In this document: positions 1 through 64,000 of the stretch, piece by piece | How the letters are laid out: the number at the start of each line of letters is the position of its first letter | Numbering within the stretch: the stretch's first letter is position 1 | NCBI GenBank assembly: GCA_044222185.1 | Contig: JBGANV010000001.1 | Coordinates: forward strand, 256,001 to 320,000 | DNA: 64,000 nt | From: Planctomycetota bacterium | Lineage (GTDB): Bacteria; Planctomycetota; GCA-002687715; CAIWVZ01 | Direction: 5' to 3' | The notes under the pieces: generated by a model | The model's input: only the letters and a program-made list of their open reading frames with translations | Database searches by the model: none | What the model was told of the DNA's origin: nothing | Program-made: the position numbers and the translations under genes

Positions 1-1111
1 AGAAATCGACGTTCGGATACAGCTTGCGGCTGATGAAGTACTCGTCCTTCAGGGCGATCTCTTCGAGCTGCATGGCGATCTCGAGCAGACGGCTCGAACC
101 ACCGAACTTCTGGACGACTTCCGTGCACGCGCGCTTCAGGATCGTCGCGCGCGGATCGTAGTTCTTGTAGACGCGATGGCCGAATCCCATCAGGCGCGCA
201 TTGCCCTGCTTGTCCTTGGCTTTCGAGACGTAGGCCTGCACGGAGTCGCCACCCTGGGCGATCTCCTCCAGCATCTCGATGACCTCCTGGTTCGCACCGC
301 CGTGAAGCGGACCCCACAGGGCGCTGATTCCCGCGGAGATGCAGGCGAACAGGTTGGCCTTGGAGCTGCCGACCATGCGCACGGTGCTCGTGGAGCAGTT
401 CTGCTCGTGATCGGCGTGGAGGATCAGCAGCAGGTCCAGGGCCTTCGCGGCGACGGGATCGACGCGGTATTCCTCGCACGGCGTCGCGAACGTCATGCGG
501 AGGAAGTTCGAGGCGTAGTCCAGCGAGTTCATCGGGTAGACGAAGGGCTGGCCGAGCGAGTGCTTGTACGACCACGCCGCGATCGTGGGCATCTTGGCGA
601 CCAGGCGGATCGCTGCTTCCGTCACGTTCGCGCTGTCGCCGAGGTGGTCATAGAACGTCGACAGGGCACCGACCGCTGCAGCGCAGACGGGCATGGGGTG
701 CGCATCCTTCGGCAGGGCGCCGAAGAACCGGCCCAGGTCCTCGTGGAGCATGGTGTGGCGGGTGATCGCCGTCGTGAACTCGGACAGCTGCTGCTTCGAC
801 GGGAGTTCGCCGTTGATTAGGAGCCACGCCACTTCGAGGAAGCTCGCGCGCTCCGCCAGCTCTTCGATGGGATATCCCCGGTAACGGAGGATGCCCTTCT
901 CGCCGTCGATGAACGTGATCGCGCTCCGGCACGCACCTGTATTCCCAAAACCGGGGTCCAGCGTGATCGCTCCGGTGGTGTTGCGGAGCTTCTCGATGTC
1001 GACCCCCACCTCGCCCTCCGAGCCGATGACGACTGGGAGGTTGATCGTGCGGTCTCGGAACGTGAACTGAGCCTGGCCATCTCCCGCCGATACGGGCTTC
1101 TCGCTCGCCAT
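1..1111 (-). CDS. gltA: Citrate synthase (3' end runs off the window)
   Basis: Own translation from ATG at 1111: MASEKPVS...TLDPGFGNTG...ITFIDGEKGILRYRGYPIE...LHADHEQNCST...LWGPLHGGANQ...LMGFGHRVYKNYDPRA...LYPNVDF. Absent from the ORF track because the stop lies outside the window. Confidence 0.97.
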   Translation of the reverse strand, partial: MASEKPVSAGDGQAQFTFRDRTINLPVVIGSEGEVGVDIEKLRNTTGAITLDPGFGNTGACRSAITFIDGEKGILRYRGYPIEELAERASFLEVAWLLINGELPSKQQLSEFTTAITRHTMLHEDLGRFFGALPKDAHPMPVCAAAVGALSTFYDHLGDSANVTEAAIRLVAKMPTIAAWSYKHSLGQPFVYPMNSLDYASNFLRMTFATPCEEYRVDPVAAKALDLLLILHADHEQNCSTSTVRMVGSSKANLFACISAGISALWGPLHGGANQEVIEMLEEIAQGGDSVQAYVSKAKDKQGNARLMGFGHRVYKNYDPRATILKRACTEVVQKFGGSSRLLEIAMQLEEIALKDEYFISRKLYPNVDF

Positions 1112-1445
1112 GAGAGGAGTCCTTTCCACTGGGCTTCGACCGCGAAGGGCCGCGGCCGAGCCGCGGCAGCACACCATTCCGGTCGATGCGACGGGGGAGT
1201 GTACCGAGACTCCGTCGCCATCGCGTACGGCTGAATGCGCACGGGCCGGTACGGCCGCGGAGGGGTGTCCGGCGTCGGGGATGACTTCACTGCGCTGCGC
1301 GATCGGCCGCAGGGTTTCGCCAAGTTTTCTAGGAAAAACGCCGCGCATCCCAGCCTGCCAGCCGTCGAGGCCGGGTTGGCCGGAGCGGGGTCGTCCGTGG
1401 AGGGGGTTGTTCCCGCGGCACGCAGATGCGGCCTCCGCCCGGGCC

Positions 1446-1946
1446 TCAGCCCCGAGGGCCTCGGGGCCCCGGACCGCTCTCGCAGGCGCGCCGCCACACC
1501 GCCAGCATGCCGGCGTGAGCGGCCGTGTGCCCCGCCAGCGAGTAGATGACGGCGTGCCCGATCGTCGGCAGGCGGCTCCGCCACCGCACGTCGGGCAGAG
1601 GTGCGCGCAGGCCCGACTCACCGAGCTCGTGCAGACGGTCCGTCACGCGCCTTTCCCCGTCTGCGAGGGCCTGAAGAAGTGCGTCGGTCGCCGGGTAGGC
1701 GGCGTCGGCGCCCAGTGCCGTGCTTCCCGGCGCGAACAGACGGGTCCACTCGTCCGACAGCCACCGTGGGATCCCCAGTTCGTCCCCGATCGCCTGGCAG
1801 GCGAACGTGACGTGTCCCAACGTCCACGCGCCATGGCAGCGGATGCCCGCAGGTTGGCGCGTCATCTCCGTTGGCGAAAGGCCCGTGCAGGCCTGGCGGA
1901 TCTCCGTCAGGCTCATCCGCCAAACGGTCAGGACTTCGTCGATCAT
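1446..1946 (-). CDS. DinB/YfiT-like family protein
   Basis: 166 aa; 'HGAWTLGHV' and C-terminal 'HTAAHAGML' His pattern of DinB four-helix proteins. Confidence 0.75.
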   Translation of the reverse strand: MIDEVLTVWRMSLTEIRQACTGLSPTEMTRQPAGIRCHGAWTLGHVTFACQAIGDELGIPRWLSDEWTRLFAPGSTALGADAAYPATDALLQALADGERRVTDRLHELGESGLRAPLPDVRWRSRLPTIGHAVIYSLAGHTAAHAGMLAVWRRACESGPGPRGPRG

Positions 1947-2133
1947 GGGGGGATCTTATCCGCGGTTTGGACTGCCCTACGGAGTGGATCGTCGCCCAAG
2001 CGGACGCATCGCCTCCGGCCAGCGGGCACGCCGAGCGCGCACGATTCCGGCGTCCGTCACACCGCGCGAGGGTGTGGGGTGCGATCCCGCGCGCTGTCGC
2101 GTGCCGGTCCGACGTGGAGCGACGAGTGACCCC

Positions 2134-2820
2134 ATGGAATCTGAATCAACCTGCTCGACGTTGATCCGGGCCGCCGCCAGCGGTGACCAATCCAAGCGTG
2201 AAGAGTTCGTGCGGCGCTATGGACCGGTCATTCGCTCGTACTTCGAGTCCACCGCGCGCACCTGGTTGCCGGGGCCCCTCGTGGACGACGCCGTCCAGGA
2301 CGTGTTCATCGAGTGCTTTCGGGTGGGCGGCGTCCTCGATCGGGTCGACGATGACAGGCCCGGCGGGTTCAGGGCATTCCTCTTCGGCGTCGTCAGGAAC
2401 GTCGGCCTGCGAATTCGCATGCGGCAGGCTCGACAGCGCGAAAAGGAGGCTCCGGGCGAGTTCACCTTCGACGCGTTCGAGACGGACGAGACGGACGCCC
2501 CGAAGCGATTCGACGAGGCCTGGGCGGAGGGCCTCATGAAGGAGGCCGCGACCGTGCAGGCCGAGCGGGCACGATCCAGAGGAGTGGACGCGACGCGGCG
2601 CGTCGAGCTCCTCCGCTTGCGGTTCTTCGAAGCGCTCCCAATTCGCGACATTGCCCAGCGATGGGGCTCCGATCCGGCGACGCTTCACCGCGAATACGCG
2701 AAGGCCCGCGGGGAGTTCCGCGACGCATTGCGTGAGGTCGTGAGTTTCGACCATCCGGGGACGAGCGACGAGATCGACGCGCGATGTCTCGAGTTGCTGA
2801 TCTTGCTGGGGCGGCGCTGA
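2134..2820 (+). CDS. ECF sigma-70 factor (kinase-associated type)
   Basis: ATG 2134, MESESTCSTLIRAAASGD...FVRRYGPVIRSY...DDAVQDVF...FRAFLFGVVRN (region 2); C-terminal HTH LRFFEALPIRDIA; directly upstream of a Ser/Thr kinase. Confidence 0.85.
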   Translation: MESESTCSTLIRAAASGDQSKREEFVRRYGPVIRSYFESTARTWLPGPLVDDAVQDVFIECFRVGGVLDRVDDDRPGGFRAFLFGVVRNVGLRIRMRQARQREKEAPGEFTFDAFETDETDAPKRFDEAWAEGLMKEAATVQAERARSRGVDATRRVELLRLRFFEALPIRDIAQRWGSDPATLHREYAKARGEFRDALREVVSFDHPGTSDEIDARCLELLILLGRR

Positions 2821-2936
2821 AGTCGGGCGGGGATGGGCCCTCGTCGGCGTTGGACTCCCGATCGAAACAGCTCGCGCGAAACCGTTCGGCCGGATGAATG
2901 AGAAGCGGGGGCGACCCCCTTCGGAGCGCAACCGGA

Positions 2937-5900
2937 ATGGATGAAGCACAACCATCGCCGCGACCTGACCCGACAGATTCGCTCTGGGAAACCGCCATGC
3001 GCGCCGAATTCGGGCGGGAAGGCGATGGGGGTCATTCGCACCGTGACCCGTCGTCGGAACTCTGGGTCGGCGGGTCCCTTGGCTCACTTGCCGTGAGCGG
3101 GCTGCGGGCAGTCGACAACTTCGCTCTCGTCGGTGAGATCGGCCGCGGCGGGATGGGGGTCGTGCTCAAGGCTCGTGACGTCATCCTCGAGCGCGACGTG
3201 GCGGTGAAGTTGTTCGCGGGACACCCGACCAGGCCTGAGGAGTCCGCCCGGTTCGATCGCGAATGCCGCGCGATCGCCAAGCTCGATCACCCCAACGTCG
3301 TGCCCATCTACGCCGTCGGCAAGTGCGGCGGCCTTCGCTACTTCGCCATGCCGCTCCTGCCCGGCGCCTCCCTCGCGGGCAGGCTTTCTGCGATGCGGGC
3401 GGCGGGTACCCGCGGCTTTCCGCCGCGTGACGCCGCCAGAATCGCGGCCGGCATCGCCAGCGCGCTCGTTGCCAGCCACGGCGCGAACGTCCTCCACCGC
3501 GACCTGAAACCGTCGAACGTGTTGTTCGACCGCACCGGCGAACCCATGCTCATCGACTTCGGCCTGGCGCGCGATCAGGATCGCGACGACCCGACGCTCT
3601 CCATCGGGTTCCTCGGTACGCCGCGCTACGCCGCGCCCGAGTGCCTTTCAGGCCGAAGCCGGAACGACGTCCGGCTGGACGTGTTCGGGCTCGGCGCCGT
3701 GCTCTACGAGATGCTGACGCTGCGCCCGCCGCGTTCTGGCGAGACGCTGTCCGAGATCCTCGCCGAGGCGCGGGACCGCGAGCCACTGCCGCCGCGCCAG
3801 CTCGACCGACGCGTTCCGAGAGACCTCGAGACGATCTGCTGCAAGGCCTTGGATTGCGATCCGGAGCGTCGGTATCGGACCGCCGCCGATGTCGAGGCCG
3901 ACCTGCGCAGTTTCCTCGACCACCGACCCATCGCGGCGAAGCCCGCCAGTGGCTCGTTGCGGCTGCGGCGGTGGGTCCGCCGCAACCCTTCGAAAGCCAC
4001 GTTGGCCGGAGTCTCCATCGCGGTGCTCATCGGGATGCTGGTGTGGATGTTCGCGCCGGCCGGGGTCGTCGTCGAGACGGAGCCGCCGGGTGCGGCGATC
4101 CTCGTGGACGGAGCGGACACGGGGTCCGCGACACCGGCACGTGTTTCTGCATGGCCTGCGGGCCGACACGAGATTCGCGTCCGCCTGCCGGGCTACGAGC
4201 CACAGGCCCGCGTCGCGCCGAGTGAGCACACGACGGATGGGAGTCCGGTGCGCTTCACGCTCGTCCCCGTGCGTGGATTCTTGACGGTGACATCACCGCT
4301 CAGCGGGGTGCGGGTCGAACTCACGCGAAACGGTGTTTCCGCGACGATGTACGCGCCGTTCACCGACACGAGCGTCGATGCGGGCAGCTACACCCTTCGT
4401 GCGTCACTCGCCAACTACAGGGATCGCCGGCAGGACGTCGTCGTGCGCGAGGGGACGATGACGCGCGTGAACGTCGACTTGGAGCCCATCCTCGTTCGCG
4501 ACATTCCGCTCGACGGCGCCGCGGCGGGCGGCCTGGCCGCGGCCGATTTCGACGGGGATGGGACTCCCGACCTGGCCGTCGTGAGTCGGACGCGACCGGA
4601 ATACGGCACCCTTTCGCTTCTGGACGTGGTGAGCGGTGCGTCCGGGCTTCGCATCTGGAACCGGGGACTCGGACCGCGGGATGGCGTGTCCATTCTCGTC
4701 CTACGGGACTTCGATGGGGACGGCGTGCCGGACGTCGCGCTCGCGTGCTGGTCGCATGGACGGGCCGGTGACGTGTTCGTCTTCTCCGGTCGTACGGGAG
4801 CGCGGCTGTGGCATCGGGTCGGCCCGACAGCCGTCCTGCGGCTCGAGGCCGCCGGGCACGAGACGGATGGGACGCCACGGCTGGTCGCAATCCTTCAGGA
4901 TGGGTCGGTCGAAGGATATTCCGTTCGAAGCGATACGCTCGTGTTCCAGCGGTGGCTCTCGGAGAACGGGAAAGCCGACGCCATCTCGCTCGGTTGGGTC
5001 TGGGATTCAGGCGACCAGGGGCCGTTGATCGCGGGCGGGTGGCCCGATGGTCGGTTCCGCGTGCTTCGTGCGGATGGCTCGGCGACCGCCATCCGCATCG
5101 GTAGCGAGCCGACTGCCGTCGTTCGGCCGTCGGCTGATTGCGACGATGTCGTCGTCGGCTGCAAGGACGGGTCGGTGCACCTGTTGACGCGAGGCGGTAG
5201 TCGTGAACTCGATCGGCTCGAAGGCGGCGCCGTCCTTCGCCTGATCGCCGTGCCCGATCGGAATTCCGATGGCGTCTCCGACATGCTCGTCGCCTGCGGG
5301 GATGGATCGCACGACGTCGTCGCCATGCCGGGCGGCGCTCTCTTGGCGCGTATTCCCGCCGCGGAAGCCGAGGTTGCGGCCAACGATGCCATCCTCGCCA
5401 GCTCGAGCGGCGGCGAGGGCGACGTGGCGTTTGCAGAGAACACGACCGAGGGGCGCTCACGTAACGTGGGCTACGTCCGGTGTACGTCGGTCGATGGGAG
5501 CCGCACCCAGGCGTTTTGGCTCCAGGACTGCATCGCCGTCGGCTTGGCGGCGGCCGATTTCGACGGCGATGGCCTGGAAGACGTGGCGGTCGCGTTCGCG
5601 AACTCCGTATCGCACTCGATGTCGGTGAAGATCCTGTCGTTCCACCCGAGGGGAACGCTTTGGCGCTTCGCCACCGGCGGTCGCGTCTGGTCTTCGCCCG
5701 CAACGGCAGACTTCGATCGCGACGGCCGTCCCGACGTGGTGATCGGATCGAACGACGGCAATCTCTACGCGCTCAGCGGCCGTGATGGCCACGTTCTCTG
5801 GACAGTGGCGACGAAGGGGGCGGTGTGGTCATCGCCCGTGCTCGCCGACCTCGACGAGGACGGCATGGTCGACGTCGTCGTCGGGTCGGACGACGGTCGG

Positions 5901-7466
5901 TTGTACGCCACGTCAGGAGTGGACGGGTCGTTGCTGTGGCCGCCAATCGACACGGGTGGCGAGGTGAGCTGCACACCCGCGCTCGCGAGGGTCGATGACG
6001 ACGACGTGCCCGACATCGTCGTGGGTTCGTTGGCGGGGCACGTCCACGTCGTGTCGGGGCGAACGGGGAGAGAGCTGCGCCCGCCGCTCGGCCCATCCCC
6101 CTCGGGCAGGAATCACGGTTTCTACGCCACTCCGATCGTTCGTGACCTGGATGGCGACGGCCGTCCAGAGATCATCGCACCCAGTTTCGACGGCAAGGTC
6201 CACGTCTTCGCCGGCCGCGGGGGTGTGTTTTGTGACCCCCTCGGCGGCGGAGGGACGATGCACTCGAGTCCCGCCTGGGCGGACATCGACGGAGACGGAA
6301 CGGAAGAGCTGGTGCTCGGTACCGGGACTGGCGAGCTGTGTGTGCTCCGCGGTCTTCGAGGCGCGTTGAAGGGGACGCGCCTTCGTTGTTCGAAGATCAA
6401 CTCCTCTCCCGCGCTCGGGGACTTGGATGGCGTCGGTGTATTGGATGTCGTCGTGGGAAGCGGCTGCGATTTCGATGGACAGGACGTCTCGGCGATCTCA
6501 GGCGCGGATCGATCGGAGCTGTGGGTCTACCGGACGGGCCGGGGGACGTGGTCGACACCGGTGCTGAGGGACGTCGACGGCGACGGTGAGCTCGATGTCG
6601 TCGTCGGTTCGGCCGACTCGCACCTCTATGTCCTCGGTGGACGCGACGGCGCGTTGTTGTGGAGATTCCACATCGGGGCCGAGACCCACAGCCGTGCAGC
6701 GCTCGCAGACCTCGATGGAGATGGCGTCCTCGAGGCGATCATCGGTGGCTGGGACGGCGCCGTTCATGCGGTTTCGTTGAGCGAGAACTCATTGCGGGCC
6801 CGACGCCGCAACCTGGATCCTTGCACGCGGGCGCTGCAGAGCCTTGCGGCGTTCGATTACTCGGCCGTGATCGGGGAACGGGACCGCGATCCTCACCCCT
6901 CCGCCCTGCTGCGGTTTGCCGCCGGTGTCGCACGGCTCCAGCGTGGTGCCGAGCGCGACTCTCTCGTCGAGCTTCGCGCGGCTGCCGCCGCAGGCCTGCG
7001 CGCGCCCGGCCTCTCGATTCACCTGATGTCGTGCGCGCTGATCGCTGGGGAGCCTCTCGACACCGACGTCATCGCCGCAGGTATCGCCGTCGACCCCGTC
7101 GGCTTCGCCGATGGCATGATCCAGCAACGCGACTTCCGCGCGAAGATCGACGTCGGCGTGGAGCGACGCGCACTCGAGGGGATTCTCCGAGTCCTTCCCA
7201 CCCGGACCGATCGGGAGCGTCTCGTTTTCAGCACCGTCGCGCTCTTCGCCGGGGTCACCGCAAATCCGCCCGCACCCGATCGATTCGAAGGTGACCCCGT
7301 GTTTGCCGATCTTGCGCGCATTCTGGCGCGAGCCGACGAAAGCCTTGCGAGGACGGCGACGCACACCTCCGACCAGACGTACACGACGCCGGGGGCGCGA
7401 CTCGTCGGTCGAATCCCGCAAGAGGCTCCAGCGCTTCGCCAGCTCCTCCGCATGGACGCGCGATAG
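2937..7466 (+). CDS. Membrane Ser/Thr protein kinase with PEGA domains and FG-GAP/PQQ-like propeller repeats
   Basis: IGRGGMGVV, VAVK, HRDLKPSN, DFGLA, GTPRYAAPE; TM ATLAGVSIAVLIGMLVWMF; PEGA (TEPPGAAILVDG); many WSSP...DxDxDG..DVVVGS.DG.LYA repeats. Start could be 2898. Confidence 0.92.
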   Translation: MDEAQPSPRPDPTDSLWETAMRAEFGREGDGGHSHRDPSSELWVGGSLGSLAVSGLRAVDNFALVGEIGRGGMGVVLKARDVILERDVAVKLFAGHPTRPEESARFDRECRAIAKLDHPNVVPIYAVGKCGGLRYFAMPLLPGASLAGRLSAMRAAGTRGFPPRDAARIAAGIASALVASHGANVLHRDLKPSNVLFDRTGEPMLIDFGLARDQDRDDPTLSIGFLGTPRYAAPECLSGRSRNDVRLDVFGLGAVLYEMLTLRPPRSGETLSEILAEARDREPLPPRQLDRRVPRDLETICCKALDCDPERRYRTAADVEADLRSFLDHRPIAAKPASGSLRLRRWVRRNPSKATLAGVSIAVLIGMLVWMFAPAGVVVETEPPGAAILVDGADTGSATPARVSAWPAGRHEIRVRLPGYEPQARVAPSEHTTDGSPVRFTLVPVRGFLTVTSPLSGVRVELTRNGVSATMYAPFTDTSVDAGSYTLRASLANYRDRRQDVVVREGTMTRVNVDLEPILVRDIPLDGAAAGGLAAADFDGDGTPDLAVVSRTRPEYGTLSLLDVVSGASGLRIWNRGLGPRDGVSILVLRDFDGDGVPDVALACWSHGRAGDVFVFSGRTGARLWHRVGPTAVLRLEAAGHETDGTPRLVAILQDGSVEGYSVRSDTLVFQRWLSENGKADAISLGWVWDSGDQGPLIAGGWPDGRFRVLRADGSATAIRIGSEPTAVVRPSADCDDVVVGCKDGSVHLLTRGGSRELDRLEGGAVLRLIAVPDRNSDGVSDMLVACGDGSHDVVAMPGGALLARIPAAEAEVAANDAILASSSGGEGDVAFAENTTEGRSRNVGYVRCTSVDGSRTQAFWLQDCIAVGLAAADFDGDGLEDVAVAFANSVSHSMSVKILSFHPRGTLWRFATGGRVWSSPATADFDRDGRPDVVIGSNDGNLYALSGRDGHVLWTVATKGAVWSSPVLADLDEDGMVDVVVGSDDGRLYATSGVDGSLLWPPIDTGGEVSCTPALARVDDDDVPDIVVGSLAGHVHVVSGRTGRELRPPLGPSPSGRNHGFYATPIVRDLDGDGRPEIIAPSFDGKVHVFAGRGGVFCDPLGGGGTMHSSPAWADIDGDGTEELVLGTGTGELCVLRGLRGALKGTRLRCSKINSSPALGDLDGVGVLDVVVGSGCDFDGQDVSAISGADRSELWVYRTGRGTWSTPVLRDVDGDGELDVVVGSADSHLYVLGGRDGALLWRFHIGAETHSRAALADLDGDGVLEAIIGGWDGAVHAVSLSENSLRARRRNLDPCTRALQSLAAFDYSAVIGERDRDPHPSALLRFAAGVARLQRGAERDSLVELRAAAAAGLRAPGLSIHLMSCALIAGEPLDTDVIAAGIAVDPVGFADGMIQQRDFRAKIDVGVERRALEGILRVLPTRTDRERLVFSTVALFAGVTANPPAPDRFEGDPVFADLARILARADESLARTATHTSDQTYTTPGARLVGRIPQEAPALRQLLRMDAR

Positions 7467-7723
7467 GGGGCGTGCGACTGGGAATGGTCCGCGGTCGTAC
7501 CCGCGGTCGTGCCCTCCGAACGGCCGCGGGCCTGCGGACGCTCGCCCGGTCCAAGTGAGGCCGCCGTGCATTTTCTGGACGCCCGGCGCGAAAACCACGT
7601 TCGGCGAGAACCTGGAAACGGAGCCGGAAGCACGCGCCTGTTCGAGTGATCTGCGACGCACCTGTCGTTCGGAGCGATCACCAGCACGTGTCGTCGAGCC
7701 TCGCTCCGCTTGAGGGTGCACAC

Positions 7724-9112
7724 ATGAAAGCCTGGATGACATTTCGTGATCTCGGGAGGCGTTCCGCTGGCGTCGTCGCTTTGTGCGTTGTCGCCACTGT
7801 TTCCTCGGGCCAGGGCACGTGGAGTACGCCTCCCGGAGCCAGCCCGACACAGCGCCGCGGCGCGTCCCTCTGTGCAGTGAACGGTGTCATTTTCGCCATC
7901 GGGGGTGCGGCTCCCGGATCGACGTCGTCGGTGAACACAGTCGAGTCGTTCGATCCGTCGTCGAATGCGTGGACGCCTCGCCCGTCGCTGCCGATCGCGA
8001 GCCAACAGCTCGCGGCGGTGACGGTCGCGGGAAAGCTGTACGCGATCGGCGGCGGGAGCTGCTGCGCGCCGTCGAGCTCGGTTCAGATCTACGACTCGAC
8101 CTCCAACTCGTGGTCGGTGGCGAACGCCATGCCCACGGCGCGCTATGCACCGGGAGCTGCCGTCGCGAACGGCGTCATCTACGTGCTCGGTGGTGCTTCC
8201 GGGTTCGGGAACGCCTATACGAACCTGGAAGCCCTCGACACCTCGATCCCCAATGCGCCGTGGGTTCAGAAAGCCCCGTTGCCTGCGTACCGGGGAAACC
8301 TCGCGCTGGCGTCGGTGAATGGTCGCCTCTATGCGATCGGCGGTGCGACCCTCGGAGGGACTCTGGTCGCGACGACGGAGGCCTACGATCCGGCCACGAA
8401 CTCCTGGACGCCGAGGGCTTCCATGCTCACGCCGCGATCCTCGGCTGCTGCGATCGTGATCGGTGGACTGATCTACGTCATCGGCGGTGATACTCCGGTT
8501 GGAATCTCACCGGCCGTCGAGGCCTACGATCCGGACTCGAACACCTGGACTTCGCGGGCGCCGGTGCCGCTTCCGCTGTATGGGCGCAGTGGGACGGCCG
8601 TCGGGTCGGCGGCCTACGTCGCTGGAAACGTGATCCCTTACCCTGCGGGCGCACCGTTGACCGTCGAGCGCTTCGATCCTCTGGCCTACCCGGGGACCAA
8701 CGACGATTTCGCCATGACGAGCGCGCTCGGGCTGGGCCTTCAGACCAGCGGGCTTGGGCGGAACGTCAGAGGATGCTCGGGCGGAACGACGGTCACGGTC
8801 CACCTCGCATCCGCTGGCGGGGCCTTCAACTTCGCGCCACTCCTCCTGCTGGCTCAGCAATTCACCATCGGCTCGCCCCCGTCACCAATCGGCCCGAACG
8901 TCTGGGTCGGGACCACATTCACGACGATCCTCGGCGCAACCGCGGGCCCACTGGGGCCGATCCTGCTCAGTCCTGCTGGCATGGACCTTTCGTTCTCGGT
9001 GCCGGTCGGATTCGCCGGGTCGAGCGTGATCCTTCAGGCAGGCGTTCTGTCGGCCGGCGCGACGAACCACCTCTACGCGACGAGCGAAGCCCTCGAATTG
9101 CAGATCCGGTGA
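7724..9112 (+). CDS. Secreted Kelch-repeat protein with shared C-terminal module
   Basis: Signal peptide (VVALCVVATVSSG|Q); about six Kelch repeats (LYAIGG...EAYDP..NSWT..A.M.T.R); terminal FSVPVGFAGSSVILQAGVL...TSEALELQIR. Confidence 0.88.
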   Translation: MKAWMTFRDLGRRSAGVVALCVVATVSSGQGTWSTPPGASPTQRRGASLCAVNGVIFAIGGAAPGSTSSVNTVESFDPSSNAWTPRPSLPIASQQLAAVTVAGKLYAIGGGSCCAPSSSVQIYDSTSNSWSVANAMPTARYAPGAAVANGVIYVLGGASGFGNAYTNLEALDTSIPNAPWVQKAPLPAYRGNLALASVNGRLYAIGGATLGGTLVATTEAYDPATNSWTPRASMLTPRSSAAAIVIGGLIYVIGGDTPVGISPAVEAYDPDSNTWTSRAPVPLPLYGRSGTAVGSAAYVAGNVIPYPAGAPLTVERFDPLAYPGTNDDFAMTSALGLGLQTSGLGRNVRGCSGGTTVTVHLASAGGAFNFAPLLLLAQQFTIGSPPSPIGPNVWVGTTFTTILGATAGPLGPILLSPAGMDLSFSVPVGFAGSSVILQAGVLSAGATNHLYATSEALELQIR

Positions 9113-9343
9113 GACTCACTCCCGCGGCGTGCTGGCGCGCCCCGCGGCGCGGCCTGTCGGGTCCGTCGATGGAACGCGTGGAACGGGGGGTGCGGCCCAG
9201 CGTGCTCCCACGGCCGTCGCGGGTGCGACGCGGCGGTCGGCCTGCCCTTTTCTTGACCCGACCCGATCCGGGCGAGCGCACTGAGGGGTTGTGACGCCGC
9301 CTTCTGCCGCGCCTTCCGTTGCGGCCGGGCTCCCGTCCGGAGA

Positions 9344-12300
9344 GTGAAAATGATTGGGATCGAGAGTGCTCGCGGGTCGCGTTGGGTGCGTACGAGTTTG
9401 CTGCTGGGGCTCGCGGTCATCCTTCGGGCCGAGGCCGTCGCCCAGGTCGCGCCGGCGGCCGTGCTCTTGGCGCCCGTGGCCATCGCCAGCGGTGCCGTCG
9501 GCAACCCCGCGCCTGGAACCCAGGTCGTCTGGTCCCAGACCGTGTCGATCCCGGGTGCGGCGACGATGCAGCTGCGGTTTGCGAACGTCAGCCTGCCGGA
9601 TCCCGCTGACGCGATCGTGGTCACGGGCGCTCTGGACGATCAAACCCAGGAGCTTCATGCCGACACCCTCGCGCAGTGGGGGAGCCGGAGCGCCTGGTTC
9701 AACGGGGACGTCGTCACGGTCTCCTTGTCCATCGCGTCAGGCTCCGTCGGGTCGGCGACGATCGTCGACGCGCTCGCCGTCGCTGGAACTCCCATTCCGG
9801 CCGTCGGGACCGACAACCAGTGCGGTCCGACCGACGATCGGACCTTGAGCAGCTCCGCTGCGGTGTTCCGGCTGATCCTCACCGACGGGACTTCGGTGGG
9901 CGGGTGCACGGGAACCGTCGTCAACAATTCCAACGTCTGCATCTCTGCCGGGCATTGCTTCGCCGCTTCTTCGCCGCTCACCGGGGTCGCGCAATTCAAC
10001 GTTCCCATGTCGAGTGGCACCGGCGTCATCAATGCTCCGCCGATCCAGCACCAATACCCGGTGGACATGAGCACGCTGCAATCCGAGAACGCGGGGGTCG
10101 GGTTGGACTGGGCGGCGTTCCGCCTCCACCCGAACAACTTGGGCCAGACGGCGTTCAGTCAGCAGGGCGCGAGGAATGCCGTGGCGACCACGATCCTCCC
10201 GGGGACGACGCTGCGCGTGACTGGCTACGGCACCGACACGACGCCCAACGCCACCTTCAACCAGGTCCAACAGACGGCCACCGGGCCGTTCGTCGGTTTT
10301 CTTGCGAACGTGATGACGTACCAGGTCGACACGGAGCCGGGCGATTCGGGCGCGCCAATCATTCGTGAGGCCACGGGCGACGTCATCGGAATTCACACGA
10401 CCGGTGGCTGCAACACTCCCGGGGCGGTGAATTTCGGAACGGCCATGTCCTACGCAGCGATCACGACGGCCATAGCGTCACTCACCGGCTGCGCGACGAC
10501 GAACCTCCAGAACAACTTCCCGGCGCAGTTCTTCTGCTGGACGCAGCTCTTCGTCGCCCCGACGAACGCGAGTCGATGGAACGTCGTCGCCGTCGGCAAC
10601 CTGCCCGGCGCCGATTGGGACGTGCAGGTGAACGGCGTCTTCTCCAGCTTCAACGGCAACTTCGCCGACTTCGTCATCTCCAACGGACATCTGGGAAGCG
10701 GGACCGCACCCGTCATCGGGTCGGCAGGTCACACGAGCGGCGCGAACGGCGCCGTACTCGAGTTCCAGGAGGCGGTACCAATCTTCCTTGGGTTGCCGAC
10801 GACCGTCACCTGGAACCCTGCGGGCGTCGTCGAGCTGTTCGAGTTCAACGTGACCATTCCGGGGACCTACAACATCTTCACGCACGGCGACGCGTCGCTG
10901 TTCTGGGACCTGTACGACCCGGGCTCGGGCTCCGAATGGCGTCCGCGAGGGGCGTCCGTCTATGGCCAGGTTGGCGCCGCGCCGGCCCTGGGAGTTTCGC
11001 TCAGCGCCGGATGGCACTGCCTCGTCGTCGTACGGGACCCGGGCCCTGGCCCGGTCACGGTGTCCGATCTGACGGTCGCGGTGTACCGAGCGAGCAACCA
11101 GTTGAACGTGAACCTCGTCGCGGGCGTGCCGGCGGGATCGGATCAGGCGTCGCTCTCCAGCACCTCGCGGTTCAGCCTGACACCGACGGCCGGAGTCTGG
11201 AATGCCGTCAGCGCCGCGTCGGCCGCATCGGATTGGAGCCTGTCGTTGGGCCCGGTGACGTCGCATTTCCCTCAGCCTTACAGCGACTTCGTCCTGGCGA
11301 ACGGGCACCTGGGCGCCCTCTCGCCGACGGACGGCCACGTCGATCGTGCGACAGGCTCCACGAGTCGCGTGCTCGAGCACGTCGTCGCGTCGGCGCTGAC
11401 GCCGGGCAACGTCGTCGAAACGTCGCTTCCCGCGGGCCACGTGATGGCGCTTTGGGAGTTCAACGTCCCGGCGACGGGTAACTACACGCTCTCCGTGCAA
11501 GGAAATCCGGGCCTCCTCTGGGACATCTACGGCCCCGGCACCGATGCGAGCTGGCGCCCGCGTGGCGCGATCTTCTACGGCACCGTGGGCTCATCGCCCA
11601 TGACGGGTGTTTCCTTGAGTCCTGGGGTCTGGGCGTTGGCCATCATTCGCGACGGCGGCGTCTCGACGAACGCGTTGCCGTACACGATCGACATCTGCCC
11701 CAGCGCGGCTCCGGTGGACTTCCCGCAGACCGGCGGACTGGTGTCGTTCAGCGGTCCGTGCATTCCCTTCATCATGCATCCGACGCCCGCGTCGGGCGCG
11801 AAGTGGAACGTGGTCGCCGTGGGATCCACGGCTTCGAACTGGGATCTGTCGATCGGTGCGGCGCTCGCGCACACGGGTACGGGCACGGACACCGAGTACG
11901 CGATCATGAATGGTCACAACGGACTGCCGTCCGTGTGGGAGGGGATGTTCTCGCGTCTCACGGGCGGAGCTTCCGCCGTCGGTCAGCACGTGAACGCGCC
12001 GACTCTCGCCGTCGGCGCCACGCTCTCGACGTCGCTGCCCGCAGGCGCCATCGTCGCCATGCACGAGTTCAACGTGACGGCGGCCGGCAACTACGACGTG
12101 GCGTTGCCCGGCGGTGCCGGTCTCACGTGGGATCTGTACGCGCCTGGCACGACGTCCGACTGGCTTGGTCGCGGCGGGTCGACGAACGTGACGTTCGGCG
12201 CGGTCGGCGGAGCTCCGCAGGTCGTCGCGCTCGGCGTCGGATGGCATGCGATCGTCGTCGTGAAGGATGGCGGGCCGTCAGCATCTTCGATTCCCTACTC

Positions 12301-14767
12301 GGTCTCCGTCTGCGCGAGCGCGACCACGCTGGCCTTCGGTTCTGGCGGCGGAGTTCAGTCCACCACGAACGCCACGTGTCAGCCGTTCACGATCACGCCG
12401 ACGTCCAACGCCTGGAACGTCGTCGCCGTCGGGGGTGGCGGCAACTGGGACATGAGCCTGGGTACGACTCAGAGCGCGTCACCCACGAACAACACGGATT
12501 TCGTCATCGCGAACGGACACAACGGCGCGATCGCGCCCACGTCGGGTGTCGTGACCAAGGCATCAGGCGCCGCGTTCGGCACGGTTCAGGCTGCGCCGGC
12601 AACACCGCTGACGATCGGCATTCCCCACGTCTCCACGCTTCCTTCCGGCTCGTTGATCGCATTGAGGGAGTTCTTCATTGCGTCGTCGGGTGTGTATCGA
12701 GTGACGACGGCGGGGGATCCCTCGCTGATCTGGGACATCTACACACCGGGTTCCGGCTCCAGTTGGATTCCGCGCGGCGCCCCGTTCTTCGGAACGCTCG
12801 GCAGCGCCACGCAGACTCCCACGCTCGGCGTCGGTTGGCACGCGATCACGGTCACGAAGGACACGGGGCCGGCGACGGCGCCGATGGCGTTCTCGCTGAC
12901 GATCTGCCCGAACTCGACTCCGCTGAATTTCCCCGCGGGGTCGGGTTCGGGGAACGTCACGACGAACTGCGCGCCGTTCACCGTGACGCCGACTGCGAAT
13001 CGGTGGGTGGTTGCTGGAGTCGGAGGGTCGACGTCGGATTGGAACATCGGCGCAGGCCTGGCGTACTCGCAGCGCGCGAACCCCGACGTGGACTTCGTCG
13101 TGGCCAACGGCCACAACGGTGCCGTCGCTCCCACGGAGGGGCTGGCCGTGCGTGCGTCCGGTGCGACCGCTGCGCGCGTCCAGGTGGCGACGGCTGCGGC
13201 ACCGGCAACGGTTCCCGCCACGATCCCCACCACCGTCGACGTGGTCGGCATCGTCGAGTTCACGATCCCGACTGCGGGCGTGTATGGGATCTTCGTCAGC
13301 GGCGCCCCGATACACACCGGGTTCGTCTTCGCCCCGGGGACGACGTCAGGGTGGCTGGCGCGAACCCAGTCTGCTGCGAGTTTCGTCGCGAATGCGAGCT
13401 GGCATTCGCTCACGTTCGCCGCCGGGACCTACGCGCTCGTGATCGTTCCCGATCAAGAGTCGACGGCCTCGCCGTTCTCCGTGAACGTGTCGATCGCACC
13501 CGAGAACCCGACGCCGACGGTGACGACACTGACGCCGAACTCCGCGCCCGTCGGCAGCCCGAACCTCGCGATCACGCTCTCAGGGACCGGGTTCTTGTCG
13601 TCGAGCATAGTGGCCTGGAACTCGACCCCGTTGTTCGCGCCGACGTCGGTCACGAGCACGAGTCTCACGGCGACGATCCCGGCGTCGTACCTGGCAGCGG
13701 TCGGTACGGCGTCGGTTTCAGTCTTCAACTCTGGCCCCGGCGGCGGTGAGTCGAACCTGCTCACGTTCACGGTGGCCAACCCCGCGCCCGTTCTCGCATC
13801 GATCACGCCGTCCACCACGACCACCTGCCCTGCGCTGACGACGCTGGGCCTGACCGGTTCGGCGTTCGTCGCCGGGAGTGTCGTCTCGATCGACAACGTC
13901 GCCGTCGCGACGACGTTCAACGGTCCGACGAGCCTCACGGCCAGCGTGCCACCGGCCGTGGCGTCGAGCGTGGGGCCGCACCAGATCACGGTCCAGTCTC
14001 CAGGCCCGGGCGGGGGGACGTCGGCGCCGCGGACGCTGACGATCGAGCCACTGAAGGTGCTTTCGGCCAGCCCGTCGAGCATGGCGGCGCTCGGACCGGC
14101 ATCGCCACCCATCACGATCCTCGTGACGGTGAACGCCAATCCGAACACCGTGGGGACGAACATGACGGTCTACGCGGGAGGCGCGGCCCTGGCGACCTCG
14201 CCGGTGGCCAACTCGAACTTCCTTCAGGCGGTGCTTGGACCGACCGTGGTCCAGGCGCAGATGCCGGGCGCACTCGCCATCGCAGTCCGGGGCTGTGGCA
14301 ATCAGTCGTCGAATGCCGTGCCGCTGCGCGTGGGCGCCGGTGGCTCCGCGAACAACCAGGGGCTGGTGGGACATCACCCACTCGCCGACCCGCTCGTCCC
14401 CGGCGCACCCTTCGACCTCGTGATCGAAGGCGGGGTCGTCGGCCAACCGTTCGTGCTGGACATCGACCCGGGCAACCCGCCTCCGCAGACCGGCTGGCCG
14501 AACGCCACGGCCAACATGGTGTACGCGCTCGGGTCGCCGGCGGAGCAGGTGATCCTGGACGGGCTCGGCTTCGTCGGACCACCTATGCCGTTCGCCGTGT
14601 TTTCTCCCGGCGGGAGCACGGCACCCGGCGGAGTCTTCGTTCTCCCGTCCATCGTGGCCCCGAGCCCTGCGGCGGGAGTCACCTTCACCATGCAGTGCTT
14701 CTTCCTCGATCCGGCGAGCCCCGCGGGATTCCGACTCGGGTGGCCACGTTATCTCATGGGGATCTGA
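9344..14767 (+). CDS. Large secreted trypsin-like (S1) serine protease with five internal repeats, IPT/TIG domains and shared C-terminal module
   Basis: Signal peptide; triad motifs SAGHC, LDWAAF, PGDSGAP; five ~200 aa repeats; NPxPxxxxxxP Ig-like IPT/TIG starts. Start may be ATG 9350. Confidence 0.85.
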   Translation: MKMIGIESARGSRWVRTSLLLGLAVILRAEAVAQVAPAAVLLAPVAIASGAVGNPAPGTQVVWSQTVSIPGAATMQLRFANVSLPDPADAIVVTGALDDQTQELHADTLAQWGSRSAWFNGDVVTVSLSIASGSVGSATIVDALAVAGTPIPAVGTDNQCGPTDDRTLSSSAAVFRLILTDGTSVGGCTGTVVNNSNVCISAGHCFAASSPLTGVAQFNVPMSSGTGVINAPPIQHQYPVDMSTLQSENAGVGLDWAAFRLHPNNLGQTAFSQQGARNAVATTILPGTTLRVTGYGTDTTPNATFNQVQQTATGPFVGFLANVMTYQVDTEPGDSGAPIIREATGDVIGIHTTGGCNTPGAVNFGTAMSYAAITTAIASLTGCATTNLQNNFPAQFFCWTQLFVAPTNASRWNVVAVGNLPGADWDVQVNGVFSSFNGNFADFVISNGHLGSGTAPVIGSAGHTSGANGAVLEFQEAVPIFLGLPTTVTWNPAGVVELFEFNVTIPGTYNIFTHGDASLFWDLYDPGSGSEWRPRGASVYGQVGAAPALGVSLSAGWHCLVVVRDPGPGPVTVSDLTVAVYRASNQLNVNLVAGVPAGSDQASLSSTSRFSLTPTAGVWNAVSAASAASDWSLSLGPVTSHFPQPYSDFVLANGHLGALSPTDGHVDRATGSTSRVLEHVVASALTPGNVVETSLPAGHVMALWEFNVPATGNYTLSVQGNPGLLWDIYGPGTDASWRPRGAIFYGTVGSSPMTGVSLSPGVWALAIIRDGGVSTNALPYTIDICPSAAPVDFPQTGGLVSFSGPCIPFIMHPTPASGAKWNVVAVGSTASNWDLSIGAALAHTGTGTDTEYAIMNGHNGLPSVWEGMFSRLTGGASAVGQHVNAPTLAVGATLSTSLPAGAIVAMHEFNVTAAGNYDVALPGGAGLTWDLYAPGTTSDWLGRGGSTNVTFGAVGGAPQVVALGVGWHAIVVVKDGGPSASSIPYSVSVCASATTLAFGSGGGVQSTTNATCQPFTITPTSNAWNVVAVGGGGNWDMSLGTTQSASPTNNTDFVIANGHNGAIAPTSGVVTKASGAAFGTVQAAPATPLTIGIPHVSTLPSGSLIALREFFIASSGVYRVTTAGDPSLIWDIYTPGSGSSWIPRGAPFFGTLGSATQTPTLGVGWHAITVTKDTGPATAPMAFSLTICPNSTPLNFPAGSGSGNVTTNCAPFTVTPTANRWVVAGVGGSTSDWNIGAGLAYSQRANPDVDFVVANGHNGAVAPTEGLAVRASGATAARVQVATAAAPATVPATIPTTVDVVGIVEFTIPTAGVYGIFVSGAPIHTGFVFAPGTTSGWLARTQSAASFVANASWHSLTFAAGTYALVIVPDQESTASPFSVNVSIAPENPTPTVTTLTPNSAPVGSPNLAITLSGTGFLSSSIVAWNSTPLFAPTSVTSTSLTATIPASYLAAVGTASVSVFNSGPGGGESNLLTFTVANPAPVLASITPSTTTTCPALTTLGLTGSAFVAGSVVSIDNVAVATTFNGPTSLTASVPPAVASSVGPHQITVQSPGPGGGTSAPRTLTIEPLKVLSASPSSMAALGPASPPITILVTVNANPNTVGTNMTVYAGGAALATSPVANSNFLQAVLGPTVVQAQMPGALAIAVRGCGNQSSNAVPLRVGAGGSANNQGLVGHHPLADPLVPGAPFDLVIEGGVVGQPFVLDIDPGNPPPQTGWPNATANMVYALGSPAEQVILDGLGFVGPPMPFAVFSPGGSTAPGGVFVLPSIVAPSPAAGVTFTMQCFFLDPASPAGFRLGWPRYLMGI
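10545..13500 (+). repeat. Five diverged intragenic ~600 bp (~200 aa) repeats
   Basis: Units begin near 10545, 11170, 11767, 12385 and 12977 with F..xPT...WNVVAVG...(D/N)WD...DFVxxNGH(L/N)G...EFNV...WDxYxPG...WxPRG...GWH; unit 5 is the most degenerate. Confidence 0.85.
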
Positions 14768-14911
14768 TGCCGGGTCTCGATCGCCGGTGCGGCGCGCGAT
14801 CGGACGGTCGTGGCCGGCGCTGCGACGGCCGTCGGACGCCCACGGTCAGGGGGGCTGCGGGCCGTCCTCGGCCGCGGCCCTCGCGTTCCTGTGGTAGAAA
14901 CGTCCCCACGC

Positions 14912-15553
14912 ATGAGCGTGGGAGTCGACAATTCGAGCCCGGATGGCGTTCCCGGGAATACCCGAGGCCGCGGCGCGCACGACCTCGCCGCGGTCGTCGC
15001 CACGATCACCCGATCGGGCGATCGTCTCTGCGCCGACGACATCCTGCCTGGGATCTATGCCGAGCTGCGACGCCTCGCGGCCGCACGACTCGCGCGGGAA
15101 CGCGACCCGAGGAGCCTCACGCCGACGGCCCTCGTTCACGAGGCCTATCTGCGCGTCGTCGCCGGACTCGGTGGCGTCGAGCCTTCGTGGAATGGGAAGG
15201 GCCACTTCTTCGCCGCGGCCGCGCTCGCCATGCGACGGATCCTCGTGGAGCGGGCGCGGCGCAAGCGGCGTGCGAACGATCCGGTCACGGTGTCGGGACT
15301 GGCGGCGCCAGATCCAGCGGAGGGGTTCGGCGGCGAGCGTGGCATCGACCTCGTGAGCCTCGACGAGGCGCTGAAGCAACTCGAGCGGGTGGACAAGCTC
15401 AAGCACGACATCGTGATGGCGCGGTACTTCGGCGGACTCACCGTCGATGGCGCGGCCGAGGTGCTGCGCATCTCGCCGTCGACGGTGAAGCGGGAGTGGA
15501 ATTTCGCTCGGGCGTGGCTTCTCGTTCGGATGGACGGCGAGGAAACGACGTGA
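14912..15553 (+). CDS. ECF sigma factor, TIGR02999-like (kinase-associated)
   Basis: IYAELRRLAAARLARER..SLTPTALVHEAYLR...HFFAAAALAMRRILVERARRK...STVKREWNFARAWL; start uncertain (14810-14918). Confidence 0.9.
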   Translation: MSVGVDNSSPDGVPGNTRGRGAHDLAAVVATITRSGDRLCADDILPGIYAELRRLAAARLARERDPRSLTPTALVHEAYLRVVAGLGGVEPSWNGKGHFFAAAALAMRRILVERARRKRRANDPVTVSGLAAPDPAEGFGGERGIDLVSLDEALKQLERVDKLKHDIVMARYFGGLTVDGAAEVLRISPSTVKREWNFARAWLLVRMDGEETT

Positions 15554-15583
15554 CGCGAATGCCGGACTCGCGCGAGGGTCATC

Positions 15584-18500
15584 ATGGGCCTGCGTGACGA
15601 GGAGGCGTTGTTCCACGAGCTCGTGGACCTCGCGCCCGAAGCGCAAAAGGTCCGCCTGGAACTCATCGACGACCTCGCACTTCGCGACCGACTGATCCGG
15701 CTCCTGCGTGCGTTCCGGAGCGAGGCGCTTCCCGACCCTCTCGGAGTCCCGCTCGAATGGCTGGGTGGAGACCCGGCTCCGCTGATCGGTCGATCCATCG
15801 GCGAGTATCGGATCGAGAGACTGCTCGGCCACGGCGGCATGGGCTCGGTCTACGTCGCGACCCAGGAACACCCCCGCCGGCGCGTCGCGTTGAAGGTCAT
15901 CGGGGCTGGCGTGCTCTCGCCGTCCGCGCGTCGACGGTTCTCCACCGAAGTGCAGGTGCTCGGCACGCTCAAGCACCCCGGGATCGCGCAGATCTACGAA
16001 GCGGGCGTTCACGATCTCGGGGGTGCGCCCCTTCAGTGGTTCGCCATGGAACTCATCGAAGGGGAGAGCCTCGTCGACTTCTGTCGGCGTCACGCGTGCG
16101 ACCACCGCCGGATCCTGGAGTTGTTCGCGCAGGTCGCGGAGGCCGTGGGGCACGCCCATGCGCGGGCGATCGTGCATCGGGATCTGAAGCCGTCGAACAT
16201 CCTCGTGGAGTCCGCGTCGGTGGATCGACCGGACCTCTCGGGTCGGGCGAAGGTCCTCGACTTCGGCGTGGCGAAGTCCATCGCGGAGCACGATGCGGCC
16301 GGCGCGACCGCAACCGGTGGCGTCGTGGGGACTCTCCAGTACATGAGTCCCGAACAGGCCGCGGGTCGACCGGACGTCGATTGCGCGAGCGACGTCTACT
16401 CTCTTGGCCTCATCCTCTTCGAGCTTCTGGCCGGCCGGCGAGCCTACGAGATCGAGGGACTCTCGTTCTCCGCGGCCGTGCGGGTGGTCACCGAGTCGCA
16501 ACCTCCGACGGTCCGGCGTTTCGACCGTGACGTGCCTGGCGACGTGGACGTCATCCTTCGCAAGTCGATGGACAAGGAGCCGGAGCGCCGCTACCCGAAT
16601 GCGTCGCACCTTGCAGCCGACATCCGCCGGTATCTGTCGAACGTGCCGATCACGGCGCGGAGTCCCACCGTCTTCTACCTCGCGTCGCGTTTTGCTCGCC
16701 GGCATCGGGCGCTCGTCATCGGCTTCGCGGCGACGGCTCTCGCGCTGGCGATCGGTGCGGCCGCGACCTGGTCGAAGGCCGTCGATCTCGATCGCGCACT
16801 CGAGAACGTCGCGGTCGAACGCGGCGTCAGCCGGCTGCGCGGATACGTCGGGTTGATCGCGACGGCCGATGGAGCCCTGGGCAACGGGGACGTGCGGGCC
16901 GCGCGCGCGGCCCTGGACGCGGCGCCGCCGGAGCTGCGGAACTTCGAATGGTGGGCGTTGTATCGACGGCTCGATCAGAGCGTTCGCACGATCACGCCCG
17001 GGCGGCCGACCTTCGGGCTGTTTGGCATGGCGGCGAACGGGAGCCAGATCTGCGGCGTCGGACCCAAGAATGGGTTACGCCGCTGGGACGCGGCGTCGGG
17101 AGCCGAGCTTTCGACGCTGCGGCCCGCGGTGGGTTCGATCCACGCCTGGGCGTCGGATTCCACGGGGCGGAGGTTCGCGTTCCTCACGGCCGAGCGTCGC
17201 GTGGCGGTGAACTCCGAGGATTCGGCGGAGGGCTCGCGCGAGATCCTGGGCCCTCAGCCCGACCTCGAGCAGATCGCGTGGCACGGGGACCGCATCGTCG
17301 TCGCCGGGGCGACGCGCGCGCTCGAGATCGACCCGGCCGCCGGCGCCACGCAGCGCCCACGCGCCATCGATCTGTCCGGTGGACTGCTTCTGCGTCTGAG
17401 CCCATCGATGGGTTGGATCGCCGTGCTCACGCCGGACCGGCGGTGGGAGGTCCGAGACGACCGCGGTGCGGTCGTGTTGTCCGACCCCACGTCGACGGGG
17501 GTGGCGCGCTACGCATGGTCTTCTGATGGCCGCATCTTCCTCGTCATCGACGGGGACGGCCGTGGTTCGACCTGGAACCTCGAGACGAGGCAGCGCGTGT
17601 CACGCGTCGCCCTTCCCGCCGAGCCATTCGCGTTGGAGTGGGTCGTGTGTCCCTCGGGTCGACAGGTCGCGTGCGTCGGGCCCAGCCAATCGATTCGCGT
17701 CTTCGACACCGCCGTGCTCCAAACGGCGGGAACGCGGTGGCTCGGGCACCGCGACGTCGTGGTCGGTGCGGGGTACTCGCGCGACGGATCGCTGTGGACG
17801 GCGTCTGGTGACCGGACGTTCAAGCGATGGCCGGCCTCGGGCGCGGACGTCATCTCGGGAACCGCCGGGACGGTGCAACCGGCGGACGGATCACTCGTCA
17901 CGGTCGGGAGCGACGGTGCCATCACACGATACGAGGATGGCGAGAGCCGGCTCCTCGCGCGGCTTCCGCAGGATGTTCGACCGTTTCTCGCGAGGCTGTC
18001 GCCCGATGCGAGCCACGTGTTCACGATCGGGGCGCCACGGCAGTCGGCGGCGGTCGTCTGGTCCGTGGATGGGCCACGACGCCTGCGGCAGCTCTCGATG
18101 CCGAGTGACTTCACCGCGTTGACTTCCACACGGGTGATCGAGTGGGACAGAGTGTCGTCGCTCTCGTCGTATCGATTGGACGCCCCGGGCACGCCCGAGT
18201 GGACGAAGCCCATCCAAGGCGCCTACCTCAACGCCGCGGCCGTCGACGCCACCGAGTCGTCTCTCGGTTTCGGTCTCGCAGGCGGCGCCTTCGTCGTTCT
18301 CGACGTGGCGACGGGCTCGGTCGTCCGAGCCTTCCCCGGCGTCGGGGGCGCGGTCACGGTTGGCTTCGCGTTCGATCGCCCGTCGTCTCGCATCGCCGTC
18401 GCGTACTCGGACCGGCTGATCCGCATCTGGAACCTGCGCACCGGGACGATCGACATCGTTCTGGAGGGCCACTCCATGGAGGTGTGCGGGCTCGCGTTCA

Positions 18501-19228
18501 ACGACGACGGAACGAGGCTCGCGAGCGGATCGCCGAACGGCGCCTTGCGGCTTTGGGATACGCGTACGGGTGCCTGCGTCCTGAACGTGCGGCGCGGAGT
18601 CTCCATGGACGAAGGCCTTTCGTTCTCCGCCGATGGATCGCGATTGATCGGACGCGATCTCGCCGTCGGCGACGCGTGGGTGCTCGACGCCGGATCGGCG
18701 GCCGAGCGTCGCGTCCTGCGACGGCTCGACGAGGTGTGCTCTCCGTCGAAGGTTCGCGCGGCCCTCGAGGCCGACGCGATGCTTTCGCCCGACGAGCGGG
18801 GCCACTCGATCGAATGCCTCTCGCGTGTGGGGCATGACGCTCAGCGGTTGAACGACGATGCCTACGCGCTCTGCAACTGGGGCAGCGCCACGCCGGGCGA
18901 GCACGAGCGGGCCTACGAGCTGGCGGCGGCTGCGGTCGAACTCGCGCCGAACGCCGGCTGGTTCCTCAACACCCTCGGGTGTGCACAAGTGCGCACGGGG
19001 CGATTCTCCGAGGCCGTCGCGACACTCGAGCGGGCAGTCGCCCTCAACGAGACGATGCAGTCGGACTTCGCGTTGCTCGCGATCGCTCAGGCGAGGTCAG
19101 GGCACGTCACCGAAGCGCGCGCCGCCCTCGAGCGGGCGCGTTCGCTCGTCGGTCTCGGCGCCAGCGAGGTGGCACTCCTGATGGAAGCCGAAACCGTGGT
19201 GGGCGCCCCCGTCAGCGGCGGGCGGTGA
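15584..19228 (+). CDS. Ser/Thr protein kinase with WD40 repeats and C-terminal TPR
   Basis: LGHGGMGSVY, VALK, HRDLKPSN, DFGVA, GTLQYMSPE; hydrophobic segment; GH...WD repeats; TPR FLNTLGCAQVRTGRFSEAVATLERA. Confidence 0.92.
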   Translation: MGLRDEEALFHELVDLAPEAQKVRLELIDDLALRDRLIRLLRAFRSEALPDPLGVPLEWLGGDPAPLIGRSIGEYRIERLLGHGGMGSVYVATQEHPRRRVALKVIGAGVLSPSARRRFSTEVQVLGTLKHPGIAQIYEAGVHDLGGAPLQWFAMELIEGESLVDFCRRHACDHRRILELFAQVAEAVGHAHARAIVHRDLKPSNILVESASVDRPDLSGRAKVLDFGVAKSIAEHDAAGATATGGVVGTLQYMSPEQAAGRPDVDCASDVYSLGLILFELLAGRRAYEIEGLSFSAAVRVVTESQPPTVRRFDRDVPGDVDVILRKSMDKEPERRYPNASHLAADIRRYLSNVPITARSPTVFYLASRFARRHRALVIGFAATALALAIGAAATWSKAVDLDRALENVAVERGVSRLRGYVGLIATADGALGNGDVRAARAALDAAPPELRNFEWWALYRRLDQSVRTITPGRPTFGLFGMAANGSQICGVGPKNGLRRWDAASGAELSTLRPAVGSIHAWASDSTGRRFAFLTAERRVAVNSEDSAEGSREILGPQPDLEQIAWHGDRIVVAGATRALEIDPAAGATQRPRAIDLSGGLLLRLSPSMGWIAVLTPDRRWEVRDDRGAVVLSDPTSTGVARYAWSSDGRIFLVIDGDGRGSTWNLETRQRVSRVALPAEPFALEWVVCPSGRQVACVGPSQSIRVFDTAVLQTAGTRWLGHRDVVVGAGYSRDGSLWTASGDRTFKRWPASGADVISGTAGTVQPADGSLVTVGSDGAITRYEDGESRLLARLPQDVRPFLARLSPDASHVFTIGAPRQSAAVVWSVDGPRRLRQLSMPSDFTALTSTRVIEWDRVSSLSSYRLDAPGTPEWTKPIQGAYLNAAAVDATESSLGFGLAGGAFVVLDVATGSVVRAFPGVGGAVTVGFAFDRPSSRIAVAYSDRLIRIWNLRTGTIDIVLEGHSMEVCGLAFNDDGTRLASGSPNGALRLWDTRTGACVLNVRRGVSMDEGLSFSADGSRLIGRDLAVGDAWVLDAGSAAERRVLRRLDEVCSPSKVRAALEADAMLSPDERGHSIECLSRVGHDAQRLNDDAYALCNWGSATPGEHERAYELAAAAVELAPNAGWFLNTLGCAQVRTGRFSEAVATLERAVALNETMQSDFALLAIAQARSGHVTEARAALERARSLVGLGASEVALLMEAETVVGAPVSGGR

Positions 19229-22039
19229 TCAGGCCTGGGGCGCTTGCGCGGCCGTCCCCGCCCGCGGCGCGAACAGGAAGCCCGCGGCATAGACCGCGGC
19301 GGCGACGACGAAGACTGCGGCGAAGCCCATCCCCATGGCGAGGATGACGGCCACCAGCGACGTGAACACGGACCAGAACCCGTTGATGGCCCAGGCCCAG
19401 GGAAGGAGGGCCGGCGACGTCGCTTCGACGGCGCGCACGCCCAGCGGAAGAGCCATCCCGAGGACGAACCCCACGGGCGCCACGAGCGCGATGGCGATGG
19501 CGACGCGCACCGGGAACGCGAGCCCGAGCATCCCGTTCAGGCCGAACGCCGCGACGGCTCCGGTCAAGAGGATCAGGCTCACGATCACCACGCCCGTCAT
19601 GATGATCGACCTGCGGGCGTCGCCACGGATCCGCGCGGAGGCGAGGGCGCCAAAGCCGCTGAACGCGAGCATCGCCGCGAGCACCACCGAGAGCGAGTAC
19701 GACGGGTGACCGAGGAACAGCGAGAGCTTCTGCATCAGCGCCACTTCGACGAGCATGAATCCCGCCCCGAGCGCCGCGAAGTAGGTGAACGTGCGACCCC
19801 GCTCCCGCAGCGGCACGCCCTGACGGCGCAGTCGTCGCAGCGGCGCCAGGATCATCACGAGGGCGAGCAGGCTGATCTGCCCCAGCGACGACAACAGCAC
19901 CATGTGGCCCACGGGGAAGTCCGGGTGATACCCCGCTTCGTTCGTCGTTCGGCTCGCCCACATGTCGCTGAAGCGCTTCATGCGGAAGTAGTCGAAGAAG
20001 AACGGCTTGTCGTCCGTGCTCGGCGTGAGGTCGTAGAAGTAGTCGGCGACGAACCGGTCGCGCTCGTCGGACGCGCCGCGGATGATCGTGGCGAAGTTCC
20101 TCTGCGCCGCTTGGAACCCTTCGCGGGAGCGGACTCCGTACTCGACGGCGTCGTCCCGTCCCTTCTTCAGCGCCGCGAGAACCGAGGCTCGGACCTCGTC
20201 CGCTGCGGGGATCGAGTTCGCGACGCCAGCGAGCGCCACATCCGAACCGGCACGATCACCGTCCAGGGCCTTCCACAGGCTCGATGCCACGGCGCTCGTG
20301 ATGGCCGGCGGCAGCGCGAGCGTTCCGACGGATCGGGCGTCGGCCACGTCTTGGAGCACCCTCTGCGCCATCACGTCGCTCCACGTGGCGGAGATACGTC
20401 CCGGGTCGAGGGGGCCGTCCCGGCCGCGCAACGGATCGAACACGAGGCCCATGAATCGCTCGTCGTCGACGAACTTGCGCATGGCGAGCACTTCGGGCTC
20501 CGTGAACGGCCCCTTTCGGATCATGGTCGATGCCCAGCCGAACCCCTGAAGGATGAGGATGTGGCGCCAGGGCTCGGCGACTCCCGACTGCGCGAGGGCC
20601 TCGCGGGCGATGTTCGCGAGGCGGATCGTCTCCCGCGGCCGCTTGGGGTAGTTCAGGATGAAACGCGAGTAGTTGAGGATGCCGTCCGGGTTCAGGTGCG
20701 CGTAGAAGTCCTTCACCGCCTCGACGGTGTAGAGGTAGCTCTCGCTCAACGTGTACGCACCGCTGTTCAGCGCCGTGTAGCTGTCGACGCCGCTGAGCTG
20801 GATGAGGTCGAAGGACTTCTCCGAGCGACGCAGGAAGGATCGACCCTCGGCTTCGATGAGTTCGACCTTGGGGTTGGAGAAGAGGTTCCCGAGGTACCCG
20901 GCGAAGTCCCGCGTGACCATGCGGATCATCGCCGGGTTGATGTCGACGGCCGTCACGTTCTTCGCGCCGTGGAACAGTGCCGCCATCACGTCGACACCGC
21001 CGCCCGTGCCGATGACCATCACCTCGGGTGTCGTGAGTCCGCGCGCTTTCAGCGAGAGGTATCCGCTGACGGCCTGCGTGTCGTCCAGCGCATCGAAGCG
21101 CTTCACGTCGGCGGCGTTCTCGTAGAGGCAAGTCGGTGCCGTGCCGTCCTGCGTGACCGCGCGCATGGGCACCGCGCCGCGCCCCAGGTCGCCGAAGTCG
21201 CCGCCGATCATCATGGCGCCGTCGTAGGGTCGCGAGACGTCGACTTGCGCGATCGCGCTGGGGATCGTCGCATCCGCGGTCTGGCCGGGGAAGAACGACA
21301 GTGCGTCCTTCTGGAGACCGAAGGGAACGCGGATCTCGATCTTGGGGATCCCACCGCCTCCGCCGCAGACGCCGACCAGGAGGAGGGCCAGCACGATCGC
21401 CGGGATCGCGTGCACGACGAACCGTCGCCGGCCCGTCGCCGCCGCGTAGGCCGCACCACCCAGCGCGGCGAGCGCGGCTGCGGCGACGATCGTCGCCGGG
21501 GCACCGATCCGGTTGAGGAGCGTGGGTGCGATGGCGGCGCCGATCGCCGATCCGACCAGGTCGGCGAAATACAGGCGATTCACGGCGGCGGGATGTCGCA
21601 CGAGCGTCGTGCCCACGGTCACCCCTGCGAGCAGGAGCGGGATCGCGAGGACGGCGTAGCACGAAAAGAGTTTCAGGAAGTGGCTGACGTCCGTCCAGAC
21701 GGCGAGCGAGTCGATCTGGAGTCGTACGACGAGGAACAACGCGAGGACGGTCGTGATGGCGTAGGTCGTGGCGGACGCGGAGGCGATCGCCGCCGTGGAC
21801 GCCGCACGCTCACGAATGCGTACGGCCGTGAGGATGCTCCCGGACGCACCGAACCCGAGAAGCGCCAACGAGATCACCATGTAGGCAAAGTGATGCCACA
21901 TGAGGATCGCGAAGACGCGCGTGACGGCCACCTCGAGCAGGAGGACGGACATCGCCGTGAGAAGCATCCCCGCGTAGAGGGCCCGCCCCGGCGGAGTCTC
22001 GGCGATCGTCGGCTGCGATGGCGGCGTGGCAGTCGTCAT
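19229..22039 (-). CDS. Membrane-fused spermidine-synthase-like SAM-dependent transferase
   Basis: Multi-TM N-terminus (YMVISLALLGFGASG; LYFADLVGSAIG); VIGTGGGVDV, VDINP, EGRSFL, FDLIQ, LSESYLYTVEA, PSTDDKPFF; multi-TM C-terminus (WAWAING). Confidence 0.8.
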   Translation of the reverse strand: MTTATPPSQPTIAETPPGRALYAGMLLTAMSVLLLEVAVTRVFAILMWHHFAYMVISLALLGFGASGSILTAVRIRERAASTAAIASASATTYAITTVLALFLVVRLQIDSLAVWTDVSHFLKLFSCYAVLAIPLLLAGVTVGTTLVRHPAAVNRLYFADLVGSAIGAAIAPTLLNRIGAPATIVAAAALAALGGAAYAAATGRRRFVVHAIPAIVLALLLVGVCGGGGGIPKIEIRVPFGLQKDALSFFPGQTADATIPSAIAQVDVSRPYDGAMMIGGDFGDLGRGAVPMRAVTQDGTAPTCLYENAADVKRFDALDDTQAVSGYLSLKARGLTTPEVMVIGTGGGVDVMAALFHGAKNVTAVDINPAMIRMVTRDFAGYLGNLFSNPKVELIEAEGRSFLRRSEKSFDLIQLSGVDSYTALNSGAYTLSESYLYTVEAVKDFYAHLNPDGILNYSRFILNYPKRPRETIRLANIAREALAQSGVAEPWRHILILQGFGWASTMIRKGPFTEPEVLAMRKFVDDERFMGLVFDPLRGRDGPLDPGRISATWSDVMAQRVLQDVADARSVGTLALPPAITSAVASSLWKALDGDRAGSDVALAGVANSIPAADEVRASVLAALKKGRDDAVEYGVRSREGFQAAQRNFATIIRGASDERDRFVADYFYDLTPSTDDKPFFFDYFRMKRFSDMWASRTTNEAGYHPDFPVGHMVLLSSLGQISLLALVMILAPLRRLRRQGVPLRERGRTFTYFAALGAGFMLVEVALMQKLSLFLGHPSYSLSVVLAAMLAFSGFGALASARIRGDARRSIIMTGVVIVSLILLTGAVAAFGLNGMLGLAFPVRVAIAIALVAPVGFVLGMALPLGVRAVEATSPALLPWAWAINGFWSVFTSLVAVILAMGMGFAAVFVVAAAVYAAGFLFAPRAGTAAQAPQA

Positions 22040-22875
22040 GGGGCGCCGATCGCACGGCGAATCCGGAGCACCTGCTCGAGAAGCGGGCGCAGGTCGGTGA
22101 GAGCAAGCGCGTTCGCTGCGTCGGAGCGGGCGATCGCCGGGTCCTCGTGGACCTCGAAGAAGAGGCCGTCGACGCCCACGGCGGCGGCCGCGCGCGCGAG
22201 GTACGGGACCATCGTCCGGTCGCCGCCGGTCTTGTCGCCGAGGCCGCCCGGCTGTTGGACCGAGTGGGTCGCGTCGAAGACGACCGGAACGCCGATGCCG
22301 CGCATGATCGGCAACGCCCGGAAGTCGTTCACGAGCGTGTTGTATCCGAACGAAACGCCGCGCTCGGTGATCGTCATGCGGTCATTGCCCGATTCACGGA
22401 CCTTCTCGATCAACGGCTTGATGTCCCACGGTGCGAGGAATTGTCCCTTCTTCACGTTCACGATCCGCCCCGTCTTCGCTGCAGCGACCAGCAGATCCGT
22501 CTGTCGGCACAGGAACGCAGGGATCTGGATGATGTCGGCGACTTCCGACACCGGAATGCACTGATCGGGGTCGTGGACGTCCGTGAGGATCGGGAGTCCC
22601 AGGTTCCTCTTCACCGACGCGAGGATCCTCAATCCCTCCTTGATCCCCGGGCCGCGATAGCTCTTCAGCGACGATCGATTCGCCTTGTCGAACGAGCACT
22701 TGAAGACGAAGGTGACCGGCAGGTCGGCCAGCTCCTTCCTCAGCGCTTCGGCGTGGCGCAGCGTGACGACCTCGGGCTCGACGATGCAGAGCCCGGCGAT
22801 CACCAGGAGGGGGTGACCGGGGCCAATGGAAATCCGGCCGTCCGTTACGGGTTTGGGCTGTACTTCGGAACTCAT
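22036..22875 (-). CDS. kdsA: KDO 8-phosphate synthase
   Basis: IAGLC, FKCSFDKANRSS, QIPAFLCRQTDL, KKGQFLAP, ERGVSFGYN, FDATHSVQQPGG. Confidence 0.97.
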   Translation of the reverse strand: MSSEVQPKPVTDGRISIGPGHPLLVIAGLCIVEPEVVTLRHAEALRKELADLPVTFVFKCSFDKANRSSLKSYRGPGIKEGLRILASVKRNLGLPILTDVHDPDQCIPVSEVADIIQIPAFLCRQTDLLVAAAKTGRIVNVKKGQFLAPWDIKPLIEKVRESGNDRMTITERGVSFGYNTLVNDFRALPIMRGIGVPVVFDATHSVQQPGGLGDKTGGDRTMVPYLARAAAAVGVDGLFFEVHEDPAIARSDAANALALTDLRPLLEQVLRIRRAIGAP

Positions 22876-23795
22876 GCGTGCGCTCCGTTCGCTGCGATGG
22901 CCGGCGGTCGGATCACGCGCGCCGCGGCGGGCAGGATGGTGATCGTGGCTGGAAGGAATCCGTAATCGTCGCCATCGGCCTGCATGGGAACGGGACCCTG
23001 ATCCTGTGACTCGATGCGGATCACGCGTCCCGATCCGTAGACCGCGTGGGTCGCGCCCATCTCGCGTCTCGTCGCGGCGGCGATGAACGATTGGAGCAGT
23101 GCGAACTTCCCCGGGCGGCGGTAGGCGACCCAGTGGAGCAGTCCGTCGTCGATGCGCGCCTGTGGCACGGCGGCGAAGAACCCGCCGTAGTTGCGCGTGT
23201 TGGCGATGATGGCGCCGAAGACGGGCCCGTCGACGCGTACTCCGTCCACCGTGAGGGCGAGGGGCGTCGATCGATAGCGCGACAGCGCACGCAGCGACGG
23301 CCGAACGTAGGTGAGCTTGGAGATCGGCCCACGCCGCGCCTCGGCAATCGCGTGAACGATGGCGCCGTCGAACCCGACCCCGAGCATGGCGAGGAATCTC
23401 CGATCGTTGATGCGGCCCACGTCGATCGGCCGTGCGTCGCCCGAGAGAATCAACTCGGCGGCCCGTCGAGCCGCCAGCGGAATCCTCAGGTCGCGCGCGA
23501 CGACGTTCGCCGTTCCGACCGGCACCAACCCCACGGGGATGTTCGCAGTGAGGCCCGTCACGACCTCGTTGAGCGTCCCGTCGCCGCCGACCGCGACGAC
23601 CAACGAGCTCGACGGATCGAGTCGCGACGCGATCGCGCGACCCTCGCCCGCCGAAGTCGTCACGTGACGCACGACGGAAACGCCGGCTGCTCGGAGCAAA
23701 CGCTCGGCGACGTCGGCCGCGCGCAGCGACGCACCCTGGCCGGATATGGGGTTGATGATGAAGTCCGCGCGCTTCAAGGCCGGGCAGGGTATCAA
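22872..23795 (-). CDS. DAGK/YegS-family lipid kinase
   Basis: NPISG, VGGDGTLNEV, PVGTANVVA, DVG, GVGFDG, NTRNYGG, QADGD; TTG start uncertain (23795 or 23777). Confidence 0.88.
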   Translation of the reverse strand: MIPCPALKRADFIINPISGQGASLRAADVAERLLRAAGVSVVRHVTTSAGEGRAIASRLDPSSSLVVAVGGDGTLNEVVTGLTANIPVGLVPVGTANVVARDLRIPLAARRAAELILSGDARPIDVGRINDRRFLAMLGVGFDGAIVHAIAEARRGPISKLTYVRPSLRALSRYRSTPLALTVDGVRVDGPVFGAIIANTRNYGGFFAAVPQARIDDGLLHWVAYRRPGKFALLQSFIAAATRREMGATHAVYGSGRVIRIESQDQGPVPMQADGDDYGFLPATITILPAAARVIRPPAIAANGAHA

Positions 23796-23817
23796 AGGCG
23801 CTGCGCGGCGGGCACGT

Positions 23818-24270
23818 TCACCCGGCGGGGCACCCAGGCGCGATGAGCTTGGTGAGGCCGAACTGCGGATAGGGGATTCGCTCCATCCGGCCCGTCCGGA
23901 TGATCGTCACCTCCAGGATGATCGACGCGACGGCGCGGAATACGTGCCCGCCGAACGCGGCGAAATCCCGGCCCGTGAAGAGGCCATGCGCATGCAGGAA
24001 GGGCTTGCCGTCCTTCATCGACAGGTTCCCGGAAAGGGCGACGACTTCGACCCGCTCGAGCACTCGCCGGCGCATGTAGACGTTCTCGGGCAGGCTGAAG
24101 TACCCCAGCTCCATGTCGTCCACGGCCCCGATCGCCGAGACGACGCCGCCCTCGATCCCGTGTTTCGCGGCCGCGTCGATGACCGAGGCGTGAAGCTCGT
24201 CGCCAGGTGACAGGGTGACGAGCGTCGCCTTCGTGCCCCCAGCCGGATGATCGATGTCTGCGGTGTCCAT
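23818..24270 (-). CDS. PPC/DUF296 domain protein
   Basis: SAIGAV...EVVALSGN...FLHAH...FGGHV...LEV. Confidence 0.85.
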   Translation of the reverse strand: MDTADIDHPAGGTKATLVTLSPGDELHASVIDAAAKHGIEGGVVSAIGAVDDMELGYFSLPENVYMRRRVLERVEVVALSGNLSMKDGKPFLHAHGLFTGRDFAAFGGHVFRAVASIILEVTIIRTGRMERIPYPQFGLTKLIAPGCPAG

Positions 24271-24399
24271 GGCGGGCGTTTTAGACGGTCACTCGGCTCG
24301 AATCAGCGCGCGCACGCGGAATCGCGTGCCGTTGCCCGTGGGCGACCGCCGTGGAATCATGGCCGCTCGCCGATTTTGGCCGAGATTCCGAGGCGCGAC

Positions 24400-27048
24400 A
24401 TGACCGAGCTCTCCACCCGCTACACGCCCAACGAGGTCGAGGACCGCTGGTACAAGACCTGGTCCGACGAGAAGTGCTTCAAGCCCGAAGCCGTAGACGG
24501 TGCGACGAAGTCCCACGTCATCGTCATCCCTCCGCCGAACGTCACGGGCGCGCTGCACATGGGGCACGCGCTCAACAACACGCTCCAGGACATCCTGACG
24601 CGCTTCCGCCGCATGCAGGGGTTGGCGGCGCTCTACCTTCCCGGCACGGACCACGCGGGCATCGCCACCCAGAACAGGGTGGAGAAAGCCATCGAGAAGG
24701 AAGGCAAGACGCGGGATCAGCTCGGGCGCGACGCCTTCATCGAACGCGTGTGGGCGTGGAAGGAGCAGTACGGCGGCCGGATCATCGGCCAGTTGAAGAA
24801 GCTCGGCTGCTCGTGCGACTGGGACCGCGAGCGCTTCACCATGGACGAGGGCCTGTCGAAGGCCGTCGCCCACAGCTTCGTGGCGCTGCACGAGAAGGGG
24901 CTGATCTACCAGGGCGAGCGGCTCATCAACTGGTGTCCGCGGTGCCTCACGGCGTTGTCGGACGAGGAGGCGGAGGCGAATCCCGAGAACGGCTCGTTCT
25001 TCCACCTGCGTTATCCCGTCGAAGGCGAGCCCGGTCGCTACGTGGTCGTGGCGACGACGCGCCCCGAAACGATGTTCGGCGACACGGCCGTCGCCGTGCA
25101 CCCCGACGACGAGCGCTACCGCGGCCTCATCGGCAAGCGACTCATCCTGCCGATCGCCGACCGGCCCATTCCCGTGATTGCCGACCACCACGCCGACCCG
25201 ACCAAGGGCTCGGGCGCGGTGAAGATCACGCCGGCGCACGACTTCAACGACTTCGAGGTGGGCAACCGCCATGGCTTGCCGCGCGTGCGCGCCATGGACG
25301 AGCACGGTCGGATGACGGAGGCGGCGGCGCCGTTTACCGGTCTCGATCGTTTCGAGGCGCGCAAGAAGCTCGTCGCGCTCCTCACGGAACGCGGCCTCCT
25401 CGATCGCGTGGAGGACAAGGAGATCCCGCTCCCGCGCTGCTACCGCTGCACGACGGTGGTGGAACCGCGCCTTTCGAAGCAGTGGTTCGTGAAGATGCGT
25501 CCGCTGCTCGAGCCCGCGGCGGAAGCCGTGCGCGACGGCCGCATCCGCTTCGTGCCCGAGCGCTACGCGCGGACGTACTTCGACTGGGTCGAGCAGTACC
25601 GCGATTGGTGCATCAGCCGCCAGATCTGGTGGGGGCATCGGATCCCTGCGTACACCAACGGGCAGGGGAAGACCGTGGTCTCGCTCACGCCACCCAAGGC
25701 CGCGCCAGGGGAGACGTGGACGCAGGACCCGGACGTGCTCGACACGTGGTTCTCGTCCCAGCTCTGGCCATTCAGCACGCTCGGGTGGCCGGACGCGACG
25801 CCGGACCTCGCGCGGTTCTATCCCACGGACGTCCTCGTGACGGCACGGGACATCATCTACTTCTGGGTGGCGCGCATGGTGATGTGCGGCCTGGAATTCA
25901 TGGGGAAGGCTCCGTTCCACACGGTGTACATCACGGGCACCGTGCTCGACGACCAGGGCCGCCGCATGAGCAAGTCGCTCGGCAACGGCATCGATCCGGT
26001 CGAGATGATCGACAAGTACGGCGCGGACGCCGTGCGCTTCTCGCTGGTCACGCTCGCGACCGAGGGGCAGGACATCAAGCTTGCCGAGAGCCGGTTCGAG
26101 GGCGGCCGCAACTTCGTCAACAAGCTGTGGAATGCGTCGCGCTTCGTGATGATGACGACGCAGGACTGCGCTGGCGGCGAGCCGAAGGGCCCGCTCGCTC
26201 CCGAAGACCGTTGGGTGCGCAGCCGCGCGAACGCCGCGATCCGCGAGGTGACCGAGCAACTGGACAAGCTCCGGTTCGCGGATGCCGGCCGCACGCTCTA
26301 CGAGTTCACGTGGAACGTCTTCTGCGACTGGTACCTCGAGCTGACCAAGTCGCGCATGCAGGATCAGTCGCCGGAGGGTGCTGCAAGCCGCGGCACGGCG
26401 CAGGCGATCCTGATCCAGACGCTGGACGTGATCCTACGGCTGCTCCACCCCATCGCGCCGTTCGCGACGGAGGAGATCCGCAGCCACCTCCTCGCGAAAC
26501 TGCCCGGCGCGCGCAACCGTTTGATCCTCGAGCATTGGCCCGTGGCCAATCCCGCGTGGGACGATCCGGCCGCCGAGCGCGAGATCGACGTGCTCGTCGC
26601 CATCGTGAAGACGGCACGCGTCGTCCGCGAGGAGCTGAAGCTCGAGAAGCGCAAGCCGCTGAAGCTGCTCGTGAACGTCCGCGATGCGTCCGCCATCCGC
26701 GTGATCGACGCCGTGCGCGACCGCTGCGTCGCCATGGGCATCCTGGAGGAACTGCGCGTGGGCGTCGGCATGGACAAGCCCAAGGGCGCCGTCACGAAGC
26801 TTGCGCTCGATCTCGAGATCTACATCCCCATGGAAGGTCTCGTGGACGTGGAGGCCGAGCGCGCGCGGCTGAAGAAGCAGCTCGAGGAGGCCGAAGGCTT
26901 CGCCGAAGGCAAGCGGAAGAAGCTCGGCAATCAGGACTTCGTGGCGCGGGCGAAGCCCGAGGTCGTGGATCGCGAGCGGGCGCAGCTCGCCGAGCTGGAA
27001 GAGAAGGCGGCGCGCCTCAAGCAGAGTCTGATCGACCTGGGCGGATGA
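24400..27048 (+). CDS. valS: Valine--tRNA ligase
   Basis: PPPNVTGALHMGHA (HIGH), ATTRPETM, DWCISRQIWWGH, RMSKS (KMSKS), C-terminal coiled coil. Confidence 0.97.
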   Translation: MTELSTRYTPNEVEDRWYKTWSDEKCFKPEAVDGATKSHVIVIPPPNVTGALHMGHALNNTLQDILTRFRRMQGLAALYLPGTDHAGIATQNRVEKAIEKEGKTRDQLGRDAFIERVWAWKEQYGGRIIGQLKKLGCSCDWDRERFTMDEGLSKAVAHSFVALHEKGLIYQGERLINWCPRCLTALSDEEAEANPENGSFFHLRYPVEGEPGRYVVVATTRPETMFGDTAVAVHPDDERYRGLIGKRLILPIADRPIPVIADHHADPTKGSGAVKITPAHDFNDFEVGNRHGLPRVRAMDEHGRMTEAAAPFTGLDRFEARKKLVALLTERGLLDRVEDKEIPLPRCYRCTTVVEPRLSKQWFVKMRPLLEPAAEAVRDGRIRFVPERYARTYFDWVEQYRDWCISRQIWWGHRIPAYTNGQGKTVVSLTPPKAAPGETWTQDPDVLDTWFSSQLWPFSTLGWPDATPDLARFYPTDVLVTARDIIYFWVARMVMCGLEFMGKAPFHTVYITGTVLDDQGRRMSKSLGNGIDPVEMIDKYGADAVRFSLVTLATEGQDIKLAESRFEGGRNFVNKLWNASRFVMMTTQDCAGGEPKGPLAPEDRWVRSRANAAIREVTEQLDKLRFADAGRTLYEFTWNVFCDWYLELTKSRMQDQSPEGAASRGTAQAILIQTLDVILRLLHPIAPFATEEIRSHLLAKLPGARNRLILEHWPVANPAWDDPAAEREIDVLVAIVKTARVVREELKLEKRKPLKLLVNVRDASAIRVIDAVRDRCVAMGILEELRVGVGMDKPKGAVTKLALDLEIYIPMEGLVDVEAERARLKKQLEEAEGFAEGKRKKLGNQDFVARAKPEVVDRERAQLAELEEKAARLKQSLIDLGG

Positions 27049-27087
27049 GCGCGCGCCGGGTCGACGAACCCGGCGCTGCGATCGAGG

Positions 27088-29250
27088 TCACTTGAAACCG
27101 GCCAGGCTGTTCGGCGCGCCTTCGAGGCGGAACTCGACGAAGTAGCGCGCTTCCTTCCGGTCGCGGACCTGGAAGCTCATGAGGCACACGAGGGTCGAGC
27201 CCTTCTCGACGGAGACCTTCGTCGCCTCCGACGACTTGGGAACTACGACGGGGTTGACGTTCGGGACGGGGATCAGCGCTCCTGAGGTCGCCTTCAGGTA
27301 GAGCCCCTCCTGGGCCTGGATCTTCTCCTTGCCCTGCATGATCGTGTGGCCCGTGGACCACATGACGCAGTAGCTGCCCTTCGGAACGGCGCCGTTCATC
27401 AGATCAACTTCCGTCGCGAGGAAGCCCAGCAGGATCGGGCTCTTCTGATCCCGTGCGAGCGTCTTCATGCGCGCGGCATCCACGAATTCCTTCGTGTCGC
27501 GAATCGCAAGCGCGATGTTCTTGGCGCGGGCCGGGAGCTGTTTCTCGGCGTCCCATCCGCCGGTCATCACACCGCCGAGCTTCGACGCATCGTCCATGGC
27601 GATGCGCGGCATGTCCTTCTCGTCCTTCAGCGGCGGGCCGCTGTCCTTCATGCGCGCCGCGATGAGGTTTCCGCCGGCGATGCGCTCGAGGTAATCGCGG
27701 CCCTTCGCCTTGGACGCCGCCACGCGGAATCCGACGAGCTCGGCTGAATCCTTGACGCGCGCCGTGCGCCATGCGGAGGTCACGCAAAGGTCCGGGTGAA
27801 GCGCACCGCCACCGCGCAGTGTGAGCAGGCCCGAGCTGAACTCGGGTTGGGCGGCGCCCTTCGTGGGGCACTTGTCGGGGCTGTAGCCCGGATAGGCCTC
27901 GAACTGGCTCGACGTCATCTCGAGGGCGTTGCCGGCCATGTCGTTGATGCCGAGTGCCGACTTCCCGCCTGGGAACGACCCAACGGGGAGGAGCTTGTTC
28001 TTGCCTTGCCGGTTCGGGTGGGCGGCCGCGCTCTGGTTGTTGCACACGGGCTTGCCGCGATCGTAGTCGTCACCCCACGGGAAGATGTGGTTCGCCTTGT
28101 CGTTCGCGCCCTTGGCCCGGGCCGCCGCTTCCCACTCGAACTCGGTCGGCGGGCGGACGCCGCACCACTCACAGAAGGCGACCATGTCCTCGTAGGTGAC
28201 CCACGTCACCGGGTAGTCCTCCGTGCCCGGAGCCGGGACGCGCTCGCCCGAGGCGGCGGTCGGAGCCGCCGCGGCCTGCTGTTCCGTGGGGCCTGGGCCG
28301 GGACCCGCCGGAGCGGTGCCCACGGAGGCGGGTGCGCCGCCCTTCGGCGCACCTGCGCCATCGACGGGCACCCAGTGCTTGGGCGCCGCATGGCCCGTGT
28401 CCTTCACGAATTCGAGGTACGCGCGGTTCGTCACCTCGTTGATGCCGATGTAGAAGTCGTCGATCTGTACCTCGCGTGCCGGCCACCCGATGCCGGCCTG
28501 GAAGTTCAGCCCCTGGTCGCCCGAGTAGGAGAGCAGCTTGCGGAGTGCCGTCTGCTCGTCGGTGTCCATCCCGATGCGGACCTTGCCACCGGGTACGAAG
28601 ACCATTCCCGGGGGAGCGCCGAGGGCTCGGGCCTTCGCCGTCGCCGCGAGGTCGTCCATCCGGCGTTTCAGCGCGGCCATCTCGTCCTGGACCTCGGTGA
28701 GTTTCTTCTCGAAGGTCGGGGCCATCTTCTTGTAGGCCTCGTCGAAGTTCTTCGTCTCGAAGACCTCACCCAGCGTTTCACCGACGACGGCCCCGTAGTT
28801 CACGGGCGCGTCGCTCCTCAAAGCGTCGAGGAGTGCCGCCGACATGGGGACTTCGAGGACGAGCGAGAGGTTGCGCCCGATGGTCGTGGCGATCGCTTCG
28901 CGGACCTCGGTCTGGACCGTGGTGTAGACCTGAGGCTTGGCGCCGGGCTTGCCCCCGGCTGCAGCGGCCATCTTGGCGGCTTCCTGGACCTGAGTTCTGT
29001 ACTTCGTCCCGGTCTCCTCGAGCTTCTTCGCGAGGCTGCCCTTCGTGTCGGCGTTGCCAGCGTTCTTGAACTCGACGGCGACCGCTTCCTTCTTCTTGTT
29101 GGCGCGATCCTGCTCTTCCTTGATCCGGGCTTCGACCTTCTTCATCTCGGCCTGGATCTTGGCGCCCTCGTCCTGACCCGATGCGAGCGTCGAGCACGTC
29201 AGGATGAGGATCAGCAGGGCAAGCGTATGGCGCGGGCGCGCATCGAGCAT
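27088..29250 (-). CDS. Exported SUMF1/FGE-sulfatase-domain protein with N-terminal coiled coil
   Basis: Signal peptide (LALLILILTCSTLASG|Q); GMVFVPGG, EVTN, PVTWVTYED, PTEFEWEAAAR, FPWGD, DMAGNALE, GFRVA. Start could be 29280. Confidence 0.82.
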   Translation of the reverse strand: MLDARPRHTLALLILILTCSTLASGQDEGAKIQAEMKKVEARIKEEQDRANKKKEAVAVEFKNAGNADTKGSLAKKLEETGTKYRTQVQEAAKMAAAAGGKPGAKPQVYTTVQTEVREAIATTIGRNLSLVLEVPMSAALLDALRSDAPVNYGAVVGETLGEVFETKNFDEAYKKMAPTFEKKLTEVQDEMAALKRRMDDLAATAKARALGAPPGMVFVPGGKVRIGMDTDEQTALRKLLSYSGDQGLNFQAGIGWPAREVQIDDFYIGINEVTNRAYLEFVKDTGHAAPKHWVPVDGAGAPKGGAPASVGTAPAGPGPGPTEQQAAAAPTAASGERVPAPGTEDYPVTWVTYEDMVAFCEWCGVRPPTEFEWEAAARAKGANDKANHIFPWGDDYDRGKPVCNNQSAAAHPNRQGKNKLLPVGSFPGGKSALGINDMAGNALEMTSSQFEAYPGYSPDKCPTKGAAQPEFSSGLLTLRGGGALHPDLCVTSAWRTARVKDSAELVGFRVAASKAKGRDYLERIAGGNLIAARMKDSGPPLKDEKDMPRIAMDDASKLGGVMTGGWDAEKQLPARAKNIALAIRDTKEFVDAARMKTLARDQKSPILLGFLATEVDLMNGAVPKGSYCVMWSTGHTIMQGKEKIQAQEGLYLKATSGALIPVPNVNPVVVPKSSEATKVSVEKGSTLVCLMSFQVRDRKEARYFVEFRLEGAPNSLAGFK

Positions 29251-29687
29251 GGGAGTTCGCTCCGGCGAAGGGTGATTCATTCCGTCATCGGCGGACCGTG
29301 CGGGTCGGTGGCCGGGCCGAATGCCGAGCCGAACCGGACCGTCGATCCGCGGGCTGCACCTTGGTTTCGCACCACGCCACGATGCCCGGACGCCGACCAC
29401 CGAGCGCGTTCGCTCGTGATTGGCCATCGGGGTGGGAAAGTGCCATGTCGGGAAGTCAGGGCTCAGAGTGTTTGGGAACCGACATGGGGGCCGAGGAGTG
29501 GCTCCATCCTTGGCACGAGGTGTTGGCGCAGAGTCTACGGGCGCCGACCCTGGAAGCAAGCGCTCCGCGGCACCCGCGAAGCCCCGCTTCACCCCGGTCT
29601 CCTGACGCCCGGACCGTCCATGGAGGGACGGACGGCCTGGGCTCCCCGAGGTGACAGCGGACCCGCGGAGACGGTCTCAGCGCCCGT

Positions 29688-31139
29688 TCAGTTGATCGTG
29701 AACTGGCGGCCGTTCGACAGGCGGACCCCGCCGTCTCGGTCGACGGTCACCGCTTGCAAGTACACGGGCAGCCCGGAGATGCCTGGGGCGACGGGGATCG
29801 TGAACCCGGCGGAGGCCTGCCCGGCGACGCTCCCCGTGCCGCTCGCGAGAACGTCGAACGGGGGAGTCAGCAGGACGGTGTGGGGCCCGGCGATGATGGG
29901 GCCGGCCCCGGACAACGAGACGTAGATCGCCCAGGGGGACTGGAACTCGCAATTCGCGACGCCCAGGGTGAGGCCGGCCCCCTGGTTGACGGTCGCCGGC
30001 GCCGTGAGCGAAAGGGCATAGTTCGGAAGGTGGCAGAGGACGTCGACGCGGGTTCGGCCCTGCATCGAGACGACGATCCGGCTCCCGTCCTGGGTGAAGA
30101 CGGCGTCGTTCGGGCGCGCCGTGCTGCCATGGTCGTAGACACTCAGCACGCCGAACGTGGCGAGATCGACGAGCACGGTCTCGCCCCCGTTCAGCGACGT
30201 GACGGCCGCGGTCGTTTCGCTCGCGTTGACTCCGAGTCCGTGGAGCACGATGCCCGTCACGGTGTTCAGGTTCAGCGTGCGGAGAACGGCGCCCGTCGTC
30301 AGGCTGCACTCGTAGAGCGTCGGAAAGACCTCGAATCCCACGGTCACGAGGACCCGATTGCCGCTGATGACGTGCGCCTCGTACGCCGCCGTGTAGTGGT
30401 TGACGATGGGCTGGGTGATGGCGTACGGGGTCTGATTGGACGGATTCGTGACGTCGACGATCGTGAACCCCGCGATGGCGAAGGAGAACGTGGGGTCGTA
30501 GGTCGACGTGGGGACGACCATCAGCGGCCAGGTCCACCAGGACGGGCGTCCGCCACCGCCGACGACGGTGAAGGAGCTGAGCCGCGTGTTGAACGTCGGG
30601 CTCGTCGGGTCGACGTCGAGGACCTCGACGACGTCGCAGCCGCCGACGGTCGTCACGTAGAGCCGTGTCTGGTCCGGCGAAACCAGCAACCCGAACGGGA
30701 AGCTCCCCTGGAAGACCGAGCCGAAGCAGGGCGACAGGGCGATCGTCGCGATCGGTTGGAGGTTCGGGAGCAGGCACGTCACGGTCCCGCTCGTCGAATT
30801 CGAGACGTAGAGGTGCCGCGTCGCACCGGATGCGTCGCGCAGGACGGCGATGTCCTCGGGGAACAGCCCCGTCTGGCCGATCGCGGTCTGCGCACCGGTG
30901 AACAGGTCGAAGGAGACCACGTCGTCGTTGTTCGGCGCCGTGCCTGGGAACGACAGCTCGCCCGCGATGGTGGCGTACGCATGGACGCCATCAGGATCGA
31001 GAGCGACGCCGAATCCCTTGTCGGGGGACAGCGGGTCGCCGTCGTTCAGCATGAAGCTGCGTTCGAGCGACTGCGCGGCGAGCACTTGGGGAATGACGAA
31101 CGCGATGCCCAGGACCAGGGCGAAGGAAAGGACTTTCAT
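29688..31139 (-). CDS. Secreted YVTN/YncE-like beta-propeller protein with shared C-terminal module
   Basis: Signal peptide MKVLSFALVLG...LAAQ; blades LYVSN, PFGLLVSPDQTRLYVT, PNDAVFTQDGSRIVVS; terminal FTIPVAPGISGLPVYLQAVTVDRDGGVRLSNGRQFTIN. Confidence 0.8.
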   Translation of the reverse strand: MKVLSFALVLGIAFVIPQVLAAQSLERSFMLNDGDPLSPDKGFGVALDPDGVHAYATIAGELSFPGTAPNNDDVVSFDLFTGAQTAIGQTGLFPEDIAVLRDASGATRHLYVSNSTSGTVTCLLPNLQPIATIALSPCFGSVFQGSFPFGLLVSPDQTRLYVTTVGGCDVVEVLDVDPTSPTFNTRLSSFTVVGGGGRPSWWTWPLMVVPTSTYDPTFSFAIAGFTIVDVTNPSNQTPYAITQPIVNHYTAAYEAHVISGNRVLVTVGFEVFPTLYECSLTTGAVLRTLNLNTVTGIVLHGLGVNASETTAAVTSLNGGETVLVDLATFGVLSVYDHGSTARPNDAVFTQDGSRIVVSMQGRTRVDVLCHLPNYALSLTAPATVNQGAGLTLGVANCEFQSPWAIYVSLSGAGPIIAGPHTVLLTPPFDVLASGTGSVAGQASAGFTIPVAPGISGLPVYLQAVTVDRDGGVRLSNGRQFTIN

Positions 31140-31295
31140 CGGGACGCTCCGGGGCGACGGAAGGCCGCCCCACGGGTACCGAGGTCAATCGCGGACGATG
31201 ACTTCGACGTGGAGCGCACGGTCGCTCGGCGCAAGTGCGCCGCTGCCGGGACGCCACCTCCAGCTCCTGACCTCGAGGAGCTTCAGAAGTCCAAA

Positions 31296-31465
31296 TCCCA
31301 GGCAGGTATCCTGACTCATGGCCGCCGACGGAAGGCGTGTTGCACGCACTCCGACGGCACCATTCACAGTGGCGGGTCCGCGACGGATTCGCACCGTCTT
31401 CCCCCCGCAACCCCAGCGATGGGGCTGCGGCTCCGCGGCGATCGACCGCGAAGCGCACCGGGATC
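31296..31465 (-). promoter_or_regulatory. Cobalamin (B12) riboswitch
   Basis: Minus strand reads cGGTGC...GGGAAgacGGTGcgAATCCgtCGCGGaccCGCCACTGTGA...GAGTCAGGAtACCTGCC, i.e. the conserved B12-element blocks and B12 box, ~160 nt upstream of the 31139 start. Confidence 0.9.
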
Positions 31466-31661
31466 GGCCCGTGGTCGCACGGGCGGGGCGGAGTCTATGC
31501 TCGACGCGATTGCGGATCAAGCGATCGAGACCGGGGTGCCGCCGGTCGACCGTCGGTCTCGAAACGTGCATCGCTCCGAACCCGTGACGGGCGAAACCCT
31601 TCATCCGCGTCGCGGTCCATGCCGACGTATACACTTGGTGTCGATTGGGAACGGGGACGCG

Positions 31662-32690
31662 ATGGATCCAACCGAGCGGACAACCGAGGGTGAGGGCGGA
31701 GCGGCATCGTTCCGACTCGTTGCTGAGCCCGCCGACGCAGGGCGGCGGCTCGATCACGTCCTCGCCGAAAGGCTGCCCGCGCACTCGCGCACGCTGCTGA
31801 AGAAGCTGGTGAAGGCCGGCGGCGTCCAGGTGAACGGCGCGGCGGTCAAGCCGAGCCACAAGCTCGAAGCCGGCGAGGTGATCTCGGGCGACACGAGCAC
31901 CCTGCCGACGGACGACCTGAAACCTCAGCAGATGGATCTGCGGATCCTCCACGAGGACGCAACCGTACTCGTCATCGACAAGCCGCCCGATCTCGTCGTG
32001 CACCCAGGGAGCGGGTGCCGCGACGGGACGCTCGCCAATGCGCTCAAGTTCTACATCGACGACCTGTCGGACATCGGCGGGAACCAGCGTCCCGGGATCG
32101 TGCATCGCCTCGACAAGGACACGTCCGGCGTGATGGTCGTCGCCAAGACCAATGCGGCGCACTTCGCGCTCGCGGGGCAGTTCCAGGCGCGCGAGACGCG
32201 CAAGGAGTACCGGGCGATCATCGAAGGCGAGCCGGAGTTCGACGGCGACCGGATCAACCGCCCGCTCGGACGCAGTCGCAGCGACCCGTCGAAGATCGTC
32301 GTCGATGCGGCCGCCGGCAAGCCTGCCGAGACGACCTGGGAGGTCATCGAGCGGTTCGAGGGCTACACCTACGTCCGGTGTCACCCCAAGACCGGCCGTA
32401 CCCACCAGATCCGCGTGCACCTCCAGAGCATTGGCCACCCGATCCTCTGCGACGCCGTATACGGACGCAAAGCCCAGCTGAAACTCGCCGAAATCGACCC
32501 CTCCGCATCCGGCGAACGGGGCGAGGCGGTCATCCTCGATCGCCAGGCACTTCACGCGTTCGCGCTCGAATTCGATCATCCCCTCGAAGGCCGCCGTCTG
32601 CGCTTCGAGGCGCCGCTTCCGCCGGATCTCGAGAGGACACTCGCCGCACTTCGGGCCCACCGCCCGTACATCAGAAGGAAAAGTCGATGA
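31662..32690 (+). CDS. rluD: RluA-family 23S rRNA pseudouridine synthase (S4 + catalytic domain)
   Basis: GRRLDHVL (S4), [43 protein letters not shown]. Confidence 0.92.
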
Positions 32691-34723
32691 GCTACGCCGA
32701 CCAGCTTCTCTCCCAGGCGACCCGAAAGGTCGACACCAACCAGTGGCGCGCGCTCCACTGGGAAGGAACGTTCCGCAACTACCTCGACATGGTCTGGGAG
32801 AAGCCGGAGATCGTGCGCAACGCCTATCAGCGCGTCTACGACCTCATCATGTCGTTCGGCTTCGACGAGTACACGGAGTTCAAGGAGCGCCGAATTCGCT
32901 ACCGCTTCTTCTCCGATCCGGACGGCGGCGGCCGCGATGCGATCTTTGGTCTCGACGAGCCCATCATGCGACTCGTCGATACGTTGAAGGCGGGCGCTCA
33001 CGGATTCGGGCCCGAGCGGCGCATCATCCTGCTACACGGACCGGTCGGCTCCGCGAAGAGCACCATGGCGCGCCTGCTCAAGCGCGGTCTCGAGCGCTAT
33101 TCGCGCCGGCCCGAAGGCTCGCTCTTCACGTTCTCGTGGGTGCTCGACGACGGCACGACGGTCGCTTCGCCCATGAACGAGGAGCCTCTGAAGCTCCTGC
33201 CCATGGACGTGCGTGAAGATCTCGTGCGCCAGCTGAACGAACGCCTCGATCGGACCTACCGTCTGGCCGTTCCAGGCGATCTCGACCCCATGTCGCGGTG
33301 GTACTTCAACCACTTCATGAAGAAGTACGAGGGTGACTGGATCCGCGTCCTCGAGCACATCCGCGTGAAGCGCCTGTTGCTCTCGGAGAAGGACCGGGTC
33401 GGCATCGGCACGTTCCAACCCAAGGACGAGAAGAACCAGGATTCGACCGAGCTCACGGGCGACATCAACTACCGGCGGATTGCCGAGTTCGGCTCGGACT
33501 CCGACCCGCGCGCGTTCAACTTCGACGGTGAGCTGAACGTGGCGAACCGGGGGCTCGTGGAGTTCATCGAGATCCTGAAGCTGGACGTGGCGTTCCTCTA
33601 CGACCTCCTGGGCGCCACGCAGGAGCACGCCATCAAGTCGAAGAAGTTCGCGCAGACCGACATCGACGAGGTGATCATCGGGCACACGAACGAGCCCGAA
33701 TACAAGCGTCTCCAGAACAACGAGCTGATGGAGGCGTTTCGTGACCGAACCGTGAAGATCGACGTGCCCTACAATCTGACGGTCCGCAACGAGATGCGGA
33801 TCTACCAGCGCGACTTCAACGACGCGACGGTGCGCAGCAAGCACATCGCACCTCACACCGTCGAGGTGGCAGCGCTGTGGGCGATCCTCACGCGGTTGGA
33901 AGAGCCGAAGAAGACCAACCTGAACCTGCTCCAGAAGGCCAAGCTCTACAACGGCAAGACGCTTCCCGGGTTCACCGAGGACAACATCTACGAGCTGATG
34001 AAGGAGGGCAAGCGCGAGGGCATGGACGGCATCTCGCCGCGCTACATCCAGGACAAGCTCTCGAACTCCCTCGTGAAGGAGACCGGCGCGCGCTGCATCA
34101 ACCCGTTCATGATCATCAACGAGCTCGAGTCCGGGCTCGACAATCACTCGTTGATCACCAACACGGACGTGAAGCAGCACTACCGTGAGCTGCTGGCCCT
34201 CGTGAAACAGGAATACGAGGACATCGTCAAGAACGAGGTCCAACGGGCGATCTCGGCCGACGAGGACGCGATCAAGCGGCTCTGCGCCAACTACCTGGAC
34301 AACGTGAAGGCCTTCACGCAGCGCGAGAAGGTCAAGAACCCGTTCACCGGCGAGTACCAGTCTCCCGACGAGCGGCTCATGCGCTCGATCGAGGAGAAGA
34401 TCAGCGTGAGCGAGAGTCAGAAGGACGACTTCCGCCGCGAGATCATGAACTACATCGGGGCGCTCGCCGTCGAGAACAAGCCCTTCGATTACCGGTCGAA
34501 CGAGCGGCTCCACCGGGCGCTCGAGCTCAAGCTGTTCGAGGATCAGAAGGACTCGATCAAGCTGACGTCGCTGCTCTCCAACGTCGTCGACAAGAAGGCG
34601 CAGGAGAAGATCGACATCGTCAAGAAGCGGCTGATCGACAACTTCGGCTACACGGACGAGAGTGCCACGGACGTGCTCAACTACGTGGCGAGCATCTTCG
34701 CGCGCGGGGACGTGAAGAACTGA
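32687..34723 (+). CDS. prkA: PrkA/YeaG AAA serine protein kinase
   Basis: ATG 32687 overlaps the rluD stop; [58 protein letters not shown]. Confidence 0.93.
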
Positions 34724-35826
34724 TGGTCCGCAAGATCGAATCCGACCACCGCCGATTTCGACAGATCGTGCGGGGACAGATCAAGCACCACCTGAAGCGA
34801 TACGTCTCGCAGGGTGAGCTGCTCGGTCGTGCCGGGAAAGACACGATCTCGATTCCGCTTCCCCAGATCGAGCTGCCTCACTTCACGTTCTCGACGGGCG
34901 AGGAGGACGGCGTCGGTCAGGGCAGCGGGAACCCCGGAGACCCGGCCGACGGCCAGCCCGGCGACGGCCAGGGTCAGGCCGGCGAGAACGAAGGCCAGCA
35001 CACGGTCGAGGTCGAGGTGTCGCTCGATGAACTCGCTCAGATCCTGGGCGAGGAGCTGGAACTGCCTCGCATCGAACCTCGCGGCCAGGCCGAGATCGTC
35101 TCGGAGCGCGACCGCTACACGGGGATTCGCCGTGTGGGTCCCGAGAGCCTTCGGCACTTCAAGCGCACGTTCAAGGAGGCACTCAAACGGCAGATCGCCA
35201 GCGGCACCTACGATCCGGAGAACCCGCGGATCGTTCCCGTGCGCGACGACCGCCGCTACCGCTCGTGGAACGTGAAGCAGAACCCCGAGCACAACGCCGT
35301 CATCATCTACATGATGGACGTGTCCGGCTCGATGGGAGCGGAGCAGAAGGAGGTCGTCCGGATCGAGGCGTTTTGGATCGACACGTGGTTGCGCCACCAC
35401 TACAAGCAACTGAAGACCATCTACATCGTTCACGACGCGACCGCGAAGGAAGTGGATCAGCACGAGTTCTTTCACCTGCGTGAAAGCGGCGGCACGAAGA
35501 TCTCGTCCGCCTACCAGCTCTGCCAGCGACTCGTTCAAGAGCGCTTTGCCGGCGACGATTGGAACATCTATCCGTTCCACTTCTCCGATGGCGACAACTG
35601 GAGCGGGAAGGACACGGCGTTGTGTGTCGAGATCCTGAAGGACGCGCTGCTCCCACGCGTGAACATGTTCTGCTACGGGCAGGTCAAGTCGGCGTACGGG
35701 TCCGGTCAGTTCAAGCGCGACCTCGATCAGGCCTTCGTCGGCGACGAGCGCGTCGTCACGTCGGCGATCCCGGATCGTGACGGAATCCTCGCCTCCATCC
35801 GCGAGTTCCTGGGGAAGGGCCGATGA
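34723..35826 (+). CDS. yeaH: YeaH/YhbH (DUF444) vWA-like protein
   Basis: [49 protein letters not shown]. Confidence 0.92.
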
Positions 35827-37331
35827 ACCTGCCCGACAACCTCCTGCGCGTCCAGTACAAGATTCGCGACGTCGCGAAGACGCTCGGCCTCGACTGCTTC
35901 GAGACCGTCTTCGAGATGCTGGAGCCGTCCGAGCTGAACGAAGTGGCAGCGTTCGGAGGGTTTCCGACCCGGTATCCGCACTGGCGCCACGGCATGGAGT
36001 ACGAGCAGATCTCGAAGGGCTATCGCTACGGCCTCTCGAAGATCTACGAGCTAGTCATCAACAACGACCCCTGCTACGCGTACCTCATGGCCAGCAACTC
36101 GCTGGTCGACCAGAAGCTCGTGATGGCGCACGTCTACGGCCACTGCGACTTCTTCAAGAACAACGCGTGGTTCTCCAAGACCAATCGCCGGATGATGGAT
36201 CAGATGGCGAATCACGCGGTTCGCATCCGCGAGTTCGTCGACCGGCATGGGCAGGAGCCCGTCGAGGACTTCCTCGATCGCGCCCTCTCGCTCGACAACC
36301 TGATCGACTTCCACGGGGAATTCGTCCCGGAGAAGGATCGACCGAAGGCTCGCGTCGGCGAGGAAACACCGACGGACGCCGAGCAGGCCGCGCTCCGAAA
36401 GCTCAAGAGCAAGGACTACATGGATCCCTTCATCAACCCGCCGGCCTTCCTCGAGGTCCAGCGCAAGAAGATGGAGGAGGAAGGGAAGAAGCGTCGCCGG
36501 ACCCCGACGGAGCCTGCGCGCGACATCCTGCGGTTCCTGCTGGAGCACGCCCCGCTCGACCGGTGGGAGTGGGAGGTCCTGCACCAGATCCGGGAAGAAG
36601 CCCTCTACTTCGCGCCGCAGCGAGCCACGAAGATCATGAACGAGGGGTGGGCGAGCTACTGGCACCGAAAGATCATGGCCGAGCACGTGCTCACCGACGA
36701 GGAGGTCGTCGACTACGCGCTGACGATGTCGGGGACACTGTCGGGCGGAGGAGCGTTCAACCCGTACAAGGTCGGGCTGGAGCTGTGGCTCGACATCGAG
36801 GAGCGCTGGAACAAGGGGCGCCACGGGCTCGACTACGAGACCTGCGACGATTGGGGCCGCAAGGAGACTTGGGACACGGCCGAGGGCCGCGGCCGCGAGA
36901 TGATCTTCCGCGTGCGCCGCGCCTACAACGACGTCACGTTCATCTCCGAGTTCCTGACGGAGGAGGTCTGCCACAAGAACCAGATGTTCGTGTACCGCTG
37001 GAATCCGCAGACGCAGCGGAAGGAGATCGCGACGCGAGATTTCGGTGCGGTGAAGCAGCAGCTGCTCCACCAGCTCGCCAACGGCGGTGCACCGGTGATC
37101 GAGGTCGTCGACTCGAATTTCGAGAACCGGGGCGAGCTGATGCTCGTCCACCGGTGGGATGGCCAGGACCTCCGTCCCGATTACGCGCAGGCGACACTGC
37201 GCAACATCCAGGCCGTGTGGCGGCGGGCCGTCCGCCTGCACACGCAGAAGGACGGCAAGGGCCGGATCTACGTCGCCGATAGCGGCGACGACCGCGTTCA
37301 CGAGACCTCCGAAACCTATTCGGGCGCGTGA
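35823..37331 (+). CDS. spoVR: SpoVR/YcgB family protein
   Basis: [58 protein letters not shown]. Confidence 0.95.
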
Positions 37332-37353
37332 GTCGCCCAGGACGTGCGAGGGC

Positions 37354-39963
37354 TCACGGCCCGACGTGCAGCTCGAGCCCGTTCGAAACGGTGATCCCGC
37401 CGGGCGAGAGCCCATCGGTGGCACCGAACTGGAGGAACACGGACTGGTTCACCAGGGACGCCGGGACCGTGAACGGGGTCGTCGCAGACCCCGCTCCCGG
37501 CGCGCCGGGCGACCCGCCGAGAGTCAGCGGAACGAAGCCGGTCCACGGCTGCACGTAGGAGGTGAGCCCCGGAAGCGGGCTGCCGGCGATCGCGGCCTCG
37601 CCGGTTCCGATCACGATGACGGCGGCCGCTCCACCGATGCCGTTGCGCAGCCGAAGGCTCGCTTGGGCTCCGGCGCGCATGGTGCCCGAAGCCCCGAGCA
37701 GCGGCTTCCACGCGCTGCCGCCGAGCGTGCCAGAGCCGTATTGGCGGACGCGTCCGGCCGTCGGCGGTGCGAAGCGGCGCGAGCGCGCCGCCTTGCCGGC
37801 GCCCACGAAGTCCAGATCGCCGTCGGCGTCGATGTCAGCAGTGGCCGTGAATCCTTGGAGGAAGTAGTCACGCCGTGCCTCGTAGACGAACCCGGGCCCG
37901 ATCCTCCTCAGCACGGCGACGGTGTTCCAGACCGACCCCGCGACGATGTCCGTCTTTCCGTCACCGTCCACGTCGCTCGCCGACAGGAGCGGGTTGAAGA
38001 CGGACCCTGCGGTCAACGTGATCGTCGTCGCGAAGGTGAACGTTCCGCCATTGTTGGCGAGGATCGTCACGCACTCGTCAGAGGTTCGATCGTCGAGCGC
38101 GATGTCGAGGTCCCCATCGTCGTCCAGATCGGCGATGACGGGCGCATACCAGTCGTTCGGGTTGGACGATCCCAGGGAGTTGCCGGTTACGACGGGATTC
38201 AGAGCGAGCGCACCGTTCGCGTTGCGCAGGATCACCACGTTCGGGTACCCGGGGACTGCGGTCTGCAACGCGACGAAGTCCGTGTCGCCGTCGCCGTCCA
38301 GGTCCGCGGCTGCCTTCGGGACGCCTCCGAAATACGATGGGGTGGAACTCGTGAAGAACCCCGTCCCGTTGTTGGTCCAGAGCAGTGGTCCCACCAGATC
38401 GACGTCGCCGTCGCCGTCGACATCCGCAGGAATGCCAGCGAGGCCTCCGGCCCCGGGAGCAGCCGCCGGTTGCAGGTCGAACAGCGCGCCGGCTCCCGTA
38501 TCGACGAGTAGGCGCATTCCCACGAAGCCTGCTGGCAACGGGAACGAAGGCAGCGTCTGGAGCGTCGCGACGTGGTCGATCCTCCCGTCACCGTTCAGAT
38601 CGGCGACCGGGTGAGTTTGCGCATACTCCAGGCCCGCCGGCGGCGTGGGCATCGTCAGCAGAGTGGGTGTGAAATTGCCGCGGCCGTCGTTCTGCGCGAC
38701 GTTCCCGGAGTACCCCACCATGTCCAGGTCGCCATCGCCGTCCTGATCGAGGATCGAGTGTGCCAGGTTGGAGCTGATCGTCGACGCGTACGGGTTCGTG
38801 AACGTTCCGTCGCCGTAATAGAGCGCGGCCGACGAGACGATGTCGGGCTTGCCGTCCCCGCTGACGTCGACCATGGCAGGGATGCGGTCGTAGTCCGAGC
38901 TCGGGCCGGCGTAGAACGACGTCCGGGAGACGAACGTCGTGCCGCCCGTGTTCTCCAGGAGGATGATGATCTCCCCGGTTCCCTGCCACGTCGTCAGGGC
39001 GAGGTCGAGATCGCCGTCTCCATCCCAGTCGCCAGGGTGGAGCTGCGAGCCGTTGGCGTCCAGGAACGTCTGGCTGGGGCCGATCGTCCAATTGCCCCCT
39101 CCCAGGTTGCGGGACACCTGCACGGAAATCCCCGCACCCGACGTGGCGGTGCCGGCGCTTTCGTTCCATGCGATGACGTCGTCGAGGCCGTCCCCATTCA
39201 CGTCGGCGCGATGAAGGAAGGGTGCCGCGGAGACTGGCACCGTCGTCGGCGTCCCGAACCCGGTCCCCACCGTGGGAAACGCGATCATCACGCGTGCCCA
39301 GCCCGGAAGATAGGTGCCGACCAACGCATCCAACGTTCCGTCAGCGTTCCAGTCGATCGTCACGACTCCCGCGCTGCTGCTGTTGAAGGGCAGGGCGCCC
39401 GGCGTCCCGCCGACGAGTGCCCCGTTGGCGCCGGAGACGAACCATCGGAGGGTGCGCGACGTACCCGGCACCTCGCTGACGACGGCGGCGTCGAGTCGAC
39501 CGTCGGCATTGAGGTCTGCCAGCGCGATGGACACCAGGTCTTCGCTGAACGGCGTCACGACGGGTGCACCGAAGAGCCCGCCACCGAGTCCTGGCATCAC
39601 CATGAGGGACGCACCGCTCGGGTTCGTGATGGGCGTTCCGAGAACCAGGTCTCCGATCCCGTCGCCCGTGACGTCACCGAAGGCCGTCACCCAGGAGACG
39701 CCAGCCGGCAGCGATTGGGTGGCGCCGTCGGTGAAGTCGCCCGTCCCGGAGTTCCACGACACCTGGATGGTGGGCTGGCCGCCCCACCACGTGTATTTGA
39801 GGATGTCCTTGTCGCCATCACCGTCCAGATCGACGACCGCCAGCGGGCTGCCTGCGGGGCCATTCGGCGTCGCTGGGGGGACACGGGGGGCCGACAGCCA
39901 TGCCTGACTCCACGATTGCGTCACCAGAACGAGCGTCATGAGCAGGAAGCTGCGCGAGAGCAT
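37354..39963 (-). CDS. Secreted FG-GAP/VCBS repeat protein with shared C-terminal module
   Basis: Signal peptide; more than ten D(L/V)DGDGDxD repeats; terminal FTVPASLVNQSVFLQFGATDGLSPGGITVSNGLELHVGP. Confidence 0.88.
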   Translation of the reverse strand: MLSRSFLLMTLVLVTQSWSQAWLSAPRVPPATPNGPAGSPLAVVDLDGDGDKDILKYTWWGGQPTIQVSWNSGTGDFTDGATQSLPAGVSWVTAFGDVTGDGIGDLVLGTPITNPSGASLMVMPGLGGGLFGAPVVTPFSEDLVSIALADLNADGRLDAAVVSEVPGTSRTLRWFVSGANGALVGGTPGALPFNSSSAGVVTIDWNADGTLDALVGTYLPGWARVMIAFPTVGTGFGTPTTVPVSAAPFLHRADVNGDGLDDVIAWNESAGTATSGAGISVQVSRNLGGGNWTIGPSQTFLDANGSQLHPGDWDGDGDLDLALTTWQGTGEIIILLENTGGTTFVSRTSFYAGPSSDYDRIPAMVDVSGDGKPDIVSSAALYYGDGTFTNPYASTISSNLAHSILDQDGDGDLDMVGYSGNVAQNDGRGNFTPTLLTMPTPPAGLEYAQTHPVADLNGDGRIDHVATLQTLPSFPLPAGFVGMRLLVDTGAGALFDLQPAAAPGAGGLAGIPADVDGDGDVDLVGPLLWTNNGTGFFTSSTPSYFGGVPKAAADLDGDGDTDFVALQTAVPGYPNVVILRNANGALALNPVVTGNSLGSSNPNDWYAPVIADLDDDGDLDIALDDRTSDECVTILANNGGTFTFATTITLTAGSVFNPLLSASDVDGDGKTDIVAGSVWNTVAVLRRIGPGFVYEARRDYFLQGFTATADIDADGDLDFVGAGKAARSRRFAPPTAGRVRQYGSGTLGGSAWKPLLGASGTMRAGAQASLRLRNGIGGAAAVIVIGTGEAAIAGSPLPGLTSYVQPWTGFVPLTLGGSPGAPGAGSATTPFTVPASLVNQSVFLQFGATDGLSPGGITVSNGLELHVGP

Positions 39964-40219
39964 TGGGGTGTTCCTCGTGTCGTCGCCCGCCTGGCAGCGG
40001 GTGGGCGCGCGTCGGCGCGGTCGCCATGGGGTTGGCAGAGATGCACCCGGAGATTGCCGCCGAAGGCCCCGCGTTGCGACCGCCGTTCGCCCGAGCGACG
40101 CCTCGCTGCGTTCACGCGACGTTCAATCGGTTCGGACGCTCCGCCGCGCACGTGTCCGATCCCTTTCTGCGGAGCGGACCGGCAAGCCCGCGCTTGCGGG
40201 AAGTCGTCGACTCGCCGTC

Positions 40220-40440
40220 GATGCCCGGGGAGCCGGCTCGTTCGACGCCATCTTGATGTGCATGCAGATGGCGGGCCTCGACGGTCTTCAGGCGACCCGG
40301 GAGATCCGGCAGCGCGAGTCCGGCACCGGCGCGCGCGTACCGGTCATCGCCCCTTGGCAGTTGCCACGGAAGGCGGCCGCGAGGTCGGCCTTGGTGCCGG
40401 CGTGGACAGGCACACGTCGAGGCCGATCGACGTGAAGTGA
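40220..40440 (+). pseudogene. Decayed receiver (REC) domain fragment
   Basis: FDAILMCMQMAGLDGLQATREIRQRESGTGARVPVIA, then a frameshift near 40351 into LAVATEGGREVGLGAGVDRHTSRPIDVK; resembles hybrid-kinase REC (FDLILMDVQMP.MDG...PIIALTA.A...DRE.CL.AGMD.Y.SKPI). Confidence 0.75.
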
Positions 40441-40515
40441 TCGCCGCGATCGAGGCGACAGTGATGCTGCCTCGATGGAACCGCGGCGTGAGTGTTCCGC
40501 GCCTTGGCAGCCGGC

Positions 40516-40550
40516 CGCCCGCGCCGGCTTCATGGGCCGGCGCGAGGGCG
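40516..40550 (-). terminator. GC hairpin just after the S8 peptidase stop
   Basis: CGCGCCGGC (40520-40528) / GCCGGCGCG (40536-40544) perfect inverted repeat, extendable; no U-tract. Confidence 0.4.
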
Positions 40551-40555
40551 CGGGG

Positions 40556-43261
40556 TCAGTTCGTCGCGAGTTGGCTCGCGGCAGTGAGCTTGAACGTCAG
40601 GCCTGCCGTGAGGACCGCAGCCTGGAACGTCCCGACGACGCCGGGCGTGAACGCCGGAACCGTGAAGCTCACGGTGCGCGAACCCAGCGGGCCAGTGTTC
40701 GCGAACGCATCCATGAACGTGACGGGGTTCAAGCCGTCGAGGACGATGCTCACGTCCGACAGGTTGCCGGCGCCGTTGAGGCCGATGTCCAGCGAGCCAA
40801 CGCCCGGGAAGATCGCGTTGTTGCGGTTCAGCGGTCCGAACGCGATGGCGAGCGGGCGGCTCGGCTGGCCGCTCCAGGTGAGCGCGAGCGTGGACCCCGG
40901 GGCGAGCGTTGCGAAGAACGGTCCATTGACGCCGTTGAACGCCGGCTGGCTGTTGAGGTTCACGGCACCGCCCATGGAGAGCGCCGCGTCGGCGGCGTTC
41001 GCCTGCCCGACGTCCGGCGGACCCGGGGGCGGAGGCGTCCCGCCGGTTGCGACCAGCGCGAACTTGGCGTCGATGCCAGGAGTCCCAGTGTTGCCGTCCT
41101 GGTTCAGCTCGGCGGCGATGACCTGGATGGTCCACGTTCCGACGGCGGGGTTCTGCAGGAGCACGTTCTCGACGGTGTCGAGAGTGTTCGCCACGCCGCC
41201 GGAGGTGCTGTAGTTGTTGGCCAGGAGCCCGTTGTTGCCCCAGTAGATCGTCCCCGTGGGGCTCGTGACCTTCAGGTCGAGGTTGTTGATCCGATGCTGG
41301 GTGGCGGACGTCGTTCCGGCCGGGTCGGGATACACCATCGTCACGCGGAGCTCCGGTTCGCCCGCTGCGACGTTCACGGTGTACGTGGCCGATTGCAGTA
41401 CGGTGAGCGGCGCGCTCTCGTCGATGCAGAGGACCTTGCCGGCAGTCGCGATGTTGTAGGCGCGTGACACGTCCGCCGTGCCCCAGCCCTGGTGGACGCG
41501 CGTCAGGTCGCTCGTCGTTCCGGTGAAGGGATACTGCGTGGCCGTGTTGATCAGGAGCGCCTTGACCGTCGACGCGTGCGGTCGGCGGGCGAAGACGGTG
41601 GGGCCGTTCTTCAGGACGCCGAACACGCCATCCGCGAACATCTGGGTGAGGAGACCGACGCATCCAGCGGTGATCGGCGTCGCGCCGCTCGTGCCACCGA
41701 AGTTGTCGTAGTAGTTGGTCGTGCTGTAACCGCTGCTGCCCACGATGTCCGTGCAGAAGATCCAATCGTAGAAGTTGCTGATGTCAGGCTTGATCGAGCC
41801 GTCCTCTGCCGGGCCGATGCTGCCACCGCCGGTCCAGGCGTCGTCCGTTCGCGAGAGCGTGTTCTGGTGCTTGATTCCCCCGACCGAGATGATGTTCTTC
41901 GCCCAGGCCTGCGGACGCGATTGCGTCGTTCCCGAGTTGCTCTGGCTGTTCAGGATCGGGAAGTCGAGCCCGAACACGATCTGATCCATCTGGAGCGAGG
42001 TCGCGTTGTAGGCAGTCGTCAACGCGCTTCCCCAGCTGTTCGACTGGAAGCACGCCTCGTAGGTCGGCGTCAGGAGCTGCTGCGTGTACGTGTAGCGGTT
42101 GCTGGTCACGGCTGCGTCGTTGTATTGACCGACGATCGCGTGCCCCTGCGGCAGCATGCCCGTGGCTTGCACGTTCCCCGTGCCCTTGCCGAAGACGATT
42201 CCCGTGGTGCACGTGCCGTGGTTCAACACGGCCTGCGACGAGTGCCAGGTGACGCCCGCGAGGTCGGGGTGGCTCGTATCGCAACCGCCGTCGAGGACTT
42301 CGCCGTTGACACCTTGACCGCGATAGCCGCCAGGGCCGACGGTGGAAACCGCGACGGCGCCGGTGAATTGGCGGGCGATGTCCATGTCGAGCTCGGGCGC
42401 GCTCCAGCGATCGAGCCAGAGCACGTCGTCATGCTGAATGGCGGCCCAGACCGCGGGACGTGGGAGCGACAACGTGAGGAGGCTCGTCTCGCGGACCACC
42501 GGGAGGAATTCCGTCGCGCCGAACTTCGAGAGCTCGCTTGCGATACCGAGCTTCATCGCGAGGTCGTGCTCGCGGGCCGCGACGATGTTCCACGCGAGCC
42601 CGTCCGCGAGCGCCCCGGCCTCGAGGGCGATCCGATCCTCCGGGAAGAGGCGATAGGCCGGATGATACGGGCCGACCCAGCGGACGAACGGGAGAGCCTT
42701 GACGGCGGCGAGCGACGTCGGCGGGACGTTCACGATGTCGGCATGGTTCGCCAGGAACGCGACCGGCGTGGCGCCGGCGGCGGCAACCAGCTCACGCATC
42801 TGCGGGAGTCCCGGCGCGATGTACTGAACGATCCACAACCGCTGCGACGACGATGCGGACAGTGACGGCGAAACCCATGGCGTCGACTTCAGCGGATCGA
42901 AGCGCGCGTAGCGAAGCCGCAGGTCGTAGTCGGTGGGGCGGGCGTCGAGCCAGCTCACTCCGTTGTCGACGGACTGGGAGTACCAGGGCGTATCGGTTCC
43001 GCCTTCGCTCACGGTCCACGTGGCGAGGACGGCCTTCGACTCGGGGACGTGAACCACGCGCAGGTTCCACGGCGTGCCGCCGGTTACCTGCAGCGGCGTG
43101 GCGATCACGCCCAGGTCCTGGGCGACGCTGACCACGACTTCGTTCTTTCCGTCAGGGCGTGAATGGACCGCCAGTTCGTCCTGCGCCGCCGCCGTCCATG
43201 ACGTGGCCGCGACGAGGGCGAGGGTGATCGTCCATCGGGTGTGCTTGTTCAATCGGATCAT
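40556..43261 (-). CDS. Secreted S8 subtilisin-like protease with shared C-terminal module
   Basis: Signal peptide; VLDGG (Asp), NHGTCTTG (His), FGGTSGATP (Ser); NNLDLKVTSPTG..YWGN beta domain; Pro linker followed by the terminal module. Confidence 0.92.
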   Translation of the reverse strand: MIRLNKHTRWTITLALVAATSWTAAAQDELAVHSRPDGKNEVVVSVAQDLGVIATPLQVTGGTPWNLRVVHVPESKAVLATWTVSEGGTDTPWYSQSVDNGVSWLDARPTDYDLRLRYARFDPLKSTPWVSPSLSASSSQRLWIVQYIAPGLPQMRELVAAAGATPVAFLANHADIVNVPPTSLAAVKALPFVRWVGPYHPAYRLFPEDRIALEAGALADGLAWNIVAAREHDLAMKLGIASELSKFGATEFLPVVRETSLLTLSLPRPAVWAAIQHDDVLWLDRWSAPELDMDIARQFTGAVAVSTVGPGGYRGQGVNGEVLDGGCDTSHPDLAGVTWHSSQAVLNHGTCTTGIVFGKGTGNVQATGMLPQGHAIVGQYNDAAVTSNRYTYTQQLLTPTYEACFQSNSWGSALTTAYNATSLQMDQIVFGLDFPILNSQSNSGTTQSRPQAWAKNIISVGGIKHQNTLSRTDDAWTGGGSIGPAEDGSIKPDISNFYDWIFCTDIVGSSGYSTTNYYDNFGGTSGATPITAGCVGLLTQMFADGVFGVLKNGPTVFARRPHASTVKALLINTATQYPFTGTTSDLTRVHQGWGTADVSRAYNIATAGKVLCIDESAPLTVLQSATYTVNVAAGEPELRVTMVYPDPAGTTSATQHRINNLDLKVTSPTGTIYWGNNGLLANNYSTSGGVANTLDTVENVLLQNPAVGTWTIQVIAAELNQDGNTGTPGIDAKFALVATGGTPPPPGPPDVGQANAADAALSMGGAVNLNSQPAFNGVNGPFFATLAPGSTLALTWSGQPSRPLAIAFGPLNRNNAIFPGVGSLDIGLNGAGNLSDVSIVLDGLNPVTFMDAFANTGPLGSRTVSFTVPAFTPGVVGTFQAAVLTAGLTFKLTAASQLATN

Positions 43262-43277
43262 CTCTCGGCTCCTTCTC

Positions 43278-44303
43278 TCACTGCACCGTCAATTGGGTTG
43301 CGGCCGTCAACTTCACCGTCGTCGGGCTCGAGAACACGGCTGCCTGGAACGTGGTCCAGACACCGGGCGGCAGAGCGGGGACGAAGAGGCTCGTCACCGA
43401 CTGGCCCGCGGGGCCGGTGGTGGCAAACGCGTTGAAGCCGATGGGGCTCGTGCCGTCGAGAACGATGACGACGTCGCCCAGGTTCCCGGGGCCGAGGAGC
43501 CCGATGTCGAGCGACCCGAGGTTCGGGACCACCCAGTTGTTGCGGTGAAGCGGTCCTGCGAGGAGCAAGAAGATCTGATTCGCGAGTCCGCGCACGGTGA
43601 ACGTGAGCTGCGCTCCGGTCGCCTTGGTCGCGAAGAACGGTCCCTTGACGCCGTTGCCGCTCGCCTGGCCGAGGAGGTTGAGCGCGCCGTTCACGTCCAG
43701 CCCCGCGTCGGCGGCGTTTGCCTGGCCGGTGTCAGGAACGGGCGGAGGATCGACGCGCACGTTGTCGATCTGCAGCCCGTCGGTCGGCGTCGGGTTGTCG
43801 TCACGTTGCGAGAACTTGATCTTGAAGTTCGACGTGAGCTGCATGCCGTTGGCAGATGCTGCCGCCGCGATGTCGACCGTGAACTGCTGCCAGGCCGACG
43901 AGAGCGTCTGGTGGTCCACGACCTTCACCCAGTTCGCGAGGATCCCGTCGTTGATGAAGCAGCCGTCTTCCGCGTGGGGCTCGTCAGCCGTTTCCTTCGC
44001 GTAGTAGCGAAGCGTCGCGCCGCCGGTCGCCAGCACGTTGACGGTCAACGTGAGCTCCTGCGTGCTCAAGATCGCGGAGGTCGAGCAGTCGAAGTTGCAC
44101 GCCAATCCACCTTGCGGCGATGGCGTGTTCGGCGTCGCCGTCAGGATCCGTCCCGATGTGGGCACGCTCACGGTGCGTATCCACTCGGCACCCGGCCACG
44201 TGGGTGATTCGAAGTTCTCGACGTAGGGCACGGTCGCGATCTGCGCGAAGCTCGGCAGTGCGACCGCGAGGGCAATGAGACACCAGCGCGGGTCAGGCTT
44301 CAT
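43278..44303 (-). CDS. Secreted protein: MAM/cleaved-adhesin-like beta-sandwich plus shared C-terminal module
   Basis: MKPDPRWCLIALAVALPSFA|Q; PYVENFES...W...WQQFTVDI...IKFSQ...GLQIDNVRV; C-terminal ~155 aa clearly paralogous to that of the neighbouring S8 protease. Confidence 0.7.
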   Translation of the reverse strand: MKPDPRWCLIALAVALPSFAQIATVPYVENFESPTWPGAEWIRTVSVPTSGRILTATPNTPSPQGGLACNFDCSTSAILSTQELTLTVNVLATGGATLRYYAKETADEPHAEDGCFINDGILANWVKVVDHQTLSSAWQQFTVDIAAAASANGMQLTSNFKIKFSQRDDNPTPTDGLQIDNVRVDPPPVPDTGQANAADAGLDVNGALNLLGQASGNGVKGPFFATKATGAQLTFTVRGLANQIFLLLAGPLHRNNWVVPNLGSLDIGLLGPGNLGDVVIVLDGTSPIGFNAFATTGPAGQSVTSLFVPALPPGVWTTFQAAVFSSPTTVKLTAATQLTVQ

Positions 44304-44497
44304 GAACTCACCCATGTGGGAAAGGGAGAGAACCGGACGGCAAATGATGGGGGCGTCTCCCGAGGGTGCAGGGACGCCTGGAGGAGGATAGTCCGAAACG
44401 GAATGTGATTGCAAGAAGGGGTTTTCTTGCCATTCGCGCGCCGCCGTCCCTCGTCGGACCGCTTGCCCGGCGCCGTCGCCAGTGGGACATTCCCGCC

Positions 44498-45445
44498 ATG
44501 ACACGGACGGAGGGACACAGCCCGACGGCGTGGCCGGTCGACTGGCTTCACGTTTGGTTCATCCTTCCTCTGCTGGCAGTTTGGGCGTGGAGCCGAGAAA
44601 CCGCCGACCACTGGTGGCTTTGGCTTTCGGCCGACTTCCTGATCCTTGCGTGGCTGGGCGCGATCCAATCCCGCTCCCACACCTGGTCGCTGCGCCGCGC
44701 GGCCTTGTGGCGACTCGTCCACGGAACCGTGGCCGTGCCGCTCGTGTTCACTCAGGTGGGGCTGTCGATCGCGGCGTGTCGTCCGGTCGATCACGCGCGG
44801 ACGCTGGAGGCGCTCGACCGCTGGATGTTCCTCGGGCACAACCCGCTCGAGGCGCTCGAGCGCGTCTCCGGGCCGTGGTTGACGGAGGTCATGCAGTGGG
44901 CCTACACCGCCTATCTTCTGCTGCCGATCACCGCCGTCCTCATCCTCGTCGTGCGGGGAACCCCGCGGCAGATCACCCGGTCCCTCTTCTCGCTTCTCGG
45001 GGTCATGTATCTCTCGTACGTCGGGTATTTCGTCGTTCCCGCGAGCGGACCCAACCTGCACAACAACCTGGGGCCACTTCAGCCGGTGCCGATCCCCACG
45101 CTGCCCCTCTACCACTTCGAGACGTCATTGCCGGGGCTGTGGTGCAGCGACGGGCTGCGCGCGTGGATGTTCGAGGCCGAGCTCACGAAGAAGGACTGCT
45201 TTCCATCCGGACACGTGGCAGTGGCGATCGTCTGCTGGTGGATTGCGCGCTCCGTCGACCGGAGGACGTCGACGTGGTTCCTGCCGGTGATGATCGGCGT
45301 CGTCCTGTCGACCGTGTACCTGCGATACCACTACGTCGCCGACGTGCTCGGGGGGATCCTGCTCGCGTGGTTCGGACTCGGACCGTGGCTCGGGGTCCAC
45401 GATTGGATCGCCGCGCGCCTTCATCTGCGCCTGGACGATCGATGA
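44498..45445 (+). CDS. PAP2-superfamily membrane enzyme, AUR1/IPC-synthase-like
   Basis: Multi-TM; LDRWMFLG, GYFVVPASGP, CFPSGH, STVYLRYHYVADVLGG (His/His/Asp triad). Confidence 0.82.
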   Translation: MTRTEGHSPTAWPVDWLHVWFILPLLAVWAWSRETADHWWLWLSADFLILAWLGAIQSRSHTWSLRRAALWRLVHGTVAVPLVFTQVGLSIAACRPVDHARTLEALDRWMFLGHNPLEALERVSGPWLTEVMQWAYTAYLLLPITAVLILVVRGTPRQITRSLFSLLGVMYLSYVGYFVVPASGPNLHNNLGPLQPVPIPTLPLYHFETSLPGLWCSDGLRAWMFEAELTKKDCFPSGHVAVAIVCWWIARSVDRRTSTWFLPVMIGVVLSTVYLRYHYVADVLGGILLAWFGLGPWLGVHDWIAARLHLRLDDR

Positions 45446-45449
45446 GGCG

Positions 45450-46586
45450 TCAGATCCGTCGTTCGTAGACGCGATAGGTGCGGTAGTGCGTGGCGCCGGC
45501 GCGGTCGAGGGCGTTGTTCATCGCCGTGTTCGTCTCCAGCACCCACGACATTTCGCCGCGCGGCATCCCTGCTGCGACACAGTTCTTCGTGATGTGGTGG
45601 TACAGCACGCTGTCGATCGCGTGACCTTGAAGAGCACGGCGCACTCCCAACGTGATCACGCGCGCCGATCCCACCTTCCTGCGCCCCAGCAGAATGCGGA
45701 CGATGCCGAACGGGAACAGCCGGCCACGCAGGTTGATGATGATCCGGTTCAGGTCGGGCAGTGCGAGCGCGAAGCCGACCTCGCGTCCATCTTTCATGAC
45801 GAAGACGCAGAGCTCGGGGACGACGATGGGGCGCAGCTCCTTCGCCATGAACTCGAATTCGGCATCGGTCATGGGGACGAAGCCCCAGTTCCGAGACCAG
45901 GCGTCCTGGTAGAGGTCCTGAATGATCCGGACGTCGTCGCGGAACCTCCGCATGTCGAGCGTGCGGACGGAGAGGCCCTCGCGCTGCATCACCTTCGTGC
46001 ACACGCGTTCCCAGCGCGCGCTGTCGGCTTCCGCGGACGTCATCCGCCACGCCCACAGGTCCATCGCCTTCGTGAACCCGGCGCGCTCGCAGAGTTCGCC
46101 GTACCACGGCGGGTTGTAGGGCATCATCAGCACGGGCGGGCCCGGCTCGCCGGAGTGGAGGAAGCCGAACTCGTCGTTGGACGAGAGTGACGCCGGTCCG
46201 CGAAGCACCGTCTGTCCGCGAGGACGGAGCCATCCTGCGGCGGCGTCGAACAGCGCACCGGCCGTCGACGGGTTGCGTTCCGCTTCGAAGAAGCCAAAGA
46301 AGCCCGTCGTCTCGCCGTGGAATTCGTTGTGCAGCCGGTTCACGGTGGCTGCGATGCGGCCGACGACCGTGCCGCTCCGTCGGGCGAGGAAGAGCGCGGC
46401 CTCGCCGTGCTCGAAATACGGGTGGCGTTTGGGATCCAGCCGGATGCGGATGTCGCGCTCGAGCGGCGGGACGAAGTTCCGGTCACCCTGATAGAGCCGG
46501 TAGGGGAGGCGGACGAACGCGTCGAGGTCAGCGCGCGAGCGGACCTCCGTGACGCTCACCCCGGTTTCAGGCGCGGTGGTTGGCAC
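45450..46586 (-). CDS. Tandem GNAT acyltransferase, bacterial ceramide synthase (bCerS/YghO)-like
   Basis: FLARR..VVGRIAA, GFFGFFE, MMPYNPPWY, NWGFVP, ALPDLN, EMSWVLETN..MN; overlaps the end of spt. Confidence 0.8.
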   Translation of the reverse strand: MPTTAPETGVSVTEVRSRADLDAFVRLPYRLYQGDRNFVPPLERDIRIRLDPKRHPYFEHGEAALFLARRSGTVVGRIAATVNRLHNEFHGETTGFFGFFEAERNPSTAGALFDAAAGWLRPRGQTVLRGPASLSSNDEFGFLHSGEPGPPVLMMPYNPPWYGELCERAGFTKAMDLWAWRMTSAEADSARWERVCTKVMQREGLSVRTLDMRRFRDDVRIIQDLYQDAWSRNWGFVPMTDAEFEFMAKELRPIVVPELCVFVMKDGREVGFALALPDLNRIIINLRGRLFPFGIVRILLGRRKVGSARVITLGVRRALQGHAIDSVLYHHITKNCVAAGMPRGEMSWVLETNTAMNNALDRAGATHYRTYRVYERRI

Positions 46587-47784
46587 TCGCGGTGACGGGC
46601 TGGGACTTCGCGGCGAGGTGCGAGAAGACCTCGATCACCTGATCGATGTCGCGATCCTCGTGCGTCGCCATGTACGACGTCCGGATGAGACCCTTGCCGG
46701 GCGGCGTCGCCGGCGGAACGACGGGGTTCGCGAAGATCCCGTGCTCGTCCAGTCGCTTCCAGAATTTGAACGTGTCCATGTCGTCACCGATCAGGACCGG
46801 GACGATGGGCGTCTCCGATCCCATGGTGTCGTATCCGAGCGCCTGAAGCGACGTGCGAACCCTCGTGCAGATCGTCCGGAGCCGATCGACGCGCCATGGC
46901 TCCTGCTCGAGGATGGTGAGCGCCGCGAGGGCCGCCGCCGTGCTGGCGGGCGTGCAGCTCGCGGAGAAGATCATGGAGCGCGCGGTGTGCTTGATGTAGT
47001 GGATGACCTCTTCGCGGCCGGCGACGAATCCACCGAGGGACGCCAGCGACTTGCTGAACGTGCCCGTGACGATGTCGACTTCGGACGGTCCGTTTTCGAG
47101 GAGGCCGAAGTGTTCGAGCGTCCCGCGGCCGGTCCGCCCGAGCGGTCCGAGCCCGTGCGCATCGTCCACGAGGACCCTAGCGCCATAGGCCTTCGCCAGT
47201 TTCACCAGGGCCGGCAGGTTCGTGATGCTGCCGTTCATGGAGAACACGCCGTCCACGATGATGAGCTTGCCTGAGCTGGCCGGGCTCTGTTCGAGCAGGC
47301 GCTCCAGGTCGTCCATGTCGTCGTGCCGGAACTTCTTGATCTCGGCGAACGAGAGGCGGCAGCCGTCGATGATCGACGCGTGGTTCTCGCGGTCGCAGTA
47401 GACGATGTCGCCCTTGCCGGCGACCGTGGAGATCACACCGAGGTTCGCCTGGTACCCCGTGGAGAAGACGACGGCGGCTTCCTTGCCAAGGAACTTCGCG
47501 AGCCGGAGTTCCAGCTCCTCGTGCAACTCGAGGGTGCCGTTCAGGAACCGTGACCCCGTGCAACTGCTTCCGAAACGGGCAGTTGCGCTCCGGGCTGCCT
47601 CGACGACGCGCGGATCGTGCGTCAAGCCGAGGTAGTTGTTCGACCCGATCATGATGACGTCCCGGCCATTGATCTTGGCGCGGGTCGCCTCGTTGGCGGA
47701 GAGCGGGCGGAAGTAGGGGAAGTTGCCAGATGCCATCAGTTCGCGCGCCCGCGTGAACCGGTGGCACTTGTCGAACAAGTCCAC
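46567..47784 (-). CDS. spt: Alpha-oxoamine synthase, probable serine palmitoyltransferase
   Basis: GTG 47784; FPYFR, GSNNYLGL, CTGSRFLNGT, NHASIIDG, DDAHG, GTFSKS (PLP Lys), IFSAS; bCerS/CerR context favours Spt over BioF/Kbl. Confidence 0.8.
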   Translation of the reverse strand: MDLFDKCHRFTRARELMASGNFPYFRPLSANEATRAKINGRDVIMIGSNNYLGLTHDPRVVEAARSATARFGSSCTGSRFLNGTLELHEELELRLAKFLGKEAAVVFSTGYQANLGVISTVAGKGDIVYCDRENHASIIDGCRLSFAEIKKFRHDDMDDLERLLEQSPASSGKLIIVDGVFSMNGSITNLPALVKLAKAYGARVLVDDAHGLGPLGRTGRGTLEHFGLLENGPSEVDIVTGTFSKSLASLGGFVAGREEVIHYIKHTARSMIFSASCTPASTAAALAALTILEQEPWRVDRLRTICTRVRTSLQALGYDTMGSETPIVPVLIGDDMDTFKFWKRLDEHGIFANPVVPPATPPGKGLIRTSYMATHEDRDIDQVIEVFSHLAAKSQPVTASANHRA

Positions 47785-47970
47785 GAGTGCTGGTCCCCCT
47801 GGTTGATTCCTACGAACACTTCCGGGCACGGGACGGCCGGCGACGCCGAACGGCCCAGCGGAAGCGAGACCGATGGACCCGACGACCTGGATGAAGCCGC
47901 CAACAGATGACACCCTGACCCAAACCGGGGCTGGTTCTAACAGACGATTCACTCGTTGGAAGGGAGCGGC

Positions 47971-48963
47971 GTGTCAGCGGGACGGTCCATGCTGGTCACC
48001 GGAGCGTCGGGGTTCATTGGTGGCCGATTGCTCAAGATTGCGGCGGAGGCGGGCTGGAATGTGGTCGCCATGGTCCGGCGCCAGGGCCTCTCGGCCGAGT
48101 CGGCCGCCCTCGTGCGCGAGGTCCGCATGGCCGACCTGCGCGATGATCCGTCGCTCCGAAGTGCCGTGGCGGGAATCACCTGCGTCGTCCACCTTGCGGG
48201 GCTGACCCGAGCGAAGACCGAGGCGGAGTTCCACGACTTCAACGCCGCGGGTACACGGCGACTCGTCGATGCGATCACGTGCACGACGTCCGGGGTGGTG
48301 CCCCGCCTCATCCACGTCTCCAGCCTCTCTGCCGGCGGACCGTCGGCCGGCCGTACGCCCGTCGACGAGGGTCTGGAGCCTGCACCCGTGAGTCCCTACG
48401 GCCGGTCGAAGCTCGCCGGAGAGAACGAAGTCAAAAGGGCCGCGGCCGCCCTCCGTTGGACGATCATCCGCCCTCCCATCGTCTACGGGCCGGGTGAGCG
48501 GGACGTGCTCGACCTCTTCCGACGCTCACGGTCAGGGCTCGTGCCGGTCGTCGGATTCCAGGAGCGCTGGTACTCGATCGTCCACGTGGACGACCTCTGC
48601 CGGGCGATCCTCGCCGCCGCCGCGAGCGACCGTGCGGTCGGGCGGACCTATTACATCGCGAACCAGACGCCATTGTCCGGCGCCGAGCTCGCTGAGCGCA
48701 TCATCCGAGCGACCGGCGGCCGTGCGCGGCCGATCCGCATCCCCGACTGGGTCGCGGGACTGGTGGCTCTCGCAGGGTCGGCTGCCAAGCCGTTCCGGCG
48801 GACCTCGCCCCTCGTCACGCTGGACAAGTACCCGGAGATCGTGCGGAGCTGGGTGTGTTCGCCGGCTCGCGCGTCGGCGGAACTCGGCTTCGAGCCGCAG
48901 ATCCCCATCGACGACGGCTTGAGGACGACGGCCGATTGGTATCGCGCCGCCGGCTGGCTCTGA
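47971..48963 (+). CDS. Extended-SDR NAD(P)-dependent epimerase/reductase, CerR-like
   Basis: VTGASGFIG, HLAG, HVSSLSA, YGRSK (YxxxK), RPPIVYGP; divergent from spt. Start GTG 47971 or ATG 47989. Confidence 0.75.
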   Translation: MSAGRSMLVTGASGFIGGRLLKIAAEAGWNVVAMVRRQGLSAESAALVREVRMADLRDDPSLRSAVAGITCVVHLAGLTRAKTEAEFHDFNAAGTRRLVDAITCTTSGVVPRLIHVSSLSAGGPSAGRTPVDEGLEPAPVSPYGRSKLAGENEVKRAAAALRWTIIRPPIVYGPGERDVLDLFRRSRSGLVPVVGFQERWYSIVHVDDLCRAILAAAASDRAVGRTYYIANQTPLSGAELAERIIRATGGRARPIRIPDWVAGLVALAGSAAKPFRRTSPLVTLDKYPEIVRSWVCSPARASAELGFEPQIPIDDGLRTTADWYRAAGWL

Positions 48964-49112
48964 CGTGCGGCGGCGGCCGGGGTCGCACCTTGCGCGTTGG
49001 CCGCGGCCGGGCCGTCCCGGTATCCTTCGCCCTCTGCGCCGCGCCCGTGACTGCACCCCGACGCCACGGCCCGGCACCGCTGATTCGCGATGAATTCCGG
49101 AAGGCCATGCCC

Positions 49113-50681
49113 ATGAACACGACCGTACGTTGGAGTGCGCTCCTCCTCCTGGCCGCGTCCTCAGCCTTTTCCCAAGCCGGCAATGGCGGAAACGGCGACA
49201 TCGATCTGACGCCGATGGCGATCAACGCCCCGTTCACGATCACCGTGACCGGCGCGACCGGTCAGGCGTTCTTCCTCTTCATCTCCGACCAGCCGGCGTC
49301 GATCCCGATTCCGAACATCGGCACGGTCGCCATCGACATTACGTCGCCCGGCTTCCAGCTCCTGCTCCAGGGTGTGATCGGAGCCGGCGGCGTCACGGCG
49401 ATCGCGACCACGATCCCGAACGACCCTGCCCTCCTGAACCTGCTCGTCTTCATGCAAGGCGTCGTCAACGACCCGACGCATCCAAGCGGCGTCGCCCTGA
49501 CGCGTGCCTTCCGCATCGACTTCGAGAACCCCGATTCGTTCACGTCGGTCCCGAACCTCTCTGCGCCCCGCGCGCTGGGAAGCGGCGACCTGCTGAACGA
49601 CGGCCGGGTGCTCGTCGCGGGCGGCGGAAACGGGACGCTGACGGCGCCGGTCGCGTCGAACACGAGCGAGATCTATCAACCGTACACGCGAAGCTGGACG
49701 GCCGGCCCCAACATGGCGACTCAGCGCGCCTTTCACACGAGCGTCGTCCTTCCGAACGGGCGCGTGCTCGTTGCAGGCGGGACGTCGACGACGGGCGTCG
49801 TCACCAACAGCTGCGAGATCTACGACCCGGTGACGAACGCGTTCTCCGCGGTCGCACCCATGACCTCGCCGCGCGCTGGCCACGCCGCGTGCCTCCTCGA
49901 CAACGGCAAGGTGCTGGTGACAGGCGGCGTGCAGACGTTCCAGCTTCCCCCGGGGACCACGCAACTCGGGCCGATCCTCAACTCCGCGCAGGACACGGGT
50001 GAGGTCTACGATCCGGCCCTGAACACCTGGACGCTGGTCTCGAACACCATGGCCGCGAAGCGCTTCGCCCATTCGCAGACCAAGCTCCAGAACGGACAGG
50101 TGCTGATCGTCTCGGGGATCAACGGGAGCCAGACGGTCGCGGCTCAGGACCTGCCGACGTTCACGAACACCTGCAGCCTCTACAACGCGGCGACGAACAG
50201 CTTCGCCAGCGCGGCGACGATCCCCGGCCCCACGTTCTCCACGGGACGCGCGGGCCACCGCGCCACGCTGATGCCGAACGGCGAGGTCTTCGTCGGAGGC
50301 GGCGTCTACTCCTCGCTCCTCACGGTGTTCGTTCCCACGGCGATGAACGACGCGCGACGCTATTCGCCGTCGACGAACGCCTGGGCCTCGGCGGGGACGC
50401 TGCCCGCGGCCGTCGCGCTCCAGGGGCAGGCGCTCCTGAAGAACGGCAAGTGCCACGTGGCCGGCGGGGGATCGGGGACGCTCCTCGCATTCAGCGCCGT
50501 GGCGAATTGCGCGACGCGAGTCGGAGGCTCGAGCACGTTCACGAACACGAACTCCCTCCCGGCGGCCCGCGGGACGCAGCTCACCGTTCGGTTGTGGGAT
50601 GGCAGCGTCCTGATCTGTGGTGGCGCGGACGCCACCGGCACGGCGATCGACACCAACCTCCTGTACACGCCGACTCCGTGA
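49113..50681 (+). CDS. Secreted Kelch/galactose-oxidase-like propeller with the shared module at its N-terminus
   Basis: Signal peptide (ALLLLAASSAFS|Q); IPNDPALLNLLVFMQGVVNDPTHPSGVALT; repeats R.(F/G)H...L.NGRVLVAGG...EIYDP. Confidence 0.85.
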   Translation: MNTTVRWSALLLLAASSAFSQAGNGGNGDIDLTPMAINAPFTITVTGATGQAFFLFISDQPASIPIPNIGTVAIDITSPGFQLLLQGVIGAGGVTAIATTIPNDPALLNLLVFMQGVVNDPTHPSGVALTRAFRIDFENPDSFTSVPNLSAPRALGSGDLLNDGRVLVAGGGNGTLTAPVASNTSEIYQPYTRSWTAGPNMATQRAFHTSVVLPNGRVLVAGGTSTTGVVTNSCEIYDPVTNAFSAVAPMTSPRAGHAACLLDNGKVLVTGGVQTFQLPPGTTQLGPILNSAQDTGEVYDPALNTWTLVSNTMAAKRFAHSQTKLQNGQVLIVSGINGSQTVAAQDLPTFTNTCSLYNAATNSFASAATIPGPTFSTGRAGHRATLMPNGEVFVGGGVYSSLLTVFVPTAMNDARRYSPSTNAWASAGTLPAAVALQGQALLKNGKCHVAGGGSGTLLAFSAVANCATRVGGSSTFTNTNSLPAARGTQLTVRLWDGSVLICGGADATGTAIDTNLLYTPTP

Positions 50682-50721
50682 ACTCTCGACGCGCCGGATC
50701 CGCTTCGCAGCTCCAATCCCC

Positions 50722-51672
50722 GTGACGGACGGCTCGCATCCCATCTCGGTCGTCGTCGTGGCGTACGGCGACGACCCGCGCCTGCGCCGTTGCTTCGATG
50801 CACTTCGGGCGCAGCGGGGCTGTCGGCTCGACGTCGTGCTGATCGAGAATGGCGCGGTGGGAGAGCCCGTGAACCTCGGGGGAGAGTCGGCGCGAGGCGA
50901 CGGGGGTGCGATCGCGACCGTGACCCGCGTCCGACGCGAACGGAATCCGGGCTTCGCCGGAGCGTTCGGCGAGGCCCTCGAGCGGACGACGGCCGGATGG
51001 ATCGCCTCCGTGAATCCCGATTGCGTCCTCGAACCATGCGCCCTGCTTCGTGCGATCGAGACCGGCGAGTCGGCGCCGGGGATCGGCGCCGTGGCATTCC
51101 GGCTCTTTCGGCCGGGGCGGGAGCGGGTCGACTCCGCGGGGATCCGCGTCGATCCACGACTGTGGCGGGCCCGCGACCGGGGGTTCGGCGAAGTCCCGAC
51201 ATCGCAGTTCGAGCGCCCCACGGATGTCGATGCGGCCTGTCTCGGCGCGGCGCTCCTTCGTCGCCGGGCGATCGACGAGTCCCGCGACGGGGCGGGCGAG
51301 GTCCTCGATCACCGCTACTTCGCGTACCAGGAGGACGTGGACCTGGGGTGGCGCCTCCGTCGTGCCGGGTGGCGCGTCGCCTACGCACCGGCGGCGGTCG
51401 GTGAGCACGAGCGCCGCTGGCGCGAGGGCACCCGCCGGAGCATCCCCGTGTTCCTCCGCCGGTGCTCGTTGCGCAACCGTCTCACGACGATCCTGAAGAA
51501 CGCCCCATTGGCCGCGCTGATCATCCGCCTTCCGGTCCTGGTCTTGTTCGAGGCCGCGCTGTTCGGCTATCTCGTCGTTCGTGAACCCGCGGTCGTGCCG
51601 GCGTACCTGTCGTGGATCTGGCAGATTCCCGGCACGCTCCGGCGTCGCGGACTCTATAGGAAGAACGGATGA
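50722..51672 (+). CDS. GT2 glycosyltransferase
   Basis: ISVVVVAY, NPGFAGA, VNPD, FAYQEDVDLGWR. Confidence 0.85.
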   Translation: MTDGSHPISVVVVAYGDDPRLRRCFDALRAQRGCRLDVVLIENGAVGEPVNLGGESARGDGGAIATVTRVRRERNPGFAGAFGEALERTTAGWIASVNPDCVLEPCALLRAIETGESAPGIGAVAFRLFRPGRERVDSAGIRVDPRLWRARDRGFGEVPTSQFERPTDVDAACLGAALLRRRAIDESRDGAGEVLDHRYFAYQEDVDLGWRLRRAGWRVAYAPAAVGEHERRWREGTRRSIPVFLRRCSLRNRLTTILKNAPLAALIIRLPVLVLFEAALFGYLVVREPAVVPAYLSWIWQIPGTLRRRGLYRKNG

Positions 51673-52658
51673 ACCCCTCGGCCGCGGACGACAGACCGGA
51701 CCTCTCGGTCGTCGTCGCGTCTTTCAACACGCGTGACCTGCTCGCGGCCTGCCTCGGCACGTTGCAGCAGGCGACTGGGGCGTTGAGGGCCGAGGTCGTC
51801 GTCGTCGACAACTCGTCGTCGGACGGAAGCGCCGCGATGGTCGCGTCGCGCTTCCCGGACGTCCGCCTCCTCCGCAACACGACGAACGAGGGCTTCGCAA
51901 AGGCGAACAACCGGGCCATGCGCGAGTCGCGGGGCCGGTTCGTCCTCCTGCTGAACCCGGACACGTTGATCCCCTCGGACACCATCGAGCCACTCGTCCG
52001 GTTCCTCGAGGCGCATCCCAAGGTCGGCATGGCCGGCTGCAGGGTCGAGCGAGTGGACGGGCGGTTGGACGAGGCCTGCAAGAGGGGTTTTCCCACGCCC
52101 CTGGCGGCGCTGGGCCGGTTCCTCGGACTGGACCGTCTCTTTCCGAATCACCCGGTGCTCGGCGGCTACCGCAAGGTCGCGGCCGACCCGGCAGGGCGGT
52201 ACGAGGTCGACTCGCTCGTGGGCGCATTCATGCTCGTTCGCCGCGAGACCATCGACGACGTGGGCGGCCTGGACGAGAACTTCTTCATGTTCGGCGAGGA
52301 CGTCGACTGGTGCTACCGCGTGAAGCGGAAGGACTGGCAGGTCTACTACGTCGGCGACTACCGGGTCGTACACCACAAGGGCGGGTCGACGCGCAAGGTG
52401 CCACAGCGGATGAACTGGCACTTCCACCGCTCGATGTTCCTCTTCCACCGTAAACACCTCGTGGACCGCTACCCGTTCTTCGTGAACTGGCTCGTCTACG
52501 CGGGGATCACCCTGCGGTTCGCCCTGAAGTCCGCCTGGTCGGTGCTCACCCCCGTTCGGACGCCGGCGCAGCTCGACGAGAAGGACCGGGAACGCCTCCG
52601 CAAGCAGTACGGCCTGGAGGTCGGGCCGCAGGATGCCCGGTCCGAGGCTGCGTCGTGA
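51669..52658 (+). CDS. GT2 glycosyltransferase (WbbL/RfbF-like)
   Basis: VVVASFN, VVDNSSSDGS, NEGFAKANN, LLLNPD, GAFMLVRR, FFMFGEDVDWC. Confidence 0.9.
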   Translation: MNPSAADDRPDLSVVVASFNTRDLLAACLGTLQQATGALRAEVVVVDNSSSDGSAAMVASRFPDVRLLRNTTNEGFAKANNRAMRESRGRFVLLLNPDTLIPSDTIEPLVRFLEAHPKVGMAGCRVERVDGRLDEACKRGFPTPLAALGRFLGLDRLFPNHPVLGGYRKVAADPAGRYEVDSLVGAFMLVRRETIDDVGGLDENFFMFGEDVDWCYRVKRKDWQVYYVGDYRVVHHKGGSTRKVPQRMNWHFHRSMFLFHRKHLVDRYPFFVNWLVYAGITLRFALKSAWSVLTPVRTPAQLDEKDRERLRKQYGLEVGPQDARSEAAS

Positions 52659-52730
52659 ACTCGGCGCCCATGCGGGGTTGCGGCCGAGGCGGGCTGGCCA
52701 GACGGCCGTCCGCTCCCTATCATCTCGGCC

Positions 52731-53501
52731 ATGAAGGACGACGGCACGCTCTACTTCGCCGGCCTCTCGGACGTGGGACAGAAGCGCACCGAGAACGAGG
52801 ACCGCTTCGTCTGCTCGACTGACGAGGGGTTCTGCATCCTCGCGGACGGAATGGGCGGCCGCCTCTTCGGCGAGGTCGCGTCACAGATGGCGGTGGAGAT
52901 CCTCGCCCGTCACATCCGCGAGGACTTCCCGGCCTCGTACCGCAAGCTCGACCGCATGGATCAGGGCTGCGTCGCCATCAATCTGCTCAACGAGTGGATC
53001 CGAGACGTCAACCAGAAGATCTGGCGCAAGGGTCAGGAGGACGAGCGGTACCGCGAGATGGGGACGACGATCGTCTGCCTGTTCGCGCTCGACAAGCAGG
53101 TGATCCTGGCGCACGTCGGCGACAGTCGCTGCTACAGGTTGCGCAAGGGTGAGTTCCACCAGCTCACCGACGACCACTCGCTCGTCAACTCCCAGGTGAA
53201 ATCCGGTCACCTCACGGCTCAGGAAGCCCGCGAGGCCAGCCACAAGAACATCATCACGCGGGCCGTCGGGACGTCGGACCAGGTCAAACCGGACCTCGCC
53301 GCCATTCCGCTGCACGTGGGTGACCGGTTCCTCGTGTGTTCGGACGGCCTGTCCGACATGGTCACGGACGACGAGATGCGCAACGTGCTCTCCGCCGCCG
53401 AGACGCTCGAGACCCAGGCGAAGAAGCTCATCGACCTGGCGAACCGCAACGGCGGCCGCGACAACATCACCGCGATCCTGGCGGAGTATCGCGTGGGCTG
53501 A
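52731..53501 (+). CDS. PP2C/PPM Ser/Thr phosphatase (Stp1/PrpC-like)
   Basis: SDVGQKRTENED, ADGMGG, MGTT, HVGDSR, LTDDHS, CSDGL, GGRDNIT. Confidence 0.95.
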   Translation: MKDDGTLYFAGLSDVGQKRTENEDRFVCSTDEGFCILADGMGGRLFGEVASQMAVEILARHIREDFPASYRKLDRMDQGCVAINLLNEWIRDVNQKIWRKGQEDERYREMGTTIVCLFALDKQVILAHVGDSRCYRLRKGEFHQLTDDHSLVNSQVKSGHLTAQEAREASHKNIITRAVGTSDQVKPDLAAIPLHVGDRFLVCSDGLSDMVTDDEMRNVLSAAETLETQAKKLIDLANRNGGRDNITAILAEYRVG

Positions 53502-53705
53502 CCGCCGCGTCCGCGCCTCGGCCGCACCGCGGCCTGCGCGTGCCGGGACGACTTCCCGGGACTTGCGGCGGACTCGCCGTCCGGTGGCGCACATCCGTTT
53601 TTTCGCAGGCGCTCGACGCAGCGGCAACGCTCGACACGGCAACCGCTTGCCCGCGCTCGGGCCGCCGGATAAAAATCGGGGCTCGTCTGCCCACAGAAGC
53701 CTGAC

Positions 53706-54725
53706 ATGACCAAGAAGTCCACGCTCGCACCGCGCCTCGACCAGGCGCTACTGCTTCGCATCCACGACCTGATGGTGAAGGCTCGCGTCCTCGAAGAGCG
53801 CATGATCAAGATGAACCGGGATGCGGACGGCTTCTTCTGGATCGGCGGACCAGGCGAGGAGGCGTTCAACGTCCCGCTCGGCCTGCAGGTGAAGAAGGGC
53901 GAAGGTCTCGATCACGACTACCTTCACCTCCACTACCGCAGCAGCGCCATCCTCCTTGCCATGGGCGCGGAGCCCATCGACTCGATCCGACAGATGGCCA
54001 TGAAGGCGACCGACCCCTACTCGGGCGGGCGCAACTTCGCCAATCACTACGCCGTGAAACGCTGGAACGTCGTGCCGATGTCGCCGACGATCGAGACTCA
54101 GTATTCGATCGCGCCCGGAACCGCCCTCGCGCAGAAGCGTCACGGCGGTAGCGGCATCACCATCGTGAACGGGGGAGACGCCGGGTCGGCGGAGGCCGAT
54201 TTCGCGACGTGTCTCGTGTGGTCGACGCGGCCCGGGCAGGAGCTTCCGATTCTCATCCTCGTCGAGAACAACGGCTACGGGATCTCGACGGCGCACGGGA
54301 CGCAGCACGGCGTGCGACACATCGCCGACCGCGCCGTGCCCCACGGGATCCGCACGAAGGTCGTGGACGGCAACGACCCAATCGAATCCTGGTTCGCCAT
54401 TCACGAGGGCATGAAGTACGTGCGGGAGGAACGCCGTCCCTACCTCATCGAGGCGCAGGTGTCGCGGCTCTACGGTCACTCGAGTTCGTCCGGAGCCAAC
54501 CGGATCCAAGAGACCGACTGCATCGCACGCTTCGAGGAGTACCTCACGACTGAGGGTTTCGCGACGCGGCCCCAGCTCGACGCGATCTGGGAGAAGCACA
54601 AGGACGACGTGAACGCGGCCGTGAAGCAGGTCCGCCAGGAGCCGAACCCGGAACCCGACGACATCTGGAAGAACGTCTTCCACGGGACTGACGGATTGGA
54701 CGTCGCGCAGGGCGGAGGGGTCTGA
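53706..54725 (+). CDS. 2-oxoacid (probably branched-chain) dehydrogenase E1 alpha
   Basis: HYRS, DPYSGGR, TPP motif GDAG...ENNGYGIS, VDGND, RLYGHSSS. Confidence 0.88.
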   Translation: MTKKSTLAPRLDQALLLRIHDLMVKARVLEERMIKMNRDADGFFWIGGPGEEAFNVPLGLQVKKGEGLDHDYLHLHYRSSAILLAMGAEPIDSIRQMAMKATDPYSGGRNFANHYAVKRWNVVPMSPTIETQYSIAPGTALAQKRHGGSGITIVNGGDAGSAEADFATCLVWSTRPGQELPILILVENNGYGISTAHGTQHGVRHIADRAVPHGIRTKVVDGNDPIESWFAIHEGMKYVREERRPYLIEAQVSRLYGHSSSSGANRIQETDCIARFEEYLTTEGFATRPQLDAIWEKHKDDVNAAVKQVRQEPNPEPDDIWKNVFHGTDGLDVAQGGGV

Positions 54726-54726
54726 C

Positions 54727-55782
54727 GTGGCGAACATGGCGCAGGCGATCCGGATGGCTCTCGCGTACGGCGAGCAGCATCTCGGCGTGACCGACATCTT
54801 CGGCGAGGACGCCGGGCCTCCGCTCGGCGGCGTCTTCACGGTGACCCAGGGGTTGCGGACGGCGTGGAACTCACCTCTCGACGAGCGCGGCATCGTCGGC
54901 ATGGCGTACGGCCTCGCGCTTGCGGGGCAGAAGCCCGTCGCCGAGATCCAGTTCTGCGACTACATCTTCAACACGATCGATCTGTTGAAGATGGTCGGTA
55001 ACGCCAATTGGGGCTGCAACGGCGAGTTCAACCTGCCGCTCGTCCTCATGACGCCCGTCGGCGCCGGCATCCACGGGTCGATCTATCACTCGCATTCCTT
55101 CGATGCGATGGCGACGCACATCCCCGGTTGGAAGATCGTGTTCCCGTCGACCCCGATCGATGCCTACGGGCTCATGATCGCGGCGCTCAAGGACACAAAT
55201 CCGGTGATGTACTTCAAGCCCAAGGCGCTCATCCGCATCAAGGGCGAGGAACGGATCCCCGGCGAGCCGGAGGACGAGAAGGACCTTCATGCCATGATCG
55301 ACGCCCCGCTGGGGGATCGTTCGAACTGGCAGCCCAAGTGGCCTGCGCTCACGGACTACACGGTCCCCATCGGGAAGGCGCGCATCTGGCGCGAAGGGAC
55401 CCACGGAACCGTCGTGACCTACGGACGCCACGTTCACATGGCCCGTGCGGCCGCCGAGCGGCTCGCTGCCGAAGGAATCGACTTCGAGATCCTCGACCTT
55501 CGCACGCTGTTCCCATACGACTGGGACGCCATCGTCGCATCGGTGCGCAAGACGGGGCGCGTCCTCTTCGTGAACGAGGACACGAGCGTCACGAACTTCG
55601 GCGAGCACCTCTGCCGCCGCATCGTCGACGAGCTCTTCTACGAGCTGGAGGCACCGCCGAAGCTCCTCGCTGGGAAGCACGTTCCCGGTGTGGGGCTCGC
55701 GCCGGTGCTCGAAGAGGCAACCGTGCCCCAGCAGTCCGACGTCGAGTCGGCGATGCGGGCGCTCGCCTCGGTCCCGGCCTGA
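54727..55782 (+). CDS. 2-oxoacid dehydrogenase E1 beta
   Basis: FGED...GGVF.VTQGL, NSPLDERGIVG, PVAEIQFCDY, YHSHS, DLRTL, SVRKTGR. Confidence 0.9.
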   Translation: MANMAQAIRMALAYGEQHLGVTDIFGEDAGPPLGGVFTVTQGLRTAWNSPLDERGIVGMAYGLALAGQKPVAEIQFCDYIFNTIDLLKMVGNANWGCNGEFNLPLVLMTPVGAGIHGSIYHSHSFDAMATHIPGWKIVFPSTPIDAYGLMIAALKDTNPVMYFKPKALIRIKGEERIPGEPEDEKDLHAMIDAPLGDRSNWQPKWPALTDYTVPIGKARIWREGTHGTVVTYGRHVHMARAAAERLAAEGIDFEILDLRTLFPYDWDAIVASVRKTGRVLFVNEDTSVTNFGEHLCRRIVDELFYELEAPPKLLAGKHVPGVGLAPVLEEATVPQQSDVESAMRALASVPA

Positions 55783-55797
55783 CCGGGTCCGGCGGTC

Positions 55798-57549
55798 CTA
55801 CCGGTTGCCGAGCGCCGTGCCGCCGGCAGCCGACTGGGGCGGATACTGCACGCTTCCGGCCACGAGCGTCGCAATGACCTGCGTCGTGGGAATCGCCGAC
55901 ACGTCGCAGGTGAGGATGTCGTGGTCGAGGATGACGACGTCGGCATCGAAGCCCGGCAGGAGCCGCCCGCGTCGCCTTTCCATGAACGTGGCCTCGGCGC
56001 CCCAACGCGTCACGGCGAGGATTGCCTCGAGGCGGTTCATGCACTGGTCCGGCGTGAACGGCTGGTCCATTCGTCCGTACGGGTCGCGCCGCGTGAGGGC
56101 CGAGTAGACGTTCGCGAGCGGTGAGAGCGGCTCGACCGGTGCGTCGGTTCCGGCAGGAACGTGCGCACCGCTGTCGAGGAGCGCGCGCCACCGATATCCG
56201 ATCCTCTCGGCGCGCTCCGTCCCGAGTCGCGATCCGACCCACGGGCCGTCCGAGGTCGCGTGACAGGGCTGCATCGACGGGATCACTCCAAGACGCGCGA
56301 AGCGCGGGACGTCCATGGGGTCCACGAGCTGGGCGTGCTCGACGCGGAAGCGGTGGTCGGGACGGTCCTTCTTCGGGCGGAGGGCTTCCTCGAACGAGTT
56401 CAGCACCTCGCGGTTGGCACGATCCCCGATGGCGTGGACGCAGAGCTGGTAGCCGTTCTTCAGCGCGCCCCGCGCCGCGTAGTCGATGACTGATCGATCG
56501 GTGACTGGCAGACCCATGTGTCCCTCTCGATCGGCGTACGGCGCCATCAGCCAGGCACCGCGCGAGCCGAGAGCGCCGTCGGCGTACATCTTGATGGCGC
56601 GCACGGCGAGGGATCCGTGATGGTGATCGAGGAGCGGAGGGCGCGAGAAGACCGCGTCGAGGTCGGCGAGCGTCGAGCACGAGAGCATCCCGTAGACGCG
56701 CAGCCACATGCGACCGTCGTCGTAGAGGCTTGCGAGCCGGAGATAGGACTCCGCCGAATCACCGCAATCGACGAGGGTCGTGATCCCATTTCTCACGGCT
56801 TCGTCCTGCGCCCGGAGCATGTCGCCCACGGCGTCGGCGTCGTTCGAGGCCTTGGCCATCGCGGTCGACATCAGGTCCATGGCGTTGTCGACGAGGACAC
56901 CCGACGGGGCGCCCGTGGCATCACGGAGGATCTCTCCGCCGGACGGATCCGCCGTGGATGCCGTGATCCCCGCAGCTGCGAGCGCCGCCGAGTTCGCCCA
57001 CAGCGCGTGACCGTCCGTGCGCGACAACGCCACCGGGTGATCGCCGCTCACCGCATCCAGCGTCGTCCGCGTCGGCCACGCGTGGTTCGTCCAACGTTCC
57101 TGATTCCAGCCGCCGCCCAGGATCCACGTCCCAGGTGCCGCACCAGCTGCCGTCGCTTGAACGCGCGATACGGCGTCGGCCTCGGACGTCGTCGAGGAGA
57201 GGTCGAGCTCTCGCGCCGCGCGCCCGATCCCACGCAGGTGGGCGTGCGATTCGATGAACCCGGGGAGCGCGACGCCTCCATCAGGGACTCGGATCACCTG
57301 GGTGCGAGTCGTGACGCGCGACATGGCGAGCTCCGCCGTCGTCAGCCGTTCGATGACTCCGCCCTTCAGGACGAGTGCGCCGGCGACCGGCCGCGCATCG
57401 TCGAGGGTGCGGATCGTCCCGAGGATCACGATGTCCGCGCCATCTTCCGGGGTCGCGGGTGACGGGATCGGCGCCGCATCCGGTGCGGCGCAGGACGACG
57501 CGAGGACGACGAAGGCGAGCAGGACGAGGCTGATGGGGTTCGTGCGCAT
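55798..57549 (-). CDS. YtcJ-like amidohydrolase, putative lipoprotein
   Basis: Lipobox-like LASSC; PGFIESHAH, DGHALWAN, KMYADGALGSR, HAIGD, RVEHAQ, GTDAP. Confidence 0.9.
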   Translation of the reverse strand: MRTNPISLVLLAFVVLASSCAAPDAAPIPSPATPEDGADIVILGTIRTLDDARPVAGALVLKGGVIERLTTAELAMSRVTTRTQVIRVPDGGVALPGFIESHAHLRGIGRAARELDLSSTTSEADAVSRVQATAAGAAPGTWILGGGWNQERWTNHAWPTRTTLDAVSGDHPVALSRTDGHALWANSAALAAAGITASTADPSGGEILRDATGAPSGVLVDNAMDLMSTAMAKASNDADAVGDMLRAQDEAVRNGITTLVDCGDSAESYLRLASLYDDGRMWLRVYGMLSCSTLADLDAVFSRPPLLDHHHGSLAVRAIKMYADGALGSRGAWLMAPYADREGHMGLPVTDRSVIDYAARGALKNGYQLCVHAIGDRANREVLNSFEEALRPKKDRPDHRFRVEHAQLVDPMDVPRFARLGVIPSMQPCHATSDGPWVGSRLGTERAERIGYRWRALLDSGAHVPAGTDAPVEPLSPLANVYSALTRRDPYGRMDQPFTPDQCMNRLEAILAVTRWGAEATFMERRRGRLLPGFDADVVILDHDILTCDVSAIPTTQVIATLVAGSVQYPPQSAAGGTALGNR

Positions 57550-57748
57550 CGTTTCTTTCCCTGATTCGGTGCAGACGGTAACCGCGAGCCCGTCGGGGGC
57601 TAATGCCGATGGTGGCGACCGGGAAGTCTGGACGGCGCGACGCCGTCTGCTTATTCCGTCGATCCGTCGACGCCTTGTTCCCCGCGTACAATCCGCCGCC
57701 TCGGACGCGCCCCGGCCGTTCGGCCGGCCGTGGATCGACACGAATTCC

Positions 57749-58593
<845 letters not shown>

Positions 58594-58597
<4 letters not shown>

Positions 58598-59385
58598 ACG
58601 GCGCCCTCGTCCGTTTCGTCCTGCGCCGTCACCGCGTCACGTTCCTGCTCTGCTTCCTCGTGCCCGTTCTCGTGGGAACGGTCATCGGCATCGCGTACCC
58701 CATGTACGCGCGCGAGCGGGAGGCCTTCGGTCGCATGACGAAGGTCCTCGGGAAGCTGCTCGACGGCTTGGACCTGTTGTCCGTGCAGGGCTTCGTCGCG
58801 CTCGTTCACAAACACTTCCTGAGCATCGCGGCGATCGCGATCTTCGCCGCCACACCCGCCTTGACGCTGCTCTCGCAGGAACGCGCACGAGGGACCCTCG
58901 ATCTCATCATGGCGACTCCGCTTCGGCGACGGGAGCTCGTCCGCAGCCTCGCGGTCGCGATGATGTTCGCCGATCTGTTCATCGGGTTCGCACCGCTCGT
59001 CGGCGTCATGGTCGGAGCCGAGATCGCGGGGATCCGCGATCAGGTGCCGTGGGGTGACTGCACCGTCCTCGCGCTGAACCTCGCCATGGTGGCCTGGACG
59101 TTGTCGGCCGTGGGACTGCTGATCGCCGTAAGAGCCGACGACCTCGGGCGCGGCGTCGCGCGCTATGTCGGCGCCGTGTTCGTGCTGGTCGCGATCGAGG
59201 TCGTGGCGCGGCTCTGGAAGCACGCCGACGTCCTGAGGTGGTTCACGCCGTTCGGGTACCTGCGGCTTCCCGGAGTCGATCCCGAGGCGTGGAGCCCGTG
59301 GGCGTCGATTTCGGTCCTGGCGGTGGTCACCGTGGCGATCGTCGCGGTCGCCGAACTGCTGATGGACCGCCGCCGTCGCGTGTGA
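58594..59385 (+). CDS. ABC-2 permease
   Basis: GTG overlaps the ATPase stop; about six TM segments; ERARGTLDLIMATPLRR. Confidence 0.85.
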
Positions 59386-59404
59386 TCGGCGGCGGGAGCG
59401 ATCG

Positions 59405-60325
59405 TCACAGGATCTTGCGGGCGCGTCGGACCATCCAGTCGTCGTCCCAGTCACGGTTCTGACGGGAGACGAGCAGGTAGACCGTCTTGTTGCGCAAGAC
59501 GAGCACGACGTCGCACGTGGAGCATTGATCGATGCGGATCTCGTGCGCCTTGTCCTGCTGGATGGTCTTCAGCTTGGGGATCTGCTTCTCGGCCAGCGAC
59601 GTCGGAATGGCGTAGAACGCGATCTCGCGATCACCGTAGTCGACGAGCGCTTGAGGGATCCAGGTGTCGTTCCACTTGAGCACTTCGCCGCCGACGAACT
59701 CGCCGCCGTCGAGCAGCCCCTGGGGAAGCTCGAACCCGGCACCGAGCTGGTCTTGGACCTGCTTCGTGAAACCGTCGAGGTCGACGAGCTTGCGATCCGG
59801 GAGGTCCTGCGTCGCGAGGTTCGCACGCGTCAGCGTCACGCTCGGGTCCAACCCCTTCACCAGTTCGTCATAGCGGGCTCCGACGAATGCAACGAGCGGC
59901 CCGTGGACCGAGTGATCGTGGGTTCGCTCCTTGTGATCACGCCCCGGCTGCGGGGTCGCGGCCACGAAGGTCGGCGTCTGGCCCGGGTTCCGTGGCGTGG
60001 CGTTCGTTTCCCGCGAATCGAGCGAGATCGCGAAGAGGATGGCCGCAGCCGCGGCGGTGATGCCCGCGGGGATCAGCCAGCGCGAGACGCGGCTGCGCCA
60101 GATCGCGCGCCGCAGTTCCCTTCGGAAGCGCGACGCCGAGGCCTCAGGGCAACGGTCTTTCACGAGCCGTGCGCGGACCGACGTCCACATGCGGCTCTCC
60201 GAGTTGACGATCGCCTGGCACGCCGAGCACGCGTTCAGGTGCTCGAGCACCGCCACGTTGTCCTTGACGGACAACTCGTCGTCGAGGAACGGGTCCAGGT
60301 GAGTTCGGCAGGTCTGGCAGTTCAC
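59405..60325 (-). CDS. Zinc-finger (zf-HC2) transmembrane anti-sigma factor
   Basis: C...LDPFLDDEL...HLNACSAC (HxxxCxxC); one TM; extracytoplasmic domain; overlaps the ECF stop. Confidence 0.88.
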   Translation of the reverse strand: MNCQTCRTHLDPFLDDELSVKDNVAVLEHLNACSACQAIVNSESRMWTSVRARLVKDRCPEASASRFRRELRRAIWRSRVSRWLIPAGITAAAAAILFAISLDSRETNATPRNPGQTPTFVAATPQPGRDHKERTHDHSVHGPLVAFVGARYDELVKGLDPSVTLTRANLATQDLPDRKLVDLDGFTKQVQDQLGAGFELPQGLLDGGEFVGGEVLKWNDTWIPQALVDYGDREIAFYAIPTSLAEKQIPKLKTIQQDKAHEIRIDQCSTCDVVLVLRNKTVYLLVSRQNRDWDDDWMVRRARKIL

Positions 60326-60909
60326 GAGGCTCTCTTTTCGGTCCGGTTCGCGTCGGTCGGGTACCCGTGATGGCGCGCGAACGACGCCAATCGGTCCTGC
60401 AGCATCCTTCGACTTCGGAAGAGGCGCGACATGACGGTGCCGAGGGGACAGTCCATCACTTCCGCGATCTCCCGGTACTTGAGTCCCTCGATCGTGGACA
60501 GCATGAAGACCATGCGGAGCTCGGCGGGGAGCTCCTCGATGGCGAGCTTGATGCGGTCGTCCACGGCTTCGAGTACCGCCTTTTCACGCTCGGCGAGGGT
60601 GGGGCGGTTCAGTTCGGCTTCCAGCGACTCCGGCGCTTCGATCTCGGGGATCGACTCGATCTCGCAGCCGGCGACGTGGCGCTCTCGGGTCATGCTCACG
60701 AACACCGTGTAGAGCACCCGGAAGATCCAGGCCTTGAAGTTCGTGCCCGGGGAAAACGACCCGAAGAAGCGAAACCCCTTCAGGAGCGTCTCCTGGACCA
60801 GATCGTCCGCCACGTTGGCGTCCTTCGTCAGGCGCACTGCCGTGCGATGGAGCGCATCGAGGTTCGGCTCGATTTCGCGTTGGAATACGTCTGGCTGGGC
60901 TCGGGGCAT
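60322..60909 (-). CDS. ECF sigma factor (SigH/SigR/RpoE-like)
   Basis: ADDLVQET, FSPGTNFKAWIFRVL, LKYREIAEVMDCPLGTVMSRLFRSR. Confidence 0.93.
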   Translation of the reverse strand: MPRAQPDVFQREIEPNLDALHRTAVRLTKDANVADDLVQETLLKGFRFFGSFSPGTNFKAWIFRVLYTVFVSMTRERHVAGCEIESIPEIEAPESLEAELNRPTLAEREKAVLEAVDDRIKLAIEELPAELRMVFMLSTIEGLKYREIAEVMDCPLGTVMSRLFRSRRMLQDRLASFARHHGYPTDANRTEKRAS

Positions 60910-60952
60910 CGACTGGTCACCGGCGGGGCGCGCCTCAAGGCTCAGCGATGCT

Positions 60953-60978
60953 AACGCTGCGATGCGACCCGGTATTCA
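60953..60978 (-). promoter_or_regulatory. Putative autoregulatory ECF promoter
   Basis: Minus strand TGAAT-N18-GTT (60978-60974, 60955-60953), one mismatch from the SigR/SigH consensus GGAAT-N18-GTT, ~45 nt upstream of the ECF start. Confidence 0.5.
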
Positions 60979-61160
60979 CCTCCGTGCTCCGGCAGGGAGC
61001 GGCCGCCTCGACTGAATAATGAGTCGCGCTCGGGCGTTCGTCAGAGCCGATTCGGGCTTCGGGCCTCGTCAGTCCTCGGGCGCGAGCCGGTCGTAGACGC
61101 CGGATGAAAAATCCATAGACTGTCGCCCCTCGAAACCACCCACCTCCCGGAGGCGCGTTG

Positions 61161-62726
61161 ATGCTGCGAGGAATACCCCGAGTGCTCGAACTGGCCCTGG
61201 CTGTGGCGGTGCTGGTGCCGTCGGCGCTCGGCCAGGAAGCGGCGCTCGTTCTCCGAGGTGCGAAGGTCCATGCGAAGCCCGGGGTCGTCCTCGAAAACGC
61301 CGATGTCCTCGTCGAGCACGGCCTGATCAAGGGCGTGGGCGAGAAGCTGACCGTCCCCGAGGGTGCGACGATCGTGGACCTCGCCGGCCAGGACCTGTGG
61401 CCCGCCTTCATCGATCCGTTGAACGACGCCTTGCTCGAGCCTGATCACCGTGCGCGCGGCACGTTCGGGCCGGCGGATCGGACGGTGGACGCCTACGACC
61501 CGTTCCGCGCCACCGACAACACCGCCATGCTCCGGGCCGGAGTGGGCGCCGTCGGACTTGGCACCTGGCCCCAGGGCATTCGTGGCGGCGTGATCTCCGT
61601 GCTGGAGGTCGCCGAGGCGCCGGGTGAACCCGCCTTTCTTGGGAAGGACCAGATCGTGCTCGCGGAGATGGGGACGCAGGGACGGGACGAGCCGGCCGCT
61701 CCGGACGGCATGCCCCGTGGTCGCGGCCGACGCCCGCAGTTCCAGGACTTCCCGTTCCAGGGCGCGCCCGCGCTTCTTTCGACGTCCCTCGTGACGCGCG
61801 AGGCGCAGGCCCGCGCCGTCGACGAACTCGTCGAGGGCGGACGCCGCTACAAGGAAGCGTGGGAGAAATACGAGAAGGACTTCGAGGAGTACAAGAAGAA
61901 GCTCGAGGAGTGGGAGAAGTCCAAGGGGACGGGTTCTCGACCAGCGAGCCGGCCCGCGCCGTCGGACACCGAGTCCAAGCCGCCCGAGCGCCCGACCGGG
62001 CAGGGATTCCCGCCCGACTTCCGCAACTGGCCCCGTGAGAAGCGCCAGCAATGGCTGCGCGAAAACATGGGACGGGCCCCGGCGGAGGGGGCGCGTCCCA
62101 CGGCGGACACGTCGTCGGCGCCATCCACCGACGGCAAGCCGAAGCCACCAGAGAAGCCCCGAACGGAGCCCGCGAAGGACGCGCTGATCGCGGTGCTCAA
62201 GCGCGAGCGTCCACTCTGGGTTGCCGCGCATTGGGTGCAGGACATCGAGGCCGCGCTCGACCTCGCCAAGGCGAAGAAGATCCGGATTGCTCTGATGGGC
62301 GCCTCGGAGGCGTGGCGCGCCCTCGATCGTGTGAAGAAGGAGCACGTCACCGTGCTTCTGCGGTCACCCGGCGTAGCGGATGCGGACTCGCTCGATCGCA
62401 TCGCCGAGCCTGATGATCTCTGCGCCCGCTTGAGTCGCGCCGGTGTTCCCGTGGCGTTCTGCACGGCGGGCGACTCCCGGGTGGGCGCGGCGGGCGCGGC
62501 ACTCGCGGCGGCAACGGGGATCGGACGCGGCATGAGCGAAGACGCGGCGCTGGCCGCCGTCACGGTCAACGCTGCGCGCGTGCTCGGTCTCGAGAAGAAA
62601 CTCGGAACGATCGAAGTCGGCAAGACGGCGAACCTCTTCGCAACGCACGGTTCACCGTTCGCGCCGTCGGCCTCCGCGACGACGACGGTCAGCGGCGGGA
62701 AGCTGCGCTCGTGGGAGACGAAGTGA
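61161..62726 (+). CDS. Exported amidohydrolase-fold protein lacking HxH
   Basis: Signal peptide; LRGAKVH..., PAFIDPLND, ALAAVTVNAARVLG, GTIEVGKTANL; internal coiled-coil and Pro-rich insert. Confidence 0.75.
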   Translation: MLRGIPRVLELALAVAVLVPSALGQEAALVLRGAKVHAKPGVVLENADVLVEHGLIKGVGEKLTVPEGATIVDLAGQDLWPAFIDPLNDALLEPDHRARGTFGPADRTVDAYDPFRATDNTAMLRAGVGAVGLGTWPQGIRGGVISVLEVAEAPGEPAFLGKDQIVLAEMGTQGRDEPAAPDGMPRGRGRRPQFQDFPFQGAPALLSTSLVTREAQARAVDELVEGGRRYKEAWEKYEKDFEEYKKKLEEWEKSKGTGSRPASRPAPSDTESKPPERPTGQGFPPDFRNWPREKRQQWLRENMGRAPAEGARPTADTSSAPSTDGKPKPPEKPRTEPAKDALIAVLKRERPLWVAAHWVQDIEAALDLAKAKKIRIALMGASEAWRALDRVKKEHVTVLLRSPGVADADSLDRIAEPDDLCARLSRAGVPVAFCTAGDSRVGAAGAALAAATGIGRGMSEDAALAAVTVNAARVLGLEKKLGTIEVGKTANLFATHGSPFAPSASATTTVSGGKLRSWETK

Positions 62727-62727
62727 A

Positions 62728-63873
62728 ATGAATTCCGCCACCAGGCTGCTCTGCATCGCGGCCACACTCGCGGCAGCGGTCGCCGCGCAGGATCCATCCG
62801 GAGGAGGCTCGTCGCTCGTCATCCGCGCCGCGTCGATCCACACGCTCGCTGGTGAGGCCATCCGTGACGGGCAGGTCGTGATCTCCGACGGCAAGGTTCT
62901 CGCCGTCGGACCGAGAACGGACGGCCGATCCTCCGGTGAGACGATCGAACTGGGAAACGCAGTCGTCTATCCGGGGTTCATCGATGCCGCGTCGACCGTG
63001 GCGATCCGTCGTGAACGCGACGACACGACCCGCGCGTGGCAGCCCGCATTGCGGATGGCCGAGGCCTTCGACCCGGGTCACCCGTATTTCGCCGAGGCGC
63101 TGGCGTTTGGCGTGACGTGCGTCCACCTCGTTCCCGGCGACAAGAACGTCCTCGGTGGGCAGTCGGCCGTCGTGAAGGTCTCCACTGCGGGGAACCGCGC
63201 CCGCGTGCTCGCGCCGGACACTGGTCTGAAGGTGAGCCTGTGCGAGGCCGAGTACGCCGACGGTCGGGCTCCCACGTCCCTTGCCGGGGCCCTGTCGGGC
63301 CTGCGAAAGCCTGAGGCCGATGCTGCGGCGATCGTCGATCGATTCCGCGACGGCAAGCGGCCCGTGTTCGTCTCCGCACGCACCGATCGCGAATGGGCCG
63401 TCGCGACCGGGCTGAAGTCGATGTTCGGCTTCCGGACGATCCTCTGCGCCGACTCTGCCTGCGGCCGCTTCGTCGGCTCGTTCCAGAACTCCATCGGCGG
63501 CGTCGTGATCGATCCCGTGGGCGCCTCGCTCCGAACGTTCGAGCGCGACGCGCTCCAGGGGCTCGCCCGCTCGGAACTGCCTCTCGCGTTCGGATCGTTC
63601 GGTTCGGGTGCGGGCGCGTCGGCGGTCCGAAGCTCGGCCGTCAATGCGTTCCGTGGTGGCGTGGCCGAGGAGCGGATCCTGCGCTCGCTCACGATGGACG
63701 CCGCGCGCATCCTCGGCGTCGCGACGCGCGTCGGCTCGCTCGAGAAGGGCAAGGACGGTGATCTCGTCGCACTGTCGGCCCCGGTGACGGATCCACGGGC
63801 GCGCGTCCTGCTCGTCGTGCAGGACGGGATCGTCGTCCACCGAGAGGCGAAGACCGGAGAGAAGGCTCGATGA
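62728..63873 (+). CDS. Exported amidohydrolase-fold protein lacking HxH
   Basis: Signal peptide; YPGFIDAAST, LTMDAARILGV..RVGSLEKGKDGDLV. Confidence 0.8.
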   Translation: MNSATRLLCIAATLAAAVAAQDPSGGGSSLVIRAASIHTLAGEAIRDGQVVISDGKVLAVGPRTDGRSSGETIELGNAVVYPGFIDAASTVAIRRERDDTTRAWQPALRMAEAFDPGHPYFAEALAFGVTCVHLVPGDKNVLGGQSAVVKVSTAGNRARVLAPDTGLKVSLCEAEYADGRAPTSLAGALSGLRKPEADAAAIVDRFRDGKRPVFVSARTDREWAVATGLKSMFGFRTILCADSACGRFVGSFQNSIGGVVIDPVGASLRTFERDALQGLARSELPLAFGSFGSGAGASAVRSSAVNAFRGGVAEERILRSLTMDAARILGVATRVGSLEKGKDGDLVALSAPVTDPRARVLLVVQDGIVVHREAKTGEKAR

Positions 63874-64000
63874 CACCCATCCTCGCCGTCCTGCTGTTCG
63901 TTCTCGGGCTGCCGCCGGCCGCGCGTCCAGACGTCGTCGTCATCCACGCGGCAAAGCTCTACGTCGGCGACGGGAAGGTCCTTTCACCTGCCGTCGTCGT
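63870..64000 (+). CDS. Start of a probable third amidohydrolase-fold protein (partial)
   Basis: ATGA overlap; MTPILAVLLFVLGLPPAARPDVVVIHAAKLYVGDGKVLSPAVV resembles the N-termini of the two preceding genes. Confidence 0.6.
   Translation, partial: MTPILAVLLFVLGLPPAARPDVVVIHAAKLYVGDGKVLSPAVV

Follow-up and report, generated by a model that had tools for sequence, protein, structure and literature searches.

The window analysed here, a stretch of 64,000 nucleotides of planctomycete DNA, encodes seven secreted proteins whose ends resemble each other. It raises the question whether these ends are copies of one module, and what such a module would do for proteins with different cargo.

Seven secreted proteins carry one terminal domain each

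Each of the seven proteins, which are encoded within 43 kb, carries one copy of the same small beta-sheet domain at one extreme end; the copies are terminal in 7/7 and internal in 0/7 of the carriers. A signal-peptide-like N-terminus was judged by eye to be present in all seven, and upon translation all seven peptide strings quoted in the first-pass annotation of this DNA were located where it had placed them. The unit itself had been described as a short tail of 30-45 aa, but according to structure models it is a folded Ig-like domain of ~110-150 aa, of which the quoted tails are the final strands. A sliding scan with 204 scanning segments over 18 proteins of the window gave an hhalign score of at least 18 only at the seven sites and revealed no further copy. 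Judged from sequence, the segments at all seven sites belong to a single domain family of ~110 aa, or 150 aa in one subfamily.

Three copies lie on the forward strand. The Kelch-1 copy (8735..9109, +) forms the C-terminus of Kelch propeller protein 1 (gene 7724-9112), in which Kelch repeats were detected by Pfam search. The S1 copy (14390..14764, +) is C-terminal on a protein of 1805 aa with S1-like features and a match to the CoaZ repeat model NF058597 (CoaZ_rpt_PGGG; gene 9350-14767). Support for the earlier S1 label of this protein comes from its GDSGAP motif and from S1 proteases matched weakly in the PDB (E 1e-3), but not from any Pfam match. The Kelch-2 copy (49179..49529, +) is the only N-terminal one in the window and directly follows the signal peptide of Kelch propeller protein 2 (gene 49107-50681).

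The remaining four copies are C-terminal and encoded on the reverse strand. The YVTN copy (29691..30032, -) belongs to a YVTN-type beta-propeller protein (gene 29688-31139) that matches the propeller of a surface-layer protein (1l0q, 3e-10), and the FG-GAP copy (37357..37716, -) to an FG-GAP/VCBS propeller protein (gene 37354-39963; FG-GAP_3 in Pfam, 1e-54). The S8 module (40559..41008, -; 150 aa) ends an S8 subtilase (gene 40556-43261; Peptidase_S8 in Pfam, 4.7e-15) and consists of an extension of ~35 aa followed by the domain with a loop insertion. The LTD module (43281..43730, -; 150 aa) ends a protein (gene 43278-44303) formerly labelled 'MAM-like', for which lamin-tail domain is the better label, since one of its orthologs, P0066, matches PF00932 (LTD). 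S8 and LTD thus represent the 150-aa subfamily, compared with ~110 aa in the rest of the family, and a Pro-rich linker lies directly upstream of the S8 module as well as before the LTD module. As two of the seven carriers are Kelch propellers, the cargoes are not seven unrelated ones, contrary to the original description.

Evidence for a common origin of the seven copies

Among the tails of the window only one pair is obvious, S8 and LTD (56% identity, E 5e-52). When leave-one-out HMMs were built from the seven window tails, the omitted tail was recovered in 0/7 trials. The window alone is too shallow to establish homology, and sequences from outside were therefore used: an HMM was trained on 96 outside copies and contained no window sequence. 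This outside-only HMM recovered five of the seven window copies, four of them at E ≤ 2.6e-5, namely Kelch-2 (1e-41), YVTN (8e-17), FG-GAP (5e-8) and LTD (2.6e-5). These four are thus family members by a profile that lacks the tested sequence. The S8 copy was recovered more weakly (E 0.011), and in addition a subfamily profile, made from the S8 and LTD window tails together with six outside LTD orthologs, matched the family (94.3%, E 9.8e-8, 96 columns).

In profile-profile alignments with hhalign, the seven tails scored 166, 68.1 (YVTN, 97.6%), 44.7 (FG-GAP, 94%), 36.3 (LTD), 32.5 (S1), 29.1 (S8) and 28.1 (Kelch-1). As controls, none of 150 random 150-aa segments of window proteins scored above 16.4, none of 300 composition-preserving shuffles above 20.7, and none of 23 C-termini of other window genes above 13.3; all seven tails therefore outscored every natural segment, shuffle and other C-terminus. 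The alignments to the family were all collinear and ended at the protein terminus.

Two copies call for more caution. The Kelch-1 copy, the most divergent of the seven, was not significant with the outside-only HMM (E 1.2), and a search for relatives of its tail returned only the protein itself; its hhalign match covers the last 53 columns only (own shuffles 11.4 ± 2.1, maximum 17.8 in 100). The S1 copy was not recovered by the outside-only HMM and aligned over 90 columns with a probability of 76% (own shuffles 11.7 ± 2.4, maximum 20.7 in 100). Because for these two the hhalign score relative to the controls is the sole support, their membership in the family is probable rather than certain.

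It could be argued that the segments have no common origin and that their likeness reflects composition and generic beta-strand patterns. The failure of all seven leave-one-out trials and the lack of HMM significance for Kelch-1 and S1 speak for this reading, but no segment, shuffle or other C-terminus reached the score of even the weakest tail, the alignments are collinear up to the terminus, and five copies were found by a profile free of window sequence. We consider it extremely improbable, and for the five copies it is already effectively refuted. The earlier proposal of one common terminal module on varied signal-peptide cargo is in good agreement with the outside-sequence HMM, the profile-profile matches and the controls. 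The genome of the window has a GC content of 67% and a Gly/Ala/Pro/Val-rich composition.

With respect to mobility of the module, the S8 and LTD modules, although attached to different proteins, are as close to each other (55-56% identity) as the six LTD-protein orthologs from other organisms are to the LTD protein (51-64%).

Predicted fold and conserved residues

The YVTN copy was modelled with AlphaFold2 as eight strands (pLDDT 86.5, pTM 0.78). The second model, that of the LTD module, was made from a separate alignment (pLDDT 71.7); its strands follow each other in the same order, with two more at the N-terminus, and residues 61-100 form a disordered loop. Comparison of the two models relied on the order of their strands and on the PDB neighbours listed for both, namely 5ftz and 3uam, rather than on superposition. 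According to these models, the fold is an eight-stranded Ig-like beta-sandwich. Foldseek neighbours comprised superoxide reductase, SoxY, Ig V, macroglobulin and LPMO cores, with E 1.7e-5 to 1e-2, TM 0.35-0.65 and identities that did not exceed 21% in the matches listed. The nearest solved structures of the predicted fold, among these matches, are thus generic Ig-like or LPMO-core sandwiches only.

From the strand order in the DSSP string, the eight strands would be consecutive and antiparallel, so that both chain ends leave the sandwich at the same pole. A cargo could therefore bear the domain at its N- or C-terminus in an identical geometry, and the signature loops (IPxPxxGTLxLDP, IPNDPxLxG and the S/T-N turn) would lie at the opposite, free pole. 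A Pro, a Gly and a Gln are kept in all seven window copies, the Gln in agreement with the first-pass annotation, and this conservation could be purely structural. Most window copies do not keep the polar signature residues (Asp of LDP, 4/7; Asn of the S/T-N turn, 2/7), which makes a single shared binding site less likely.

A domain family without a database name

Pfam-A and NCBIfam contained no model covering the domain in the seven window proteins (E ≤ 0.01), 20 isolated domain sequences gave no match even at E ≤ 1, and no Pfam model fell over the domain region in 38 full-length carriers from outside the window, where the single TIG match lies in the cargo part of P0022. Families such as PPC, PKD, Big, TIG, CARDB, FlgD_ig, CBMs, cohesin, dockerin and SLH gave no significant match over the domain region. 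A literature search, covering result listings, returned nothing relevant. Judged by Pfam-A, NCBIfam (the two databases of InterPro that were covered) and the literature listings, the family was previously unnamed, which is in line with the earlier description of an unnamed module. The ESM Atlas gave unnamed Planctomycetota clusters only, at 0.96-0.97, and CHRD-domain clusters, at 0.80, provide no more than a lead. Carriers met in the source data were named 'hypothetical protein', 'lamin tail domain-containing protein' or 'YncE'.

Occurrence, position and cargo outside the window

With the N-terminal Kelch-2 copy as query, 54 proteins were found at E ≤ 1e-3 among 1.84 billion representatives, and Kelch-2 orthologs with identical architecture occur at many Planctomycetota MAG loci. 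The census outside the window drew on this query and on 78 loci picked via these orthologs, and comprised 99 copies in 99 ORFs or proteins, one in each. Directly after the signal peptide lie 61/99 copies, within 0-6 residues of the stop 34/99, four are fragments, and none (0/99) has cargo on both sides; both the N:C ratio and the lack of internal copies are biased, because the initial query was an N-terminal copy and the loci were chosen by Kelch-2 orthologs. Six more C-terminal carriers are encoded within 10 kb of a Kelch-2 ortholog at Planctomycetota-labelled loci. A profile search for longer carriers with the domain alignment gave 7 matches among 8000 scored candidates.

The domain was detected at 27/30 loci labelled as Planctomycetota, at 3/42 loci labelled as other phyla and at 4/6 unlabelled loci. 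The family has so far been found almost only in Planctomycetota, and these counts support the proposed lineage restriction. Cargoes across the family include FG-GAP, Kelch, YVTN and SBBP propellers, S8 and S1-like peptidases, LTD, PKD, TIG and others, and are mostly beta-propellers. Many Kelch-2 orthologs have a start of the type 'AQC-GGNGG'. A lipoprotein reading of this start was rejected: in a lipobox the residue before the Cys is small, whereas here it is Gln, and the copy in the window lacks a Cys.

Comparison with known C-terminal sorting signals

The architecture resembles that of a sorting domain, with one terminal copy, many cargoes, many carriers and a lineage restriction. The domain might thus, like the CTD of the type IX secretion system (T9SS), serve as a tag by which a dedicated machine for outer-membrane translocation or sorting, with genes elsewhere, recognises its substrates, and it might be removed after export. 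T9SS CTDs (TIGR04183 for type A, TIGR04131 for type B) are likewise small, single, terminal beta-sandwiches on many unrelated signal-peptide cargoes, of similar size to the domain and restricted to a lineage; that lineage, however, is Bacteroidota and not Planctomycetota. The Pro-rich linkers ahead of the S8 and LTD modules would also suit such a tag. Models of the type A and B sorting domains gave no match in the seven full proteins (E ≤ 0.01) or in the 20 isolated domains (E ≤ 1), and no T9SS CTD was among the structural neighbours listed.

Position is a further difference. T9SS CTDs are not N-terminal, whereas one of the seven window copies and most copies of the census are; to our knowledge, no C-terminal sorting signal of this class sits N-terminally. 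A machine that reads a folded periplasmic domain would not need the C-terminal position, but a single receptor should constrain the signature motifs, which are poorly kept in the window copies. Moreover, neither T9SS machinery nor a PorU-type sortase component or other candidate machinery was found among the 28 other window ORFs scanned. Altogether, we regard a dedicated translocation tag as quite unlikely.

PEP-CTERM, LPXTG and related tripartite signals end the protein with a short motif, a hydrophobic TM helix and a basic tail, in this order. Over the final 40 aa of the seven proteins, the maximum hydropathy over 17 residues was only 0.83-1.61, the last 8 residues contain 0-1 Lys/Arg, and no PEP-CTERM or LPXTG model of NCBIfam matched any of the seven. 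The earlier view that the element is neither PEP-CTERM nor LPXTG nor a T9SS CTD thus stands, as indicated by the missing model matches, the lack of a TM helix with basic tail and the N-terminal copies.

Comparison with accessory domains

Alternatively, the domain could be a passive accessory, either structural, as an Ig-like cap or pedestal that gives the cargo stability, or substrate-binding, as a CBM-like module for the particular substrate of each enzyme, with neither a common destination nor shared machinery. The generic nature of the PDB neighbours listed, the restriction of full conservation in the window to Pro, Gly and Gln, and the majority of beta-propellers among the cargo are all consistent with such a role. 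So is the N-terminal sugar-binding sandwich of galactose-oxidase-type Kelch enzymes, in which signal peptide, beta-sandwich and seven-bladed Kelch propeller follow each other as in the Kelch-2 family; NCBIfam gave Kelch-2 itself a weak match to GlxA, a radical copper oxidase, at 1.4e-13 and well under the cut-off. In contrast to that sandwich, the domain has no relation to F5/8-type C or CBM32 by Pfam and also occurs C-terminally on unrelated cargo.

A second accessory for comparison is PPC (PF04151), a C-terminal beta-sandwich behind secreted subtilases that is not needed for catalysis; PPC domains have been proposed to aid secretion or substrate binding. The domain differs: it matches neither PF04151 nor another Pfam model (seven window proteins, 20 isolated domains, 38 full-length carriers), and it also occurs at N-termini and on cargo other than peptidases. 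Ig, PKD or CBM modules that act as accessories are often found inside a protein or in tandem, whereas no copy in the window or in the census was internal and no protein had more than one. The occurrence of the same module on an S8 peptidase and an LTD protein also argues against stabilisation specific to one cargo. A passive accessory role appears somewhat unlikely to us.

A possible attachment module

The reading we favour, tentatively and from the architecture alone, is that of a lineage-specific localisation or attachment module which would provide unrelated cargo with a common extracytoplasmic address. The carriers would be exported by Sec, and the domain would then serve as the common address, so that enzymes and propeller proteins with no relation to each other would be kept together outside the cytoplasm, at a site such as a cell-envelope polymer, a surface polymer or a partner protein; it would not act as a C-terminal translocation signal. 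Strictly terminal position, single copies, diverse cargo, lineage restriction and local abundance are consistent with this attachment role, as is the lack of a TM helix or basic tail after the domain. The beta-propeller-dominated cargo, which equally fits a structural cap or pedestal, the weak conservation of polar signature residues in the window copies, and the missing HMM significance of Kelch-1 and S1 together with the failed leave-one-out trials fit it less well.

The closest functional analogy for an attachment role is provided by SLH and dockerin modules, which can be N- or C-terminal on secreted proteins of many kinds and attach these to a common structure of the cell surface. They differ in that SLH is helical and dockerin a Ca-binding, EF-hand-like pair, whereas the domain is predicted to be a beta-sandwich and has no Pfam match; SLH modules usually occur in threes and the domain singly. 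The first-pass annotation had suggested an outer-membrane translocation or anchoring tag. Anchoring is plausible, and translocation is the weaker half: a C-terminal export tag is hard to reconcile with the many N-terminal copies.

In a more far-reaching version, which we consider unlikely, the domain would be the handle for recognition or attachment in a Planctomycetota-specific system that has not been described before. Such a system would read a folded Ig-like module at either end of its substrates, and in each genome it would bring dozens of proteins exported by Sec to the cell surface or tether them there. If true, protein sorting or surface display of a new class would exist in a phylum with poorly understood envelope biology; if the domain is only a structural cap, it would still be a new domain family that annotates blank regions of many 'hypothetical proteins'. 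How proteins are placed in or on the unusual envelope of Planctomycetota is largely unknown, and the module could help here. The family HMM offers a sequence handle to list the candidate surface proteome and exoproteome of uncultured members, supports phylogenetic profiling for partner genes and suggests experiments with reporter fusions.

Carrier proteins and their genomic neighbourhood

Seven ORFs with plausible starts in the window (67% G+C) carry one copy each of the domain under study: Kelch-1 (7724-9112, +), an S1-like protein of 1805 aa (9350-14767, +), a YVTN-type propeller (29688-31139, -), an FG-GAP protein (37354-39963, -), an S8 subtilase (40556-43261, -), a 'MAM-like' protein of 341 aa (43278-44303, -) and Kelch-2 (49107-50681, +). 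All seven ORFs named in the first-pass annotation are real, and every peptide string quoted there was found in translation. The N-termini of all seven proteins are basic, continue into a hydrophobic stretch and end in A/S-x-A/S-Q, and were judged by eye to be signal peptides. At the C-termini of the seven, neither a hydrophobic helix nor a basic cluster was found.

Among the cargo, Pfam matches were obtained for Kelch repeats (two proteins), FG-GAP and Peptidase_S8, and the YVTN cargo matched the propeller of the surface-layer protein 1l0q at 3e-10. The earlier 'S1' label draws on a GDSGAP motif and on V8/exfoliative-type serine proteases as weak PDB matches (E 1e-3); it has no backing from Pfam, where a scan of the whole 1807-aa ORF returned no family. 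Two 'choice-of-anchor Z' PGGG repeats (NCBIfam NF058597, 3.8e-39) precede the terminal domain of this protein, and about five internal repeats of ~190 aa each (within 9350-14767, +) all contain a 'DF(V/A)(I/L)xNGH(L/N)G' motif. The 'MAM-like' label was abandoned, as an ortholog of this protein gave a match to PF00932 (lamin tail domain); the protein is called LTD below.

Upstream of Kelch-1, a 1522-aa Ser/Thr kinase with PEGA and FG-GAP/PQQ-like propeller parts is encoded at 2898-7463 (+), and immediately past the S1-like gene come a PF07638-type ECF sigma factor and then a 1224-aa kinase that has WD40 and TPR (14768-19225, +). Both kinases and the sigma factor may regulate the nearby secreted proteins. 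A three-gene cluster of PrkA (AAA + kinase), DUF444 (YeaH-like) and SpoVR-like genes lies between carrier genes (32015-37328, +), and no other region of the window has a lower G+C (0.63). On either side of Kelch-2 lie biosynthesis genes of envelope type (44348-52655) for PAP2, a class I/II aminotransferase, an NAD-dependent epimerase and two GT2 glycosyltransferases.

Evidence for one homologous family

The window sequence by itself is insufficient to show homology of the seven copies: leave-one-out HMMs built from them missed the omitted copy in 7/7 trials, and S8 and LTD (56% identity, E 5e-52) formed the sole obvious pair. Outside sequences were therefore searched with the N-terminal copy of Kelch-2, which retrieved 54 proteins at E <= 1e-3 from 1.84 billion representative proteins. 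An HMM iterated from these and 78 genomic loci (96 training sequences, none from the window) recovered Kelch-2 (E 1e-41), YVTN (8e-17), FG-GAP (5e-8), LTD (2.6e-5) and S8 (0.011); Kelch-1 was non-significant (E 1.2) and S1 was not found. A subfamily profile of six LTD-protein orthologs and the window S8 and LTD tails matched the family profile with 94.3% probability (E 9.8e-8) over 96 collinear columns.

When the seven copies were aligned to the outside-only alignment with hhalign, scores of 166, 68.1, 44.7, 36.3, 32.5 (S1), 29.1 (S8) and 28.1 (Kelch-1, spanning the last 53 columns only) were obtained. The maximum was 16.4 among 150 random 150-aa segments from window proteins and 13.3 among 23 other window genes, each represented by its last 150 aa; 100 shuffles each reached at most 17.8 for Kelch-1, 20.7 for S1 and 20.1 for S8. 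In a sliding scan (204 windows over 18 proteins), scores >= 18 occurred at the seven sites and nowhere else. These controls and the outside-only profiles confirm the earlier observation of a common module, with the restriction that Kelch-1 and S1 are only probable carriers. As judged by profile comparison, the Kelch-2, YVTN, FG-GAP, LTD and S8 copies are secure family members and the Kelch-1 and S1 tails are probable, divergent ones; that the resemblance of the seven arose by chance is very improbable.

The adjacent S8 and LTD genes have in common a 150-aa module (40559-41008 and 43281-43730, both -) with 55-56% identity, and the pair is thus as close as LTD orthologs from different organisms (51-64%). 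The domain appears to move as a module. Both modules contain a 'GQANAADA...LDVNG' extension and are directly preceded by a Pro-rich linker. The similarity suggests module duplication or exchange between the neighbouring genes.

Predicted fold and signature

Although the shared unit had been described as a short tail, AlphaFold2 models predicted a complete domain. The YVTN copy, modelled with a 20-sequence alignment, gave eight beta strands (pLDDT 86.5, pTM 0.78). The 150-aa LTD module, modelled with a separate 8-sequence alignment (pLDDT 71.7), had identical strand order; an extension at its N-terminus contributed two further strands, and a loop of ~40 residues was disordered. For both models, Foldseek against PDB returned only generic Ig-like sandwiches (superoxide reductase, SoxY, antibody V domains, macroglobulin domains, LPMO cores) at E 1.7e-5 to 1e-2, TM 0.35 to 0.65 and identity <= 21% among the matches listed; 5ftz and 3uam were common to both lists. 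The domain is thus predicted to belong to the Ig-like sandwich fold class.

The canonical signature reads, in order, G-x-P-G, I-P-x-P-x-x-G-T-L-x-L-D-P, I-P-N-D-P-x-L-x-G-x5-Q and L-(S/T)-N. From strand order in the DSSP string, the long loops that bear the signature (between strands 3 and 4, between 5 and 6, and at the 7-8 turn) would share one pole, with the two ends of the chain at the opposite one. The Gln earlier reported for all seven window copies is indeed kept in 7/7, as are a Pro and one Gly; 4/7 retain the Asp of LDP and 2/7 the Asn. Such loss of polar signature residues supports a passive cap, structural or substrate-binding, as does the prevalence of propellers among the cargo, and we regard this role as possible but somewhat unlikely.

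Distribution and position outside the window

The module has no named family in the scans run: no Pfam-A or NCBIfam model covered it in the seven window proteins, in 20 isolated domain sequences (E <= 1) or in 38 full-length outside carriers. The family is unnamed in both databases, and full-text literature searches for the domain gave nothing relevant among the results listed. Its ESM Atlas neighbours were unnamed Planctomycetota clusters (0.96-0.97). Among named clusters, those closest to 29691-30032 (-) and 49179-49529 (+) were Planctomycetota CHRD-domain proteins (0.80-0.81), which may be a further cargo class with the same terminal domain, a lead whose score lies below evidence level.

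Lineage restriction was upheld: judged by record titles, the domain occurred in 27/30 Planctomycetota-labelled loci versus 3/42 labelled as other phyla, and in 4/6 titled only 'bacterium'. It was absent from Kelch homologs of Verrucomicrobiota, Myxococcota, Acidobacteriota, Bacteroidota and others. The three other-phylum positives (L008, L015, L023) are MAG contigs labelled Gammaproteobacteria (68-71% G+C, two Luminiphilus) and reflect either mis-binning or transfer; in these the domain sits on the Kelch-2 ortholog.

Outside the window, 99 copies were found in 99 different ORFs or proteins. Immediately after the signal peptide lay 61 copies, 34 ended 0-6 residues ahead of the stop and four were fragments; these counts follow inspection of 25 cases missed by a crude signal-peptide rule. 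None of the 99 was flanked by cargo on both sides. The sample is biased, since the search started from an N-terminal copy and loci were picked through Kelch-2; the N:C ratio is therefore without meaning, and the zero for internal copies holds for this sample only. N-terminal carriers were mostly Kelch-2 orthologs with ~365 residues beyond the domain, the others having DUF7467, cytochrome-like, FG-GAP or unknown cargo. C-terminal copies followed FG-GAP (many), Kelch, DUF7948+SBBP, PKD, TIG, DUF4394, phosphoesterase and, as a weak match (E 2e-4), a MAM-like domain. Signal-peptide-like starts were seen in 11 of 20 outside C-terminal carriers, and nine were apparently N-terminally truncated.

In the Kelch-2 ortholog loci (L001-L062), the first residues past the signal peptide of N-terminal copies read 'Q-C-G-G-N-G-G', 'A-Q-x-D-(Y/F)-x-L-(D/E)-K' or 'A-Q-(N/S)-L-E-L-D-V'; the window Kelch-2 copy has GNGGNG and lacks the Cys. 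A few loci (L005, L006, L007) contain two or three tandem paralogs.

Comparison with known systems and possible role

The earlier separation from established sorting systems held. The motif-helix-basic tail of PEP-CTERM and LPXTG is absent from the seven window proteins and no NCBIfam model of these matched; T9SS sorting-domain models matched neither these proteins nor the 20 isolated domains. Unlike the T9SS CTD, the domain is not confined to the C-terminus and occurs in another phylum. We know of no C-terminal sorting signal that is ever N-terminal. A folded secretion determinant read by an unknown machine is, in our assessment, improbable.

Ig, PKD or CBM modules with an accessory role frequently occur inside proteins or in tandem. 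In Pfam, the domain showed no detectable membership in PPC, PKD, Big, TIG, CBM, cohesin, dockerin or SLH. SLH and dockerin are attachment modules usable at either end, and the two-ended placement of the domain fits these best. In our sample it was single-copy, strictly terminal, at either end, and joined to many cargoes; its lineage range was restricted and its local abundance high. Since this pattern best matches either-end attachment modules, we tentatively favour, by analogy, a common address or attachment module for Sec-exported proteins, which the domain would hold at one extracytoplasmic site. A terminal module common to various secreted proteins is in itself a known kind of arrangement.
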